A stretch of DNA of 63,845 nt, counting the filler, from Perkinsus chesapeaki ATCC PRA-425 (taxonomy: Eukaryota > Protista > Perkinsozoa): NCBI GenBank assembly GCA_013115145.1. It is 10 parts of 10 records of this genome, joined end to end, with 100 filler letters (N's around TTAATTAATTAA, not from the genome) between each part and the next. Parts side by side here need not be neighbours in the genome. Positions count along the whole stretch, not along the records: positions 1 to 11,339 come from JAAPAO010000850.1; positions 11,440 to 29,432 come from JAAPAO010000675.1; positions 29,533 to 42,337 come from JAAPAO010000804.1; positions 42,438 to 44,754 come from JAAPAO010001629.1; positions 44,855 to 46,283 come from JAAPAO010001964.1; positions 46,384 to 51,931 come from JAAPAO010001148.1; positions 52,032 to 55,968 come from JAAPAO010001342.1; positions 56,069 to 58,514 come from JAAPAO010001602.1; 2 more parts are not named here. One strand, written 5' to 3'. Numbering within the stretch: the stretch's first letter is position 1; each line of letters opens with the position of its first letter. The notes beneath the pieces are model-generated. The model saw only the letters and a list, made by a program, of their open reading frames with translations. It was not told the DNA's origin and did no database searches. Of this stretch, positions 1-63,845 are shown piece after piece. The position numbers and the translations under genes were made by a program.

Positions 1-243
1 ATTAGAAAGATTCATGCTGAATGATTAGCCTTAGATCGCTGTAGTCCATGCTCTTGCACGTCTGTCCTATTTTAGAGTTTGTTTTGCGCCAACTGGCTCG
101 TTTGGTTGAAGTGTTACATCACAGCTAAGACTCTTTTGAAAAGAGTCTTTTCATCTGAACCACCCCAATCTGAGCTTCTTTTCTTACCGATGGTAAACAG
201 AACTTTGCCGTTATTTGTCTCGCAGCTTAATCTGATCGCTTTA

Positions 244-666
244 ATGCCTTCCCCACTTCTGATAATCATATTCGTTCTCAGCACTGTGGCAAGGAGTGAT
301 GTCCGTCCCGGCTTCGACGGCCTCGCATATTGTAGGTATGTCCACTGGTATAACTACTACGAATTCCTATTCTTCGGCCGAGGATACGATGGCGTCCGAG
401 TGAGTATGATTGGCAGAAACGCTCGCACAATTGAAAAGAAGGATACATCCTACATTTTCAATAACGAAACTCATTATATGACTTTACAGAACCCTTCATT
501 TACTGAAGTCGGTTCCCCTTATTGGGATCCCAAATGGTGGACTAAGCTTATATATCATCAAGACGTTGACGGCTTTACTATTGGAGGATCTGATGGCGAT
601 AGATGGTTTAAACGTTGCGAGTTTCCCGGAAGCATCCGGGGTTATTTTAGCTCCTATCACTGGTAA
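244..666 (+). CDS. Hypothetical secreted protein (~140 aa)
   Basis: The first ATG in the 79..666 ORF is at 244. MPSPLLIIIFVLSTVARS looks like a signal peptide, followed by an aromatic-rich domain. No family recognised. Confidence 0.5.
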   Translation: MPSPLLIIIFVLSTVARSDVRPGFDGLAYCRYVHWYNYYEFLFFGRGYDGVRVSMIGRNARTIEKKDTSYIFNNETHYMTLQNPSFTEVGSPYWDPKWWTKLIYHQDVDGFTIGGSDGDRWFKRCEFPGSIRGYFSSYHW

Positions 667-1538
667 ACTCACTTCACACTTTGCCTCTATCCTATCACTA
701 TGCAACTTTGTAGTATCTCATAACTCTGTCTTGATCCGTTAAACATCACAATTTTTGTAGCTCTCGTTAGTTATAGCTGACCTTTGTGGTAGGTAAATGA
801 GCTTAGATTTTATATTATGAAGATGTTGGATGCAGCGTTCTATGAAGTGGTTCTACGCGTGCCATGATGTTGCTGTATGCCGAATCCAACTTGTTTTCTT
901 GCATTTTGTATCAACTGAGCACTTTGTACATAGAGTAGTTGGTTAGATAGACTAACTCTTTTCACCTTTCTATCCCTTCATTTTCATCCCCATTATCACT
1001 TAAGAAGATAGTCTTGAGTTACTATGAGATTAAACAGGAGCAACAGTGATCATGTTAGTATTCGGTGGTGTCATGCGCGACCATCACTGGTCAACTTTTT
1101 TGGTAATACGCGTATAAATACTCTCAGCTCTCTAAACACACCTGCATAGCTTCATCGTTTTATCTTAGCCAGAATCGAACAGAGTTTATGGAGGTACCAT
1201 TGGTACCGTACCACAATTTCCTGGGCACCTCCAGGGCAATTCCCATCCGATCACCGTGAGCTCGCCCAATGAAAAGGAAACAAGGAATCTAGAAAATAAG
1301 AGTAAAGTTTGCTCAACAAAAAGGTAGCTACTTCAAATGACGAACGCAACTCCATAGTGACTGAGGAAGGGCTTTCAGAAGTGAAGCCTCATAATCCTGA
1401 TCAGCTATACGACCTTCAGAATGATAGAAGCATACAAGAAGTTGATTGTATTGAAATATAGTTGGATTTGACTGATACGGTTCAACACATTCATGCAAGA
1501 ACGTGAAGCCAAAAAGTAGACATTACAAAAGTTTGGTA

Positions 1539-2423
1539 TTACTGATACGGTTCAATACCTTCATACAAAAACTTGACACTAACGTCCTCGGTGTAAACCT
1601 TATAGATATCACGCCAGTCTAAATGTACCCAGTGGGATGCACCCTGAACATTGTAGAAAACCAGCTGATTATTAGACTCTTTCGGGCATGGTAATCTCCA
1701 GAACCAAGTAAACCAACCGGTCCATACCTTCTCGTCCTGTGAAGAGCAGCCAAGTCTCTTAGCCCAACGATCAAAACTGTTCCATTTTTGAGGAAAGCTA
1801 CCGAAAAGGCTGACTCCGGACCATGGCACTATACCATCAACGCTACCGTGGAAGACAAGGAGAGACCTGTTAAAGGCCTGATTACCCTCTTTCATCTTCT
1901 CGTCGCACACATCGAGGCCTTTGTTACCACCAGGGCCAATGGTCAGGACACCGCTAGCGCTCACACCTCTCTGGACGACACCTTCGCACATGAGAACCTC
2001 TGTGAGCATACCACCGTTGGAGAAGCCATAACCATACACAGGAACATTCCCATGAACCTTTCGACGAGCTTCGATCGCCGATTTGATGTAGCTGATGTCG
2101 TCGTACTTTGGAAAGCAGCATCCACCAGCATTCCAGCTGCGTGATCCATCTATACCTATCGCTTGGGGCAGGATAATCTCATAACCGTACTTGTTGGCAT
2201 ACTTGCGGAAGTCGGTGTACCAAAGGAAAGTATCACTACTTTCGCCAAAGCCATGTAAAGTGAGCAATAGGGAAGTGATGGGGGTATTCTTCGGAGTGTA
2301 AACTCTATAGGCTCTCTCACCATCGGGGGTCTGTACACTTAGGACCTGTGTATCGATATCGGCGGATACAAACAGAACCCTGGTAGTCAGCAGAGCCAGA
2401 GGGAGGAGATCGAAGATCTTCAT
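1539..2423 (-). CDS. Secreted alpha/beta-hydrolase, LpqC / PHB-depolymerase-like esterase
   Basis: ATG at 2423, then a signal-like MKIFDLLPLALLTTRVLFVSA. Motifs LHGFG, WNAGGCC, nucleophile GFSNGG, FHGSVD (Asp) and GASH (His). Intronless. Confidence 0.8.
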   Translation of the reverse strand: MKIFDLLPLALLTTRVLFVSADIDTQVLSVQTPDGERAYRVYTPKNTPITSLLLTLHGFGESSDTFLWYTDFRKYANKYGYEIILPQAIGIDGSRSWNAGGCCFPKYDDISYIKSAIEARRKVHGNVPVYGYGFSNGGMLTEVLMCEGVVQRGVSASGVLTIGPGGNKGLDVCDEKMKEGNQAFNRSLLVFHGSVDGIVPWSGVSLFGSFPQKWNSFDRWAKRLGCSSQDEKVWTGWFTWFWRLPCPKESNNQLVFYNVQGASHWVHLDWRDIYKVYTEDVSVKFLYEGIEPYQ

Positions 2424-2881
2424 AACTAATAAAGTTTGAAAGCGAAATTCGGTCAAGTTCGGCTACGTGACATAGCTACGCCACGTACGTGCATTCTAAC
2501 TTATGTGTAGCGTCGCTGACGCCGCCACACCGCCAAAAATCTAGGAGGGCCACTATGAAGACGAACTAATTTGAAGCAGGGTGGCCTGTTTTTATATAAG
2601 ATACACGAAGTGTATCGAAGTGAAATCCGAACTAGTCCACCTCCCGGTCCACACGCATGCGCATTGTGGATGTCACGGGATGCAAGGACTCAGTGTCGGT
2701 GAATCAGCTGAGCTCTGGTCTGGCTTTTCTTGAGGGTCACACCGGAGCTGAGACGGAGCTCCTACCTTAACGGTCGAGAGCTCTGGCTCCGCTACTATCA
2801 GAAGAACTCGTGCCTTGTTCACCACGCTCACCACAAATGGCCTTCAGCGAGCCAATAGGCCACGCACACAAGCTTTCTGTG

Positions 2882-3157
2882 TCACAAAGTTGAAAATGTT
2901 GAAAATTTCAACATGCCTTCGACAGCAGTGGAATCGGTGTACATGATGAAACGCCAGTTCTCCTGAGCACAAGAGTTGGCTAATCCCATGGCTACAGCAT
3001 ACAACTCATACGCAACTATCTGATTCTCACGATGACTCTGCAAGCGTCGGTACCATGAAGGCACTTGGCCCGACGCGTACCACACGCGAAAACCGTCTGT
3101 CGCAGTTGCAACAGCAGCAACCGCACCCTCGCCTGTAGCATCAGCATACACCTCCAC
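2882..3157 (-). mobile_element. Retroelement RNase H fragment (DIRS/Ngaro-like)
   Basis: VYADATGEG...IVAYELYAV...MYTDS gives the D-E-D RNase H acidic triad. No intact RT nearby. Confidence 0.5.
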
Positions 3158-3244
3158 ATGATTCAGAGACTCTTTTCACTGGCAACCGCCGATATCATGG
3201 AGACGAGTAGCTAATGAGTCGATTAGCATTATTGTCTATTTATA

Positions 3245-5017
3245 TGTGACCTACTCCAGAAGTTTGGTGACCGTGGTTCAGTACCACTGGTACTGTACCA
3301 GTGGTACTGGTATTTGGGGTATACTATACTCCCTAAAGACCAGCCTCTTCACTGCATTGTTGATTCTAGTGATCTGGCATTGGGTGTCGTCATCTGCGAT
3401 GACAAAAATAATCCTTCAGATGAGTGCCGTCTACGAGCTATTGATGCTTCTACTAGCATTAAACATTCTCTCCACATAAATGTTGCTGAGCTGGATGCTA
3501 CTATATTTGGTCTTCAAAAATGTCAGTCTTTTGGTCATCGTCATGTGGACCTATACACAGATTCCAAAAGTGTTGCAGACTGGCTCCACATGTTATAAGA
3601 GAATCAGTGCATCCCCCACAGGGTATTCCGTTAGTATCTCGACTGAACCCCCTATCGAGCTTTCTCCTCCATTTGCTTTAGTTGCTGCCGGGCTGCAACT
3701 GGTGGGCGAGGAGGAGACGGAGTATACGGGTAGATTCTGGCCCTCGAAAGATGAATTGCTTGCTGTATATTCCTCAGTAACACGTCCCTTCATGGATAAG
3801 GGAGTTTATGGATCTGAGGGAATGCTCTACTGTATTATAAGAATCGTCTTTACTTGCCTGTCTTGTTTCGTAATGCTCTTATTCGTGGTATACACTGTTC
3901 CCATTTACATGCAGGTTCCGCTGAGGTTGAGAATGCTATAAAGCGAGGTTTGATTGGCCTGGCATGAGAGACGATGTCAGACATGTTATTTCCCAATGCT
4001 GTAATACAGTCCGTGAGAGAAATAAAGCTGTTACTCCCAAGCTTTCTGCCCCATCTCCACGACGCCTCTCTCACAAGCGTTGGTGGTGTGTGGCGGTTGA
4101 TGCCTTTAATGTTGAGGGTGTTCCAATCCTCTCTATCATTGATGAGTTTAGCAGATTTGCTCTGGTCCGCTTGCTGGCGGTTGAGAAGGCCGATGACGCT
4201 TATGAAGGTTTGGTCGGTTGCTTCGAATGTCCTCTACTTGGTTATCCAGCCTATGTTAGGTCTGATAGAGAGATATTTGTCAGCCTCCGTGAGCGCCTAC
4301 TTACTGGTGGCGTCGTTCTTATACTTACTTCTGGTTACAGGCCTACTGCTAATGCTGTGGTCGAGAGGCTACATCCAGGATGTAACATCCTACTATACGC
4401 TTGAGGCTATCGGTACTACAGCCTTCTGAGTCACTTTCTGTGAGACTCTCTCAACTTATTCGAGCATATAATAGTTCACCTCATTCAGCTCTAGAAGGAT
4501 CTTCTCCGGCAGAAGTGTTTCTAGGCATATGCCTAAGGGAGAAGTTTCATCTTCCAGTCCTAGTCCCTGATCCTGACGTTCCACCGGTCCGGTGCCACTC
4601 ACTGGCAGCCACTGGCACCGGACTCGCCGGCATTCGAGAAGGGCGACTTTGTCTGGCTGTTGAGACAGGTAGCTGAAGTTCAGCTGCTGAACGTCGTTCT
4701 GATACTAGATTTTATCCTCACCCTTACAAGGTTGTAGGATGTTCTCCATATGCTTATAAGCTATTAACAGTCGATGATGTTGGTACTACCAACTTGGTAG
4801 ATTGGTCTCTGCCACTGTAGCTAGACTGGTCCTTTGCAGAGAGCAACCTAACTCGAGTACGATAGCTGTTCCTAGGATTGTGTCTACTTCTGCTCCACCT
4901 CGTCACGTTCATGTTGATATAACTTCTTCTTCAGATGAGTCTGTTAGTAATCATGTTGTGATTCCTGTTGCTCAACCCTTACCGCGTAGGAATCGTCATC
5001 CTCCAGTTAGGTTTTAG
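3245..5017 (+). mobile_element. Decayed LTR retrotransposon pol (RNase H - integrase; Ty3/gypsy-like domain order)
   Basis: RNase H: CIVDSS, INVAELDA, LYTDSKS. Integrase Zn region: HLHAG...SQCC. DDE core: VAVDAF, RSDRE, ANAVVERLH. Tail RRNRHPPVRF. Broken by stops and frameshifts. Confidence 0.8.
3280..3309. other. hAT-type excision scar (extended by a fourth unit)
   Basis: AGTACCA+CTGGTACT+GTACCAG (word AGTACCAG), then TGGTAC again. 3279-3309 is a perfect 31-bp palindrome with a 1-nt centre. Confidence 0.75.
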
Positions 5018-5048
5018 CCTAGTGGAAACCCGCGCCAAGTTTCATTTG

Positions 5049-5358
5049 ATAGCGCCGCGCTATTAGCGCGGGTTATAGTATCTAGACTAGATAATCTAGT
5101 CTCCCTCATTTATTATTAGTATGTTCGGGCCGAACAGTTCGGCCATTTCAGGAGTCCCGAACAGGGGGGCGAGATATGCTAAGAACCGGGAAGGTATTCT
5201 TAGTATTGTATGTAGCTATGCGCTGTGCGGCATAGCTATGCAGCCTACACAGTTGCACGCATACACACTAAGGCTCTTCCTTACGCCTCTCCGTCAGCTT
5301 TGTGTTGGAGTGTATCTCTGACACGCAACACATCCACTCGTACGGTACGAGTCGTATC
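5049..5358. other. Cluster of hAT-type excision scars
   Basis: Exact scars at 5049-5070 (word ATAGCGCG) and 5079-5100 (TATCTAGT). One-mismatch scar at 5337-5358 (CTCGTACC). Confidence 0.75.
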
Positions 5359-5799
5359 CCCAAAATCGCAGCCTCGCCACTCGGACACAGTCTTTTTCGA
5401 CTTTTATCTCGCAGCCAACTATGCCACTGAGTCGAGCAAACGACTCAAACGAGCTCCACGCGAGATCAGATCTATATGCTGTATGGAAATCATCTAAATA
5501 ATTTTGACAAAATTATTTAGATGATTTCCATACAAAATTATTTTGTACAGGACACTCTAGTAATGTCCGCGATATATGACACAAAAGCATGCTCAAACAA
5601 AGATATGCAGTCACAGACGAGACAGCCCTGTATGGGAAGACGGCATTATAAAAGGTGTTATAGAGCAGCTAGTACCTGATATATGAAGTAGTTGTAGTTG
5701 CTTTGTTACTGCATTACTTGCTTAGCTAAATGTAGATGGCATAGGTTTTTGTGATTTCATTATATGCTGTCATAATATTGTTAATCTGCGAAGCTTTCA

Positions 5800-8640
5800 A
5801 ACCGAAACGCCGAGTATTCGCGGCGAAGCTACTGTTTTACTGATTTGCATAACAAATTGGAACACCCTGTAGATCAGTTCGATCTACCGCGAATTGGTTA
5901 ACTCTACAAACTTCCCAACAACCCACTTAGCGCAGCTTGCAATTGTAGATAATCAATCTCGTGCCATGGTAACGGAACCATTGAAGCCAATGTACTTTTA
6001 GGATTCCGCGAGGCCTCATCACTCACTTTGTTGCAAACTCATCTTATGTCTACTGAGTTTACTCTATACTTAGTACTGGCAACTATCGTGACCATCAATT
6101 GCATCACCTCAGATGATTCACCTGTGATGTTGATGTGGACTTTTGCAATACTTAGCCGCCGGTGAATTATCTAACATGCACGTTATATATGCATTTTGAC
6201 AACTCATATCTTCTCCTTTCAGTATCATACACAATACTGCAGATAACAATTCTAAAGTACACATGTTGCCCGACCTTAGCTCAAGTGTTTGTTTCCCCAA
6301 CTTTTCCACCACTATATTCCATAGAGTCTATGGCATAGACCATTTTCGTTTTCACAACGAACATTTAAACATTTAGCTTTCCACGGAAAACCTTTCACGT
6401 AATAACACCCACCAAAACCAGAAAGGCTGGCACCAGTCACTGAAAGAATCTCCTTTGGATACTGGACCAATTTCCTTGAGGACACTGGTTGTTGAATCCG
6501 CTGTATAGTTGTAGGACACTGTCCTACAACTCGACTGTGAGCAGTATATTATTGCAGGTCCGATGAGCAGTGCCAACGAACTGCGCGAATGACTCCCCTC
6601 GCATTTCCGAATACTTTTTTAACACAAGTCAATGATTGTTACCCATCGGCTACTCAAACATCATCATAATCATGCCTTGGTACAGGTAAGATAATTTACC
6701 CAAGGCAACTTGAGGGTATTATTAGCTCTAACAGCATAACAACCATTACCGTATTCAGTATTAGTTGTAGACCAACGACTCATGTAACTGACCAACAAGG
6801 ACAATGGTGACTTGGTGACAATTGCGGCGATATCTCAGAAACGTAGAGACTAAGGACATATCTTTGCGTCTGCGTGCAGTTTTAGGCATGCACATCATGG
6901 ATTGATGATCATATTAAGTCTTCCAGTTGTGTTACAAATGTCCGATCTTGGAACTAGGTCTAAGGGATGCGTAGTGATTGGTCAGGCTCCCTCATCATTG
7001 AATTAATATACAAACCGTTTGTTTCATAAAAAGTTGTTGTTGTATTGGGAATTTCTCGCGCAACGTTCTTTGGGCTCTGGCCGCCCGAACTACCAGCGGT
7101 AAGTCGCCCACTCACCTCGGGATACCCTCCATCTGCTCCTTCCATCGATGTTCAGTCGTACGATAATACGAATTAGATCGACGGAAATGTCGGGCGAGTT
7201 CAGTCGTTGCCTGAATATGGGTAAACCCTACACTCTATCATGCACTTGTCCATACATCAGAGAGGCCTCGAAAGATTTTATGGGAACTGGCCACAAGCAC
7301 AAGTATGAATCCATAGTCAAAGACTCAGGCGGATATATGAGGAAGCATTTAATAATTACATATTCATTTCAATTTCATTTATTCACGTTCATGTGAAATT
7401 GACACTACTTCATAGCAGTACTAACAGAGTAAATGATCGAAAGTCTCCATATAATACTGGAAAGCGCTATTGCAACGATAATAGAAGTGGCAACGTTCAA
7501 GTCTGTCTCGTGAGGAGAACGCTAACCTTGTTATCATCTAAGTTACCCTTGGGGTCATCCTCCTCCCCAGCCGTGTATCCTCTCTAACGTGGATACTTCT
7601 ATCCTCCATTTTGGCACCCCTCCGCACCCGACGACCCTCAGCAACGGAACCAACTAAAGTTGATTGATGCTGGTGGGGCCGAAGTGATGCTAATACCTGA
7701 TCGAACGTAGTGAGTGAGGAAGACCGAGCCTTCAGGTGGCATGCCGTAATTTCGTGGCGCGTGACTTTATATTAAACTCTTACATTTATTCCAAAGCATG
7801 GTTCCGTCAAAGCAGAATTGTGTTCTGGTAATCTTTCGAACCTGATCGATCCTTCATTCACCTCATGAAGACTATCAATACTTTAGCGAATCCACCGGCT
7901 TGAAGCCACGTCCAGCAAGCACACCTCCAACCAGATGCGGAGCACTACTATAGTGCTTATGTGACCGAAAGGGCTCGATGTTAGGGTTGCTCGTGTGGTG
8001 CCTGTTTTAGGTGTTTGAAAATTACAAAGTCATCGAATGCCTTGAATACCCTCTTTCGCATCCTATTGATCGATATACGGCTGTTGTAGTCGGTGTTCGA
8101 TAACAGTCCATGTAGCAAGACTTGTAGAGTGAATTTCAGTTCTACTCACCCTGAATTATTAGCAACAACAAATATGAAGAATGGCATTGGAAAATATAGG
8201 CGATGACAGCACTCAATAAGATTCAACATATTATAGCGAGATCGTAGTAAACGGCAGGAATGAACATGCATCGAGGCGTGAAAAGTGTATCGAGATTTGC
8301 AAGCTGACCAACTGGACCGGATTCCTCGGGCGAGGAAGATAGAATCCTATTTTGTATCACCAAACGGGCGAGCTTGTTCTTCTTCTTTCACACGTGCGGC
8401 GCGGAGTAGCAATAGGAGGTGAGATAATATTATAAATGGGCTGGAGAGGTCGGAACGATGGTCTCTGCATCCTTCCTTCCACAATGACTTGAAACTTTCA
8501 AGTCAAAACTACTATACATAAGTATGCCTGAGCCTATGGTAGTCAATGTCATCCGATATAGTTTGTTAAGCAGTTGGCAGCGGTTGCTGCTACTGCTGCT
8601 GGTGCAACGGGAAGATCTTCCTTAATATTTATCCCTCCGC
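5800..8640 (-). CDS. Possible multi-exon hypothetical gene (boundaries unresolved)
   Basis: Short open segments bounded by GT/AG, e.g. GLLSNTDYNSRISINRMRKRVFKAFDDF, VNEGSIRFERLPEHNSALTEPCFGIN and PRNYGMPPEGSVFLTHYVRS. No family recognised; no complete model could be built. Confidence 0.25.
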
Positions 8641-9074
8641 TCCATCTGTTTAATGTTAATTGACCACACAAATACTCGGTGGTCAAATAAAGAAAAATAC
8701 GTCCGTTTTCGGATTCTTTTGCTGATACTGAATTTAACTCCTTTCATACGATTCTAGGCAAAGAAGTCATCAACGCTCGGAGGAGGCGGACCCTGAAACG
8801 GGAAACACACAACTGGCTCTGCTGCAAGGTGAATGCACGAAATCTATGTATATACGGAAAATGGTGAAATACAGTATCTGCTGCTGGCTGCCTTTCCAAA
8901 TAACCTCGGAGGAGAGGTGTAAAACGCATGAATGGTTAATGGTCGGAGGATAGAAAACTTACCGAATGGCATCGTTGTCGTGAGAATTGAACGCGTTATT
9001 AACAGAAAGTATATACTAATAGTAAAACCTTCAAGGAAGAAATATGCGTAGTCTACGTTTTAATCTACGCAAAC

Positions 9075-10309
9075 CTATTCTCCCACATTTTCCCATACTA
9101 CTACATTATCCTTATTTCCAGCTCCACTTCCTCCGCCTACCCCCTCATCAACATCCATCGGTGTTAGTCTCCAACCATACAGTGCTGGTAGCACCTTACT
9201 TTTAATAACATTAATCATGTTATCCCATTTACTCACCGATTCAACAAGAACTTGCATCGCCTTCAGTTCACCTGGAGTCGCATCAAGTGTAATAGTCTGA
9301 GCTGTTTTCTGATAAAAACGTGCAACTAGAGACAATGCAGCAGACATCCACGTGCTTAGCCCTCAGGGATACATACAATTTTCGAAATGTCTCTGCGTTA
9401 TAAATATTCATATTAGTTTATTTCCAGCCCCCTTGAAGCAGTAGCTGTTATTGCCCCTTCATAGATCGATAAATGCACTGCAACATAAATCTAACGTATC
9501 TGGAACTATACTCACTGAATACAGGTCCACTTTGGCCCCATTATCTCATTCGGGTAGCAGCAAAAACATTCACCCTGCTGCCCGCCTATTCCCCTCTATT
9601 ACTGTGGCCGCTATGCGAACTGCTTGCCTGGTCTGCTCGGAATCACCACCCTCATAGGGAACAGTGACCGGGGTAAATGTCAAGGACTGCGCACCAGTCT
9701 TAGAGAAGGCACTTGGCTCTAAGAGGTTGAAGCATGCATTTAATACCCTCAAAAGATACTACTACTTATAGTGCCTCCTGTTGTTGGTGATAACGTTAGC
9801 ATCTCAGCTGCCTTTGCAGCATTGAGCGTAATTGCCAACATCGATTGCTTGTCGTATGCTGCAAGAGAACGATTCAAGTAATCGAAATAAACGACAATAG
9901 TCTTAGTCATTCGAGGATTAAAAACAACAATACCATCCAAAAGATTAATTCGCAAAATTCGTTAATATATTGCCATATAGTAAAATGCAGCCTCTCGCAG
10001 CCTATTCAATACTTTCGATACTGATTGACCATGCTATTACTTTTGCCCTGTCCAGGAGCTGCCTTGTTCATGAATACCCATGAGAGCTTCCCTTCAGTCT
10101 TAACCTTCAATTCGCCATTAATTTTTTGGATTACCGCCTGAAGGTAGTAAGTAAACCAGATATCTCACCCCCCTTACTGGTGTTGGTTTTAACATGACCA
10201 TAGCCTTCTCAGTAAAGATGGTGAATGGTGCTGGTTGAACTGCACCATAGGAGGCAGCAGCAGCTGCCGAAGATACCTCATTCAGGTGTTGAAGGCAATT
10301 ACGTAACAT
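9075..10309 (-). CDS. Whirly-like ssDNA/RNA-binding protein (multi-exon)
   Basis: Phase-consistent splicing gives MLRNCLQH...FTIFTEKAMVMLKPTP|AVIQKINGELKVKTEGKLSWVFMNKAAPGQGK|TYDKQSMLAITLNAAKAAEMLTL...|...QSLTFTP...RIAAT|KTAQTITLDATPGELKAMQVLVES|VLPALYGW. This is colinear with plant Whirly motifs (SIYKGKAAL, QYDW..KQ.FSLS, KAEF...MP.LLGW). The stop may be at 9075 or, with one more intron, at 9060. Confidence 0.6.
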
Positions 10310-11170
10310 AATGCGGAGACTTAACTGAAAAAGTACGAGTGATGACAATTTTTTGTACTGGACGAGCGAGACGGACTTGTAATTGAGTTTCGTGGCGCGC
10401 AAGAATTTTCCTTCTGTTCATTTGCAACGTGGCGTGTGCTCTACCAGTCTTAATTTCAATTTGTATGAGTCCATTACAGAATTAGCAGCCACCGAGCCAC
10501 AAGTCAGCACCTGAAGTGAGCCATTTAAGGAGCGGTGAGGAATGGCTTACCGATAACGCCAGCCCATCCATAACCACCAATCTTCAGTATTAATAGGAGT
10601 TCGTCATGTTAATTTCTGTCGTGGATTTTTGATGGTTATCAACAATTATCTTGTTCTTCCATTTCAATATATATTTCATCCTTATAATAACCGTATCGGC
10701 ATCGATTTCATAGTTCTTGAACTACTTGTACCCTTCCATCACTCTGTCTGTGTTTTACATTACTGTCTGATTTGACTCCTTGTCTATGCTCTTTTTGGCG
10801 TGTTCAGCAGCTTGACCAATTCATTATCATTGTCCTATGTCCGACCAAGCTGAGCCTACTAAGCCATCGAATGATGAGTCAGTTTGCATTTCTAATGCAG
10901 ACTTGAACTCAATTGTTATTGATCCAAAGGAGATGCCTCCCACACCGGTACGACGGCGATGGCGGCCATGTTACTCGTTCTGTGTCATTTGTCTCCTTTT
11001 CAGAGTGATGTGAAAAGAACGTCAAATCGAGCTAATGAGAATTCTCGTCGTGAGTTTGTCGGCTGTATATAATATTATCTGTATCTTTAGGATTGAAGAA
11101 AACAAAGACCCGATGGTGGCATGACCATATGAGCGAGAATGCTTACCTGGGTAAGTGGGGTTACAAAATA

Positions 11171-11339
11171 ATAAATGTAATGAGGAAGTGGAGGCATAAA
11201 AATGATGTATAAATGTAATGAGAAAGTGGAGGCATAAAAATAATATATAAATGTAATGAGGAAGTAGAGGCATAAAAATAATATATAAATGTAATGAGGA
11301 AGTGGAGGCATAAAAATAATATATAAATGTAATGAGGAA
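11171..11339. repeat. 38-bp tandem repeat (~4.5 copies, runs into gap)
   Basis: Unit ATAAATGTAATGAGGAAGTGGAGGCATAAAAATAATAT starting at 11171, 11209 and 11247. Confidence 0.95.
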
Positions 11340-11439
11340 NNNNNNNNNNNNNNNNNNNNNNNNNNNNNNNNNNNNNNNNNNNNTTAATTAATTAANNNNN
11401 NNNNNNNNNNNNNNNNNNNNNNNNNNNNNNNNNNNNNNN
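11340..11439. other. Artificial contig spacer (first of nine)
   Basis: 44 N + TTAATTAATTAA + 44 N. Linkers start at 11384, 29477, 42382, 44799, 46328, 51976, 56013, 58559 and 62377. Plain N gaps lie at 34374-34470 and 62086-62180. Confidence 0.98.
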
Positions 11440-11954
11440 TATAATTAATTCTACTGATGCTATTACATTTTCTAATATTGGATATATACTTTCCGGTATT
11501 ATATTATTATTACCATCATCATATACAACCATATCATTATTATTAACCACCATAATACTACCATTGTCATTAACCTCTTCATCATTATCACCACTATAAT
11601 TAGGTTCAATTCTTCTCGTTGTTAATGTAGTAATATTATTCTCACTTGTTGTTGTTCTGTTATTTAAATCTACAAATTACATTACAATAATTAGTAATAT
11701 TATTATTACATTGATTATTATTTATCATTGATGGTGGCGGTGGTAGTAAGGCTCCTCCCCTTAATGCTGCTGCTGCTTCTGATGATGATGATGATGATAT
11801 AATACTATTATATCGTGCTGTTCCTATTATAATTAATTATACCAATATTTATATTATTATTACTACCTTCACCAGCTCCTTCTACGCCCTGAATATGTAA
11901 TAAATCAAGTAATATATTATTATTATTGTATGATGATAATGGCGTATTAATCAT
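11440..11954 (-). CDS. TBP: Second TBP copy, 5' part only (cut by contig edge), with a different intron-containing N-terminus
   Basis: 11440-11596 is near-identical to ~12904-13060. Model: ATG 11954, introns 11866-11824 (43 nt) and 11709-11670 (40 nt), both phase-consistent, reading into ...PESIYPILENVIASVELII. Confidence 0.65.
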
Positions 11955-12384
11955 TATTATAATAATAGCAACTGCTATTAACAAATTATTGATAAAAACA
12001 CAATATTATTATGAATACTATTATTATTATAATCATCATCGTTTATATGATGATGATGATGATAGTACGTATTAGTAATGTGATGATATATATTATTACA
12101 GTATACTATTAATAACAACGCTGCAATACTAATAATATCTATAACATTATTAAGCAGCAGTAGTAGTATTATTCAATAATACATAGTCAATGAGCGGGGA
12201 CGCCAATCGCCAATTGTATCATACAACATTAATAATAATAACAACAGCAGCCATCTTATTATCTTCATTATGAAGAAAACAACAATATGAGCAATAACTA
12301 TTTCATTCACCACCATTCTGCATGGTAATAATAATAAGACCATTCGTGTCCCAGTTGCTATTGTCGTATATTATGTAGTAATTA

Positions 12385-13200
12385 TTAGTTTTGATATTTT
12401 AATAATAATGGATATATATTACGGAAAGCATCACTAATATCTTGTCTATTTTTAGCACCAGTAAATACTATTTTACCAGATACAAATATTAATAATGCAA
12501 CTTTAGGTTCAAATAATCTAAATACTAAACCTGGATATAATTCAGGTTCATAACTACAATACGATCTATGTTCATAAGCTAGACCTTCTAATCGTATTGG
12601 AAATCTAACATCTGCTGATGCTACCATGTTTTCAATCTTAAATTTACAGAATTTAGTATTTGGATAACCACTTTTTATAACTATTTTAGCTACTTTTTTA
12701 GCCGCACTTTTAGCTGCATCTTCACTATTACTACCAGTTACCATAACTTTACCAGTACCATATAACATTGCAGTTGCTTTAGGTTCTCTAAATCTTATAA
12801 CAACAGCATTTACTTTACGTGGATTATATTCAGCATTACGTGCTTTAAATGCCACCTTTTTTAAATCAATAATACTATTACTACCACTTCCATCATCCAT
12901 ATTTATAATTAATTCTACTGATGCTATTACATTTTCTAATATTGGATATATACTTTCCGGTATTATATTATTATTATCATCATCATATACAACCATATCA
13001 TTATTATTAACCACCATAATACTACCATTGCCATTAACCTTTTCAACATTATCACCACTATTATCATCTTTCCGTTTATTAACTAATGCTTCTTCTTCTT
13101 CTTCCTCTTCTTCTTGTTGTTGCTGTGTAGTGTATTGTGTTGTAGTTGTTGGTATACAATCCTTATTCAACAAGGAATCTATATCAAAATCATTTAGCAT
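12385..13200 (-). CDS. TBP: TATA-binding protein (divergent)
   Basis: Two TBP repeats: LENVIASV, ARNAEYNP, TGKVMVTG, IENMVASADV.FPIRLEGL, SYEPELYPGL, LLIFVSGK. Probable ATG at 13200. Confidence 0.95.
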   Translation of the reverse strand: MLNDFDIDSLLNKDCIPTTTTQYTTQQQQEEEEEEEEALVNKRKDDNSGDNVEKVNGNGSIMVVNNNDMVVYDDDNNNIIPESIYPILENVIASVELIINMDDGSGSNSIIDLKKVAFKARNAEYNPRKVNAVVIRFREPKATAMLYGTGKVMVTGSNSEDAAKSAAKKVAKIVIKSGYPNTKFCKFKIENMVASADVRFPIRLEGLAYEHRSYCSYEPELYPGLVFRLFEPKVALLIFVSGKIVFTGAKNRQDISDAFRNIYPLLLKYQN

Positions 13201-13736
13201 TATAATAATAATAACTAATAATAAATAATAATATAACAACCCAAAACATGATATATCCCTAGTATATTATCATTATATGCAAACCTTTCTAGTATAATAA
13301 TAAGTAATCTAACATCTACTCATGCTATTAGATTCTCTATCTTAAAATTAATATTAAATTTAATATTATTATTATGTCTAACTTTTTGACTTATAAATTT
13401 ATAAACCTTTTTAGTCATATCTATTGTATATGTACCATTAATAATAAGTTAACCGTTACGATATAAATGTCGTTTTTGGATTACTATTATTATATATCAC
13501 CATTATTAATATCAGGCGATAATGGATGAGTAATACTTGATGTATTCGGTGTTAAAATATCATCCCAAATATTGTCAGACATAATGGAGATATACAAACA
13601 CCAATCCCAACAACAACAACCACTACCCGTCTCCGCCGCCGCCGCCGTATGATGATATCGATTATAATGGCGAGCGCCAATTAGGCTAAAGGGGGGGGTG
13701 GGGGTTGGTTAGCTGGTTGTTATTACTATTGTTATT

Positions 13737-16500
13737 ATGTCTGGAGTTATTGGTATAGATTTGGGTACTGCTGATGCTATTGTTGCATCTGTTGGTAGAG
13801 GTGTTGTTGATATAGTACGTAATGAAGTATCTGAAAGGAAGACACCATGTGTTGTTGGTTTTACATCTAAAAACAGATTAATAGGTAATAATAATAGGTT
13901 GTTATTATGACTATTATGAATAGGTGAATCTGCTATGACATCAATTAAATCTAATTATAAGAATACATGTCGTAATCCTAAACAACTATTGGGTAGATCA
14001 ATTGATGATCCTGAATTAGAAAAAGAGAAATTCTTTCAAATATGTGATAATGCAATTGCTAATGATGGTACTGCTGGTTATAAAGTATCCTATCTTGGTC
14101 AAAATAGAGTATTATCAGCAACTGTAGTTACATCAATGTTATTATCTAAACTTAAAGAGACTGCAGATATATTCACATCATCTAATAGTAAGGATGTTGT
14201 TATTGCGGTGCCATCATATTTTAAAGATTGTCATAGACAAGCAGTATTAGATGCATCACGTATAGCTGGTCTTAATTGTCTAAGAGTAATGAATGATTCA
14301 ACAGCAACAGCATTAGCTTATGGTATATATCGTAGTAATGAATTTAATGATACTAAACCAACTATAGTAGCATTTACATCTGTTGGTGCATCACATTTTG
14401 GTACTTGTATTGTTAAATTTACTAAGAGTCACCTAACTATTATTGGTGAAGCTATTGATACTACTGTTGGTGGTAGATATATTGATAAAGCATTAATGGA
14501 ATATTATGCTAATGAATTTAGTAAGAAGACTGGTGGCTTAAATCCATTAGATAATGCTAAATCAAGATTTAAGTTGGAAGAAGCTGTTAATAAAGTTAAA
14601 AAGATATTATCTGCTAATAATGAAGCAGTATTGGGTATTGAATGTTTATTAGAAGATGAGGACTTAAATGCTATAGTAACACGTGATAAATTAGAAGAAC
14701 TATGTAAACCTATGATTGATAAAATGGTTAATGTTATGAATAAAGCATTAAGTGAAGCAAATGTAAGTAAAGATGAATTAGACTCAGTTGAAATAGTTGG
14801 TGGTGTATCTAGAGTACCATTTATCCAGCATACTATTATTAATACATTTGGTATTAATGATCTATCAAGAACATTAAACGCTGATGAATGTGTTGCTAGA
14901 GGTTGTGCATTGCAGGCTGCTATGTTATCACCGTTATTTAAAGTTCGAGATTTTGCCGTAACTGACTTTATACAAGATGGTATACAAGTTGAATGGAAAG
15001 CAGCAGCATCATCAGCATCAGTAGTTACTGATAATAATAATGATAATACTACTAGTGAAGAAATGGGTGGTGGTGATGATGTTAAAAAGACTGAGGTATT
15101 TCAACCAAGGTCAACACTTAATATGGTTAAAATGTTAACTTTCTACCGTAAAGATCCATTTGAATTATCAGCACACTATTCAACAACATCATCATCGTCA
15201 TCATCATTGGGTAAATATATAATAGAAGTACCTCATAGTGATGTATCTAAAAAGATTAAAGTTAGAGCTAAACTAAGTTTACATGGTATATTTAGCATTG
15301 AGAATGCAGTATTATTAGAGGAAGAAGAATATACTGTTATAGAAAAGGAAAGAAGACCTAAACAACATAAGAAAGAAGAGAATGAGGAGGAGGATGTTAA
15401 TATGCCAGATGCTTCACCTAAGATAGATGATAATAATAATCAAGATGTTAATATGAAGCAAGATGAAGGAACAGCAGAGAAGCAGCAGCAGCAGCAGGAG
15501 CAGGAGGAGGAAGTAATGGCGGAGAGGGTGATAATATTAATAATTTATAATTAGGATAATAATAAAAAGAGAGATGATGAATATGAGGAAGTAGAAGTAA
15601 CGAAGACCAAGACAAGAACTAAGAAGACTGATATACCTATTAAACGTAATAATAATTATTACTTCAAGCAACAGCAACAACAACAACATTGTTATTGTTG
15701 TTACAAATGACAGGTTATGGTGTACCTGGGATGACAGATGAACAACTTGATATTGCTGAAAATGATGAGACTAAAATGAAAAGTATAGATAAAGAAGTAT
15801 CTGAAACTGATGAGAAAAGGAATGAATTGGAAAGTTATGTATTTGAAAGCAGGTAATAATAATAATAGTTTATATGTGTTATATAGTTGTTGTTATTATT
15901 AGGGATAAGATAAGCTCACCGTCATCTAAATGGTATGATTATTTAAGTGAATCTCAAAGAGATGAATTATCTAATATACTTATGAAAACTGAGGATTGGA
16001 TATATGATAATTATGATGCTAGTAAAGCTGAATATATGGATAAATTAATTGATATACGTAAATTGGGTGATGAAGCTGATAGAAGATTGATAGAGGCATC
16101 ATTAAGACCGGAAGCTGAAGCAACAGCTCAAGATACAATACAAAAATATAGATCATTAATCCAATCACCTGATAAGAGTTATATATCTAATGATAGTAAA
16201 GAATATATTATTAATGAATGTAATAAGCTGGAATCATGGTTATCCCAACATAAAGCATTACAAGCCCGTCAAGCATTATATATTAATCCAGTTTATACTG
16301 TTAATGAGCTTAATTCTAAAACACAATCGCTTATTAAAGTGGCTGATGGTATATTATCTCAACCTCCCCCAACTACTTCAACAACTCCAACTCCTACTAC
16401 TAATAACAATGGCTCATGTAATCCAACAATAGATGAGGTTGATGATTCTAGTAGTGCATCAGATGATAAGGATAATAATAATGATATGGATGTTGATTAA
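13737..16500 (+). CDS. HSP110: Hsp110/SSE-type Hsp70-family chaperone (multi-exon)
   Basis: MSGVIGIDLG, RNEVSERKTP, EIVGGVSRVP, TLNADECVARGCALQAAMLSP..KVRDF, acidic loop and C-terminal MDVD. Introns include 13885-13923 and 15513-15554. Confidence 0.92.
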
Positions 16501-16700
16501 TTATTATCTTGTTACTACTATTATTGTTTCTATTAACCTAAGTATATAGATGATTATTATTAATCATTATGATGTAATAATAAATACACACCACCTACAC
16601 CGTTGCCGTATTACTGTTAATAATAACAAATACCTATAATAGAAATATTATTGTGTTAAAAGTATATATATTATTATTCAGTATTAATACTATTATTATA

Positions 16701-17801
16701 ATGATGGTATCTAATAATAAATTACTCGATATATCATTATTTAATACACCATTAGAAGCATATAATTATTATTTTAATATTTATATAAAAGCTTCACATC
16801 GTGAATTAATAACTATTGATAATAGAAATGATGATAAAACGTGTGGAGGAATGGAATGGAAAGATATTTATAATACATTTATTATGTTACAGGATAAATT
16901 GAATCAAGAAGGATATGCATCATTTATATCTAATGATTATGATGATATTGATGAAACTCACACTTGTTGTATTCCTACTTTAGCAATAAAATATATTATT
17001 GGGGATTGTATAGAACATTATATTGATGGGGATATTAATATTAGAAGTATTAATAATTTAAGTAAAGTTAATAATTATTATAAAGAATATATATCTATTA
17101 TTAAAAGATTGAAAATAATAAACGATAATGATAAATATTTATTAAATACTGGTGATGATCGAGATGCTAAAATAGATAGAAGAAGAAAAGAAAAACAATT
17201 GAAAGAAAAGTATTTAAATAAAGATTATTATATTAATAGAAATGATGAAGAAGGATTGAGGGATAGTTATGTATCCCTTTTATTATATTTTACATTATTA
17301 GCTGTTGACCAAGTTAGAATTATTAATTTTGAGATTGAATGTTTAAAAGAGAGAGATAAAGTATCTAAAGTTGATAATAATATTAAAGATAATAATAGTA
17401 AAGATAATGAAGTAGATAAGAAACAACATGAACCGTGGGTTATACGATTCGATAATAATAATAATAATAATCAAATGATGAATAGGATGAATATTAAAGA
17501 ACAAGTGTTTAGGTAATAATAATAATAATATATATTATAATCAACAATTAGGCCTGATATATCTATGCCAACTATGACACTCGATGAATGGGCTAAAATA
17601 GAAATGCAGCAGCAAGACAGAAGAATGATTAAATCTAATAACAATATACCAAATGAAGGGTATATAGGTGATAATAGTGACGAGGGGGAGGAGGAGGAGG
17701 ATTACGAGGATGAAGGAGCTGAAACAAAGGCACGTAATTGGGATGATTGGAAAGATGACCATCCAAAAGGCTTAGGAAATAAAATGACTAATATAGGTTA
17801 A
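16701..17801 (+). CDS. TAP42: TAP42/alpha4 (IGBP1) PP2A-associated protein
   Basis: RDAKI...K, then VFR|PDISMPTMTLDEWA across the 39-nt intron 17513-17551, and C-terminal KARNWDDWKDDHPKGLGN. Confidence 0.85.
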
Positions 17802-17973
17802 TATTAACCATTCTGTATATTAATCAAATATTGTGTTATAATAGTACATTAAATAATATTAACAACAAGACAACAATTCAATAATAATATGTAAAACTAT
17901 TATTAATAACATTAAACATATGAAACTATTATTGTATTGGTGTTGTTGTATGGACTCAAGTCCTATGTAAAAA

Positions 17974-19257
17974 CTAACTCGTTCGTAACTTGTTATTATT
18001 AGATGTTTTCTTAACATTATCTTCATTCTCATAAACAATAACTCTATTTTTATGAAATTTATATGCTTCTTCACTTCCTCTAGTAGCATCACCTTTAGTA
18101 TATGAATGTTTACCAGAACCAGCTAAATTACCATTATTAACAATAAGATATTCATTACGTATTGGTTTATTATTAAAATAAGATTCTAATATTTCAGCAG
18201 TACCGGCAGCATAACGTGTTTGAGCTGATAATGTAGTACCACTTACATGTGGTGTCATAGCATGGTGTGGCATATGTCTCCATGGATGATTATCAGGGGC
18301 AGGTTGTGGAAACCATACATCACCAGCATAACCACCAAGATGACCATTCTCTAATGCATCTCTAATAGCATCTCTATCACATATTTTACCTCTAGCAGTA
18401 TTAACTATATATGATCCTCTTTTCATTTTATTAATAAGCTCTTTATTAAATAAATGTTCAGTTTGTGGATGTAATGGACAATTAATAGTAACAACATCAC
18501 ATACTTTAACCATATCTTCAATATTTTTATGATAAGTTAAACCAAGTTCTTTTTCAATATCATCTGATAAACGATAATTATCAGTATAATGTAAATGTAC
18601 GTCAAAGGGTTTTAAACGTCTTAATACAGCAATACCAATTCTACCAGCAGCAACTGTACCAATATGCATACCTTCAATATCATATGATCTAGATACACAA
18701 TCAGCAATATTCCAACCACCTTCAATAACTGTTTTATAACAAGGTATATAATTACGTACTAGACTTAATATAAGCATAATCACATGTTCACTAACTGATA
18801 TAGAGTTTGAATATGTAACTTCAGCAACAGTAACATTATTATTACAAGCAGCTTCTAAATCAATATGGTCTGATCCTATACCAGCAGTAATACATAGTTT
18901 TAACTTATGTGCCATATTGAAACGTTCTTTAGTCATATAAGCTGGCCAAAATGGTTGGCTAATAACAACAACTGCATCTTTTAAATGTTTTTCAAATTCA
19001 CAATTATCACCATCTTTATCAGAAGTTACTACAAGTTCATAACCATATTTTTCAACTAATTTCCTAATACCAAGTTCACCAGATACAGAACCAAGTAATA
19101 TACCAGGTTTAAAATATGTATCTTTATTTGTTATAATAGGTGCTTTTTGACCATCTGGATATACTTCAATATTAGGTATATCATCTCTTGGATACATATG
19201 AGGATAACCATTAATAGGATCATCATATAATACACATAATACTTTACCACTACTCAT
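17974..19257 (-). CDS. fdh: NAD-dependent formate dehydrogenase, bacterial type
   Basis: KVLCVLYDDP, GSVSGELG, ISQPFWPAY, TAGIGSDH, AAGRIG, INCPLHP, NTARG, GDVWFPQPAP, HVSGT. Intronless, 427 aa. Confidence 0.97.
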   Translation of the reverse strand: MSSGKVLCVLYDDPINGYPHMYPRDDIPNIEVYPDGQKAPIITNKDTYFKPGILLGSVSGELGIRKLVEKYGYELVVTSDKDGDNCEFEKHLKDAVVVISQPFWPAYMTKERFNMAHKLKLCITAGIGSDHIDLEAACNNNVTVAEVTYSNSISVSEHVIMLILSLVRNYIPCYKTVIEGGWNIADCVSRSYDIEGMHIGTVAAGRIGIAVLRRLKPFDVHLHYTDNYRLSDDIEKELGLTYHKNIEDMVKVCDVVTINCPLHPQTEHLFNKELINKMKRGSYIVNTARGKICDRDAIRDALENGHLGGYAGDVWFPQPAPDNHPWRHMPHHAMTPHVSGTTLSAQTRYAAGTAEILESYFNNKPIRNEYLIVNNGNLAGSGKHSYTKGDATRGSEEAYKFHKNRVIVYENEDNVKKTSNNNKLRTS

Positions 19258-19445
19258 CAGATATAGACTCTATATTAGTTCAGGGGGAGTAGGAGGTCGG
19301 CCTGGAGGTTCCTGTATATGCGTGCAACTTTGATTATTACGCCATTGTAATCGATGTAATTATCGCTACGACATTTATTAATTCAGATTCGCCCTATTGT
19401 GCTCATTTGTAATTCCTTAACCCCACAGGTTCCAGTACCTTGATT

Positions 19446-20417
19446 ATGATGAATAATAATAACATAAGACTAATATTATTATGCATATCAATGATAACAA
19501 TAAGGTAATATTATTATCGTATATTAATAATAATATTAATATTAGTTTATTTGGCTGTGGATGTTATTCATATGGTGGTTTAAATGTTAGAAGACCAGAA
19601 GGATCTCATAAGATATTAGAAGCTGAAGCCGCACCTAGAGTAATAATAATATATACATTAATTATTATTTATTAATTAGGTTAATGAAGATCGTTGTTAT
19701 GCTGATATATTTAATATGCATGTTGTATTTAATAGAGTAAAAGGTGATGATATTTATTATGAAGGTGTTGAAATTAAATGTGATAATCATGCGGTACCAT
19801 TTATTGATATTGAAGGTTATTCAATAATGAGAGATAATATATTACGTAATAATTATTTATATATATTTTATTAATTATCATCATCAGGTGTTAATGCTGA
19901 TAATTGTAATGATGTTTATAATGCTTATCATCGTGGTGATAAATTAGCATCTATACCAACTTCACAATTATATTATGAATTACAAGTATTATTTAAGAAT
20001 ATGGAGACTATATGTACAACAAGTAAAGCAACAACCTTATCTTCCTCCTCCTCTTCCAATATATTACCACCAATTGATGGCTCATTATGTAATATACAAT
20101 TACCTTATATGAATGATAAAGGTTATGTTACATTAAAATACTCACAATATAATAATGGTTATATGTTTCATAACGGTTATTGTCTTGATAAGCCTATCGA
20201 TGGTGATAAATTTATTATGTATTCCCGTATTAGTAAAAAAGGGCGTAATAATAATGCTGATATACCATTTATATATATGGGTATGGTTATGTCATGTAAT
20301 GTTATTACTAATGTCATTAATGCTCCTATTATATTAGGATATAATAACGATAATACTTTACCAACATTAAATAGTAGAGAGATGGCCGGTTTATGTAATA
20401 AATTAACAACAATTTAA
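19446..20417 (+). CDS. Hypothetical secreted protein (4 exons)
   Basis: The spliced N-terminus MMNNNNIRLILLCISMITI|SLFGCGCYSYGG is signal-like. Three phase-consistent short introns join to the 20001..20417 ORF. Confidence 0.55.
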
Positions 20418-20557
20418 TAATTATTTATAAACATGTTTGATAATCATGTTATGTTGATAATGTTGTTATGTTGTTATATATTATGTATTGTATTAATAAA
20501 TCTTAATTAATACTATAACAAAACTAATTATTAACTTATTATTATTACTTGCACCGT

Positions 20558-21577
20558 TTAACAAAACGATCCTGTGGGATTGTCGGCCCTATTATCTTTC
20601 TTTTATTGTCTTTTATTATTATCGTTGATGATGATGCATGAGGTGATGCATAATCTTTAGTATCTTATGTACAATAATACTTATTATTAATATTAATATT
20701 ACCTTTTAATTTATCAGATAATTTAATAAGTTGTCTTGTAAATGATTCATTAGGCATTGATTCACTTCTGATATTTTGTATTACTTCTAATGCTTTATTA
20801 TAAGTATATTTATAATATCTAATAATAATACATATATGTAGGACATTATCTAATAATGATATTACTTAATTAAATAGCTTATAACAATACTTACTGATCT
20901 TGATTGTCCCCAATTACAGTGTATTAATAACTAATAATAATAATTATTACTAATAATATTATTATATATTAATACATTTCCATCTTGCCTTATATTACAT
21001 TTCTCAATAAAATCCCAAGCTGTATTATACCTATAATAATACTATTATCATATCATCATCATAATCTTTAAAACCACTACCACCACTACCATCCCGTACC
21101 GTATATTACCATATATTAAGACTTTCAGTACCATTATCTTGCATAGGTAATCTACAATATTCTATATTATTATCTTTATAATAATAATTCGATATTCCAC
21201 CTTCTCTTTTAGTTGGCGTACAGTTTAGTATCTACTACTACTATCATCAATACTACTATCATCAATATTATATCAATAATATTATATAATAATACATATT
21301 TAATATTATGTTTTTTAATATTTCTTATATCCTTTGCCATATATTTATCACCAAAATACAACCACGGCATATTAATCTACTAATAATTGTAACAATCGAA
21401 TAACAACAACAACAACAATTAATAATTTATTATTACATTTTTTAATGAGGATGAATTAAATGAAGTTCTTTTCGTAGTTGTTGTTGTTGTTGTTGTTGTT
21501 GATGATGATGATGATGATGATGATGATGCACTATCATTATTATTAGGCACCGTAGTAATATTTTTATTATTTAACAT
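20558..21577 (-). CDS. Dual-specificity protein phosphatase (multi-exon)
   Basis: Manual translation gives MPWLYFGDKYMAKD, active site LIHCNWGQSRS (HCxxGxSRS) and ALEVIQNIRSESMPNESFTRQL. Confidence 0.8.
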
Positions 21578-21730
21578 TATGATAACAATAATAATAGTAA
21601 CAACTGATAATTATTATTATACGACTAATAATATTAACACTAAATATTATTATTACTATTATTAATGTTACATATTATTATTATTATTAGTTAATAACCA
21701 ATACTCAACCTTAATCTTATACTCATTTCT

Positions 21731-24700
21731 TTATCTTTCTTCTATCTCTTTAACTTTCTTCATAACTGCTTTTAATTGCGCAGTTTCCCCCATTTTACAT
21801 TTCTTCTTACCCCTATCATCTCCTTCATTATTATTGGATCTATTAATATAGATGGTGATAATAATAGTAGTATAATAATATGAATTATATTATTTACCTT
21901 CTTTTATTATTATTTAATATATCTTTACTAATACCAACATCATGACCAAATCCTTTTAATTCACCATAATTAACATAACATTCATCATAATCTCCACCAC
22001 TCATAAAATCTAATAATAGATAATAATAATAATAATAAACTAAACCATATTCAATATCAACAGTTAATAGTTAATAAATCATCGTCATCATCTATTCCAT
22101 CACCACCATTCTCACCTCCTCTTCCTCCTCCTCCTCCTTGTTGTTGTTGGCTTATTATTCGTTTCGCTACTAAATGTTTATGAACTGCTTCTGTTAATTT
22201 ATTAACTAACATATTATTAATTATAAAATATTATTATAACAATATTATTACTACCTTCGTTATTATCCATTATTTCACTGCTATTGCTATGCCCTATCAT
22301 CGTTTTATCAAAGTAGGAATTATTATTATTATTATTATTAGCTCCACTATTATCTTCTATATTATTCTTATCCCAAATCTACTTCCATATTTTATACATA
22401 TATTCATACTATCCATTATTACTTTATCATCATTATTATTATCCTCATTATTATTATCTTCAAATATATTTACATTATTATCTACTACTACTACAGTATC
22501 ATCATCCTTTCTATTATCTTTTGATTGACTTATAATCGATACTCTATTTTTATAATAATCATCCTTATCATTATCATCATCTTCTTTACCATCATAATCA
22601 CCACCTTTTCTTTTGTATATCGTATTATTATTTTTATTACGCCTTAATGTACTACTAGTGGCTTGTGTTAATATATCTTCATTATATCTGATCATGATGA
22701 TATAATAATAGTAATAATAATAATAAATATTAATAATGTCATCATTATCATATATATCACACCTGGATACATATAATTTATTATCATCCTCTTCTCTATT
22801 ATTATTATATTTTGTAACTGATTCATAAATCTCAATAGGTATTATATCTTCATTATCGTTTGGATCTATATTCATTTTATAATAACATGTACCATTAATA
22901 AACCTATTAATAACATAATAATATCAGCAACAAAAACATGAGCAGTAATTACTTTTTTGATGATCCTTTTATTTTAGCATTGATACTCATTTCACCTATC
23001 ATTTTAGTCTGTTTTTGAATAATATATTTAATACCATATCTATTCGGATGTAATTGTCCAAATAATACTCTAAAAGAACAATAGACAATAATTATAATAC
23101 TAATGTTAAATATTATAATATTATCACTTCTCAATACCTCTACCCATAATTGTCCTTATACCACCACCACCATTATTAATAATACCCCTTCCATCAACTA
23201 CTTTATCAACTCTCATCGGCATCTGCTGCTGTTCTTCTTCTTCTTGTTTATTATTTATTAATTGTTGTTTTATTCTATTTGCTAATTGTATATCTAATCC
23301 TTTAACTAAATGTGTTGTACTCTCATCACCACCAAGATACATTGATTCGTTAACAGTTAACTTTTTATACTTTTCCCAATCAGCTTCAGCAGCATTAACT
23401 TCATTAGATATACCTAGTAATAATACTATAATAATAATTATATAATAATTGAACTATAATAATAATAATTATATAATAATAGTATAATAATAATTATATA
23501 ATAATAGTATAATAATAATTATATAATAATAGTAACAAACACTGACCTCGAATAGATTGGGAAGAATATCAAACCAGAAATCAAATGGGTAGGAATCTGG
23601 CTGAATCCCAGAGGAACTTGGAGACAACAGGTGGAGCATGCACTTGGAAAAGGTAAACGGGTTACCCTATGTCTTCTTAGAAGTATCATAGGACGAGACA
23701 GAAACATTGACCCAAAGCTTGCTATACTCGGGTGGAAAACACACGTATTACCCACTATACTCTATGGCTGTGAAATATGGGGCCAAGTGGCCAAATACAA
23801 ATGGTACATTAACAAATGTACCCAACTAGAAGCCACCTTCGGGCGGCTTCTCTTTGGTATGGTAAAAACTGCTCCGACCGCCCTAGCCGCAAAACTGCTA
23901 GCAACCCTGGTAGAACCAATCTGGGTACACACCAGGCTTCGATATGTCCGAGCCAAGCTACACAAAATTCGACCTGAACCACACCAGGCAACACCCAGTC
24001 TGCTAACCACCCTCAAGAACTGGGGAGTCACGAGCATCACAGATAGGGAGGTATACAACCTACCCAACACTGTACACGTAAACCCGGAAAATCTAGAAAG
24101 AATTCATACAGTGATAGAGAAAGGAGATCCACCCACCATAGAAGTACGGGGAAACACAAACTTGTATTTCTTGTCGGATGGATCAGTCATAGATAAAGGG
24201 AACGTGTCCTCTGCCAAGACTGGAGCAGGCACGATCCTCTATGCTCCAGAGGAACCACTAGGTTTTGAGGGACGTGCATATTACACAGGAGAATAAACCA
24301 ACATAGCTCAATGTGAGCTAGTTGGATGAGTTGAACGATCGCTGGTCTGGGCCAACGAAATCGCTGAGACACGGGTGGATCTCAAAAACCTATATATCTG
24401 CCTAGACTCGCAGGCCGCACTCCGAGCAATACAGAGTGCCCTACACAATTCTGATTGCACTGAACTTACCCTGGATATTGTGAAGCAGACACACAAATGG
24501 CTGGAGGCCCGCGACAGGAGGGTACACTACTGGTGGGTGCGTGGACACTGTGGACACATTTACAATGAGCTCAGTGATATATTCGCTGGCCGAGCGGCTA
24601 GAGGGGTGGCTCACCCCATCCCACGACAGGTTAGGAAACCCCTATCCTTCACGAAACTTCAGATAACTTGCATGGCGCACCACGAGATGGAGGAGACCTG

Positions 24701-25679
24701 GCGGAAACAGAGTAACAGCCTTCTCGCAGTCTCCTCCAGAATAGGCCTAGGCCTCGTTGGGCGTACTACCCAATTGGGAAAGAAGCTGGCAGTGAAGACG
24801 CTCGGATGGAAAGCCGAAGATCGGCGACGAATCTTCGAGCTCCTCACATTCCACAGCAATACAAAAGGATATAAACAACACTTCACCAATGAAACATTGG
24901 ACACGCGCTGTAGGTACTGTAAAGACTACAGAGAAGACATGGCTCATTTCTTCTGGTGTCCGTCGGTGAAACTTACGAAACTCAGAGAAGAAATATGGAT
25001 AGACAAAAAGTTTACTCGTCCCCTATCTGGAGAGCGCATTGCCATCGGAATGGCGCTCATCCGTGACTCCATTGTTGGAGAAGGTAGAGGACTCTACAGA
25101 GTGCGACGATTCCTCAGGATAGTTGCCCCAGTATGGGGAGAACCAAGAATGGAAAAGAGTGGTGTGGACCCACTGCTGCATCCTGGACCGCAGTAAAGGT
25201 AAAGTTGAAACTATCACGGTTGGTATAAACAGTAAGCGGATGTGAGATCTATATCCGAATGGCATCGTGTACACTGCTGCCGGAGGCCACATACCCATAC
25301 TGCCTAGCAGGAGATGCTGTGTCTCCAGATAAATAATATAAAAATATAATAATAGTATTTCAACCATATGCGTATTACCTTTTTTCCGTTCTAATACTCT
25401 ATCTCTATAACCAAGACTTGCAATGTTAATAACATCACCACCCAGCTCATCATCTTTATCATCTACTACTGCAGTATTATTGTTATTATTGGCTTTATTT
25501 ATTGCTCTTTGCCTTAATCTATATCTGAATAATAATATAATAATAATAATTGCATTCAGTAATAATAATCACTTTTCTTTTTTCTTAGCTTGTATTAATC
25601 TTTTCTTATTTTTAGCATCCTCTTCAGCTTTATTATCTTCCAATAATTTATTACGAAATGCATCATTACTTGATATCAT
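21731..25679 (-). CDS. IK: RED/IK spliceosomal protein (multi-exon)
   Basis: MISSNDAFRNKLL, GYRDRVLERKK|G, YLGGDESTTHLVKGLD and GGDYDECY match RED-family motifs. Intron 25378-23414 holds a retroelement. Confidence 0.8.
23535..25343 (+). mobile_element. 5'-truncated non-LTR retrotransposon (RT end - RNase H - CCHC) inside a RED intron
   Basis: IKWVGIWLN (RT end), YFLSDGS, QCELVG, ICLDSQAAL, WWVRGHCGHIYNELSD and CRYC...HFFWC. In-frame stops at 23553, 24294 and 24327. Flanked by the 14-bp duplication ATATAATAATAGTA (23521-23534 and 25344-25357). Confidence 0.88.
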
Positions 25680-25693
25680 AATAATAATAACTA

Positions 25694-26165
25694 CACCTTT
25701 TCAATATCTAGTTCGTCCTTGGGAACATCAATTTCGTGTTTCAGACAATCAATTTCATCGTAGACTACGTGGTTAGAGAGTTTACTTTAAAAGAGTTAAA
25801 CTTCCAACAACTCAACATTGCCTGTGTTGAAAAGTTAAGTATGTCACGTGATGCATGTGAATTGCATGAGCTCAAGCACCGACAGGCATGTCCTCATGGC
25901 CAATTGCTCTACCGAGTAAGCTTTTAAAGTAAACTCTCTAACCACGTAGTCTACGATGAAATTGATTGTCTGAAACACGAAATTGACTTCCCTAAGTGGG
26001 CGAAATTGAAGTCACTTCCTGGGTGGAGACGAAATTGAAATTTCTAAGACGAAATTGAACTTCCCAAGCTCGAAAAAGATCTTACGGTTTCGGATTCGGA
26101 CCTTCAACTTCGCCCGCCGCGGCGAAATTGATGTTCCCAAGGACGAACTAGATATTGAAAAGGTG
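25694..26165. mobile_element. Non-autonomous foldback/MITE-type DNA transposon
   Basis: Perfect 45-bp inverted repeat 25692-25736 / 26123-26167, including the flanking TA. Inner perfect 66-bp inverted repeat 25728-25793 / 25921-25986. Subterminal CGAAATTGA repeats. Confidence 0.85.
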
Positions 26166-26293
26166 TATACCATTGATGACAGATTGCCACTACACTCGAG
26201 TCTCGATTAGTAGACTAAGGTTATACTGTTCATAAATACCCTTGAATATATATCCCAGAAACGAGCACTAAACGTCTAATACTCACTTGGTAT

Positions 26294-26448
26294 TCGGCTC
26301 GTTCATTAACTGACTTAACTGACGAAAGCGGTTTTCAAAACCGGTTTTGAAATGAGTTCTGGAACTGGTTCTAGGACCCGTTTGATGGACGCAATTTTCA
26401 CGAAACCAGTTCTAGAACAGGTCAAAACCAGTTTAATGAACGAGCCGA
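26294..26448. repeat. Small inverted-repeat element
   Basis: 16-bp IR TCGGCTCGTTCATTAA (26294-26309) / TTAATGAACGAGCCGA (26433-26448), with an internal 20-bp palindrome at 26333-26352. Confidence 0.6.
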
Positions 26449-26746
26449 CAGAGCCCGAAATTAAGCTGGAGAATAATCCCACCAGGGAATAGAACCTCCA
26501 ACCTATCGGTTCAAAGCTAGATCTTATACCATTATACCATATCAACACAACAAACTTTGACATACTCATATGTCATGCTGTGAGTTGGAGATATATTGTA
26601 TGTACGGTGGACTTTTTATAGCAGAGCCTAATATTGTAGCTTGACAAGAAAATCGGTGTTCTCGCTTTTGCCTACTTGTCGTCGTTGTCTTCGGTGTCTT
26701 CGTAGTAGTAGTTGTTGTATTTTCCTCTGTTATTACATTTATTAAT

Positions 26747-27677
26747 ATGAGCAACAAAGGTGGTGGTCCAACTAGTCCACCTCAACAGGCGGCGAGTGGA
26801 GCCGGAGGTAGTAAAGGAAGTAAGGTAATAACATCATCATCAACAACAACAACAACATTAGGCAAACACAATAGAGGTACTACTACCAGTAGTAACTATT
26901 ATATATTATTACATAGATCCAACTATTGGTACTGTATGGGGTAATAATAGACCACATGCAACTATAGGACAACAACAACAAGGTGGTGGTGGTGGTGGTA
27001 CAACATGGGCTGCTAAAGCAGCAGCAGCTGCTGCTACTTCTAATACTGGGGTTGTTAAGAAAAATAGTGGAGGAGGAGGACATAATAATAAACAACAACA
27101 CACTATTAATAAACAACAAAATATTGGTAATGAGATTATAGATAATAATCGACTAACTATACCAACAACATCAACAACATCAACACAAGGGGTAGTAGGA
27201 GTGTCGTCGTCGTCGTCGTCGTTAGCAGCAGCAGCAGCTTCAATAAGCAGTACTACCTTCAATGCTAAAGAAGCTGCTGAATTCCTTAATAAGAGTAAGT
27301 AGTATATGATGTGTGTTATTTTAATTATTATATTAGGATATGATGCTACTAATGAAAGATATGTAGCATGGGCACAGTTATCAGAGTTAAAAAGGAAACA
27401 ACAAGATACTCGTAATAATAATACATATAATAATATATAAATAAATATATGTAGAAACTGTACATAAATATATAGCTGAAAAGAATTGGTCTAATAGAGG
27501 GAGCAGTATGATGCCAGGTAAAGAGGATTTTGTACATCAGGTAGTAATAATAATATATAATAATAAATATATTAATAATAGCAGTTGGAACAAGCAATAT
27601 TAATGTTGTCAACTGGTACAGGGAAAAAGCCTACTACTACTAATAATAATAACACTACAACAACAACAGCTAGTTAA
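26747..27677 (+). CDS. Hypothetical low-complexity protein (multi-exon)
   Basis: Spliced MSNKGGG...FNAKEAAEFLNK|..YDATNERYVAWAQLSELKRKQQDT|..EKNWSNRGSSMMPGKEDFVHQ|..LEQAILMLS. Stop at 27675-27677. Confidence 0.55.
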
Positions 27678-27911
27678 TAATAATGGTTAGTAGTATTATA
27701 ATACTACTACTACAACAACAACAACAGCTAGTTAATAATAATGGTTAGTAGTATTATAATAATAATACCATTATTATTATATCTTATTGATAATAATAAA
27801 CTGTTGAGTTGAGTAATACATAATAATCGTATCATCTTTATACAATCGTTGTTGTTGTTGTTGTTTTTATGGATAATAATGATGCTATATTAATATATTT
27901 AGCTGGACGGG

Positions 27912-29142
27912 ATGCTGGGATGTAATAGTACTAATAATATTATTAATAATTGTAATGTAATCAACAATTGTAGGGATAGAGCAACATTATATGGTGCATG
28001 CTTAATTTATTGGGATATAATAATAAGAAATAATAATAATATAATATATGATAAACATAATAATATAAAGGATAATAATAATAAATTAATTTATATAATA
28101 TCATGTATATTGTGGTTATCTATTAAAACAACATTAACTAGTAATAATATTATACTATATAATAATAATAAGGATCATGAAGATAATCCGAAGGGTAATA
28201 TAAATAATAGTTTATACGACGTTATTATTATAATAATAATACTATAGATGTGAATGATAGTACTGCTGCTGCTGCTGCTGGTTGTTCTGCTCCAGCTGTT
28301 GCTGTTGCTGCTGGTTGTTGTTCTGGTTCTGGTTCTGGTGGTGGTGATATTGTTAGATTACGGCATTGTATTAATTCAACTTATAGAATAGTTAATATGT
28401 TGACTAATAAAAGTATAATAAAGTATAATAATTGGAATATAGAGGATTACTGGAAATATAGGGATAAAATAATTAATAATGGTAATAATAATATATTACT
28501 ATTAATTAGATTATATTATAATATCATCATCATCAATTAGAGTATATTATATTAAATAATATTGGTTATAATCCTTATACATATATTAATAATGGTGGTA
28601 TGTTATTACAAATGGTTATTAATTATAGTACTATATTATTATCATCATGTAGTAGTAGTAGTAGTGAGATAAATAATAATAATAATGCTGTTGTTAATAC
28701 AAGTATATTATTATGTGATGAAGTAATAGTTAAGGGTATATTATATAATAATGATATTATAATAAATATAATAGCATTGGTTATATCATATTTATCAATA
28801 ACATCATCATCATTACAATTCTCATCATCATCATCATTAACAGACAATAGAATTGAAGAAGATGATGATGATGCGGGATACATTATTAATATACTACCGA
28901 AACCTATTCATGATATATTATATAAATTACAATGTGATATTAATGATAATGGTATTACATTATCATCATTACTACCGCCGCTGTCATCATCAATAATAGG
29001 TATAACTTTCAATGATAATAATAATGTATATATATTATTTAATAAATTGGCAGATAAAATATGTAATGAGAGTAGATTATTTAAGGATGAGCTTAAAAAT
29101 TGTATGATAAAAATAATAATGAATAATAATAATAATAAATGA
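27912..29142 (+). CDS. Cyclin-like protein (transcriptional cyclin / cyclin Q-like), multi-exon
   Basis: RATLYGACLIYW, ISCILWLSIK, VRLRHCINSTYR and YWKYRDKII resemble a cyclin box (compare cyclin Q FWELRDSIV). Start uncertain. Confidence 0.5.
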
Positions 29143-29359
29143 TTTATCTCACAACTACTATCATATTCTATATATCGAGCCTGTTGTTGTTATTAATAAT
29201 AAGTAATGTTAGCTTTATTAGCTTATTAATAATATACTATGTCATCATCATTCCAACAACAACAAGAACAACAAGAACAACAAGAACAAGAAGATGGTGA
29301 AGAATATCTTGATTATGTTAATAACACAATAAATAATAATAATAATAATGATTACGATG

Positions 29360-29432
<73 letters not shown>
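29360..29432. repeat. (AAT)n microsatellite at contig end
   Basis: Pure AAT run into the gap, at the end of the short ORF starting at 29239. Confidence 0.95.
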
Positions 29433-29532
29433 NNNNNNNNNNNNNNNNNNNNNNNNNNNNNNNNNNNNNNNNNNNNTTAATTAATTAANNNNNNNNNNNN
29501 NNNNNNNNNNNNNNNNNNNNNNNNNNNNNNNN

Positions 29533-30293
29533 GATGCTATTGAGACTACTCGAAGATTCTTCTCACTGAATGGTTCCATTTCAGAGTAGATATGTGGTAC
29601 ATTGATTTGGCAAACGTACGCAAAGATGTAAGTGGAGGCTGCGCACATGAGATCGTCGAAGCCGCCAGTAGGCAACAGGTACGTTTTTACTGTCTCCCCA
29701 GAGCTCCTGTGAACACCATGTTTAATGAACAAGTAAACGATACAAATCGCGAGGAGAATAACCGACATCACACCCGCGAAGCTTACCCACCGTACGTTGT
29801 TGATGCGTTCAACAAGGGAGAGAGGCAGGAGGAAAAGGTAAGCCACGATGGCAGAGAATACGGTGCGATTTAGTAATAGAACTCCGTACCACTCGTGAGC
29901 GTGATCTTCCCCAATCCACTTGGTGAAGACGGGGTTGAGCAAATCGGCAATTGATATAAGGTAGGCTACCGCAGTACCGAAGCAGAATAGTACCATTGTG
30001 AGCTCGAAAAGGTAACCGATCCATGTGTTGTAGTAGAGCCTTACGATCTCCTCGAAAGTGTCCTTGCCAGAGTGGGTTTGAGCTCGTCCTATCATATTGA
30101 TAGATATTATAGACATCCATCCCAATGCCAATAACAAAATAACAGAAATGATGATACCCCCCTGCATGAAGGATACCGGCATGGCCAGAGCCCCAGCACC
30201 AAGCGTGGCCTTAGCCAGAGTGAAGGCACTAGCAGACTTCCCGCCAGCACGTAAGGGGGTTGAGGATCTTACACAAGTCCAACCAGGAACCAT
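29533..30293 (-). CDS. Amino-acid transporter, AAAP/SLC38-like family (3' truncated)
   Basis: SAFTLAKATLGAGALAMP, FCFGTAVAYL, FLLPLSL...VRWVSFAG, IFAYVCQINVPHIYSEM. Confidence 0.9.
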
Positions 30294-30686
30294 GTATCTG
30301 GCTCCTCTAGTGGCAGTGACGACAACTGTTCGTGACCGCTGGCGCATGCGTTCGATTGCCGATCATTCTGATTAGGTTGCGATGCAGCTGATCAATATAT
30401 AGTCGGAGGAAAACTATTGAGAGCTACATTGGACTGGCTTGATCTTCGTCGCCCACTCTCCTGTCACTCTCTTCAATTTTCGCTGGTTAGAGCAAGTTGT
30501 TCTGACCTATGACTCATAGGAACTCAATCTGTCATCAAATTCGTGTCACCATGCACTGGTGTCACTCGGTCCTTCTCAGTGGTAATTCAGCACAGTTTGA
30601 ACAGAAAATACAGTTACTAGGATAATGTCCTAAGGATATGCTTATAGTGACTGGGTGAGAAATCGGAGAATGATTCAGTTGGGCTG

Positions 30687-32271
30687 AACTAAAGTTTAGT
30701 TATTGAATCGATAGCTCAACCGTTGCTCCACGTCGGACTCCGACAGTCGGAGCAACATACCCGTACCGTAACGGTTTTACCATTGACTCCACTCAGGGGA
30801 GTCCACCGGCACCTTCCCGATGCAAAACACGGCGCGAGTCTACAACGGCACAGCCTGTGTCACACTGGCGCATCGCGTCGTGAAGACTATCATTGCTTAA
30901 CATCGTGCGGATCACTTGAACGTCTGGCTGCCACATTACTGTCAGTAATTTACTGACCAGCTTGAGCCTGGCAGCCTGCCAGACTCGGACACTGTCCGAC
31001 GGACAGCCAGAACTTCAATCTAACTTCCTAGATGGGTCCCATCTTGACCATCAAATACGCGTTTGGAGCCCATATGCTTGCTCGTGCGACAATGTCTGTT
31101 TATTAGGTCTACAAACCGCATGAACCTCCGTGATCCTGTAATGCAGGGTTTGGACGTAATTTACCACGGAATCCGTTGTACAGATGAACGCTTCATCCGT
31201 AACACGTAAGTCGGGAGTGAGGTGCCGTCACTCGCCCTCACTGAGGGCGATAGCGGGCCACGTCATTTATGGCCACGATCCAATCATGGTGACGCGGATC
31301 CACAGGCTGTGGTGAGAGTCACCGTGTCCGTCGCTTGAGGTCCTCGAAACGGTAGTCTACCGAGCGGCACCTACATTATGTAGGCTACATACGTTCAGTG
31401 CCTCCAAACTGGTACAGCTTGCAGTACAAGCCTTGTACTCAGCAAGCTAATGCCGCGAGGCATAATTCATGTTAGTGGCATATCGTGCTAGTTGCAGCTC
31501 GCACAGTGAAAGGTCGCATATTTATTACGTTTGCGGAGCTGCTGGAGCACCACTTGTTGTGCATAGAGTAAGTAAGCGAAGTGCAGGGAGAGTCTGTGCT
31601 GCCTGCTCAGTTGTGCATTGTGTATTTTGCGTGAACGTGCCCCGGGGCGAGCGAGGTTCCTGATGGGAATCCTTTCCCATGGAAAGTCCTTCAGGTCGCC
31701 TTCAGAAGGTGTCCCTTTGCAATAACTGAGGTGCTTGTGGTGTTCACTACGGGTTTACACACTGAGGTTCATCTCAGTTCGGAGAGTCCGAGGAAATCTG
31801 GCTTCTATTTTTTCTTCATCGGTAGGAGCCTGGTTTGTGACTCATAGTTGGCTGGGTCAACTTGGCTCTCTACGTAGACTGTAGTGAGCTCGAGTCGATA
31901 ACTAGGCTCGGCTTCGGTGTTGTCACTGGCAGCCCATGGGGAGATACTCCCAAACTTCAGAGGCTGTCAGGCAGGACATGCCGCCATACGGCTGTCAACA
32001 CCTTCGCCCTCTTCCCACACTCCCTAAAAGATAGCGACTTATGCTTTGCTTTGTACAGTACTATTGGGCACAGCTTTCTTGTGGTACGCTCGTACAGTGT
32101 CATCTTGTATAGACTGTACGGTACGTTGGCAGGTGAAGTAGACTACTTCAAGTGGTACAGTATCCTTTCGTACAGCTGTTACTGCCAGTAACTTACTGGT
32201 TCTGCGCCATCTCCGGGTGCCGCGACCATAGAAGCCATTTAGTGACATTTACACGTAACGTGTAGCACGTT
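30687..32271. other. Hotspot of hAT-type scars and 1-nt-centred palindromes
   Basis: Exact scars at 30985-31006, 31370-31391 and 32178-32199. One-mismatch scars at 30731-30752 and 32250-32271. Partial palindromes at 30687, 30968, 31232, 31300, 31350 and 31423. Confidence 0.8.
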
Positions 32272-34200
32272 GCACCTTTTTCGGGCAGGTAGTAGTCGGC
32301 CGATTAGATCCGGCAGGCGGCGACCGAGGCTGGGCTGTCCGGCCAGCCAGCTAGCCACCCACCGAGGGTTAGTTCGTCGTTACCACGGTTCAGATACGAA
32401 TGCAGACTCTACGTGGCACAGAATATTGTTCGGCGCAAGTAGACAAGACAAGGAAGCATTTCAAAGTGTACTCGTGCCTTCCAAGCCTAATCATGTAAGT
32501 TGATTTGCGTCATTGATAGCGTTTATTCACCAGTCATAGACTGTAGATGAATTAATCCTTACTCGGTCGGTACATAACTAAACAGTGTGTTTCATGAGCA
32601 CAGCACCCTAGCACAGTATAAATGAAAGCATGCTACAACAATAGCTATAAGTCAGACGGTGCTGAGGCACCTGAATACCCGATCGCAGTTGGGCCCACAA
32701 GTAATGCTGTACATGGACATATCACTTTCCTTTGCCACGTAAGGCATCGATAATTTCTACTGGATTCTGACGGCCACCTGGCGGATGGGGCCTGAAGCTC
32801 TGATATCACGCCCGCAGTTCGCTCGAAAAGGGTTTACCTCCTTTCGGTTTCGGAGATATTTCGCGGCGTATGGAACCTGATGGATGTGTTCGACTTGCGC
32901 TGCAACGGAGAGGCCTACTTCTCCTCTGATGATGAGCTTGCCAAGGTGTTACGGTTGTTATTCCTAAACAAAACCAACGGTGACCAATGGCTATTAAAAA
33001 TATCAAACATCTCAAAACTAAACCCGTCCACAAAATTATATCACATACGGTTTTCCAGCGCTAGCTCATCTACTACAAAGAGTTTAACGTTCATTTTTTT
33101 TCAGTTGATCCTACGGGGTGTATGAATAACGATAGTCATGACCGTGATGTCATTTTCGCTCGCCCAGTGAAATTTAGTGAAACTGCCAAAAATAGCGCTT
33201 CCACAGAATTATATCACACATCGCATCAACATCTCCGAACTATTTGCACTGCAGTCTCAAAAGAAGGACTTTCGCCTCCTCCTCAGAACTTTCACACATG
33301 CAGTCCGAATGACACTGTGACCCAGACTAGGCACGATAACCCACTCCACAGAATTGATCACATTTTAAAAGGGTTCCGCCACTCTTTGCCTTCATCATCA
33401 TTGTCCCCATACTCCCCTGCGCTGCCATCTGTCACCATTTTAGGTAAATGCGTCACATCCACAGCCGGCAACACTTCCATTCTAGCTCCGTCGAACTTCC
33501 TTTTCCTTCGGGGCACATCCAAAGTCCCTCCCTTAACGTTATAGTTCTGTTGCCTTCCATCTGTACCACCCATCTGATCCGCCCTCCCCTTGAACTGAGG
33601 CTGCCGAGGCTCCGGGTTTCGATGCTCTGGCTCCTTCAAATGTGCGGCCTGGAGCTCCTTGAGTGGCCGCTGCTCCTGATGAATCGGCGGATCCTCCCGG
33701 GCATCATGCGCCAAATGCCGAGGTTTCCCTCGACCACTCGGTCTGAAATACTGGACGTTCTCTAGACATCCCTATAAGGGCTCGGATTGCGACACTACAC
33801 TCAAGCTCTAGGAGGTTGGCGATGATGGAACTACAGAATCGAAAGTGACTATCACTTCATTCTCTACAAGTGAGCTGTATAACTTCGAAAACGTTATCCC
33901 CCACAAATAGCTCCCAGAGCGAGTTGTCACCTAATTTGAGACTGCTACTACCCCTTGCTCTTACCAATTTGGCACAACGAACATTGCGCTGGGTGCATCG
34001 GAACTTTGAAGCAATAAATCGGAGAGCGATACAAATAAAACAGCTAACGACTTCCTCAAGTACTCTCCTTAGCTCCGCTTATTACATTCTCCTTGGCCAA
34101 TCCCTATCCGGTCCACTTAAGGATGAACTATCTGCTACAACAGGTGCCGCTTTCTCCCTGTAAAGTATGGATCATCGTCCCCATCCCTTCAAACACTTCC

Positions 34201-36261
34201 TTACCTCTCGCTTGATCCTACCAGTTCATCATCTCTAGTCTCCCCTTTATAGCTTGATTGTACATCCGCCTCACCAATAGCCTCCCCTTTATAGCTTGAT
34301 TGTACATCCGCCTCACCAATAGCCTCCCCTTTATAGCTTGATTGTACATCCGCCTCACCAATAGTCTCCCCGGNNNNNNNNNNNNNNNNNNNNNNNNNNN
34401 NNNNNNNNNNNNNNNNNNNNNNNNNNNNNNNNNNNNNNNNNNNNNNNNNNNNNNNNNNNNNNNNNNNNNNTTAGCTTGATTGTACATCCGCCTCACCAAT
34501 AGCCTCCCCTTTATAGCTTGATTGTACATCCGCCTCACCAATAGTCTCCCCTTTATAGCCTAGCTCTTCAGCTTCAGCAGTACTCTCGCTCGGCGGCATA
34601 GCAACGCTTCCCTCGCCCAGACTAGCTACGTTCGAGGCGGCATCCTCCTCAGAATTGTCGCTTCTCTCCGCTGTCTCATCCACAGAATCTCGGTGGGATT
34701 CGCTGCCGGCGCTCGCCGCATTAGAGAGACTGTCTGCCTCAGGTACCGCTAAGATGGTCAGACGACTGCCGTAACCGGTCCTATCGTTAACTAGGGAGCG
34801 CAGGAGCTCCGAAGTTGTTCCTCTAGGCAGGTCCGACGACGGCTTCGGGAAAATGACAAAGTCATCGGCGGCAACTTGCCTTAAGAGAGCCTTTCCATTA
34901 GATTCGGAATGGACAACTTACTTCTCCTTCCCCTTTCTGCTGCGAGGCTCCGAGTGAAATAGGATTGACAACAAGTATAAAGTGACGGCCAGGAAGACGC
35001 TGGCCATGACAATGGCGATAAATAGCGACTCCAACTCAGTCAAGTCCAACCATGGCCGATTCTGACCATTAAAAGGTGGCGAAGAGGTCCCAGCTGCGAT
35101 GCTCCTCTCACCACAAACTGCTCAAGCCTCCGTTCCACGTCCCTCTTGACAACTATAGCAGTATCTAAGGTACAGCTTTCGTCAGGCTACCTATCGCCTC
35201 CCGTCCACCGCCTACCCTCCAGCCTTCCTATGTTATCATATACCCATGGCTTCCATTCATCATAACATTTCCGTGGTCCATCCCAGCGCGACAATTCAAT
35301 CGCGGCGTTCTTCACCAGGGCCCACGCGGCTATAGCGTCCCCCTTTATTGAGTACATAATAGACTTAACTTCCTCCCAATCACCATCATCCTCCTCGGGG
35401 GCTGCCCAGTCGGTCATGCCATCTGGTTCCTCGTTGGAGCTTTGCCACCAATCGCGAACGCGCTGCCATGCACTCACGCCCTCCTCGATCGGCGCCTCGG
35501 GCTCCTGCTCAGTTGTGGCATCCCACCAAGGCATCCTCCCTTTCATGACTGACTCTACAATACTCGACGTGCTTGCATCAGTGTCCTCTGTCAGCGAGGC
35601 TGAGGCTTCTTCCTTGACCTGCCCTGGGCCGGCCAACCAGGTCCAAACTCCACCCTCTTCGGGTTCCTCTGAGGCTTGCTTGTCCCGATCCGGGCCGACC
35701 TCATCAATTGTTGCTTCCTCAGACTTGTCGGCGGTCGACAGTATCGATAGCAAATCCCACGTCACACTGGTCTCTACAGTTGAAGGAGGCGCAGCAGTTT
35801 CGGTGGCAGATCTGCTCTCAGTATGGTCAACTTCGGTGCTTTGACCAGAAAGAGGCCACCACGATGAGCCGGCACCGTCCTTCTCCGGCACCTCGGGCTC
35901 CTTCATAGCTCCAGTGTCCCCGAGTTTAAGCGGCCACCAAGATTCTGTGGGAGCCGGTGACTCGGGAGCAGCTCGGGAGCTATCATCAACCTTCGCAAAC
36001 CACCACCAGGAGCCAGCCTCGGCCTCAGTGTCAATCGCGGGCTCTAGCGCTTCCTCAACAGGTAGCCACCAATTCGAGACGGGCTGCACGGGTGTGTCGG
36101 GAATGGGCTCCTCCTCAAGTGGGGCCGGGGATCGAAGGGTCTGGACAATAAGCTGGGCCACTGACGCTGCCAATAGGAGAATCTGAGCAAGGGTAACCGG
36201 CAAGTTAGAGAGATCAGGGACTTACAGTGATGCCAGTTATGCCGATGAAGCAAGGATTCAT
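34201..36261 (-). CDS. Trp/acidic-repeat membrane protein with a 14-aa C-terminal repeat (5 exons, spans an N gap)
   Basis: ATG 36261, MNPCFIGITGIT|ILLLAASVAQ across intron 36225-36183. Further phase-consistent introns lead to the TM segment LFIAIVMASVFLAVTLYLLSILF, then YKGE(A/T)IGEADVQSS repeats and a stop at 34201. Confidence 0.65.
34236..34558. repeat. 42-bp coding tandem repeat
   Basis: Unit CCCCTTTATAGCTTGATTGTACATCCGCCTCACCAATAGCCT on both sides of the N gap. Confidence 0.95.
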
Positions 36262-36576
36262 CAACCGGGCCCAAAGGGCAGAAAAAGACCGATGATCCGG
36301 ACTACTGCAACTCGCCACTATACCGCGCCAATTCGAAGCGGAAGCTTCGTCCCTAGATACCAGATGAGAGCACCTCGGGCAAGCGTGCACCCAATGAGGA
36401 GGTGGAAGACCGTCAAACTCGTGTGGGTTGGGATTGTCAATCATAGGAAAGATTAGCCGATCAACAGGCGTGGTCTCGAACTGCGGTGATAATCGATTAG
36501 AATGGCGCGCGCTAAATGCATCGGCGCACTTCGGTCGAGAGGTTGTACCTAATCTTGTAACGTCCACTGAATTGAA

Positions 36577-37631
36577 ATGGATGACACAAGTGACTCCACT
36601 TCTGTGACGGGTCAAACTACACCTACTGCCGAGAAGACCTCCGGTGACAAGGACCAACAAACTGAAGCTTCTGAGCCAAAACTGGGCCTACCCCCCTCGA
36701 AGGCCCATCTCGGCGACCACCAGGATTCCTCGGGCAGTGACCCGGGGGTGCCGTCTGATGTTAATTACTCTGGCTGGATGCCAAATTATGCTTCAATGGG
36801 TCATCCATACAGTCAATATGGTATGGATGATTATAATGGAGATGGTAGCCCTTTCAACAGTGATGGTATGTACTGTATGGACGATGGGTCCCCGAATGGC
36901 TCTGGTCGTGGGCCTCAAGTAAGCGATGTCTGCCAAAGACTCATGAAAACACGATTCTGCCGATACGGTGAACATTGCAAGTAAGTCATTGTCAACCTTA
37001 TTTGAATCTTTTAGTCTCCCTTAGATACGGTGCCAAGTGTTTCTACGCTCACAGCCAGGATGAGCTGCGACAGCGACCCCCGCCTCCACCAGGGTTTGCT
37101 CGCCAAGCAAGACATGACTACATCGATCCTCAAGCCTACGGTAAGCACTTCATCCGTTGCCATCATACAGCCTCTCCCTTCTTAGACCCTGCTCTTCTAC
37201 AATTCGCCGGTCCACCTATGATTGGGGCGATGTCACCTGGGCAATATCCGCCAGCTGACATGACTTACGACATGAATCCATACGGATGCCCTCCCCCTCC
37301 TCCTCCCCCGCCACCTCCACCACCTGGGCCACCGGTAACCCCACCGAGGCAAGCCCCTCAAATGCACCCTAGTGGTCTGCGCCTTCCCCCGGGGTTAAGC
37401 AGTGCGACTGGTGGGTACGGTATGCCACATATGGATTCCCCCGCTCATCAAATGAGCATTGATGGGAGTCATCGTCATGTCCATCACCACCACGGCATGC
37501 CTTCTCCAACGAACGAGATGTTCGCAAGCCCGCTCGCCGTGGCCGAGCGTATCTTTGGTCAAGCCGGCCTTAAGCCGGAGCAAATAGCCAGTATTTTGAA
37601 AGCAGCCCAACCAGTCTCTTATGGCGACTGA
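36577..37631 (+). CDS. CCCH zinc-finger, proline-rich RNA-binding protein (3 exons)
   Basis: Spliced MKTRFCRYGEHCK|YGAKCFYAHSQDELR is a TIS11-type C-x-C-x5-C-x3-H finger, followed by a poly-Pro tail. Confidence 0.8.
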
Positions 37632-37965
37632 ATATATTGAAGCAAGTCCATTGGATTTCCATATAATACGTTTATTGATAGCTGTTGTTATTATAATGAG
37701 TACGTGACGGAAGCCACTGCTGCTGCTCAACGTTAATGCAGCACTCGGTGATGATCACTGACATGCTCACTGCTCATGATGATGACGTACCCCTATGCCT
37801 GACCATCACGGGTTGTGTTATTACTAGTAACTCAACACTCGGTATCGCAGCCAAGCACAACTGCTTGTTAAAAGCTGCTAGAAAAGATAATTAAGACATT
37901 CCTGTGCAGCTTTCCTGAACACTCCATCGATTGCGGAGGTTACGCCTCTAAAAGATACCATCGCA

Positions 37966-40407
37966 CTATGAAGATTTTGCACAGCTTACAGATATCTGAT
38001 CGATTATTGTATGAGCCGTTGAGGCTGTTTTCAATATAGTGTAGCTGCTCCATTTGAAGCCTTTGTTATCGTCCAACTCGAGCTCGATGACAGTAGCCCC
38101 CGGTGTGTCTGCCAGCGCTGAGAGAGATCATTTATGTCAGCTAACGGACATCTCGTTGAATACAACCATTACAACTTTACACCGTATGGCGGCTCACCTC
38201 CGTCGTATCCACCATATCCGCTTTTGCGACCATAACCGACACGGACGCTATGGGAGCCCATGTCGACTTGGGCTACGAAATCGTTGTTGTGATCATGGCC
38301 ATGAAAAATGCCAGTGACGCTGTGTTCAGCAGCGGCAGCGAATAGACCTACACAGAGACAATAGTTAACCATTGCTTGCGGATCCTCCTGGTCACAGTAT
38401 TGGCTATGGAAGCCAAGACCCATGAAGAGATTCGGTGAGCTATCGTTGCACATAGGAAAGTGTACGTCACATACGAGACGGGTATGTACCGTAAGCTGAG
38501 CTTACTATATGATACTAAGCAGCAGAGGAGTATACGGATGTATTATAAGACCTATATAGACCCGTCCTATTGAATAGGGTCCATTGTAATTATACTGTAT
38601 ACTTCCCCCGTCGAGGGCATTTCCAAACGACTGATGGTTAGGTAACACTATGGTACGTGATGCATATGCTTTGCAGAGCAAGGTGGTGATTGTAGGTGTG
38701 AACGCCATTCGGTAGATTAGCCTAGTCCCAGCATTTGACTGGAAATTGCCAAACATGAGGAACTCACCGGTATTAACGCTGCTGCAGGAGACATCTTCAG
38801 TCTTAATTCCAATCACTTTACTGGCATCCCGACCAAAAGCATTCCAGTATAGCAGAACCTGATAAGATGGCTGCCTCGTTACGCAGTACTGGCAGATCTC
38901 ACCTCCTGAAGTGGTATGTGTACAAACATCAACCCTTGGACGTCACGAAGGCCATCTCCTTTCGACATATTTTTGAACCTGGTGATATCAGACATAAGCT
39001 CCTCGAGACGCGCGGAGCCTATTGACGTGGGAAATTCGACAAAAAGCTGAGATTTCTGGAGGAAAAATGAGTCATTTTCGCTCACTATGAACCGGGTTCA
39101 TTGAACCCATTTACTGGGAGCCGTTTCAGGGATTTCCGAGAGGCCATTATATCCCTTTTGGATCCGAAATTCAGTCTACCTCTGGCCCGGCCTCAAAATT
39201 CCCGCACAGAAAATTCGGGAAACGTCGCGCCTTCTGAGAAGCCTCACCAATCTATCTGGTCTTCTTCAGCACATCCCCATCCCTTCAAGCCCATACAATT
39301 CTCAACACCCGAGTCCAGCATCCACAGCAAGGCTTGCGGGGCGGCGCCGTCCACAACGGAGGAGTTGCGATATATCGGCACATAGTAAACGGAGCCGCCA
39401 GTGCTCCCCGACGGGGCTGAGAGAGACCATCGACGATCGTGGGGAGTGCGGCTACGGAAACGCGCCGTTTCGATAGTGCAATACTACTGAATGCATACAA
39501 TGTAGGAACATTACGTATGCAGTTGAGCGAATTCTTACATTTCATATAGTCCGGAGATCTAGGTCGAGGTATGTATTTGATATCCGACTGCGTACGTTAG
39601 CAAGAAGGCAAACGGAGGAATACGATTGGATTCGATACGATAGATTCTCCCGTCCCTCAACATGTGTTACACTGGAAGCTAACCTAGTGTGTGCACTCTA
39701 CAGCTGTGCCATGCTCGCAGACTGCGAACCACTATTGTTGGATCCTTACGCTCCCTGGACAGGCTCATCTCCGTAGCATGTGTGTCATAGGAGATGATGT
39801 CCTTACCATCAGGCCTGATACCGTCAGGCAGAGGGTCGTGGTTGCCCATAACGTAAGCGTAGGGTATCTGATAAAGATGGGAGCCATCCGTCAGAGCTGA
39901 CCAGCCAGCGTACCTCCAGCTCCCTCACACTGGAAGTGAAACGCTCCCACTGTGCGCGGAACCATTCTGTGCAGTCGCCTTGTTGCTTGCAGTCATCCGG
40001 TGCTGCGTAGTTCGATATGGCGTCACCATTGAAGACGACCTAACCAGGACCACCAGGGCCAGTTCTTCTACCTACCGAGCGCTCACCATGTCGGGCTCTT
40101 CTGCTTCCAAAATTTCCTTCTGGAACGTCTGAGCAAAAACAGTCCTGAATGGTCCCACAGTCGCTGATTTTACATCCGATTTGCCATCTTTATTTTCCCC
40201 TTCTCCATAGTGCAAGTCGCTGAAGACTAGAATCCTGAACTTCCCGGTATTTTTGTTGAAATGCACTCGAGGCCTGCCTTCCGGCCGCCGCAGAAGGGCC
40301 AGCAAGTGGAGCGTCGAGCTCACTCGCATTGCATCAATTGTCGACTGCAACAACAACAACAACAACAACAATAACGACGACGACTTTCCGGCACTACTTC
40401 TGCGCAT
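37966..40407 (-). CDS. Calcineurin-like metallophosphoesterase, Dcr2/PAP29-like (multi-exon)
   Basis: Signal peptide, RILVFSDLHYGE, YVMGNHD, LWMLDSG, MFVHIPL, FHGHDHNND and GYGRKSGYGGY. 3' end approximate. Confidence 0.85.
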
Positions 40408-40929
40408 GCGTGCTGTCTCTCAGAGACAGAGGGTTCCCGGATCGACGCAACACCCAATTCGGAAAACTTAATCAATTCCGCACAACGGTCTCGAGCCTCT
40501 TGGGTATCCGGCCGCATTTCCGGAGCGTAACGTCGTTCAGGCATTGCGAGCTGGACAGTGACGTGTTCACTGCCAGTCTGGCAGCACCCGCGTCACCGTT
40601 GGCAGTGCCAGAGACGGTGACGTTAGTGCTGCGCCACAGCAAGGGTCGAACCTCTGAATTTCTCAACACCAGTCTAGGCCGCCCGAATGTCGCGCAAGAC
40701 CTAACCAAGCAAGGTTCAGCCTCCCCCAGAGGCAACGCAGAGTCCCCGTCAGCTCGGCGTCACACTATCAGAGTCCCCAGCTGAACGCGCAGTCGTCTTG
40801 TCTCATGTTGGGGTTCGTAATGCATCGGAATCGACCAATTGTGTGGCGATGCGCGGAGATGGGACAAATGCGAGTTTCGTCGCGTTCTCTGTTGTTCGGA
40901 ATTCTGCGGGAACCCACTAACACTCCCTA

Positions 40930-42128
40930 TTTTAGCGAATTTCAGGGAATCTCAGAAATGAAGATTCAACCGACCGCTCGCCCAGTAGTGGAGGATATGT
41001 CCGTAATGCCACTGCGTGCGGAATTGTTATCATCTCACTTCCGTCGCCGCATTGCTTGTAGCAGCACGATTGATTTTTAATCTCAAACACAAAGCGGTTT
41101 CCAGAGAGACTCGTGCGAGCAGCGCGGTCCAGCTGCTTCTCCGAACATGGTGTTGCAAACTCTTCACTGCTTCTCACCAGACGCTACTATCTTGGCGGGC
41201 GGGTCTACCTGAGACCGGGTCCATAGGTGTTTGAATGCACTCTCTTCCAACCGCTGGGATGCTCGCACCGATCTGGGCCTGTATCGCCGTCATTCGGCTC
41301 TGCACGCCCTGTACTTCTTTTTCTCCCAGTGTAAGAGCGTTGTCTGTTTGCACATAGTAGTCACATATTCCCCCTTGTGGGCTCACCAATCGCTCGGAAG
41401 TAACGCTGATACTCCGCGTGGTGTTTCATACTGCCCTCTGCGGCTTGCAATTGCTTCTGTAAATGCGCCATTTTTACGTCGGTTTCACGCCTCTGTTTTG
41501 CCAGCTCATCAAAGTGCTCACCGCAGCACTATAAACGGCTTCTAGGTCTGTTTTGCATGGTCCATACCTTTTCTATTCTGCCCGTTCGGTCTCCGAACGT
41601 CGCCTGCAGTTCGGTTATTTCGCCCCGAATGGCTGCCAACTGAGCCATCCGTGTTTTGCGTTAAGTCTGCGCAGCACGCACCTCACCGCGAGTTCGTTCC
41701 TCATTTCGACGCCTTCGTGCGCTTTCCTCGTCCAAGTCCTGCCTTATGTCATTGGTAAGCTCTAGCAGACTCTGCACCTCCTCCTTGAGCGCAAGGATGT
41801 CTAATGAGCCTAGGAATCTACGCGAGTGCGAGTGGTTCGGCTCACCCGCGGAGCCCCTCATTGTGCATGCGTGCAAGTTATTAGCTAAGTCACTTATTTC
41901 TCCCCTTAACACTTGTATTTCCGCCTTTGTCGTTGTGGTCTCGCGACGCTGGTCAGAAACAGCTGAAGTGAGCCACTTATCAAAATTACGTAGAGGGAGG
42001 TCGATCTGAAACCGGCACCACAGTGCGGTATGGCGGGCTGCCCAGTGGTAACTTCCCACCGATTCAGCTTCATCTGGCCGCTTTTCTTCATGGCTAGTTT
42101 CAGTAAACTCACCAGTCTCGGCCAACAT
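40930..42128 (-). CDS. Hypothetical coiled-coil protein (multi-exon, 3' end unresolved)
   Basis: ATG at 42128. Heptad-rich segments KAEIQVLR and LKEEVQSLLELTNDIRQDLDEESARRR, with further helical ORF pieces downstream. Confidence 0.4.
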
Positions 42129-42199
42129 GGTTTACACAGTAATAAGTGGTTTTAGTTCAACGTCGCCGGGTGCACCTTGTGCACGCGTGCAATTCGGAT

Positions 42200-42229
42200 C
42201 CGGGTTCGATCCTCGGCGGGGGCACTTTT
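42200..42229 (+). other. tRNA 3'-half-like fragment (T-arm/B-box, acceptor 3' strand, T-run)
   Basis: CCGGG-TTCGATC-CTCGG stem-loop, then CGGGGGCA, then CTTTT. No matching 5' half upstream. Confidence 0.55.
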
Positions 42230-42264
42230 AGACCTGTGACAGAATCAAACATCTGGAAAAGAAC

Positions 42265-42337
42265 GTTTGATAGGAAATATGTTACTAGTGATACGGAGGA
42301 GGAGATATAATAGAAAGGAGTTTGATAGGAAATATGT
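42265..42337. repeat. 55-bp minisatellite, locus 1
   Basis: Unit GGAGTTTGATAGGAAATATGTTACTAGTGATACGGAGGAGGAGATATAATAGAAA, running into the gap. Confidence 0.95.
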
Positions 42338-43260
42338 NNNNNNNNNNNNNNNNNNNNNNNNNNNNNNNNNNNNNNNNNNNNTTAATTAATTAANNNNNNN
42401 NNNNNNNNNNNNNNNNNNNNNNNNNNNNNNNNNNNNNGCGACTCTGGTAACACAATCCCAAAGGCTTTATACGAAGTAGTGCTTAGCGGGCAGGCAATAC
42501 AGCTTCGAGGTACAATAGCTTGAGACCTCGGAGACAAGTGGTGAAGCGTAGGTGAAGCTAACTTCTTACCAACCGCACGGACGAAAGATTCCGGCGAATC
42601 TTCTCTTTTCGACTCACACCGTACGCGTGCGCACTCAGCTAATTAGCACAGAAAACGCCACGCCTGCGACCGACTACAACAGCAGGGGATATCAAAACTC
42701 GTAGCTACATGTGGCCGAACGGAATCGATTTACATACAATATAGCAGGCACACAGCAACAAATGGGTACACGTAGAAGTAATATAGGAATCTCCTACCAC
42801 AAGGGTTGCACACGTACCGCAGAGTTTGGGCGTCACGATACAACAAGCTTCGACGGAGCTTCCATGGAGACCGATGATGAGGGTCGCACTTGCTTCCGAA
42901 ACAAGAATCTCTGGATAGCTCACGGATAGCTCGCCGACTCTGTGACACCGAGGCGTCGTTCGTGTCATCATTCCCACTCGTCATGTAATAGAACACGTAG
43001 CAAAAGTAGCCGCTTTGCACGCGTGCTTCCATCAGTGAAACGCGCCCATCACTAATCGCTCAATCGCGGGCCCTCTTACTAGGCAGATAATGATGGTTCC
43101 GGCTTCCTATCCGTGCTCAGAGCTATACGATCCCATCTTCATGTTATTAGTTGTATCGTCCCTCCCTCGTGTTTGAGGAGCGCCTCCTACTATCTATCTC
43201 AAGGCCTGGAGTCTATTTCCTTAAACCGAGCAGTTCTATCATTGTGGCTACAACTTATCA

Positions 43261-44244
43261 ATGACCACTCTTCCACTGTTACAAACCGTGATGATCATGT
43301 TGTCATGCAAGCCTGTGGAGAGTGAGAGCTCCCCCAGGTCTGTTACGGCAATACTGGCTTATCGTTGGCCTATGGAGAGTGGTACTTCTCCTCCAACCGA
43401 AGTGAACCAATTTTACCTTAGAAATGTCAACTACACTGGGAAGACCTCCATAGTCTATACTTCATTGGCTGCTCGGGGTTACGTGAAAGAATACGACCTA
43501 ACCACCTGGGTGTCAACCGATCTTGTATCATTAACCGAGGTTGGGCCAATTGCTAAAGGACATAATGATGAACTCATTTATTGCGATCCACAGAAGCCCG
43601 AGTATATATTTAAAAAGGTTGATGATACCCTAACAGTACAGTACCACATTGATACTGGAGTAACCAGACCTCACCACGTGGCTGCTCTGGCATGGGATTC
43701 GGCGACAAGTGCTATATATGCCGTACGTCCTGGCTCCGAAGAAGGATCTTTAGAGCTTCTGAGGGTGCCACATGATGGTAATTATACTAGTATTGCTTAT
43801 CAAAGAAGAGGAACAGTGGTCGGTCTCGAATACTACGACAACTTCCTCTACATCGCCGTTAACGAGCTCGGTGGGACCGGTGTGGTAGACCAACTCGAGA
43901 TCAATCCGACTTCACCAGGACCCCCAAAGAGCAGGCATTCTTATCATTTCCCAGGTGGCGATATCAGTACCAATTCTCTGGGAGTCGGTAAGGTGGATGT
44001 GCAGCCACCTAGTAATATCTCTATTATTGTCCATCAAAACGGGAATAATTATTTGTCCCGCATGGCGCAATATTCTGCCCAACTATGGCACATTTTTCAG
44101 ACAGATTCGGACGGCCCGTTCAAGTATAACAAAAATCATCCAACGTTCGTGAGCGCCACTCATGATGGAGTCTCATTATCTGATGAATCGATATTCACTA
44201 TTACTGAGATGTCTCTTCGCTTGAACGAGCTCTATCTAAGCTAA
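43261..44244 (+). CDS. Hypothetical secreted protein, possibly beta-propeller
   Basis: Intronless 327-aa ORF with a hydrophobic N-terminus. Blade-like motifs such as ALAWDSATSAIYAV and GLEYYDNFLYIAV. Confidence 0.6.
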   Translation: MTTLPLLQTVMIMLSCKPVESESSPRSVTAILAYRWPMESGTSPPTEVNQFYLRNVNYTGKTSIVYTSLAARGYVKEYDLTTWVSTDLVSLTEVGPIAKGHNDELIYCDPQKPEYIFKKVDDTLTVQYHIDTGVTRPHHVAALAWDSATSAIYAVRPGSEEGSLELLRVPHDGNYTSIAYQRRGTVVGLEYYDNFLYIAVNELGGTGVVDQLEINPTSPGPPKSRHSYHFPGGDISTNSLGVGKVDVQPPSNISIIVHQNGNNYLSRMAQYSAQLWHIFQTDSDGPFKYNKNHPTFVSATHDGVSLSDESIFTITEMSLRLNELYLS

Positions 44245-44854
44245 GATATGAAGTAGGTTTGCCCAAAGCGACCGCTTGTACGATTATTCATCACATACTG
44301 TAGGTATCGTTCTCTTTTGCTTGAATGAGCCAGTTTCACGAAGTGTGTCTTCATATTGTTATCGAGTGTCTATAAGAGATCATCCGAGCAAACAGAATGA
44401 GCTATTCTATTATTGAACTCAAATAGCACTTCCAACTACTACTGCGAGTAGCGTTCGTCAGAGGACTCTCTGGTGCAGCCGTGTGCCCATATACCGACTT
44501 GTTATCGGCAGTGTCCTGCGCTTGGAGTTCTGTCTAGCGCATTAGCTCCCATTTACATATGCCACGCCTGCGTGGCCCTCGTGATCCATCTCATCTTTCA
44601 CCCCTTTCTTCTCGTTACCAACTTAGGACCCCACTTAAGAACATTCCATTGATTTTGCGTTATTCGCATCTTTTACTGTCCCTGGTGGGTAATCCGAACC
44701 GCACGGTACAAGTCAAACACTTCTTTTTTGTCGAAAAACGACAGTTTTATCATCNNNNNNNNNNNNNNNNNNNNNNNNNNNNNNNNNNNNNNNNNNNNTT
44801 AATTAATTAANNNNNNNNNNNNNNNNNNNNNNNNNNNNNNNNNNNNNNNNNNNN

Positions 44855-46283
44855 ACTGGCTGAGCCTGCCCTGTATAGATGCCTGTTGTATCTTCGCAAC
44901 ACTTATGCCGATCACATCAAGGGATTTCAGCTCGCTCTCGCTCAAGTCTCTTTCGATGAGGCTGGCATACACGTTCCAGTCAATCATAGTCTCGGCCACT
45001 GAGGCCTCTACAGGCGTGGAAAGATAGACCAGGTGGAGATCACCCTTGAGGCACAGACCGGTGTCCTGGCAAAGGCGCTTGAGCTCTTGCCAAAGAGAGA
45101 GGCCCGCTTCACAGCTCAAACCACTGGCACAAACAGCTCGACCCAGCGGCGTGGCCACATAGACTTGTAAGTCTCGGTTGAAATGCACCATGGCAGTTGA
45201 CAATAGGTATTTCATTCCAGCATGAACTGCTGGGAAGTCTTCTGCGACACTGGCTCGTCTCTTCTTCTTGTCACCGGGTTCATAGAGCTGGCGGTCGAGA
45301 AAAGTAGACCTCGCTAAACGCATGATCTGATCGTCCCTCATCTGACCGGCCGTGGCCATGACCTCCAATAGAAGCCGTTGAAGACCAACGCAGTTCTGGC
45401 CTAGGGCGCTCTTTAGGGGCGGCAAGGCATCCATGGCCATAGAGATGACACGCTTCCTTTCGGCCTCGCTCGAGCAAATGACGTAGCTTTCACCAGAGGC
45501 GTTGGACTGACCTGAGCGCCCAGCTCGACCGGCCATCTGCCGGTACCTTGTAGTATCCAGAAACTCCGTGGCGATGAATGGAGTTCGGAATACCACACGT
45601 TGAGCCGGAAGGTTGACGCCGGCAGCCAGGGTGCTGGTACATGTGAGACACGTTATGGCGCCGCTCCTATAGCCTCTCTCAACTATGTCCCGCTCTTCGG
45701 TAGTCAGTCCACTATGATGGAACGCTACTCCAACAAGAATACCATCAGCTAGGTTCCGGTCGAGGCCGGCGCCAGTGTTACAACTGCAGAGTTCCAGCTC
45801 GGAACGGAGCTGAAGACGGTGGTGCCTGACCTCTTCAGTGGGCGCAGGTGCCGAGTGCCATGGCAGTGATTTTGTGAGGAGGTTGCAGGCCACTTCGCAC
45901 TTCAGCTTAGATGGGCAAAACACGAGAACGGAGTTCCCGAGGGACACAGCCTCCCAGACGGCCATCATGAACGCATCAGTATCGGTGCCTGGCATGAGGT
46001 GGTCGGTGTCTTCAAGTTTCCGTATAGCCCTGCTCTCCCGATCGCAAGTGTAAACAGTGCGCTTGCACACCACGAACTCATGCAATGGGACTGGGCGGAA
46101 ATCTGTGATGTAGAGGTTGGCGTCCAGCCAAGCGGCCACCTCGGACACATTGGGGAGGGTAGCCGACATGCCCACTATTTGGCAGCTCGGCGCGAAGTAC
46201 CGGATCTTTGCGACAAGGACTTCGAGAAGATACCCTCGCTGGGAGTCGCCAAGGAGGTGAAGTTCGTCGAGGACCAGACAGCC
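44855..46283 (-). CDS. POLQ: Ski2-like helicase, POLQ/HELQ N-terminal helicase domain (internal fragment)
   Basis: LVLDELHLLG..RG.LLE, GMSATLPN, VLVFCPSK, GVAFHHSGL, CTSTLAAGVNLPA, QMAGRAGR, TPLGRA and DLHLVYL.TP. Open across the whole contig. POLQ and HELQ cannot be told apart without the C-terminus. Confidence 0.85.
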
Positions 46284-47976
46284 NNNNNNNNNNNNNNNNN
46301 NNNNNNNNNNNNNNNNNNNNNNNNNNNTTAATTAATTAANNNNNNNNNNNNNNNNNNNNNNNNNNNNNNNNNNNNNNNNNNNNAAGGCAGATATACTGAA
46401 ACCTACATAACTTATCATCATAGCTCGTCATGCCTAGTGGGCACACGACATCACCAGCCAGGGCCAATTGACAGTCGGTTTCCTTGATTAATCTACTGTG
46501 CCCGCCTGACACCTTTTTACCGCTAAACCTGCATGAAATTGGTGATTTTGTCGAATCTACCTTGATTCGCTACAAAGGGTTTTTCGAATATTATTAACGA
46601 TGCGCCGCTCCGTTCTCACCCTCGATTTGACGAGCACATGAAGTATGCATCAACACTGTCCCGCTCTGTGTCCTCATGCATGAACACTTCACACCAATCA
46701 AAACCGTCAACCTCCGCTCGAACAGGATAGCACTTCTGATAAAATACAGAGTTAAAGCTCATATCAACAGAAAAGGCACCTGGAGATTTTCTGTCGAAGA
46801 CGCCTTGTTCAAAACGGCTGTGTGGAAGTAGGAATCGTGTTCCCTCTTTTTTACCTCAGGCTGAAATAGGGACAACTAAATACTGGTTATTAAAATGTAC
46901 TAATTATGCACTTATTAAAATTTCACACAGTGCGATTATTTCGCGAGATAATACGATAAGTGTTACAGGTCCACATATCTTTTTGGAAAGCTATAGCCAA
47001 GCTGGAAGATTTGAACTATAAGGCTAGTAATTTGCGAAACGGTTTCGAGTACACTGGACGACCAACTAGGTGGAGCGAGTAACTATAACTACTTACCGAG
47101 GTTATAGTCGTCATCATTGCTTGTTGCAACTTTATGAACAGTATAAGAATGACCGTAATGAGGTGATCATAAAGCATAGTGGCCAACTACGACTATAGGA
47201 CTACGTCATGTAGCATTGTCTGCCCGAGTTGGAATGTTTGTCGGCTTTCCCTTACTGGAGACCGCTTAAAATTTGCCCACCGAATCGGCGACGTTAGAAA
47301 ACGTATTCCCGATGATATTCCCATCCATGTTCATTAAATCAATTCTGCGATTCCAAAATCAATTTATTCAACGACTCCATTGTCTTGAAATTTGAGCCTC
47401 TCACTTTGCTGAGTGGTTCGTGAGAAATAAGCCTCCAAAAACGTTCACGACGTTTGAATCACCCTTTATTATTGACAGTTGCCAAGGCCGTCCCGTTTGA
47501 TACAGTCGGATGATGGATCGTAGAGTTACGTACACTTAGTGGTTCAAGCGTTTAGAGTTTATTGTCCTTATATAACGATAGAAGGTATATCGTAATAAGG
47601 CTTCTGTTGTAGGTCTACAGTGTAAAAGTGTGTAAGGATAGTCGGGAGTCGGGAGCATTGGCGCCGCCGCGCCACAGCTAGATCACACAATGCGGACTTT
47701 TCCACCAAAGCAGCCTCCAACAACCCACAGCAATTTCAGAGTTAAATTCGCAACGACCCTTCTGCAGTGAAGTATTCTTTGTTTACGCAGAGAATCGGTC
47801 CAGTTCGCTCGAACCAATTAGAAAATGTGCAAAATGTGTATCAGCTCCTTTCGGGCGGAAGTCCAGTCGGACAATAACCGAATCTTGCAAATCTTGCATT
47901 TCCTCAACGGTACGCCCTTTGCGTGCTCCCGCCGCCGCTCCCCAAAACAATCTCTTGTTGTAGCTAAAGACTTCTA

Positions 47977-49530
47977 ATGGTGAAGTCGAGTCGCTCTATA
48001 TCATGGACCGATCCGTCTGGTAATATTTATCACTACTATGAGAACCCCATGTTCAGAGCGGTTGTATTTGTACTGCTACAAGAGCTATGTGAAAGGCTGG
48101 CCTTCTACGGTCTTACGCCCAATCTTCAAACTTTTCTTAAAGAGTATCTTGGTTATACCGACACTACCGCTAACTCGTACATTTCTGCATTCAACGCCAT
48201 CCTTTATGTGACACCCCTCTTTTCGGCCGCACTGGCAGATACGATCCTTGGGGTGTACCTGACTATAATAATCTTCTCGTTGGTGTATCTTTGTGGCTTT
48301 ACTCTACTAACTATATCCAGTATCAGATCGGTTCATCAAGCATGGATGATACACATATCATTATTAGTCCTTATCCCCCTTGGTGGTGGTGGCATTAAGA
48401 GTTGTGTTAACATTATGGGCGCCCATCAGTTCCATCCAGAGCTCCATAAGCCCCTGATAACAAGATACTACACCTACTTTTATGCCTCCATCAACCTCGG
48501 TGCAATTGTCGGTGGAATTGTTACCCCTATTTTGTTGCAAGAAGTCTCCTTTACGGCGAGTTTCCTGTTTCCCTTGATCTTCTTCATTATTGCGACCGTC
48601 ATATTTGTAGCTGGCGGTCTGTTGGGCAGGTATGTTATGCCTAAACCGCAAGGGTCGGCGGTTGTCCAAATTCTTAAGGTTATGTTCTGGTCTGTTATGA
48701 AACTATCTCTTGAGAAAAATAAAGAGTCCAATGGTGGCAAATATAAAGATGGTTTCATCGAAGATGTTAAAGCGTTATTAAGGCTCATACCGCTGTTCTC
48801 TTTGATCATACCATTTGTTATGGCGTATAATAACATGACTACAGCATTCCTAACCCAAGCTCAAAAGATGGACAGGACCACTGGTGGCTGGCAAATACCG
48901 CCGGCGATGATGCAGAATGTTGACCCTATAGCTGTTGTCGTGACTTCGTTGTTTGTTGATGGTGTAGTTTATCGTCTGTTAAGAAAGCACAATAAGATGC
49001 CTCCTGTTCTTGGTAGATTCTGCATTGGATGTGGGTTTGGTGCTTTGGCATTGTTATGTGCTTTAATTGTAGAATTACAAGTCAAGTCGCATCCTGTCTT
49101 CACAGTCTCTATCTGGTGGCAAGTGCCCCAATTCTGGTTCATCGCGACGGGTGAAATTTTCCTAATTTCTACTTCGTACGAGATCGCGTTCACCCACTCG
49201 CCTAGTTCTCTCAAGACAGTGGCTTCGGCGGTGAATCTGTGTTTCTTTGCCATAGCCAGTGCTTTGTCGGCTGTGCTATTCGATGTCGCTCAGCCGTGGT
49301 TGCCCAATTTCGTCCCCAGTAACCCTACAGAAGAGACCGTCGCTGGTGCCCATTATGATTATTATTATATTGTATTAATAGGGTTATGTGTCTTTGGTGG
49401 TCTCGCATCGTTGTCGTTGATACCGTACTTCAATAAAGTGGCGCGCAAGAATGCTGTAAGGCAAGCTGAGGCTGATAAGGAGAGACGAGAGGAGTCTGTT
49501 GAGCAATCTGATGAGAATGTCAAATCTTGA
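47977..49530 (+). CDS. POT/PTR proton-dependent oligopeptide transporter
   Basis: ExxER-type QELCERLAFYG, GGGGIKSCV.I.GA.QF, FYASINLG, QMQ-like MMQNVDP and QVPQFW..A.GEI. Intronless. Confidence 0.93.
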   Translation: MVKSSRSISWTDPSGNIYHYYENPMFRAVVFVLLQELCERLAFYGLTPNLQTFLKEYLGYTDTTANSYISAFNAILYVTPLFSAALADTILGVYLTIIIFSLVYLCGFTLLTISSIRSVHQAWMIHISLLVLIPLGGGGIKSCVNIMGAHQFHPELHKPLITRYYTYFYASINLGAIVGGIVTPILLQEVSFTASFLFPLIFFIIATVIFVAGGLLGRYVMPKPQGSAVVQILKVMFWSVMKLSLEKNKESNGGKYKDGFIEDVKALLRLIPLFSLIIPFVMAYNNMTTAFLTQAQKMDRTTGGWQIPPAMMQNVDPIAVVVTSLFVDGVVYRLLRKHNKMPPVLGRFCIGCGFGALALLCALIVELQVKSHPVFTVSIWWQVPQFWFIATGEIFLISTSYEIAFTHSPSSLKTVASAVNLCFFAIASALSAVLFDVAQPWLPNFVPSNPTEETVAGAHYDYYYIVLIGLCVFGGLASLSLIPYFNKVARKNAVRQAEADKERREESVEQSDENVKS

Positions 49531-49651
49531 TTCGTTTCATTTTTCGTCTAAGGTCATCATTGTCTTCGTCATTATCAGTATCGTTGATTTGTACTACTCA
49601 ACTACCGTTATGGTTTGGTTGCTAGTGGAGGGGTGGTAATGCACTTTCAGG

Positions 49652-50577
49652 ATGGAAGAGCGGTATGAAATTGGTGTTTTCGACAAAGGAGACAGCAATT
49701 GTGTTATTTGGCCACCTGACGCGATAGCTTTGAAAAAATATTACAAGATGATTGTGGCTGCATCAAGTAGGCGTATTCAGGGGGTGCATGGAAGTCAACC
49801 TATTTTGAATCTTTAGGTATGATGCCTCTCATCACAGGTAATCAAATTGATGCCATCGCCCTGCCCGACTCGAAGGTCTGTTGCCTCACACTAGTACTTG
49901 ACCGTTTCCTTTGTGTGGGTGTCGCTTTTGATGAAGCTACAGGAACGACGCTAGTTGGTCAACTTGAGCAGTTCGTTCGACTCGCGCTCGGTGGGGATGG
50001 AATCGATGCTGGAAAACTGGATTGGATGATTAATGAGAAAAATGTTATGTCGCACATGGTGAAGGCTATGCGATTGGGAGCAATTTTGAGGCGCGTGAAG
50101 CTGAAAACGCCAGTGAAGATAGCAGGTGTGAGTAGGCTGCATGCCCTTTCTATAAAGGAATCTTTTGTGACATCTGATGCATGCATCAACCTCTGGTCAG
50201 TTATGCCGGAACCGTGCGTTAAAAGGTTCGCAGGTTACCCTCGGGAAGGAGTCACTACAGTCTGTGTACGGGAGGCTGATAGGTTGCTTGCCGGAGAGTT
50301 TCCTTCGGACGTCACTGATGATGTCGCAATGAGCTTGGTCGCCATTATGGAAGATTCGGGAATTTGGTCTCGTGAAAGCTACTCAGAGGTCCCTGAGCTA
50401 GTACCGAACTTGGTTCCCACGGAAGAAAAACGGCTCCCCAGTATGATAGAAATTGCACTGCACGGATACGGACTCGAGGGTGTAGTAGAGGATGAGGATA
50501 GGGTGACTAGTGAGAGCTGGCGGTGGGGTAGGGATATCAGCATCGATAATGTCATTCATGGTGGAGGACATGTCTAA
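49652..50577 (+). CDS. Hypothetical protein (2 exons)
   Basis: ATG at 49652. Intron 49767-49816 is in phase with the 49819..50577 ORF. No family confidently recognised. Confidence 0.55.
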
Positions 50578-50822
50578 AGTATTTCTGTGAAGAGTGTGTT
50601 CAGTTGAGTCGCGCGGGAATGGACTTCAAGGACTTCGGGTGATTCCCGGAAATTTTAATTTCTCGTGTCTGTTATTATGGCGATTGATCGAGCACACTGT
50701 TTATATTATCTAGTAGATTCTCCGCGGTAAAATGTTATCAATAGTGAAGTGACAAAGATGCTGGGGGATTGACATAGGGCGTATCTGTTGCCGTTCAGCT
50801 GCTTTTCCTGTCTCTCCTTCCC

Positions 50823-51931
<1,109 letters not shown>

Positions 51932-52834
51932 NNNNNNNNNNNNNNNNNNNNNNNNNNNNNNNNNNNNNNNNNNNNTTAATTAATTAANNNNNNNNNNNNN
52001 NNNNNNNNNNNNNNNNNNNNNNNNNNNNNNNCAGAACAGCACAGAAAGTTAAATAACATCGGTCACTGTTCTTCTTAAGAGGGAATCTCGACTCTCGGCA
52101 CACTGGAGATATATACCTCCTATAGCGAGTCGCTATTAGCGACTCCCGAGAATGGTCCAACTGAACCGGAGTTAGTACGCTAGTATTGTTGGGATATGTC
52201 CGAATATAAAGGAGACGTCTCTGAGATAGAATTTCCGCCCCTGGAAGGGACAACAAAGGCATGGAAATCAGCCTCTGTTATTAGCATCGCACCCATCAGG
52301 TTACATCCTCACAACCATCATCGAATAGAGTCGTAATAAAGCGGTGTTAACTATACCGGATGCTCGCCAACGATCTCATTAAATAACGGAAGCTAACGTG
52401 GATCGGATTGAGGTTCGCGATTGAGGTTTAAAAATCTACACGTAATGCACTCAGTTTAGCACCTTTTCGCATAGTGGTGTGTGAAACGTGTAATTCACTA
52501 GCGGTTCGCCCAGCGGTGGTACAACCTTGGCATACCAGTGGCCGCCAAGTCTACCACATGATGGAGCCCGAATAAAGAATTAGCTTATCATGTAGTCTAA
52601 GGCTAATAATATTTTTACTCAATAGAAAAAATTGCCCTGGACTCCAGGCTGGAGTATATAGCCTTGCTCGTGTCTGATTATGAATCACTGAAATCCGAAC
52701 TCAACAATTCTGATAGGGAAATATAAATCCGCTCATGGCAGTCGGGCTGAGACCACTGCCACTCAATAATAGCTTCAGTCGAAGAATGCCTTCAATCGGG
52801 AAATAATAGTAACAAATACACCTCTAAATGATAC

Positions 52835-53125
52835 TATAAGCAGCACTGTGCACTTCCAAGTTGTGCATAGGACACAGTGCATTACGCAGGTCACCTAGTC
52901 GCTAGCCGTTGCAGATTACCAAGAAGAGTAAGGCAATGCTCGTTACAGTTGAGCTGAGAGCGCTCGCACTCATACTAGTCGAGCAATACCTTCGAACGAG
53001 AAAGAGAAGTTGACATTACATGTTTCTAATAATAGTATAAGCTGCACTGTACACCTTGCACAGCAAGTTGTGCATAGGACGCAGTGCATTACGCAGGTCA
53101 CCTAGTCGCTAGATGTTGCAGGTTA
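52835..53125. repeat. ~85-bp diverged direct repeat, ~200 bp apart, each copy with a hairpin
   Basis: TATAAGC(A/T)GCACTGT...AAGTTGTGCATAGGAC(A/G)CAGTGCATTACGCAGGTCACCTAGTCGCTAG occurs twice. Confidence 0.85.
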
Positions 53126-53314
53126 TTAATCAGGTAAAGCTACGACATTCCTATTATAAGACCTAATCCATCTTTAGTAAGCCTCATTCATGAAGTTCAT
53201 GGCTTGAACAAACTTGAAATGTGATCCGCGTTTACACTGAAGATAATCGCCCACCGACCGTACCATCTCTCTTAAGGCTGATGTTACCAAGCTGATACTT
53301 GCGTTAATATGAGT

Positions 53315-54166
53315 CTATAACAGGTCACAAGACCCAATCATGTTCGAAGGAACGTTCCAGTCTGAGATTTCGGCCCAATATAGTGCAAGTATACCCTCGC
53401 ACCAACCCCCAGAGTCTCCCGGGGCAAAGTGCGACGAGGTGAGAGTTGCGAACGTAGGCTCCCAGTTCAAGAGTGAGGGGCTTCGTTGACCAAATATAGA
53501 GAATTCGGCTGTCAGTGATAGTTGTAATTCAGTGAGCTGCTCTGACTCGACCATTTGCCATAACTGCCGGTACTCGGGCCCTCGTACGTGATCGGCCAGA
53601 ACCCGCTCATTTACTAGAATTTGGGTACGGTTACCGGAGTATGCGGTCTTAGGTCGTATTACGTTCCAGAACCAGTCAGGATATTGCACCTTTATTTCGA
53701 TAACGTTCATTTCCAACCATGAAGGTTTGTCGGCGATCGTCAGAACAAAAGATATATCAACGTATTTATCAGAGCCCGAAGTCAAACAGGATGAATTTTC
53801 ACTAGGGGCTTCAAACGACGCTGGATCAGGGCCGAGACGGAGGTCCCGAAGCTCCAAAGTCCATTGGGATGTATAGTGCTCAATTATTTTGGGCATGCAT
53901 AGTAGAAGTCCAGCACTCATTACAATATAGGCCGCCATAACAGTGAAGACAAATGACATAACAACGGCAAACCACCGCTCGGACACTTTACTCCTCTCGT
54001 TAGCGTGGTAGCCAAATAATGAATCAGGAACGCCGAACTCTTTCTGTAGAAGGTAAGATGCCATGCTGAGCACAAAACAAAGTCTGGCTGATGTTTGCAA
54101 GAGAGGGACGGCCGTGGTGACGCATTCTCCTTGTTGTCTCCGGAGACGGGGGTTGGCGTCACCCAA
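53315..54166 (-). CDS. Hypothetical single-pass membrane protein
   Basis: 283-aa ORF with the TM segment WFAVVMSFVFTVMAAYIVMSAGLLLC followed by a beta-rich domain. Start uncertain. Confidence 0.5.
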   Translation of the reverse strand: MGDANPRLRRQQGECVTTAVPLLQTSARLCFVLSMASYLLQKEFGVPDSLFGYHANERSKVSERWFAVVMSFVFTVMAAYIVMSAGLLLCMPKIIEHYTSQWTLELRDLRLGPDPASFEAPSENSSCLTSGSDKYVDISFVLTIADKPSWLEMNVIEIKVQYPDWFWNVIRPKTAYSGNRTQILVNERVLADHVRGPEYRQLWQMVESEQLTELQLSLTAEFSIFGQRSPSLLNWEPTFATLTSSHFAPGDSGGWCEGILALYWAEISDWNVPSNMIGSCDLL

Positions 54167-55285
54167 AGACTGGGAGGCTTGTGCACCTCGTGCGCCCTGT
54201 ACTATGCGTCAGCTCAGCTCCTCGAGCTACGGACGTCACTAGGTGAGCATGAGCAATAAGTGAACCTCATGATCTTTGAACGGTCGTTGTACAATAACAA
54301 GCTTCTGCGATGAGCCGATAACTTCATGGCTCTCGGCTCCAGTGTCCCCGTAGGGAAGTCCTAGTTATTGCGGCCTAGTTCTGGAGTGAACCCTGAGTAG
54401 ACCCTCCAGTCATTGTTGATTTCTGTGTCCAGTAGCGGTTTTTGAAATCTTCATTATGCGAGTGCGACTCACCGTATTATAAGTTATAACGCATACCGGA
54501 AGTATGCATTCGTGGGGCGCCACGGTTCCGATACCATAACGAGGCATTAAGCAGATAATTAGAGCCCGGCCGGGTCTTTAGCCTTTTCATCATTATCCGT
54601 AAGCAGATCAAGATCGAATTCTGAACAGTCGATGCTTCCATTGGACTTCTTCGATGATAAGGGTTACGCCATTTTTACCACGTGGAGCACACTCAGCCGC
54701 CACGTCACCAAGTTATGGGCATCTGGTGAGGCCCTGTAACAGTGAGACACTGGAATCAAGGATCTTCAGTCGTTGAGTCAAGACTACACCGAGGACCTGG
54801 ATATTTCATACTGCATCCTTTGCAAGCAAGTGGAATGGCATACAGATGAAAGCAATGTCTAGGAGCCTCGTAACCTTAAAGATTTAGTCTGCTAGGAGTC
54901 AATTAGGGTGAGAACGAAAAGCCGGTCAGGATCAGGATCCTTAGTATCGGGTTAACTAGTCAGCCTTCAACCATATTAACAACAAAAGCTCCTGATACGC
55001 CAGCTGCTGATATGCGTCGGGTCACATGGGTCGGTACCGGCGCAGAAAAATGCGTACAAATTGGATAACTTGGTGCCCGTAACTTTCCACCCGCTATGGG
55101 GAATACTAAGAAATCACCACAAATTTTGAGGGAATCGCCTAGTTCTCCAGACTAACCCTATACGGTCAATGTATGACATGTTCTCGAATCCGGATTCCCG
55201 AACCAAGACGATAGAAATAACTCAGACGCGTACCGCTTAATAAACAGGAACTATCCTGGATCAGAGCTCGCTGGTTACGGGGCGA

Positions 55286-55614
55286 ACGTCCGCCGGACGT
55301 CGTCCGGTATGAATAACCACTAGTGGAATGAGCCTATGAGACGCCATTAATACTCTATGTTATCCCCTCTCTCGACCTGTACTGAGACACTGCATCGTAG
55401 AGAGCCCGGCAATCCGCAAGGTAGAGCATTGCTACTAAAATCTGGGTGGATTCACTTGCGCTACGATCCAGTCAGCAGCGTGCCTCAACTCTGCAGCTAG
55501 TAGCTACCAGCCGATCGTCGACGAATTTCCGCAATCTGCCAGTCTTAACAACTTGTAACCTGAATTATGCCGCACAATTTGTGCGGCGCCCGCTCGTTCG
55601 GAACGAGTCGTTCC
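55286..55614. other. Two exact hAT-type excision scars
   Basis: 55286-55307 (word ACGTCCGG) and 55593-55614 (CTCGTTCC), plus a 19-bp odd-centred palindrome at 55569-55587. Confidence 0.78.
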
Positions 55615-55876
55615 ACCATATAGCAAGTTCTGTGCACCGGATATGTCACATCTTCATGAAAATGAGTGGTTGAGGCCTCGTGGGACGAGGACGATGGACC
55701 GACAACTTCAGAAAACTGCGGAAAGTCGGTCAGACGCAGATCGATACGAGACGGAGAGTTTGTAACGTCTATTATTCATAGAGTGCTTAAAGCACTCTAC
55801 ACCTTTTCAACGCCTATTTCGACAATAGTAACTTCTATTTCGACAGGCGAGCGGAATTTATGTTAAGATTCTCGTT

Positions 55877-55968
55877 TAGTAACTTCAATTTCACTAGGTA
55901 GGTGGTTTAGTAACTTCAATATACCCTGGGAGGTGGTTTAGTAACTTCAATATACCCTGGGAGGTGGT
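55877..55968. repeat. 31-bp tandem repeat at contig end
   Basis: TAGTAACTTCAATATACCCTGGGAGGTGGTT at 55908 and 55939, with a diverged copy at 55877. Confidence 0.9.
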
Positions 55969-56068
55969 NNNNNNNNNNNNNNNNNNNNNNNNNNNNNNNN
56001 NNNNNNNNNNNNTTAATTAATTAANNNNNNNNNNNNNNNNNNNNNNNNNNNNNNNNNNNNNNNNNNNN

Positions 56069-56207
56069 AAGGAGTTTGATAGGAAATATGTTACTAGTGA
56101 TACGGAGGAGGAGATATAATAGAAAGGAGTTTGATAGGAAATATGTTACTAGTGATACGGAGGAGGAGATATAATAGAAAGGAGTTTGATAGGAAATATG
56201 TTACTAG
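56069..56207. repeat. 55-bp minisatellite, locus 3 (intronic)
   Basis: Units start at 56071, 56126 and 56181, inside the intron whose donor is at 56276 on the minus strand. Confidence 0.95.
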
Positions 56208-56276
56208 AATTAAAAGAAACATACATTTTTTCTGAAATTCTCAACATTGGCGGTTCCTCTATACTTGACTACTTAC

Positions 56277-57166
56277 CACTGCACTTGATCATATCCTGCG
56301 CAATCGTAACCAGGTACACCATAGCAGTTGCGGTCTCCAGTATCGATCATCCACAATACCGCTGTTGGTCGGTCTCTAGATGCTGTTGAGCTTGCGTATA
56401 TCGGTAAATAGTAGACGGAGCCGCCGTCAATCCCCGGTGGAGCTAGAAGGCAGATTACCAGGCAGATAACAACGGGCGACTCTTACCAACTCGGGTGAAA
56501 CTCGTTTTGCCATGGTCCTGGTCGTACTTCACTATAAAGCGTGAATCTGGAAGATTACCAATGGCATCGTGGTTGCCTATCGTAATAGCGTAGGGCACCT
56601 TCACAAGGAATATTATTCAATTCACCGAAGGGGCCGTCCGAGTTGCTGTAGTCACACAGCGATAAGCTGCGGGCAGCTTGGTCCGGTTCAGGCTGCGACC
56701 CACCTTAGCATCAGACACGGGTTTCGTGTATTGCTTCCATACGTCAATGAACCAGTCGGTGCAATTACCGCTAGCTTGACAACTGCTAGCTGAATAATCG
56801 GATGACATATCGCCATTAAAGACAACCTGAGAGTAGATGAATATCTGACACCTCTAGCCATAAGCAGCGTACAAGATCGGGCTTTTCCATCTCGAGCAGC
56901 TTCCTCTGGAAAGCCTGAAAGCAGTCCGTGTAAGGAGCGAGAAGGGCCGACCCGCCTACCTGCGAGAGGTTTCCCGTAACGAAGTTCTCACCGTAGTGAA
57001 GGTCAACAAACATGAGGATTTTGAATGTTTGATTATTGTCATTGAAATGTAGTGAAGCCGGGGGCTCAGTCGGCTTTACGGTCGTGGAAGTGTTTTCACT
57101 TTTACTCCCGCAACCCGAGAAAACGAGAGCCCCAATTGTCAAAAGGGAATAACAGGCAAGTGACAT
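56277..57166 (-). CDS. Second Dcr2/PAP29-like metallophosphoesterase (5' part)
   Basis: FKILMFVDLHYGE, FQRKLLEMEKPDL, VPYAITIGNHD, SVYYLPIY and LWMIDTG. Paralogous to 37966-40407. Confidence 0.85.
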
Positions 57167-58701
57167 GGGAAGCAGCTGTGGGGAAAACACTGCGTAAGAG
57201 TAAAATGCGGGAATGCATCAGCCATAGAGTTTATATATATTGGTAGATGTAGGAGGAATAAACCTGAGCAACTCGCGTGGAGCCGCGCTACGAAGGTTAA
57301 GAATCATCGGGGTGGGAAAATGAACAAAGCGTCCACAGAGCCGGTGGGTCTTGACAACTACGACCTATCTACAGCTCAGTAAGCTAGCGATCGTTTAGAA
57401 GAGGGAATCGCAGAGACCTACACAAGTGCGTCGATCTTGAAACCACATCGAGCGGCGGGGGTCTGAGGAAATTTCTGCACGCGCGCGCTTCTGTCTCCAT
57501 CAGTGCGCACGCGTGCATTGCGCGTTGCTTGAGCGGGTTTATAGCGTCGAAAAAATGGCGAGGTCGTATGGCACTAACGTGAGGTTCTTAAGGGAGGCAG
57601 CTCATCACCTTGTAAGACACTATGCCAACCCCAAGCACCAACCGTCGGGATCTTACTGGGAGGATCTTTAGTTCCCCATCTAAGTGGGCTAACTAGGGGA
57701 TACTGGTAACACATATGGGTCCTTCCTTGCCAACCGTCAGTATACGGACGTAGGCTAGCTCGGATCCAACACCGGACAGGCTTCGTATTAGATTGCCTAC
57801 CTTAAGGAGCCTGAATTAGAACTGCCCAGTAACGTTCGGGCTTAAAAGTGAATGGCTGTTAGTAGCAGTGTGATGCGGTTTAACAATGATTCAAGTCCAG
57901 GCCATGTCGTGGTGTGAAAGTATGGCACATTACGAGCCATGTCTCCCCACTAACAGCTTTCTACTCTGTCGCCTTCCAATGCTGCACTATGGCTTTGCTG
58001 AGTATTTCTTTGCGAACCATCACCACAAGTTTCCTTCCCTAACTGAGAGGAGCCCGTGTCGCGGAGTAATAAGCTCGCCTTTTACACATCCCTACCAAAA
58101 ACGACTTTTACGCTTTTATAAACGATTTGGAAAATACCACTGACTAAAGTTAAACATCACTGGGTAACAGATATGATACATCCACGGGTGAGATATCTTG
58201 ACACTAGTTACATTCCTATTCGGTGATACCTACAGCGGCGATAGTAGTACAGGTGTTAGGCCCTCTCGGTTTATTTCGCAAATAGGATGAGTAGTCCAAC
58301 TAAACCATATTCGACGTTAAACTATAAACTCACACAAACGGGTGGGACATTAGTCTTGTCAAGTTGCGTTGTGTTCCGCGTGTCCCTGTAGCTTTGGCTA
58401 CTAGCAGAGGTTTAATGTCCGGTATGAACAATATACACATAATAAGATCACTAGTTTGTTAACCTATGACTTGTTTTTAGATTGCATATTTTGATTTATC
58501 TATGTTTGGATTAANNNNNNNNNNNNNNNNNNNNNNNNNNNNNNNNNNNNNNNNNNNNTTAATTAATTAANNNNNNNNNNNNNNNNNNNNNNNNNNNNNN
58601 NNNNNNNNNNNNNNAGTTCGAGGAGTACGAAATCAAACTGAACCAAATCTTAGTGTACGACACTCATATGAACGGAATTTTTGTGTAGTACTTGGGCCAA
58701 G

Positions 58702-58762
58702 TAGAGGATGCTGGTGTATCTAATGTTAGATTATCTAACATTAGATACACCAGTATCCTCTA
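58702..58762. repeat. 61-bp near-perfect palindrome with a 1-nt centre
   Basis: 30-bp arms 58702-58731 / 58733-58762, with one mismatch (G58710/T58754). Confidence 0.95.
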
Positions 58763-59082
58763 GGTACTTTTGAAAAGGAGACAATATGGACGATAACGAA
58801 GAACGCCTACAATTTACAACACGAAAGTGTAAAACTGGAACAAACCCAGTAAGCTAAATAATTAAGTTGAAGTAATAAGGCTTTTACCTCAGGTACAACT
58901 AACGACCAAACCAATACCCAAGCACGAAGAAGCAACTAAAGTACAACGAAAAGGCATTAAACAAGAACTGGGATTCACAAATGGACGACCCTGCTCAACG
59001 ACTAGGAAACAGAGCAAGGAAACAGTAGGATATATAGACTAACGTGTTGTTGGTTGTTACAGTGGTGTTGCTTTAGGCACCT

Positions 59083-60462
59083 ATGAAACCTGAAAACCAA
59101 TGTCGGCACTTGCTGAGATATCCAAAAAGATACAACTTATTTCCGTCTGGCGTACCCATATTTAACTGGGCGTCCAGGCCATGTGTAAAAACGGTGAAAG
59201 ACGACAGTCCGACAAATATGCCTAAACTTCGCCTCGACGATGACAGCTACTTATTCTTCTCCCAACTGGAGGCTTTACCTGAGAGTACCGATCTCACAAA
59301 GTGTCATCACTGTGACGCGCCCAACCTTGAGCCTATGCCTGCCATAAATTTAATCAGGGCTTTACACGGTATCTACATGATCAAGGAGCTCACGGTCTTA
59401 CGGTTACTCACGTTATTTAGCGGGTATACTTTGGAAACCTTGGAAGTATGCCGATGGTTAAATGGTTTACGTACCTTCTATGATGAAGACTACACGGTGA
59501 AATTTGGTGGACTACTCTGTAATGCATGGTGTGACCATTGGTCCTCGACCTTCACAAATTCAATAAATATATCTGCTGCCGCAGCAGTGCTGCGCTGGTC
59601 AAATACCTACATTTTACCCGAGAACAAGCCACCCTCTATGTCGAAAAGTATGGAACTCCAGCAATCACATGAAGATGGTATTGTCTTGCGGGACGCAGAC
59701 GTACCACTTAACGAGAGAAGCATAGCGTATCAGACCAGCACTACTAATCTCCTGGAGTACTCTGTATACTCAAAAACCACCGATTGCTGGAGTAAACTAC
59801 CCAAATATGACGGTTGCCTAGCACGGAATGGGGAGCACTGTGGATTCCACAGTGTGGAATACTAAGTTGCTATGATGTGCAGTCCGGGTACGATCTATTG
59901 AAGTTATCCGAAGACTTTGTTGGTTTGGAACTATCGGATATACTACTACCTCACCGGTCTCGCAATATGATGCTACCTGAAGGTACCTTACCAGACTATA
60001 TCTACAACACCAAAAAAAACCCAAGACTGGTTAAATCTGATAGATACCCAGGTTCAGACGGGATCCAAAACCATCCGATGTTTCGTATGTGGTGAGAAGT
60101 GTATTCCTAGCAGCGTTACCAAAGTTTTCGACCTTTGGACCCGACAATACAACCTCGACGTCAATACGGTAGTACGGGTACTTTTGATTAACCGTGGCTA
60201 TACGTTGGATGCAACACGGGCTTTGATACTACTCAGTGATCGTTATGGTCAAGACCGAAGACGGCTTGCTCATGTGGTCCGTCTCCTGTGTTGGGTGAAA
60301 AGTTATCGAGATCTACTTGGATTACTTGATTGGATACACTGTATGACAGACTTGTACAGGATCAATTTTGTCGCAGCTGCAATACTGTTGGAATCCTGTC
60401 AATGTAGAACAAACGTTGCGAAAAAGAAACTCAATTCTTTCTTCGTACCACTTAGTACATAG
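59083..60462 (+). pseudogene. Frameshifted intronless ORF (~455 aa when repaired) with a duplicated CxxC-helical domain
   Basis: Three consecutive ORFs join after removing the 14-bp scar gain at 59838-59859 and one A from the A8 run at 60012-60019. Confidence 0.6.
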
Positions 60463-60954
60463 TACTATTGTCCAACATGAAAAATGCATTGCGTTGCTGG
60501 TATTAATAACTTTTGGACTTATGCTCCTCAGAGTCCTGGCCGATAGAAAAACGACCTAAGACAACCCCGTTAAAAACGCGGAATAAAAGGGATATCCGAA
60601 GCTCAAAGTGGCAATCCCTAGACGACTCGGGATTACAACCTCCCACGTTAACTACCAAAACCAGAAATTGCAAACGACGAAGAAACACAAACGAACATAT
60701 ACTGAATCTTGCGCCGCTCCACTGATATCTATCAGTCAATCTATAGCTAGCCCCTCACCGACAACAACTACATATATATAATATGCTCCGTTATATCATA
60801 ATCTAATGAGGTGGGTGAATTGATATATACGGGCTCTGATGCACGCTCCCGTTTAAGAGAGCTGCTCGGCTCCGTTATATCATAATATAACGAGGTGGGT
60901 AAATTGATATATACTATTAGTATAATACTAGTACTCGAAGTACTCACCTCCTCA

Positions 60955-61520
60955 ATAATAATTAGAATTCCCAAGGACTGATAATACAAGTACTAGGTCA
61001 CCCCCAGTAAAGAATTTAATTCCCAAGGACTAATAATACAAGTACTAGGTCACCCCCCAGTGAAGAATTTAATTCCCAAGGACTAATAATACAAGTACTA
61101 GGTGACCCCCCAGTGAAGAATTTAACTCCCAAGGACTGATAACACAAGTACTAGCCACTCCCTCAATAATAATTGAATAATAATTAGAGCTAACAAGGAA
61201 TAATAATACAAGTACTAAGTCACCCCCTCCTCCTAATTCCCAATGACTCTTACCTGCATGGTTTCCTCCTCCATCCCAGAACCCTCCTGCGTGGCAAGAC
61301 AATCATCACTGAAACTTCCTCTCTTCCTTTTCCATAATCAATAATGATTAGAATTCCCAAGGACAAATAAAACAAGTACTAGGCCACCCCCTCAATAATA
61401 ATTAGAATTCCCAAGGACTAATAATACAAGTACTAGGCCACCCCCTCAATAATAATTAGAATTCCCGGACAAATAATACAAGTATTAGGCCACCCCCTCA
61501 CTAATAATTAGATTTCCCAA
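60955..61520. repeat. 52-54-bp minisatellite, two subtypes
   Basis: Core AATTCCCAAGGACTAATAATACAAGTACTAGG(T/C)CACCCCC at 60966, 61018, 61071 and 61124, and again in three copies at ~61350-61520. Confidence 0.92.
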
Positions 61521-61626
61521 TTCGGGTCTCGGGTTTCGCACATATGTGTGCGTCTAAACTCTCTCTGCGCGCAAAAAAAGTATTCTTAAAAAAATACAGA
61601 CTCGCTCCCAAGTCTTTGTTTTCGTT

Positions 61627-62332
61627 TGTTATATTGATAACCATGCTAGGTAGAGACTAGAAACCTAAAAAAATCGGTCAAATACTCTTTGTACCGATGC
61701 AGGGAACCATTTTTCTGTCATCTGGGTTTTCACTCTATTCTTTCTATTCCCGGCTCCAAATGAAGAAGCTCACCAAATGAGGACAGTCGATAAATGAGGA
61801 AGGTCGATAAGTGAGGATACCGGGCTCCGAGGAAGAAACTCACCAAATGAGGAAGGTCGATTGTTATATTGATAACCATGCTGGGTAGAGACTAGGAACC
61901 TAAAGAAATGAAATAAATACTCGTTGTACCGATGCAGGGAACGATTTGTCTATCACCTGGGTTTTCACTCTATTTTTCCTATCCCCGGCTCCAAATGAAG
62001 AAGCTCACCAAATGAGGAAGGTCAACGAGTGAGGACCCCTGGCTCCGCGGAAGATATTCCTACCTTCAGGAAATGAGGACCACTGNNNNNNNNNNNNNNN
62101 NNNNNNNNNNNNNNNNNNNNNNNNNNNNNNNNNNNNNNNNNNNNNNNNNNNNNNNNNNNNNNNNNNNNNNNNNNNNNNNNCCCCTGGCTCCGTGGAAGAT
62201 ATCCTTAAGTTCAGGAAATGAGGACCCCTGGCTCCGTGGAAGATATCCTTAAGTTCAGGAAATGAGGACCCCTGGCTCCGTGGAAGATATCCTTAAGTTC
62301 AGGAAATGAGGACCCCTGGCTCCGTGGAAGAT
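61627..62332. repeat. ~235-bp-period direct repeat grading into a 44-bp minisatellite
   Basis: TGTTATATTGATAACCATGCT...CAAATGAGG at 61627 and 61862. Unit CCCCTGGCTCCGTGGAAGATATCCTTAAGTTCAGGAAATGAGGA at 62181, 62225 and 62269. Confidence 0.9.
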
Positions 62333-62762
62333 NNNNNNNNNNNNNNNNNNNNNNNNNNNNNNNNNNNNNNNNNNNNTTAATTAATTAANNNNNNNNNNNN
62401 NNNNNNNNNNNNNNNNNNNNNNNNNNNNNNNNGTGCTGAGACCAGGAAAAATCTGTTTAGATGGGTTGGAACCACTAAACAGTCACGACTAAGTTGGGGG
62501 TAACCCTGAATTAGTTATGCTGATATTGTAGAATCTGACTTTGTCAGTCACTACTCGGTCGGACCCTTACCGGTGGTGCTACTCAAATCTGGGTAATGGC
62601 TGGTTCCATTACTCAGTCATCACTAGGGCTGGGTTCTCCATTTCCTGTGATGCTACGGTTTCTTCGTTAACCGCGGTTTCTAAGGGACTAAGGGTAACAT
62701 AAGACTGAGTGGAGAAGGAGGAGTAACCGGCGATGTTAGAGATCCCTTATTTGATAAACACT

Positions 62763-63845
62763 ATGTCTGCCGAAAATACTACTCCAACTAATATCACTTA
62801 TGGACCAGAGCTTCCTCCGAATCCAGGTGTAAACCCTAATCCTGGCACTCTGATCTTTCACCCTCCTCTACTACGTCCCGCTACAACTACTCAGCTAGTA
62901 GGGTATGATCAACCAGACAATGTTGGGAGTGGTGGTGCGCAATCAAGCTCTCTTTGATGGGGTTACTATTTCCCAACAGAGACAACAATTACAACAACCA
63001 CCGCCTATTGTACCCACTGCTGATCGAGGTCAACAAACTATTGATGCAGCTCTTGACGAAACTCCACCATTCGCTGACAACTCCCAGCAGTCTGACACTG
63101 TCGGTGCCCGCATCAATAAATCGGTGCCGGTTAGACGTGGTACTGGACTACGTAGTAATCAGCCTGTCTGTACTGATCCAAGGTCAGTTCGACTACCTCC
63201 ACCTCAACCACATTATCCGTTGTTCGAGAACCAAGGTAACCAGCCTTGGCAACTAGGCCCTGATCATGTACAAGGCTACAATACTCAGATCCCCAGTACT
63301 ACACGTGTTATCATAGTGGCTACCAACGTGGCCAACCTCCCCAACGTGGCCAAACTCCTCAACGTGGCCAACTCCCGAAACCTGACCGACTATAACAACG
63401 TGGCCAACTCTACCAACGTGGCCAACTACCACAACAAGGTCGACTGATCGGGAAAGGAAACTTTCCTTAGGAAAGCTACCTTCTTATAATACTGTCATAA
63501 GCCCACTCACCTTGGAGCCGTCCACATCAATTTTACGTTGCACATGAAAAAGGTGCTACTCACTAGTATTGAGTCACTACGGGTTGTGCGGAAGCAACAT
63601 CGACTACTACTGATATTAAAAATCTGGTAATGCCGCCTTTCTCAACGAGAGTACTACGGAGACTGGTTCACACTGCTACACACTAGGCAGTTCTAGAACT
63701 AGAACTCCAATCCCAGACCCACGTGTTCTACACCTCCATGGTATGATGACAGGCTATGTCACCATTGAAGACACTGTGAGGTCGTAATCTGTCTCGTGTC
63801 ACATGTGATTTGATCCTCGCCCAAATGTGGCGTGCGATAAGAGCA
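62763..63845 (+). mobile_element. Decayed LTR-retrotransposon gag(-protease) region
   Basis: Pro/Gln-rich ORF pieces, five CAACGTGGCCAA repeats reading QRGQ, a knuckle-like remnant (YCHKPTH) and a protease-like remnant (GYVTIED...FD). Many stops. Confidence 0.4.

Follow-up and report, generated by a model that had tools for sequence, protein, structure and literature searches.

Excision events are normally invisible in a genome sequence. Among the transposases that form hairpins on flanking DNA, Hermes, a member of the hAT superfamily, nicks one base into the flank. The parts of the published work that we use here give nTnnnnAn as the target preference of Hermes, with an 8-bp target (PMC10368747, PMC6900584). 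They also describe the footprints of Ac/Ds as palindromes whose centre is the complement of the base adjoining the element, most of them formed via microhomology. These footprints are heterogeneous and mostly short, that is, 28 types were present among 128 clones in Candida albicans, and 47% of the footprints in Saccharomyces cerevisiae have arms of at least 3 nt (PMC5873905, PMC1978519).

We analyzed a window of 63,845 nucleotides from Perkinsus chesapeaki ATCC PRA-425 (GCA_013115145.1), which consists of about ten contigs joined by N-spacers and is several loci rather than one. Mostly in non-coding DNA, the window contains dozens of 14-base insertions of equal shape, each made from its own local 8-base word. 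The formula obtained from the window scan is ABCDEFG, followed by the reverse complement of the whole word and by BCDEFGH, giving 22 bp, and the 8-bp words are unrelated to each other. The coordinates are shown in Table 1. All nine exact copies and all four one-mismatch copies reported in the initial annotation lie where it had placed them, and 11 further exact copies were found.

For the scar counts, we applied three-copy parsimony to the 42,786 bases that remained after masking of the AT-rich contig and the tandem arrays. The numbers of non-overlapping scars with 0, 1, 2 and 3 substitutions were 20, 13, 6 and 15, against expected values of 0, 0.02, 0.25 and 3.8, and these classes form a decay gradient. 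In the whole window there were 20 exact scars, 31 with at most one mismatch and 41 with at most two, while 300 local block shuffles gave means of 0, 0.07 and 1.1 and maxima of 0, 1 and 6 for the same classes. The scar density is about 0.8 per kb. The AT-rich 18-kb contig (11440-29432) had no scar with one substitution or fewer, and its six low-complexity matches with two substitutions were rejected as noise.

We then scanned a grid of word lengths 5-12 and trims of 0-3 bases per side. Length 8 with a trim of 1/1 gave 20 and was the sole cell exceeding 8 among lengths 7-12; the value of 8 at length 9 with a trim of 3/1 can be read as length-8 scars plus one chance base. The window scan found no scar with a 9- or 10-bp word at two or fewer substitutions, and the other word lengths gave one 11-bp-word and one 7-bp-word candidate. 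The peak at word length 8 that had been claimed is thus borne out by the grid and the shuffles for this window.

Table 1. Scars and related features of the window. The last column gives the status of the copy in the initial annotation (claimed) or as an exact copy found in this study (added).
Positions	Strand	Feature	Basis	Status
131..152	.	22-bp scar, exact	pattern scan	added
1193..1214	.	22-bp scar, 1 substitution	pattern scan	claimed
3227..5050	+	pol of a decayed LTR retrotransposon (pieces of RNase H and integrase)	relatives by HMMER search	
3273..3309	.	palindrome chain, four centres 7 nt apart, with exact scar 3280-3301 within		claimed (3280)
4370..4391	.	22-bp scar, exact; +14 bp vs integrase relatives		added
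4578..4622	.	1-substitution scar 4593-4614 nested in possible 11-bp-word scar (2 substitutions)		
4671..4692	.	22-bp scar, exact; +14 bp vs integrase relatives		added
4779..4800	.	22-bp scar, exact; reading frame consistent with +14		added
5049..5070	.	22-bp scar, exact		claimed
5079..5100	.	22-bp scar, exact		claimed
5122..5143	.	22-bp scar, exact		added
5337..5358	.	22-bp scar, 1 substitution		claimed
5480..5546	.	long-armed variant, includes 1-substitution match at 5493		
6103..6124	.	22-bp scar, 1 substitution		
6319..6340	.	22-bp scar, exact		added
30618..30639	.	22-bp scar, 1 substitution		
30731..30752	.	22-bp scar, 1 substitution		claimed
30935..30956	.	22-bp scar, exact		added
30985..31006	.	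22-bp scar, exact		claimed
31370..31391	.	22-bp scar, exact		claimed
31417..31438	.	22-bp scar, 1 substitution		
32135..32156	.	22-bp scar, 1 substitution		
32178..32199	.	22-bp scar, exact		claimed
32250..32271	.	22-bp scar, 1 substitution		claimed
39087..39108	.	22-bp scar, exact		added
52122..52143	.	22-bp scar, exact		added
52636..52654	.	7-bp-word scar, exact, or 8-bp scar with annealing one base off register in C/G run		
55286..55307	.	22-bp scar, exact		claimed
55564..55585	.	22-bp scar, 1 substitution		
55593..55614	.	22-bp scar, exact		claimed
58689..58762	.	one-base-centred palindrome, arms ~30 bp, adjoining second with 7-bp arms		
59573..59594	.	22-bp scar, exact, within open 260-codon frame		added
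59838..59859	.	22-bp scar, exact		claimed
60910..60931	.	22-bp scar, 1 substitution		
63454..63475	.	22-bp scar, exact		added
63559..63580	.	22-bp scar, 1 substitution		

The decayed pol is the host DNA of several scars and a ruler for their length, not their cause. Relatives of its integrase piece were found by the HMMER search, and a word-indexed search gave none. Comparing the piece with a P. chesapeaki integrase (52% identical), the ungapped offset changes from 3874 to 3888 across the scar at 4370, which is exactly +14. We also took out lengths of 0-30 bases and scored the alignment to the relatives. At 4370, removal of 14 was best in five of six relatives, two of the five being one cluster and the sixth having no alignment there; at 4671 it was best in three of four; at 4779, removal of 2 or 8 outscored 14. 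Thus, two scars are exact 14-base insertions relative to the relatives, indicating that these sites originally held the plain word, and the claimed gain of 14 bp over the empty site holds at 4370 and 4671. In the nested feature at 4578, the net frame shift is 1 mod 3, consistent with 14 + 20. The frame beginning at 59083, in contrast, is open through the scar at 59573 for 260 codons and falls to 191 when 14 bases are removed, so that a compensating indel is needed and this scar points against a plain-word ancestor there. A homology search with the 260-codon frame, which carries two scars, returned no relative except itself, and self-BLAST of the window placed no scar within a clean paralogue pair.

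All 20 exact scars carry both palindrome centres, one on the complement of H and the other on that of A, and the joint at 5480-5546 shows the same centring on the complement of the element-adjacent base. Outside the scars, one-base-centred palindromes with arms of at least 7 numbered 17 against 3.5 expected, while palindromes with other spacer lengths numbered 0-6 against 1.6-2.6. Both the long-armed variant and the surplus of palindromes with a one-base centre are consistent with flank hairpins. The geometry that the initial annotation had proposed, which is the one described for Ac/Ds, is supported. The chain at 3273, which includes a 31-bp palindrome at 3279-3309, is either a nested or a long-armed event, and the feature at 58689 is likely a long-armed hairpin joint, though its words mismatch.

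We next classified those joints in which both 6-base cores are retained and two hairpins account for the whole sequence. A middle of length 8 was found 20 times against 0 expected. Lengths 1-3 were at chance (observed/expected 5/5.0, 4/2.2 and 1/0.67), lengths 4, 5, 9 and 33 occurred once each, and both the Ac-type short footprint (16 bp) and the intact double duplication were at chance level in the window. The claim of one dominant repair outcome therefore stands among footprints with both 6-base cores, but it does not extend to seamless excisions and deletions into the duplication, which are uncountable. Period-6 tandem duplications were mildly in excess (19 against 9.0), and these could be a second visible outcome.

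Taken comprehensively, we think that the 22-base units are probably footprints left by the excision of a transposon that duplicates 8 bp and forms flank hairpins, most likely one of the hAT type, and that the opened hairpins were annealed over the inverted word. That is, a transposon would insert and duplicate an 8-base word, as we infer from the fixed length of 8. The transposase would nick each flank one base away from the element, and the end thereby released would attack the opposite strand. The hairpins formed would read ABCDEFG-h'g'..a' on the left and h'..b'-ABC..H on the right, and the two palindromes themselves are seen in the sequence. Host nucleases would then open both hairpins far from the tip, as is seen in the joint at 5480-5546, where the left hairpin is read for 28 nt and the right for 9 nt, the 8-bp word is the same, and the joint is a 4-bp microhomology. 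The tails would anneal over the inverted word, and fill-in and ligation would give the 22-mer. The inverted word is the sole built-in match exceeding the 6-base direct repeat, and in a toy model of longest-microhomology joining, the 22-mer makes up 100% of the products if the hairpins open at least 8 nt from the tip. The scars would persist only outside working genes and would be eroded by point mutation; in ten gene-like ORFs, none of 35 scar matches was found, against 8.0 expected.

The joining agent would likely be a Pol theta-type pathway, and a piece of a Pol theta/HELQ-type helicase is present in the window. We also considered whether the uniformity stems from a loss of classical end joining, and this is not supported. 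In P. marinus, which is not the species of the window, Ku70, Ku80 and Lig4 were scored 1, 1 and 1 (Table S1, PMC6635534), so that the uniformity is not accounted for by the absence of this pathway.

As to the enzyme, a Pfam scan of 171 frames (32 + 139; long ORFs only in the AT-rich contig) recovered no DNA transposase, and the initial annotation was correct that no hAT transposase is recognizable in the window. In a strict scan requiring at least 12 of 14 matching terminal bases, this small sample gave no TIR element flanked by 8-bp duplications; the scan's matches were AT-rich noise and one satellite common to contig ends, and we do not count them as elements. As to the target, T at word position 2 (A at 7) occupies 28 of 64 strand-symmetrised positions in 32 words (p=0.003, uncorrected, 16 cells), suggesting a possible nTnnnnAn preference that is weak after multiple testing. 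The claimed hAT origin is the likeliest one, but a MULE forms identical flank hairpins and the scanned frames hold no transposase, and the interpretation in the initial annotation is, overall, partly supported.

It is unlikely, though worth weighing first, that the flank hairpins were made by another superfamily, namely by a MULE, by Merlin, by a relative of Dada, or by a DDE transposase not yet described that duplicates 8 bp. Muta1, a MULE, makes flank hairpins and 8- or 9-bp duplications, and its excision in yeast is more than 90% precise, as far as the portion of the report used here goes (PMC5499845). The flank hairpin was found in our window, but the mixed duplication lengths of 8-10 bp were not; 9-bp-word scars with two or fewer substitutions numbered zero, and the 11-bp-word and 7-bp-word candidates speak for another superfamily. 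The P. marinus literature describes Merlin remnants with 8-9-bp duplications and eight Dada families, and the parts of the literature that we searched contain no description of hAT in Perkinsus. Our Pfam scan of the 171 frames detected no Merlin transposase (DDE_Tnp_IS1595), and the words "hairpin" and "footprint" are absent from the P. marinus Merlin paper. Dada makes 6-7-bp duplications at small-RNA genes, whereas here the words have 8 bp and share no sequence, and the window has no called tRNA gene. The weak nTnnnnAn bias may also favor hAT over the other superfamilies.

The 42.8 kb examined hold 33 scars and zero filled sites. This could reflect a hit-and-run reaction, in which the transposase remains bound to the integration product, a polymerase fills seven of the eight gap bases, and the 3' end so made immediately attacks the junction, the element never persisting. 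Such an intermediate would be chemically equal to the nicked excision intermediate, and the hairpins and the scar would be identical. However, repeated ordinary excision in a clonal lineage would likewise yield far more scars than elements, and the literature examined contains no report of the reaction. We regard it as highly improbable.

Still less credible is replication template switching without a transposon, by a strand switch, the copying of 8 bases and a switch back. The scar can be written as such a two-switch inversion, and the Pfam-scanned frames of the window yielded no enzyme gene. Template switching gives variable lengths, whereas here the length is fixed at 8 and the trim at one base on unrelated words, and the switch points need no pre-existing inverted repeat.

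Read-derived contigs bridged 23 of 23 scars without difference in a first study, possibly the source of the assembly, and, among the pieces listed, at least 19 of 23 unchanged in a second, confirming that the pattern is present in reads. Among the rows listed for two stretches, there were no empty or filled alleles, 14-base deletions or element ends at scars; the samples of both studies look like one strain. The assembly is fragmented, but a library or assembly artefact has a negligible chance, being refuted by these contigs of two studies and by the gradual decay, and the scars also avoid genes.

If they are excision footprints, as we favor, the scars would document the repair of hairpin-ended breaks in a shellfish parasite with unusual density and uniformity. 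Each scar identifies itself, and excisions become countable, mappable and datable. The scars allow us to estimate the moves behind the surviving copies and to see which targets a lost element preferred. They also tell us how hairpins are opened and ends rejoined in an alveolate parasite, a setting in which repair has received very little study. The repair implied has tails of at least about 8 nt, with the longest match winning, and Ku and ligase IV seem to have been retained in this genus. As markers of strains and species they are nearly homoplasy-free, and the pattern can be searched in any genome. A bolder reading, to which we give only a minor chance, is that Perkinsus genomes have been rewritten by one stereotyped +14-base process. 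At the window density this would amount to some ten thousand events, made by an undescribed flank-hairpin transposase or by hit-and-run without a resident element, and repaired by one fixed hairpin-annealing pathway despite Ku and ligase IV, and frameshifting scars would be a main route of retrotransposon death in this lineage.

The chemistry proposed here is known from Ac/Ds. Comparable density and uniformity were not found in the literature searched, and the same 22-bp product may already be on record among the footprints known from yeast or plants. As far as the portions of the reports consulted describe them, Ac/Ds footprints in S. cerevisiae, Arabidopsis and C. albicans share with the scars the complement-centred palindromic insertions and, on our reading, the opening of hairpins followed by microhomology joining and the 8-bp duplication; they differ in that here the element is not in view, the density is a natural one, and one 22-bp product dominates. 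Hermes resembles our case in its flank hairpin and possibly in its 8-bp target and its nTnnnnAn preference, the latter being weakly echoed here (PMC10368747, PMC6900584, in the parts used), but no Hermes-like gene or ends were identified in the window. Muta1 likewise forms hairpins on flanking DNA, and host enzymes open them; unlike Muta1, with its two duplication lengths and mostly precise excision, the present scars are strictly of 8 and carry +14 (PMC5499845, same portion). In the sections cited, the P nucleotides of V(D)J recombination are similar in that off-centre opening of flank hairpins gives inverted copies (PMC6900584, PMC5499845). V(D)J recombination, however, proceeds without a target duplication and therefore has no built-in 8-bp match, and its coding joints are diverse by design.

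A scan of the window for the scar, that is, the first seven bases of a local 8-bp word followed by the reverse complement of the whole word and then by its last seven bases, gave 20 exact matches, 31 with at most one mismatch and 41 with at most two; the corresponding means of 300 local shuffles were 0, 0.07 and 1.1. All 13 copies listed in the initial annotation were recovered, and the word length that it had assumed was borne out by a grid of word lengths 5-12 and trims of 0-3 per side, in which the signal appeared only at length 8 with a trim of one on each side. Other lengths yielded one exact case with a 7-bp word and one nested candidate with an 11-bp word, and no scar with a 9- or 10-bp word and up to two substitutions was found in the window. 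When substitutions were counted over the three word copies of each scar and overlapping matches were removed, 20, 13, 6 and 15 scars carried 0, 1, 2 and 3 substitutions in the 42,786 unmasked bases, against 0, 0.02, 0.25 and 3.8 expected. These classes form an age gradient, and the density of clear scars is about 0.8 per kb. The scars are real, dense and stereotyped, each adding 14 bases.

The scars are not an artefact. Read-derived contigs of runs X1 and X2 bridged them without any difference. X1, which is possibly the source, covered all 23 clear scars of the two stretches examined, and X2, from a separate study, covered 19 of the 23 among the pieces listed. The read samples resemble one strain, and among the read rows listed for the two stretches no 14-base deletion or element end was seen at a scar.

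The ancestral state could be judged from relatives. The window is made up of about ten contigs with N-spacers between them, in which Pfam identified genes of eukaryotic type as well as the decayed pol of an LTR retrotransposon (3227-5050). For its integrase, the nearest relatives occur in Perkinsus chesapeaki (52%), P. olseni (43% and 38%) and P. marinus, which places the DNA in the genus Perkinsus. We scored the removal of 0 to 30 bases against these relatives. At the scar starting at 4370, the offset of the ungapped alignment with the integrase of P. chesapeaki goes from 3874 to 3888, exactly 14 bases, and removal of 14 scored top in five of six relatives, the sixth having no alignment there; at 4671 it scored top in three of four. 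The 14 bases proposed to be added to the empty site thus hold at both scars. At 4779 the frame is compatible with 14, yet removal of 2 or 8 outscored it, and the chain of palindromes at 3273, which contains an exact scar, may be a nested or a long-armed event. The frame from 59083, for which no relatives were found, is open across the scar at 59573 and, with that scar taken out, has 191 codons instead of 260, which counts against the plain word as the ancestral state there; a compensating indel would be needed. Without the scar at 59838 this frame lengthens to 332 codons. In ten hand-picked gene-like ORFs (9.8 of 42.7 kb; the retrotransposon, the 59083 frame and frame 76-666 left out), none of 35 matches fell, against 8.0 expected.

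Each scar consists of two overlapping palindromes, one centred on the complement of the word's last base and the other on that of its first. Outside scars, palindromes centred on one base with arms of at least 7 numbered 17 against 3.5 expected, and those with other spacer lengths were near chance. At 5480-5546 lie both hairpins of one word, one read through 28 nt and the other through 9 nt, with 4 shared bases at the joint. We then counted joints in which both 6-base cores are retained and two hairpins account for the whole sequence. A middle length of 8 occurred 20 times against 0 expected; lengths 1-3 were at chance level, lengths 4, 5, 9 and 33 occurred once each, and the intact double duplication once against 0.6 expected. 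The proposed dominance of one repair outcome therefore stands among visible joints keeping both cores and does not extend to seamless excision and deletions, to which this count is blind. Period-6 tandem copies, several of them within ORFs, numbered 19 against 9.0 expected after removal of microsatellites; a blunt joint would mimic them.

Opened hairpins would anneal over the inverted word to give the scar. A toy model was applied to the 20 sites with exact scars; in it the longest microhomology wins and flaps are trimmed. Opening within 6 nt of the tip gave only the seamless product, via the 6-base direct repeat; scars made up 38% of products when hairpins opened at 5-8 nt, 77% for the range 5-12 nt and 100% once they opened at least 8 nt from the tip. 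The model suggests that one product can dominate because, of the built-in matches, only the inverted word exceeds the direct repeat in length. Joining would fall to a pathway of the Pol theta type, with which the helicase piece in the table would agree. Loss of classical joining was not supported as the reason for uniformity, since, as far as Table S1 of PMC6635534 tells, P. marinus is positive for Ku70, Ku80 and Lig4, as well as for the POLA/POLQ group; the main text of that paper does not mention Perkinsus.

Positions of other features in the window
Feature	Position	Remarks
55-bp satellite	42265-42337, 51833-51931, 56069-56214	At three contig ends
Other tandem arrays	11167, 34236, 60966, 62181	
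Helicase portion of a gene of the DNA polymerase theta or HELQ type	44855-46283 (-)	Cut by contig ends
AT-rich contig	11440-29432	30% GC; remaining contigs 42-56%
Second, diverged retrotransposon copy group	3700-4200, 4950-4980	Present in read runs X2, X3 and X5, absent from X1
Short multi-copy repeats by read depth	about 31550-32050, 33020-33220, 5190-5330, 5670-5875, 30-120, 870-1030	May be candidate non-autonomous elements; inspection by eye showed neither inverted ends nor duplications
Possible two-hairpin joints	40570-40612, 30927-30982	Filler DNA between inverted copies; one with a nested exact scar
Two or three putative open frames	59077-60459 (+)	Cys/His pairs; broken near the scar at 59838; no relatives found
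Two similar stretches resembling tRNA 3' halves	42201-42228, 51749-51776	Read by eye; no tRNA gene called by ARAGORN at either

The 18-kb AT-rich contig contains no clear scars. Besides a non-LTR-like RNase H piece, it carries housekeeping genes (TBP, Hsp70-like, TAP42 and a 2-hydroxyacid dehydrogenase), and may be a separate genome compartment or a second organism.

We consider the scars to be probably footprints of hAT-type excision healed by annealing of opened hairpins, and some form of flank-hairpin transposase chemistry is very likely indeed. Such hairpin-footprint chemistry is itself already known. The literature searched reports neither these scars in Perkinsus nor a natural genome dominated by the 22-mer product, though experimental footprint papers may still list the 22-mer; the available part of a Perkinsus CRISPR paper mentions end joining in general terms only.

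No transposase was found in the window by Pfam on the scanned frames or by a scan for inverted-repeat elements. Among the transposases considered, hAT fits best because of the strict 8, the flank hairpins and the weak bias to T at position 2 or A at position 7 of the word; these bases occupy 28 of 64 positions in 32 words (three overlapping matches dropped; p=0.003, uncorrected). The scars behave like a hAT footprint, and membership is putative, as neither the enzyme nor a filled site was found in the window. Like hAT, MULE elements form hairpins on the flank, but they duplicate 8 or 9 bp and excise mostly precisely, according to PMC5499845. For P. marinus, Merlin remnants and Dada families are on record; the Merlin literature examined yielded nothing on excision chemistry, and Dada duplicates 6-7 bp at RNA genes, in contrast to the strict 8 here. 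P elements, with a duplication of 8 bp, are not known to form hairpins. Hermes, in turn, nicks one base into the flank. For hAT itself, flank hairpins are described in PMC6900584, and the target preference of Hermes for T at 2 and A at 7, as given in PMC10368747, has a faint parallel in the Perkinsus scar words. Furthermore, the Ac/Ds footprints in PMC5873905 show palindromes centred on the complement of the adjacent base, the same signature as that of the Perkinsus scars.

What the first reader, a model, noticed from the sequence alone, without database searches (positions are those of the whole stretch)
9075..10309. Hidden multi-exon Whirly-like gene in a non-plant alveolate
The ORF track shows only unrelated fragments, but phase-consistent GT-AG splicing gives a protein colinear with plant Whirly domains from the first strand to the terminal LP.L.GW. 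Whirly-fold proteins are known as organellar ssDNA binders in plants and as guide-RNA matchmakers (MRP1/2) in trypanosome mitochondria. The MLR... start could be a mitochondrial presequence (inference). A role in maintaining or expressing an unusual myzozoan mitochondrial genome would be notable.
Basis: partly seen in the sequence, partly recalled or inferred. Interest (0 to 1): 0.7.

Follow-up and report, generated by a model that had tools for sequence, protein, structure and literature searches.

The report
Mitochondrial Whirly protein in Perkinsus

Summary
The gene is real. The window is Perkinsus chesapeaki DNA. RNA contigs from two studies give introns 1-4 exactly, support intron 5 with a 16-base loose end, and show a spliced leader joined 15 bases before the ATG. 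A profile of 23 non-green relatives hits all six plant Whirly sequences in the PDB (E 3e-19 to 7e-12); MRP1 scores only 0.42. The predicted fold matches Whirly, and a homotetramer of the P. marinus orthologue is predicted (0.83 vs 0.00). In published P. marinus proteomics that orthologue is enriched in the mitochondrial fraction like mitochondrial EF-Ts and is not in the mitoribosome. Relatives occur in Vitrella and Platyproteum. Best reading: a mitochondrial single-strand-binding protein for mtDNA upkeep; an RNA-chaperone role is the main rival. Nucleic-acid binding is untested, the KGKAAL motif is altered, and the native gels do not show a tetramer. I found no paper on alveolate Whirly proteins.

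The parts
10325..10326 (-). AG acceptor for spliced-leader trans-splicing; the mRNA body starts at 10324
   Evidence: Spliced-leader loose end in X1, X2, X3, X6; compared with PMC3101222
10310..10324 (-). 15-nt 5' UTR without an ATG
10178..10309 (-). Coding exon 1 (codons 1-44): likely mitochondrial presequence (about residues 1-25), then the first Whirly strands with TEKAMV in place of KGKAAL
   Evidence: RNA; amphipathic start, hydrophobic moment 0.61-0.65; alignment to StWhy2
10138..10177 (-). Intron 1, 40 nt, GT-AG, phase 0
   Evidence: Joint in 6 of 6 runs
10041..10137 (-). Coding exon 2
9859..10040 (-). Intron 2, 182 nt, GT-AG, phase 1
   Evidence: Joint in 6 of 6 runs
9766..9858 (-). 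Coding exon 3: YDK motif (green Whirly YDW/YNW), strand 4 and helix 1
9719..9765 (-). Intron 3, 47 nt, GT-AG, phase 1; RNA picks the first of three in-frame donors
   Evidence: Joint in 6 of 6 runs
9603..9718 (-). Coding exon 4: strands of the second repeat
9309..9602 (-). Intron 4, 294 nt, GT-AG, phase 0
   Evidence: Joint in X4 and X5, and in X2 with a short side
9237..9308 (-). Coding exon 5: last strand and helix 2
9195..9236 (-). Intron 5, 42 nt, in frame and stop-free; retained in the NCBI model
   Evidence: 16-base loose end in X4 matches exon 6; gap in homologues
9141..9194 (-). Coding exon 6: LPALYGW, end of the Whirly domain, start of the linker
8793..9140 (-).
   Evidence: NCBI model P0001 and tblastn; no RNA cover
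8754..8792 (-). Coding exon 7 (inferred): Pro-rich stretch, acidic-aromatic tip SVDDFF, stop
   Evidence: The tip pattern is in 12 of 19 non-green rows examined, near-duplicates included, and 0 of 2 Whirly rows with a strong Pfam score

Best explanation
This expressed, spliced-leader-capped nuclear gene encodes a 200-residue relative of plant Whirly proteins that is likely imported into the mitochondrion, is predicted to form a ring of four, and would coat single-stranded mitochondrial DNA during replication and recombination repair. Steps. (1) Shown: trans-splicing and introns 1-4; supported: intron 5; inferred: intron 6. (2) Supported through the P. marinus orthologue: the first 25 or so residues act as a presequence for the mitochondrion. 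(3) Predicted with good support: residues about 27-179 form the twofold four-strands-plus-helix Whirly domain, and four copies pack helix to helix. (4) Inferred from the family: sequence-independent binding of single strands, which prevents wrong annealing in an AT-rich, rearranging genome. (5) Inferred, weakest: the floppy linker and acidic-aromatic tip dock a partner enzyme, as the tail of bacterial SSB does (recalled).
For: Splicing. Homology: the non-green profile hits AtWHY2, StWhy2, p24, AtWHY1 and AtWHY3 at E 3.5e-19 to 6.9e-12; the mitochondrial WHY2 chains rank first. Fold: both AlphaFold models give 16 PDB matches at E<=1e-3, and all 11 printed are plant Whirly. Tetramer: score 0.83, best of 3 controls 0.00, 96% contact agreement, pLDDT 74 or more. 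That mark was reached by 21 of 30 solved pairs and 0 of 23 single chains in microbes, and by 17 of 29 and 0 of 30 in eukaryotes; since Whirly tetramers are solved, the pass may come from memory. Location: the orthologue C5LB82 is in both mitochondrial replicates and DeepLoc calls it mitochondrial with a transit peptide. Its mitochondrial/whole-cell iBAQ ratio is 2.6, against 1.5 and 0.9 for two mitochondrial controls and 0.04-0.11 for four non-mitochondrial ones. The lysine that aligns with StWhy2 K67, needed for cooperative binding of long ssDNA (PMC3245945), is kept in this orthologue group. Perkinsus mtDNAs are 82-86% AT and rearranged between species (PMC9550989).
Against: No binding data exist for any member. 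KGKAAL is not intact, and the K67-equivalent lysine is missing from 13 of the other 15 non-green rows (two of them lack the region). The conserved Trp of green YDW is Lys in 17 of 18 non-green rows, which could mean backbone-type binding like MRP1/2 on RNA. In detergent blue-native gels the orthologue peaks in slices 7-11 together with monomeric proteins. Only 21% of its signal runs at 86 kDa or more (EF-Ts 4%, eIF5A 11%), so a stable native tetramer is not shown. The mitochondrial fraction also holds ER, and the two fractions differ in strain and detergent. Pfam Whirly is below cut-off for this protein (17.3 vs 23 bits). Maize WHY1 binds RNA as well as DNA (PMC2532728, title and abstract start only).
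Confidence: 0.55

Rival explanations
1. It is a mitochondrial RNA chaperone: the same ring binds transcripts or rRNA fragments by their backbone and helps them anneal, get processed or assemble into the fragmented mitoribosome, working like MRP1/MRP2 but without editing.
For: Trp-to-Lys change in the YDW motif and loss of KGKAAL; basic core, 17 K+R against 11 D+E. MRP1/2 bind the RNA backbone while WHY2 stacks on bases (PMC7549692). Perkinsus mitochondrial rRNA is fragmented. P. olseni has at least three divergent paralogues, which would allow mixed rings. The abundance is comparable to mitochondrial EF-Ts.
Against: Sequence and fold are much closer to plant Whirly than to MRP1/2 (E 1e-19 vs 0.42; 4e-9 vs 2e-3). 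Only 0.04% of the orthologue's signal is in the top gel slices where the mitoribosome runs. No mRNA editing in Perkinsus cob or cox1.
Confidence: 0.3
2. It acts mainly outside the mitochondrion (relict plastid or nucleus), like dual-targeted plant WHY1/WHY3.
For: Plant Whirlies are multi-compartment (PMC9070903). The enriched fraction is organellar, not pure. The presequence is short, with only one Arg and one Glu in the first 30 residues.
Against: DeepLoc calls the orthologue mitochondrial. No hydrophobic signal peptide is visible at the start (by eye). Histone H3 is depleted from the fraction in which it is enriched. The Perkinsus plastid is thought to lack DNA (recalled).
Confidence: 0.08
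3. It keeps the Whirly fold but no longer binds nucleic acid, and serves as a scaffold through its conserved helix 2 and acidic tip.
For: The best-conserved positions in the non-green rows cluster in helix 2 and the LPxLYGW motif, which lie in the predicted subunit interface.
Against: Basic and aromatic positions of the first repeat (F29, F32, G60, K/R69, K80) are also conserved. The Whirly-fold proteins in the papers read all bind nucleic acid.
Confidence: 0.07

Closest known systems
Plant mitochondrial WHY2 (StWhy2 3N1H, AtWHY2 4KOP) and plastid WHY1/WHY3/p24 (4KOO, 4KOQ, 1L3A); Pfam PF08536
   Same: Colinear over the whole domain, same predicted fold, predicted homotetramer, N-terminal organelle leader, K67-equivalent lysine kept in this orthologue group.
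   Different: 14-19% identity in structural alignments; KGKAAL reads TEKAMV; YDW reads YDK; below Pfam cut-off; an S-x-[DE][DE]-FF tip absent from the two strong Whirly rows examined; found in Myzozoa, outside the green lineage.
Trypanosoma brucei MRP1/MRP2 (2GIA, 2GID, 2GJE)
   Same: Whirly fold, mitochondrial, tetrameric (PMC7549692); Foldseek probability 1.0.
   Different: About 10% identity, profile E 0.42. MRP1/2 is a guide-RNA heterotetramer, and no editing was found in Perkinsus cob or cox1.
Phage Whirly-fold proteins (UniProt A0A6J5NR37 'Whirly transcription factor' of an uncultured phage; ChmC of jumbo phages)
   Same: Fold match E 1.8e-6, TM 0.75 by target length. ChmC is a homotetramer that binds RNA and DNA and has a disordered tail (10.1101/2023.09.22.559000).
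   Different: 17% identity; no leader or introns expected; my pattern scans found no close prokaryotic or viral relative.
Pur-alpha / PC4-like superfamily
   Same: Same repeat topology; weak Foldseek matches (E 5e-3 to 1e-2).
   Different: No sequence similarity found; not a whirligig tetramer.

Membership tests
Whirly (PF08536 / plant WHY) | Sequence homology across the whole Whirly domain | tested here: met
   Profile of 23 non-green sequences hits 6 of 6 plant Whirly PDB sequences at E<=7e-12; reciprocal scores
Whirly (PF08536 / plant WHY) | Passes the Pfam gathering score (23 bits) | tested here: not met
   P0001 17.3 bits. Of 19 relatives scanned, 11 hit Whirly and 6 reach the cut-off.
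Whirly (PF08536 / plant WHY) | Twofold beta-beta-beta-beta-alpha fold | tested here: met
   AlphaFold models, mean pLDDT 70-71 with most core blocks 75-93; Foldseek top hits are Whirly. Predicted, not solved.
Whirly (PF08536 / plant WHY) | Homotetramer (whirligig) | tested here: inconclusive
   Prediction for the P. marinus orthologue passes (0.83 vs 0.00) but may come from memory; published native gels do not resolve a tetramer
Higher-plant WHIRLY in the strict sense | KGKAAL motif | tested here: not met
   TEKAMV/TDKAMV; only the second Lys and the next Ala are kept. Algal WHIRLY-like proteins also lack the motif (PMC9070903).
Whirly (PF08536 / plant WHY) | N-terminal organelle targeting peptide | tested here: met
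   Amphipathic start; DeepLoc call and fraction enrichment of the orthologue. Indirect.
Whirly (PF08536 / plant WHY) | Sequence-independent ssDNA binding; 24-mer on long DNA | not testable with these tools
   Needs biochemistry
MRP1/MRP2 | Sequence relationship to MRP1/MRP2 | tested here: not met
   E 0.42 for MRP1, no MRP2 hit
MRP1/MRP2 | Heterotetramer acting on guide RNAs in editing | not tested
   Mixed rings with paralogues were not modelled (one job only); no editing reported in Perkinsus

The most novel reading that the evidence does not exclude
Myzozoa keep their own ancient mitochondrial Whirly clade, marked by YDK and an SSB-like acidic tip. It serves as the single-strand-binding protein of their reduced, recombination-prone mitochondrial genomes, or as the chaperone of their fragmented rRNA. 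Whirly would then be no green-lineage invention but an older, possibly bacterial or phage-derived, organelle protein shared with alveolates.
Probability: 0.35. Interest if true: 0.75.

Novelty: new variant of a known kind. Interest (0 to 1): 0.52.

Why it matters
Papers place the origin of WHIRLY in the ancestor of green plants and report it absent from red algae, haptophytes and stramenopiles (PMC11135702, PMC4166229, PMC4827209). An expressed, likely mitochondrial clade in Perkinsus, Vitrella and Platyproteum does not fit that. It also supplies a concrete, testable candidate for handling single strands in myzozoan mitochondria, whose genomes are tiny, rearranged and carry fragmented rRNA; a review of them never mentions an SSB (PMC8554336, term search). 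The surprise is tempered because Whirly-like proteins are already labelled in a phage record and noted in bacteria by earlier unchecked notes of this scan.

Tried and rejected
Single exons give no Pfam hit (0 of 7). Models with extra small exons inside intron 4 (10,041 open paths) were rejected because RNA skips all 294 bases. The whole-cell native-gel smear at slices 8-21 first looked like oligomers but is shared by small proteins such as eIF5A, ARF, Rab11, glutaredoxin and Cox17, so it says nothing. The tree (21 rows) does not resolve the origin: branches are long, the deep nodes are open, and one P. olseni paralogue falls with the green rows, probably by long-branch attraction. Pattern scans found no relative in prokaryote genomes (0 of 60 and 0 of 43 candidates) or viral contigs (0 of 34 and 0 of 90); tblastn on GenBank phages found none; PHROGs matched 1 of 23 members weakly. 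These scans are insensitive and do not show absence. A third homologue search with the wide alignment returned only five known rows. Four long repeat proteins among the 25 profile hits (P0009, P0014, P0016, P0017) were dropped unexamined as likely spurious. No RNA covers 8300-9176, which proves nothing with contigs. No whole genome is held, so paralogues and a canonical mitochondrial SSB in P. chesapeaki could not be sought. The ESM Atlas and VIA-align searches gave no answer, so no second structural aligner was run. The DNA-Whirly crystal paper (PMC2910959) is not held, so the base-stacking role of the YDW tryptophan is recalled. S1 Table of PMC13623125 was cut when stored and its raw-gel PDF could not be read.

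Full report
1. Observation. The minus strand of 10309-8754 holds a seven-exon gene. I built splice models from the sequence and laid six public RNA runs on the region (4 samples, 2 studies). Introns 1-3 (40, 182 and 47 nt) are skipped in 6 of 6 runs and intron 4 (294 nt) in 3 of 6, all at GT-AG ends. The main contigs show no mismatch to the window. Intron 5 (42 nt, in frame) rests on one 16-base loose end in X4 and on a gap in the homologues. All four contigs that reach the 5' end carry a loose end of 18-20 bases. With the shared AG, the form in X1 and X6 matches the published Perkinsus leader PmaSL1 at 21 of 22 bases and the dinoflagellate probe over 14 of 14. The mRNA is therefore trans-spliced at 10324, and 10309 is the first ATG. 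Exons are 49% GC and introns 40%. A second, related transcript differs at 10 listed sites, 9 of them synonymous.

2. Identity and corrections. The protein search returned FOL47_010702 of Perkinsus chesapeaki, identical to the window's exons, and a P. marinus orthologue. The NCBI model adds 12 N-terminal residues, which the spliced leader rules out for these transcripts, and it keeps intron 5. It also splices a last exon at 8792-8754. No RNA covers that joint, but the tip it encodes (S-x-[DE][DE]-FF) is present in 12 of 19 non-green rows examined, including P. marinus, P. olseni and Vitrella (near-duplicates counted). The corrected protein has 200 residues and 21.2 kDa.

3. Family. Alone, the protein scores 17.3 bits on Pfam Whirly (cut-off 23) and E 0.074 on AtWHY2. 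A five-sequence Perkinsus profile hits StWhy2 at 2.5e-5 along the whole domain. Run against 1.84 billion representatives, it gave 25 hits at E<=1e-3. Two were already known, I fetched 19, and I dropped 4 long repeat proteins. Of the 19, 11 hit Pfam Whirly and 6 reach the cut-off. Named owners are P. olseni, Vitrella brassicaformis, Platyproteum vivax and Chlorella. No hit was named Toxoplasma, Plasmodium or a core dinoflagellate, but the profile was narrow. A profile of 23 non-green sequences hits all six plant Whirly sequences in the PDB at E 3.5e-19 to 6.9e-12, and MRP1 at 0.42. A profile without the Perkinsus orthologues scores the spliced model 128 bits, against 3.1 for the best of 500 shuffles.

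4. Structure. AlphaFold models of the P. marinus protein and of the window's NCBI protein (alignment without green rows; intron 5 still included) both show strands-helix-strands-helix, with a disordered start and linker. Foldseek gives 16 PDB matches at E<=1e-3 for each. The 11 printed are all plant Whirly, followed by MRP1/2 and Pur-alpha. Four copies of P. marinus residues 19-190 score 0.83 against 0.00 for the best of three controls, with 96% contact agreement and pLDDT of 74 or more, helix 1 packing on the neighbour's helix 2. The mark was reached by 21 of 30 solved pairs and 0 of 23 single chains; solved Whirly tetramers exist, so the pass may only reflect likeness. Against viral models the best match is a phage protein already labelled Whirly (E 1.8e-6).

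5. Location. The first 11-12 residues are amphipathic and are followed by an Ala/Ser stretch. The complexome study of P. marinus (PMC13623125) never mentions Whirly or this gene in its main text, but the orthologue C5LB82 appears in both mitochondrial replicates, in the whole-cell set and in the mitochondrially predicted table; DeepLoc calls it mitochondrial with a transit peptide. From the supplement rows, its summed mitochondrial/whole-cell iBAQ ratio is 2.6, against 1.5 (mitochondrial EF-Ts), 0.87 (Cox17) and 0.04-0.11 (eIF5A, ARF, uS10, MBF1). These are six controls I picked, one replicate, different strains and detergents, and the fraction also holds ER. It does not run with the mitoribosome (0.04% of signal in slices 57-60). 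Against my reading: in DDM it peaks in slices 7-11 like monomeric proteins, with 21% of signal at 86 kDa or more (24% in replicate 2, with a small bump near 110-160 kDa), and the whole-cell profile is a smear shared by small proteins.

6. How it most likely works. Shown: expression and most of the splicing. Supported: mitochondrial location, Whirly fold. Predicted: a tetramer. Inferred: it binds single strands without sequence preference and protects them during replication and recombination of the mitochondrial DNA, as WHY2 does (PMC3245945, PMC7549692); the acidic-aromatic tip may recruit a partner, as bacterial SSB tails do (recalled). I give this 0.55. The lysine that aligns with K67 is kept here, but KGKAAL is otherwise changed and green YDW reads YDK in 17 of 18 non-green rows. 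An RNA-chaperone role therefore stays a strong rival (0.30), relevant to the fragmented rRNA. A guide-RNA role is unlikely, as Perkinsus cob and cox1 are not edited. Nothing links the protein to the Perkinsus frameshifts.

7. What is known. It is a sequence homologue of the Whirly family, outside the strict higher-plant group, and not an MRP1/2. Papers state a green-lineage origin. Full-text searches: Whirly with Perkinsus 0 papers; with apicomplexa 5, Toxoplasma 2, Plasmodium 12, dinoflagellate 6; Whirly/non-plant/homolog/protist, any three terms, 227 papers with 25 listed. By title, none of those listed treats an alveolate Whirly; I opened four of them. One search was too loose to count, and subscription journals are not covered. 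Earlier unchecked notes of this scan describe bacterial and phage Whirlies, some with acidic tails (158 findings, 8 shown); none is on this protein. My tree cannot settle the origin.

8. Papers, as seen. Passages only: PMC11135702, PMC3101222, PMC9070903, PMC7549692, PMC3245945, PMC9550989, PMC8554336, PMC4827209, PMC5010701, PMC4166229, PMC11756805 (nothing relevant) and 10.1101/2023.09.22.559000. PMC13623125: abstract, sections 6, 7, 11 and 33, S3 Table whole, and rows of S1, S2 and S9. PMC2532728: search listing only. PMC2910959: not held.

9. Verdict. A real, expressed gene and a new myzozoan variant of a known family, likely mitochondrial; function inferred. Interest 0.52.

Noticed in passing
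RNA contigs laid on window 9658-10245 (X1 record 2, X2 record 2): A second spliced transcript, under 90% alike, with introns at matching places and mostly synonymous changes: a paralogue, or the gene of another Perkinsus in the same sample.
   Followed up: partly
P0005, P0006, P0007, P0021 (P. olseni records): Two further divergent Whirly-like paralogues. One (P0005) has the same tip and a presequence-like start. P0006 joins it to a Band-7 protein and is named 'HIR complex subunit', probably a gene-model fusion.
   Followed up: partly
L001 692-1372; L002; L003: An intronless version of the gene in compact, eukaryote-looking metagenome contigs; this clade ends in a KSP[ED][DE]FFKQF tail; organism unknown.
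   Followed up: partly
P0028 / P0034 (unnamed JGI records): A eukaryote-type protein with a strong Pfam Whirly score (73.9 bits), a presequence-like start and an acidic-aromatic end; owner unknown; may bridge the green and myzozoan groups.
   Followed up: no
window 10325-10326: The spliced leader here matches the dinoflagellate probe dinoSLa/s exactly over 14 bases and differs from P. marinus PmaSL1 at one base, in line with the paper's guess that the P. chesapeaki leader exon differs.
   Followed up: partly
window 12385-13266 (-), 13920-16500 (+), 17974-19269 (-): An AT-rich block (24-31% GC over most of 12-24 kb) with long open frames for TBP, an Hsp70-family protein and a D-2-hydroxyacid dehydrogenase that looks like formate dehydrogenase (that label is recalled).
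   Followed up: partly
window 3227-4429 and 23556-25196: Broken retroelement-like frames (integrase-like and RT/RNase H-like by eye).
   Followed up: no
window 1539-2462 (-): An intronless 307-residue frame with a signal-peptide-like start and an esterase-like motif by eye; no Pfam hit at E<=0.001.
   Followed up: partly
window 11177-11340: A tandem repeat of about 39 bases running into the first N gap; the contig of the NCBI record is 11,339 bases long, which fits this gap.
   Followed up: no
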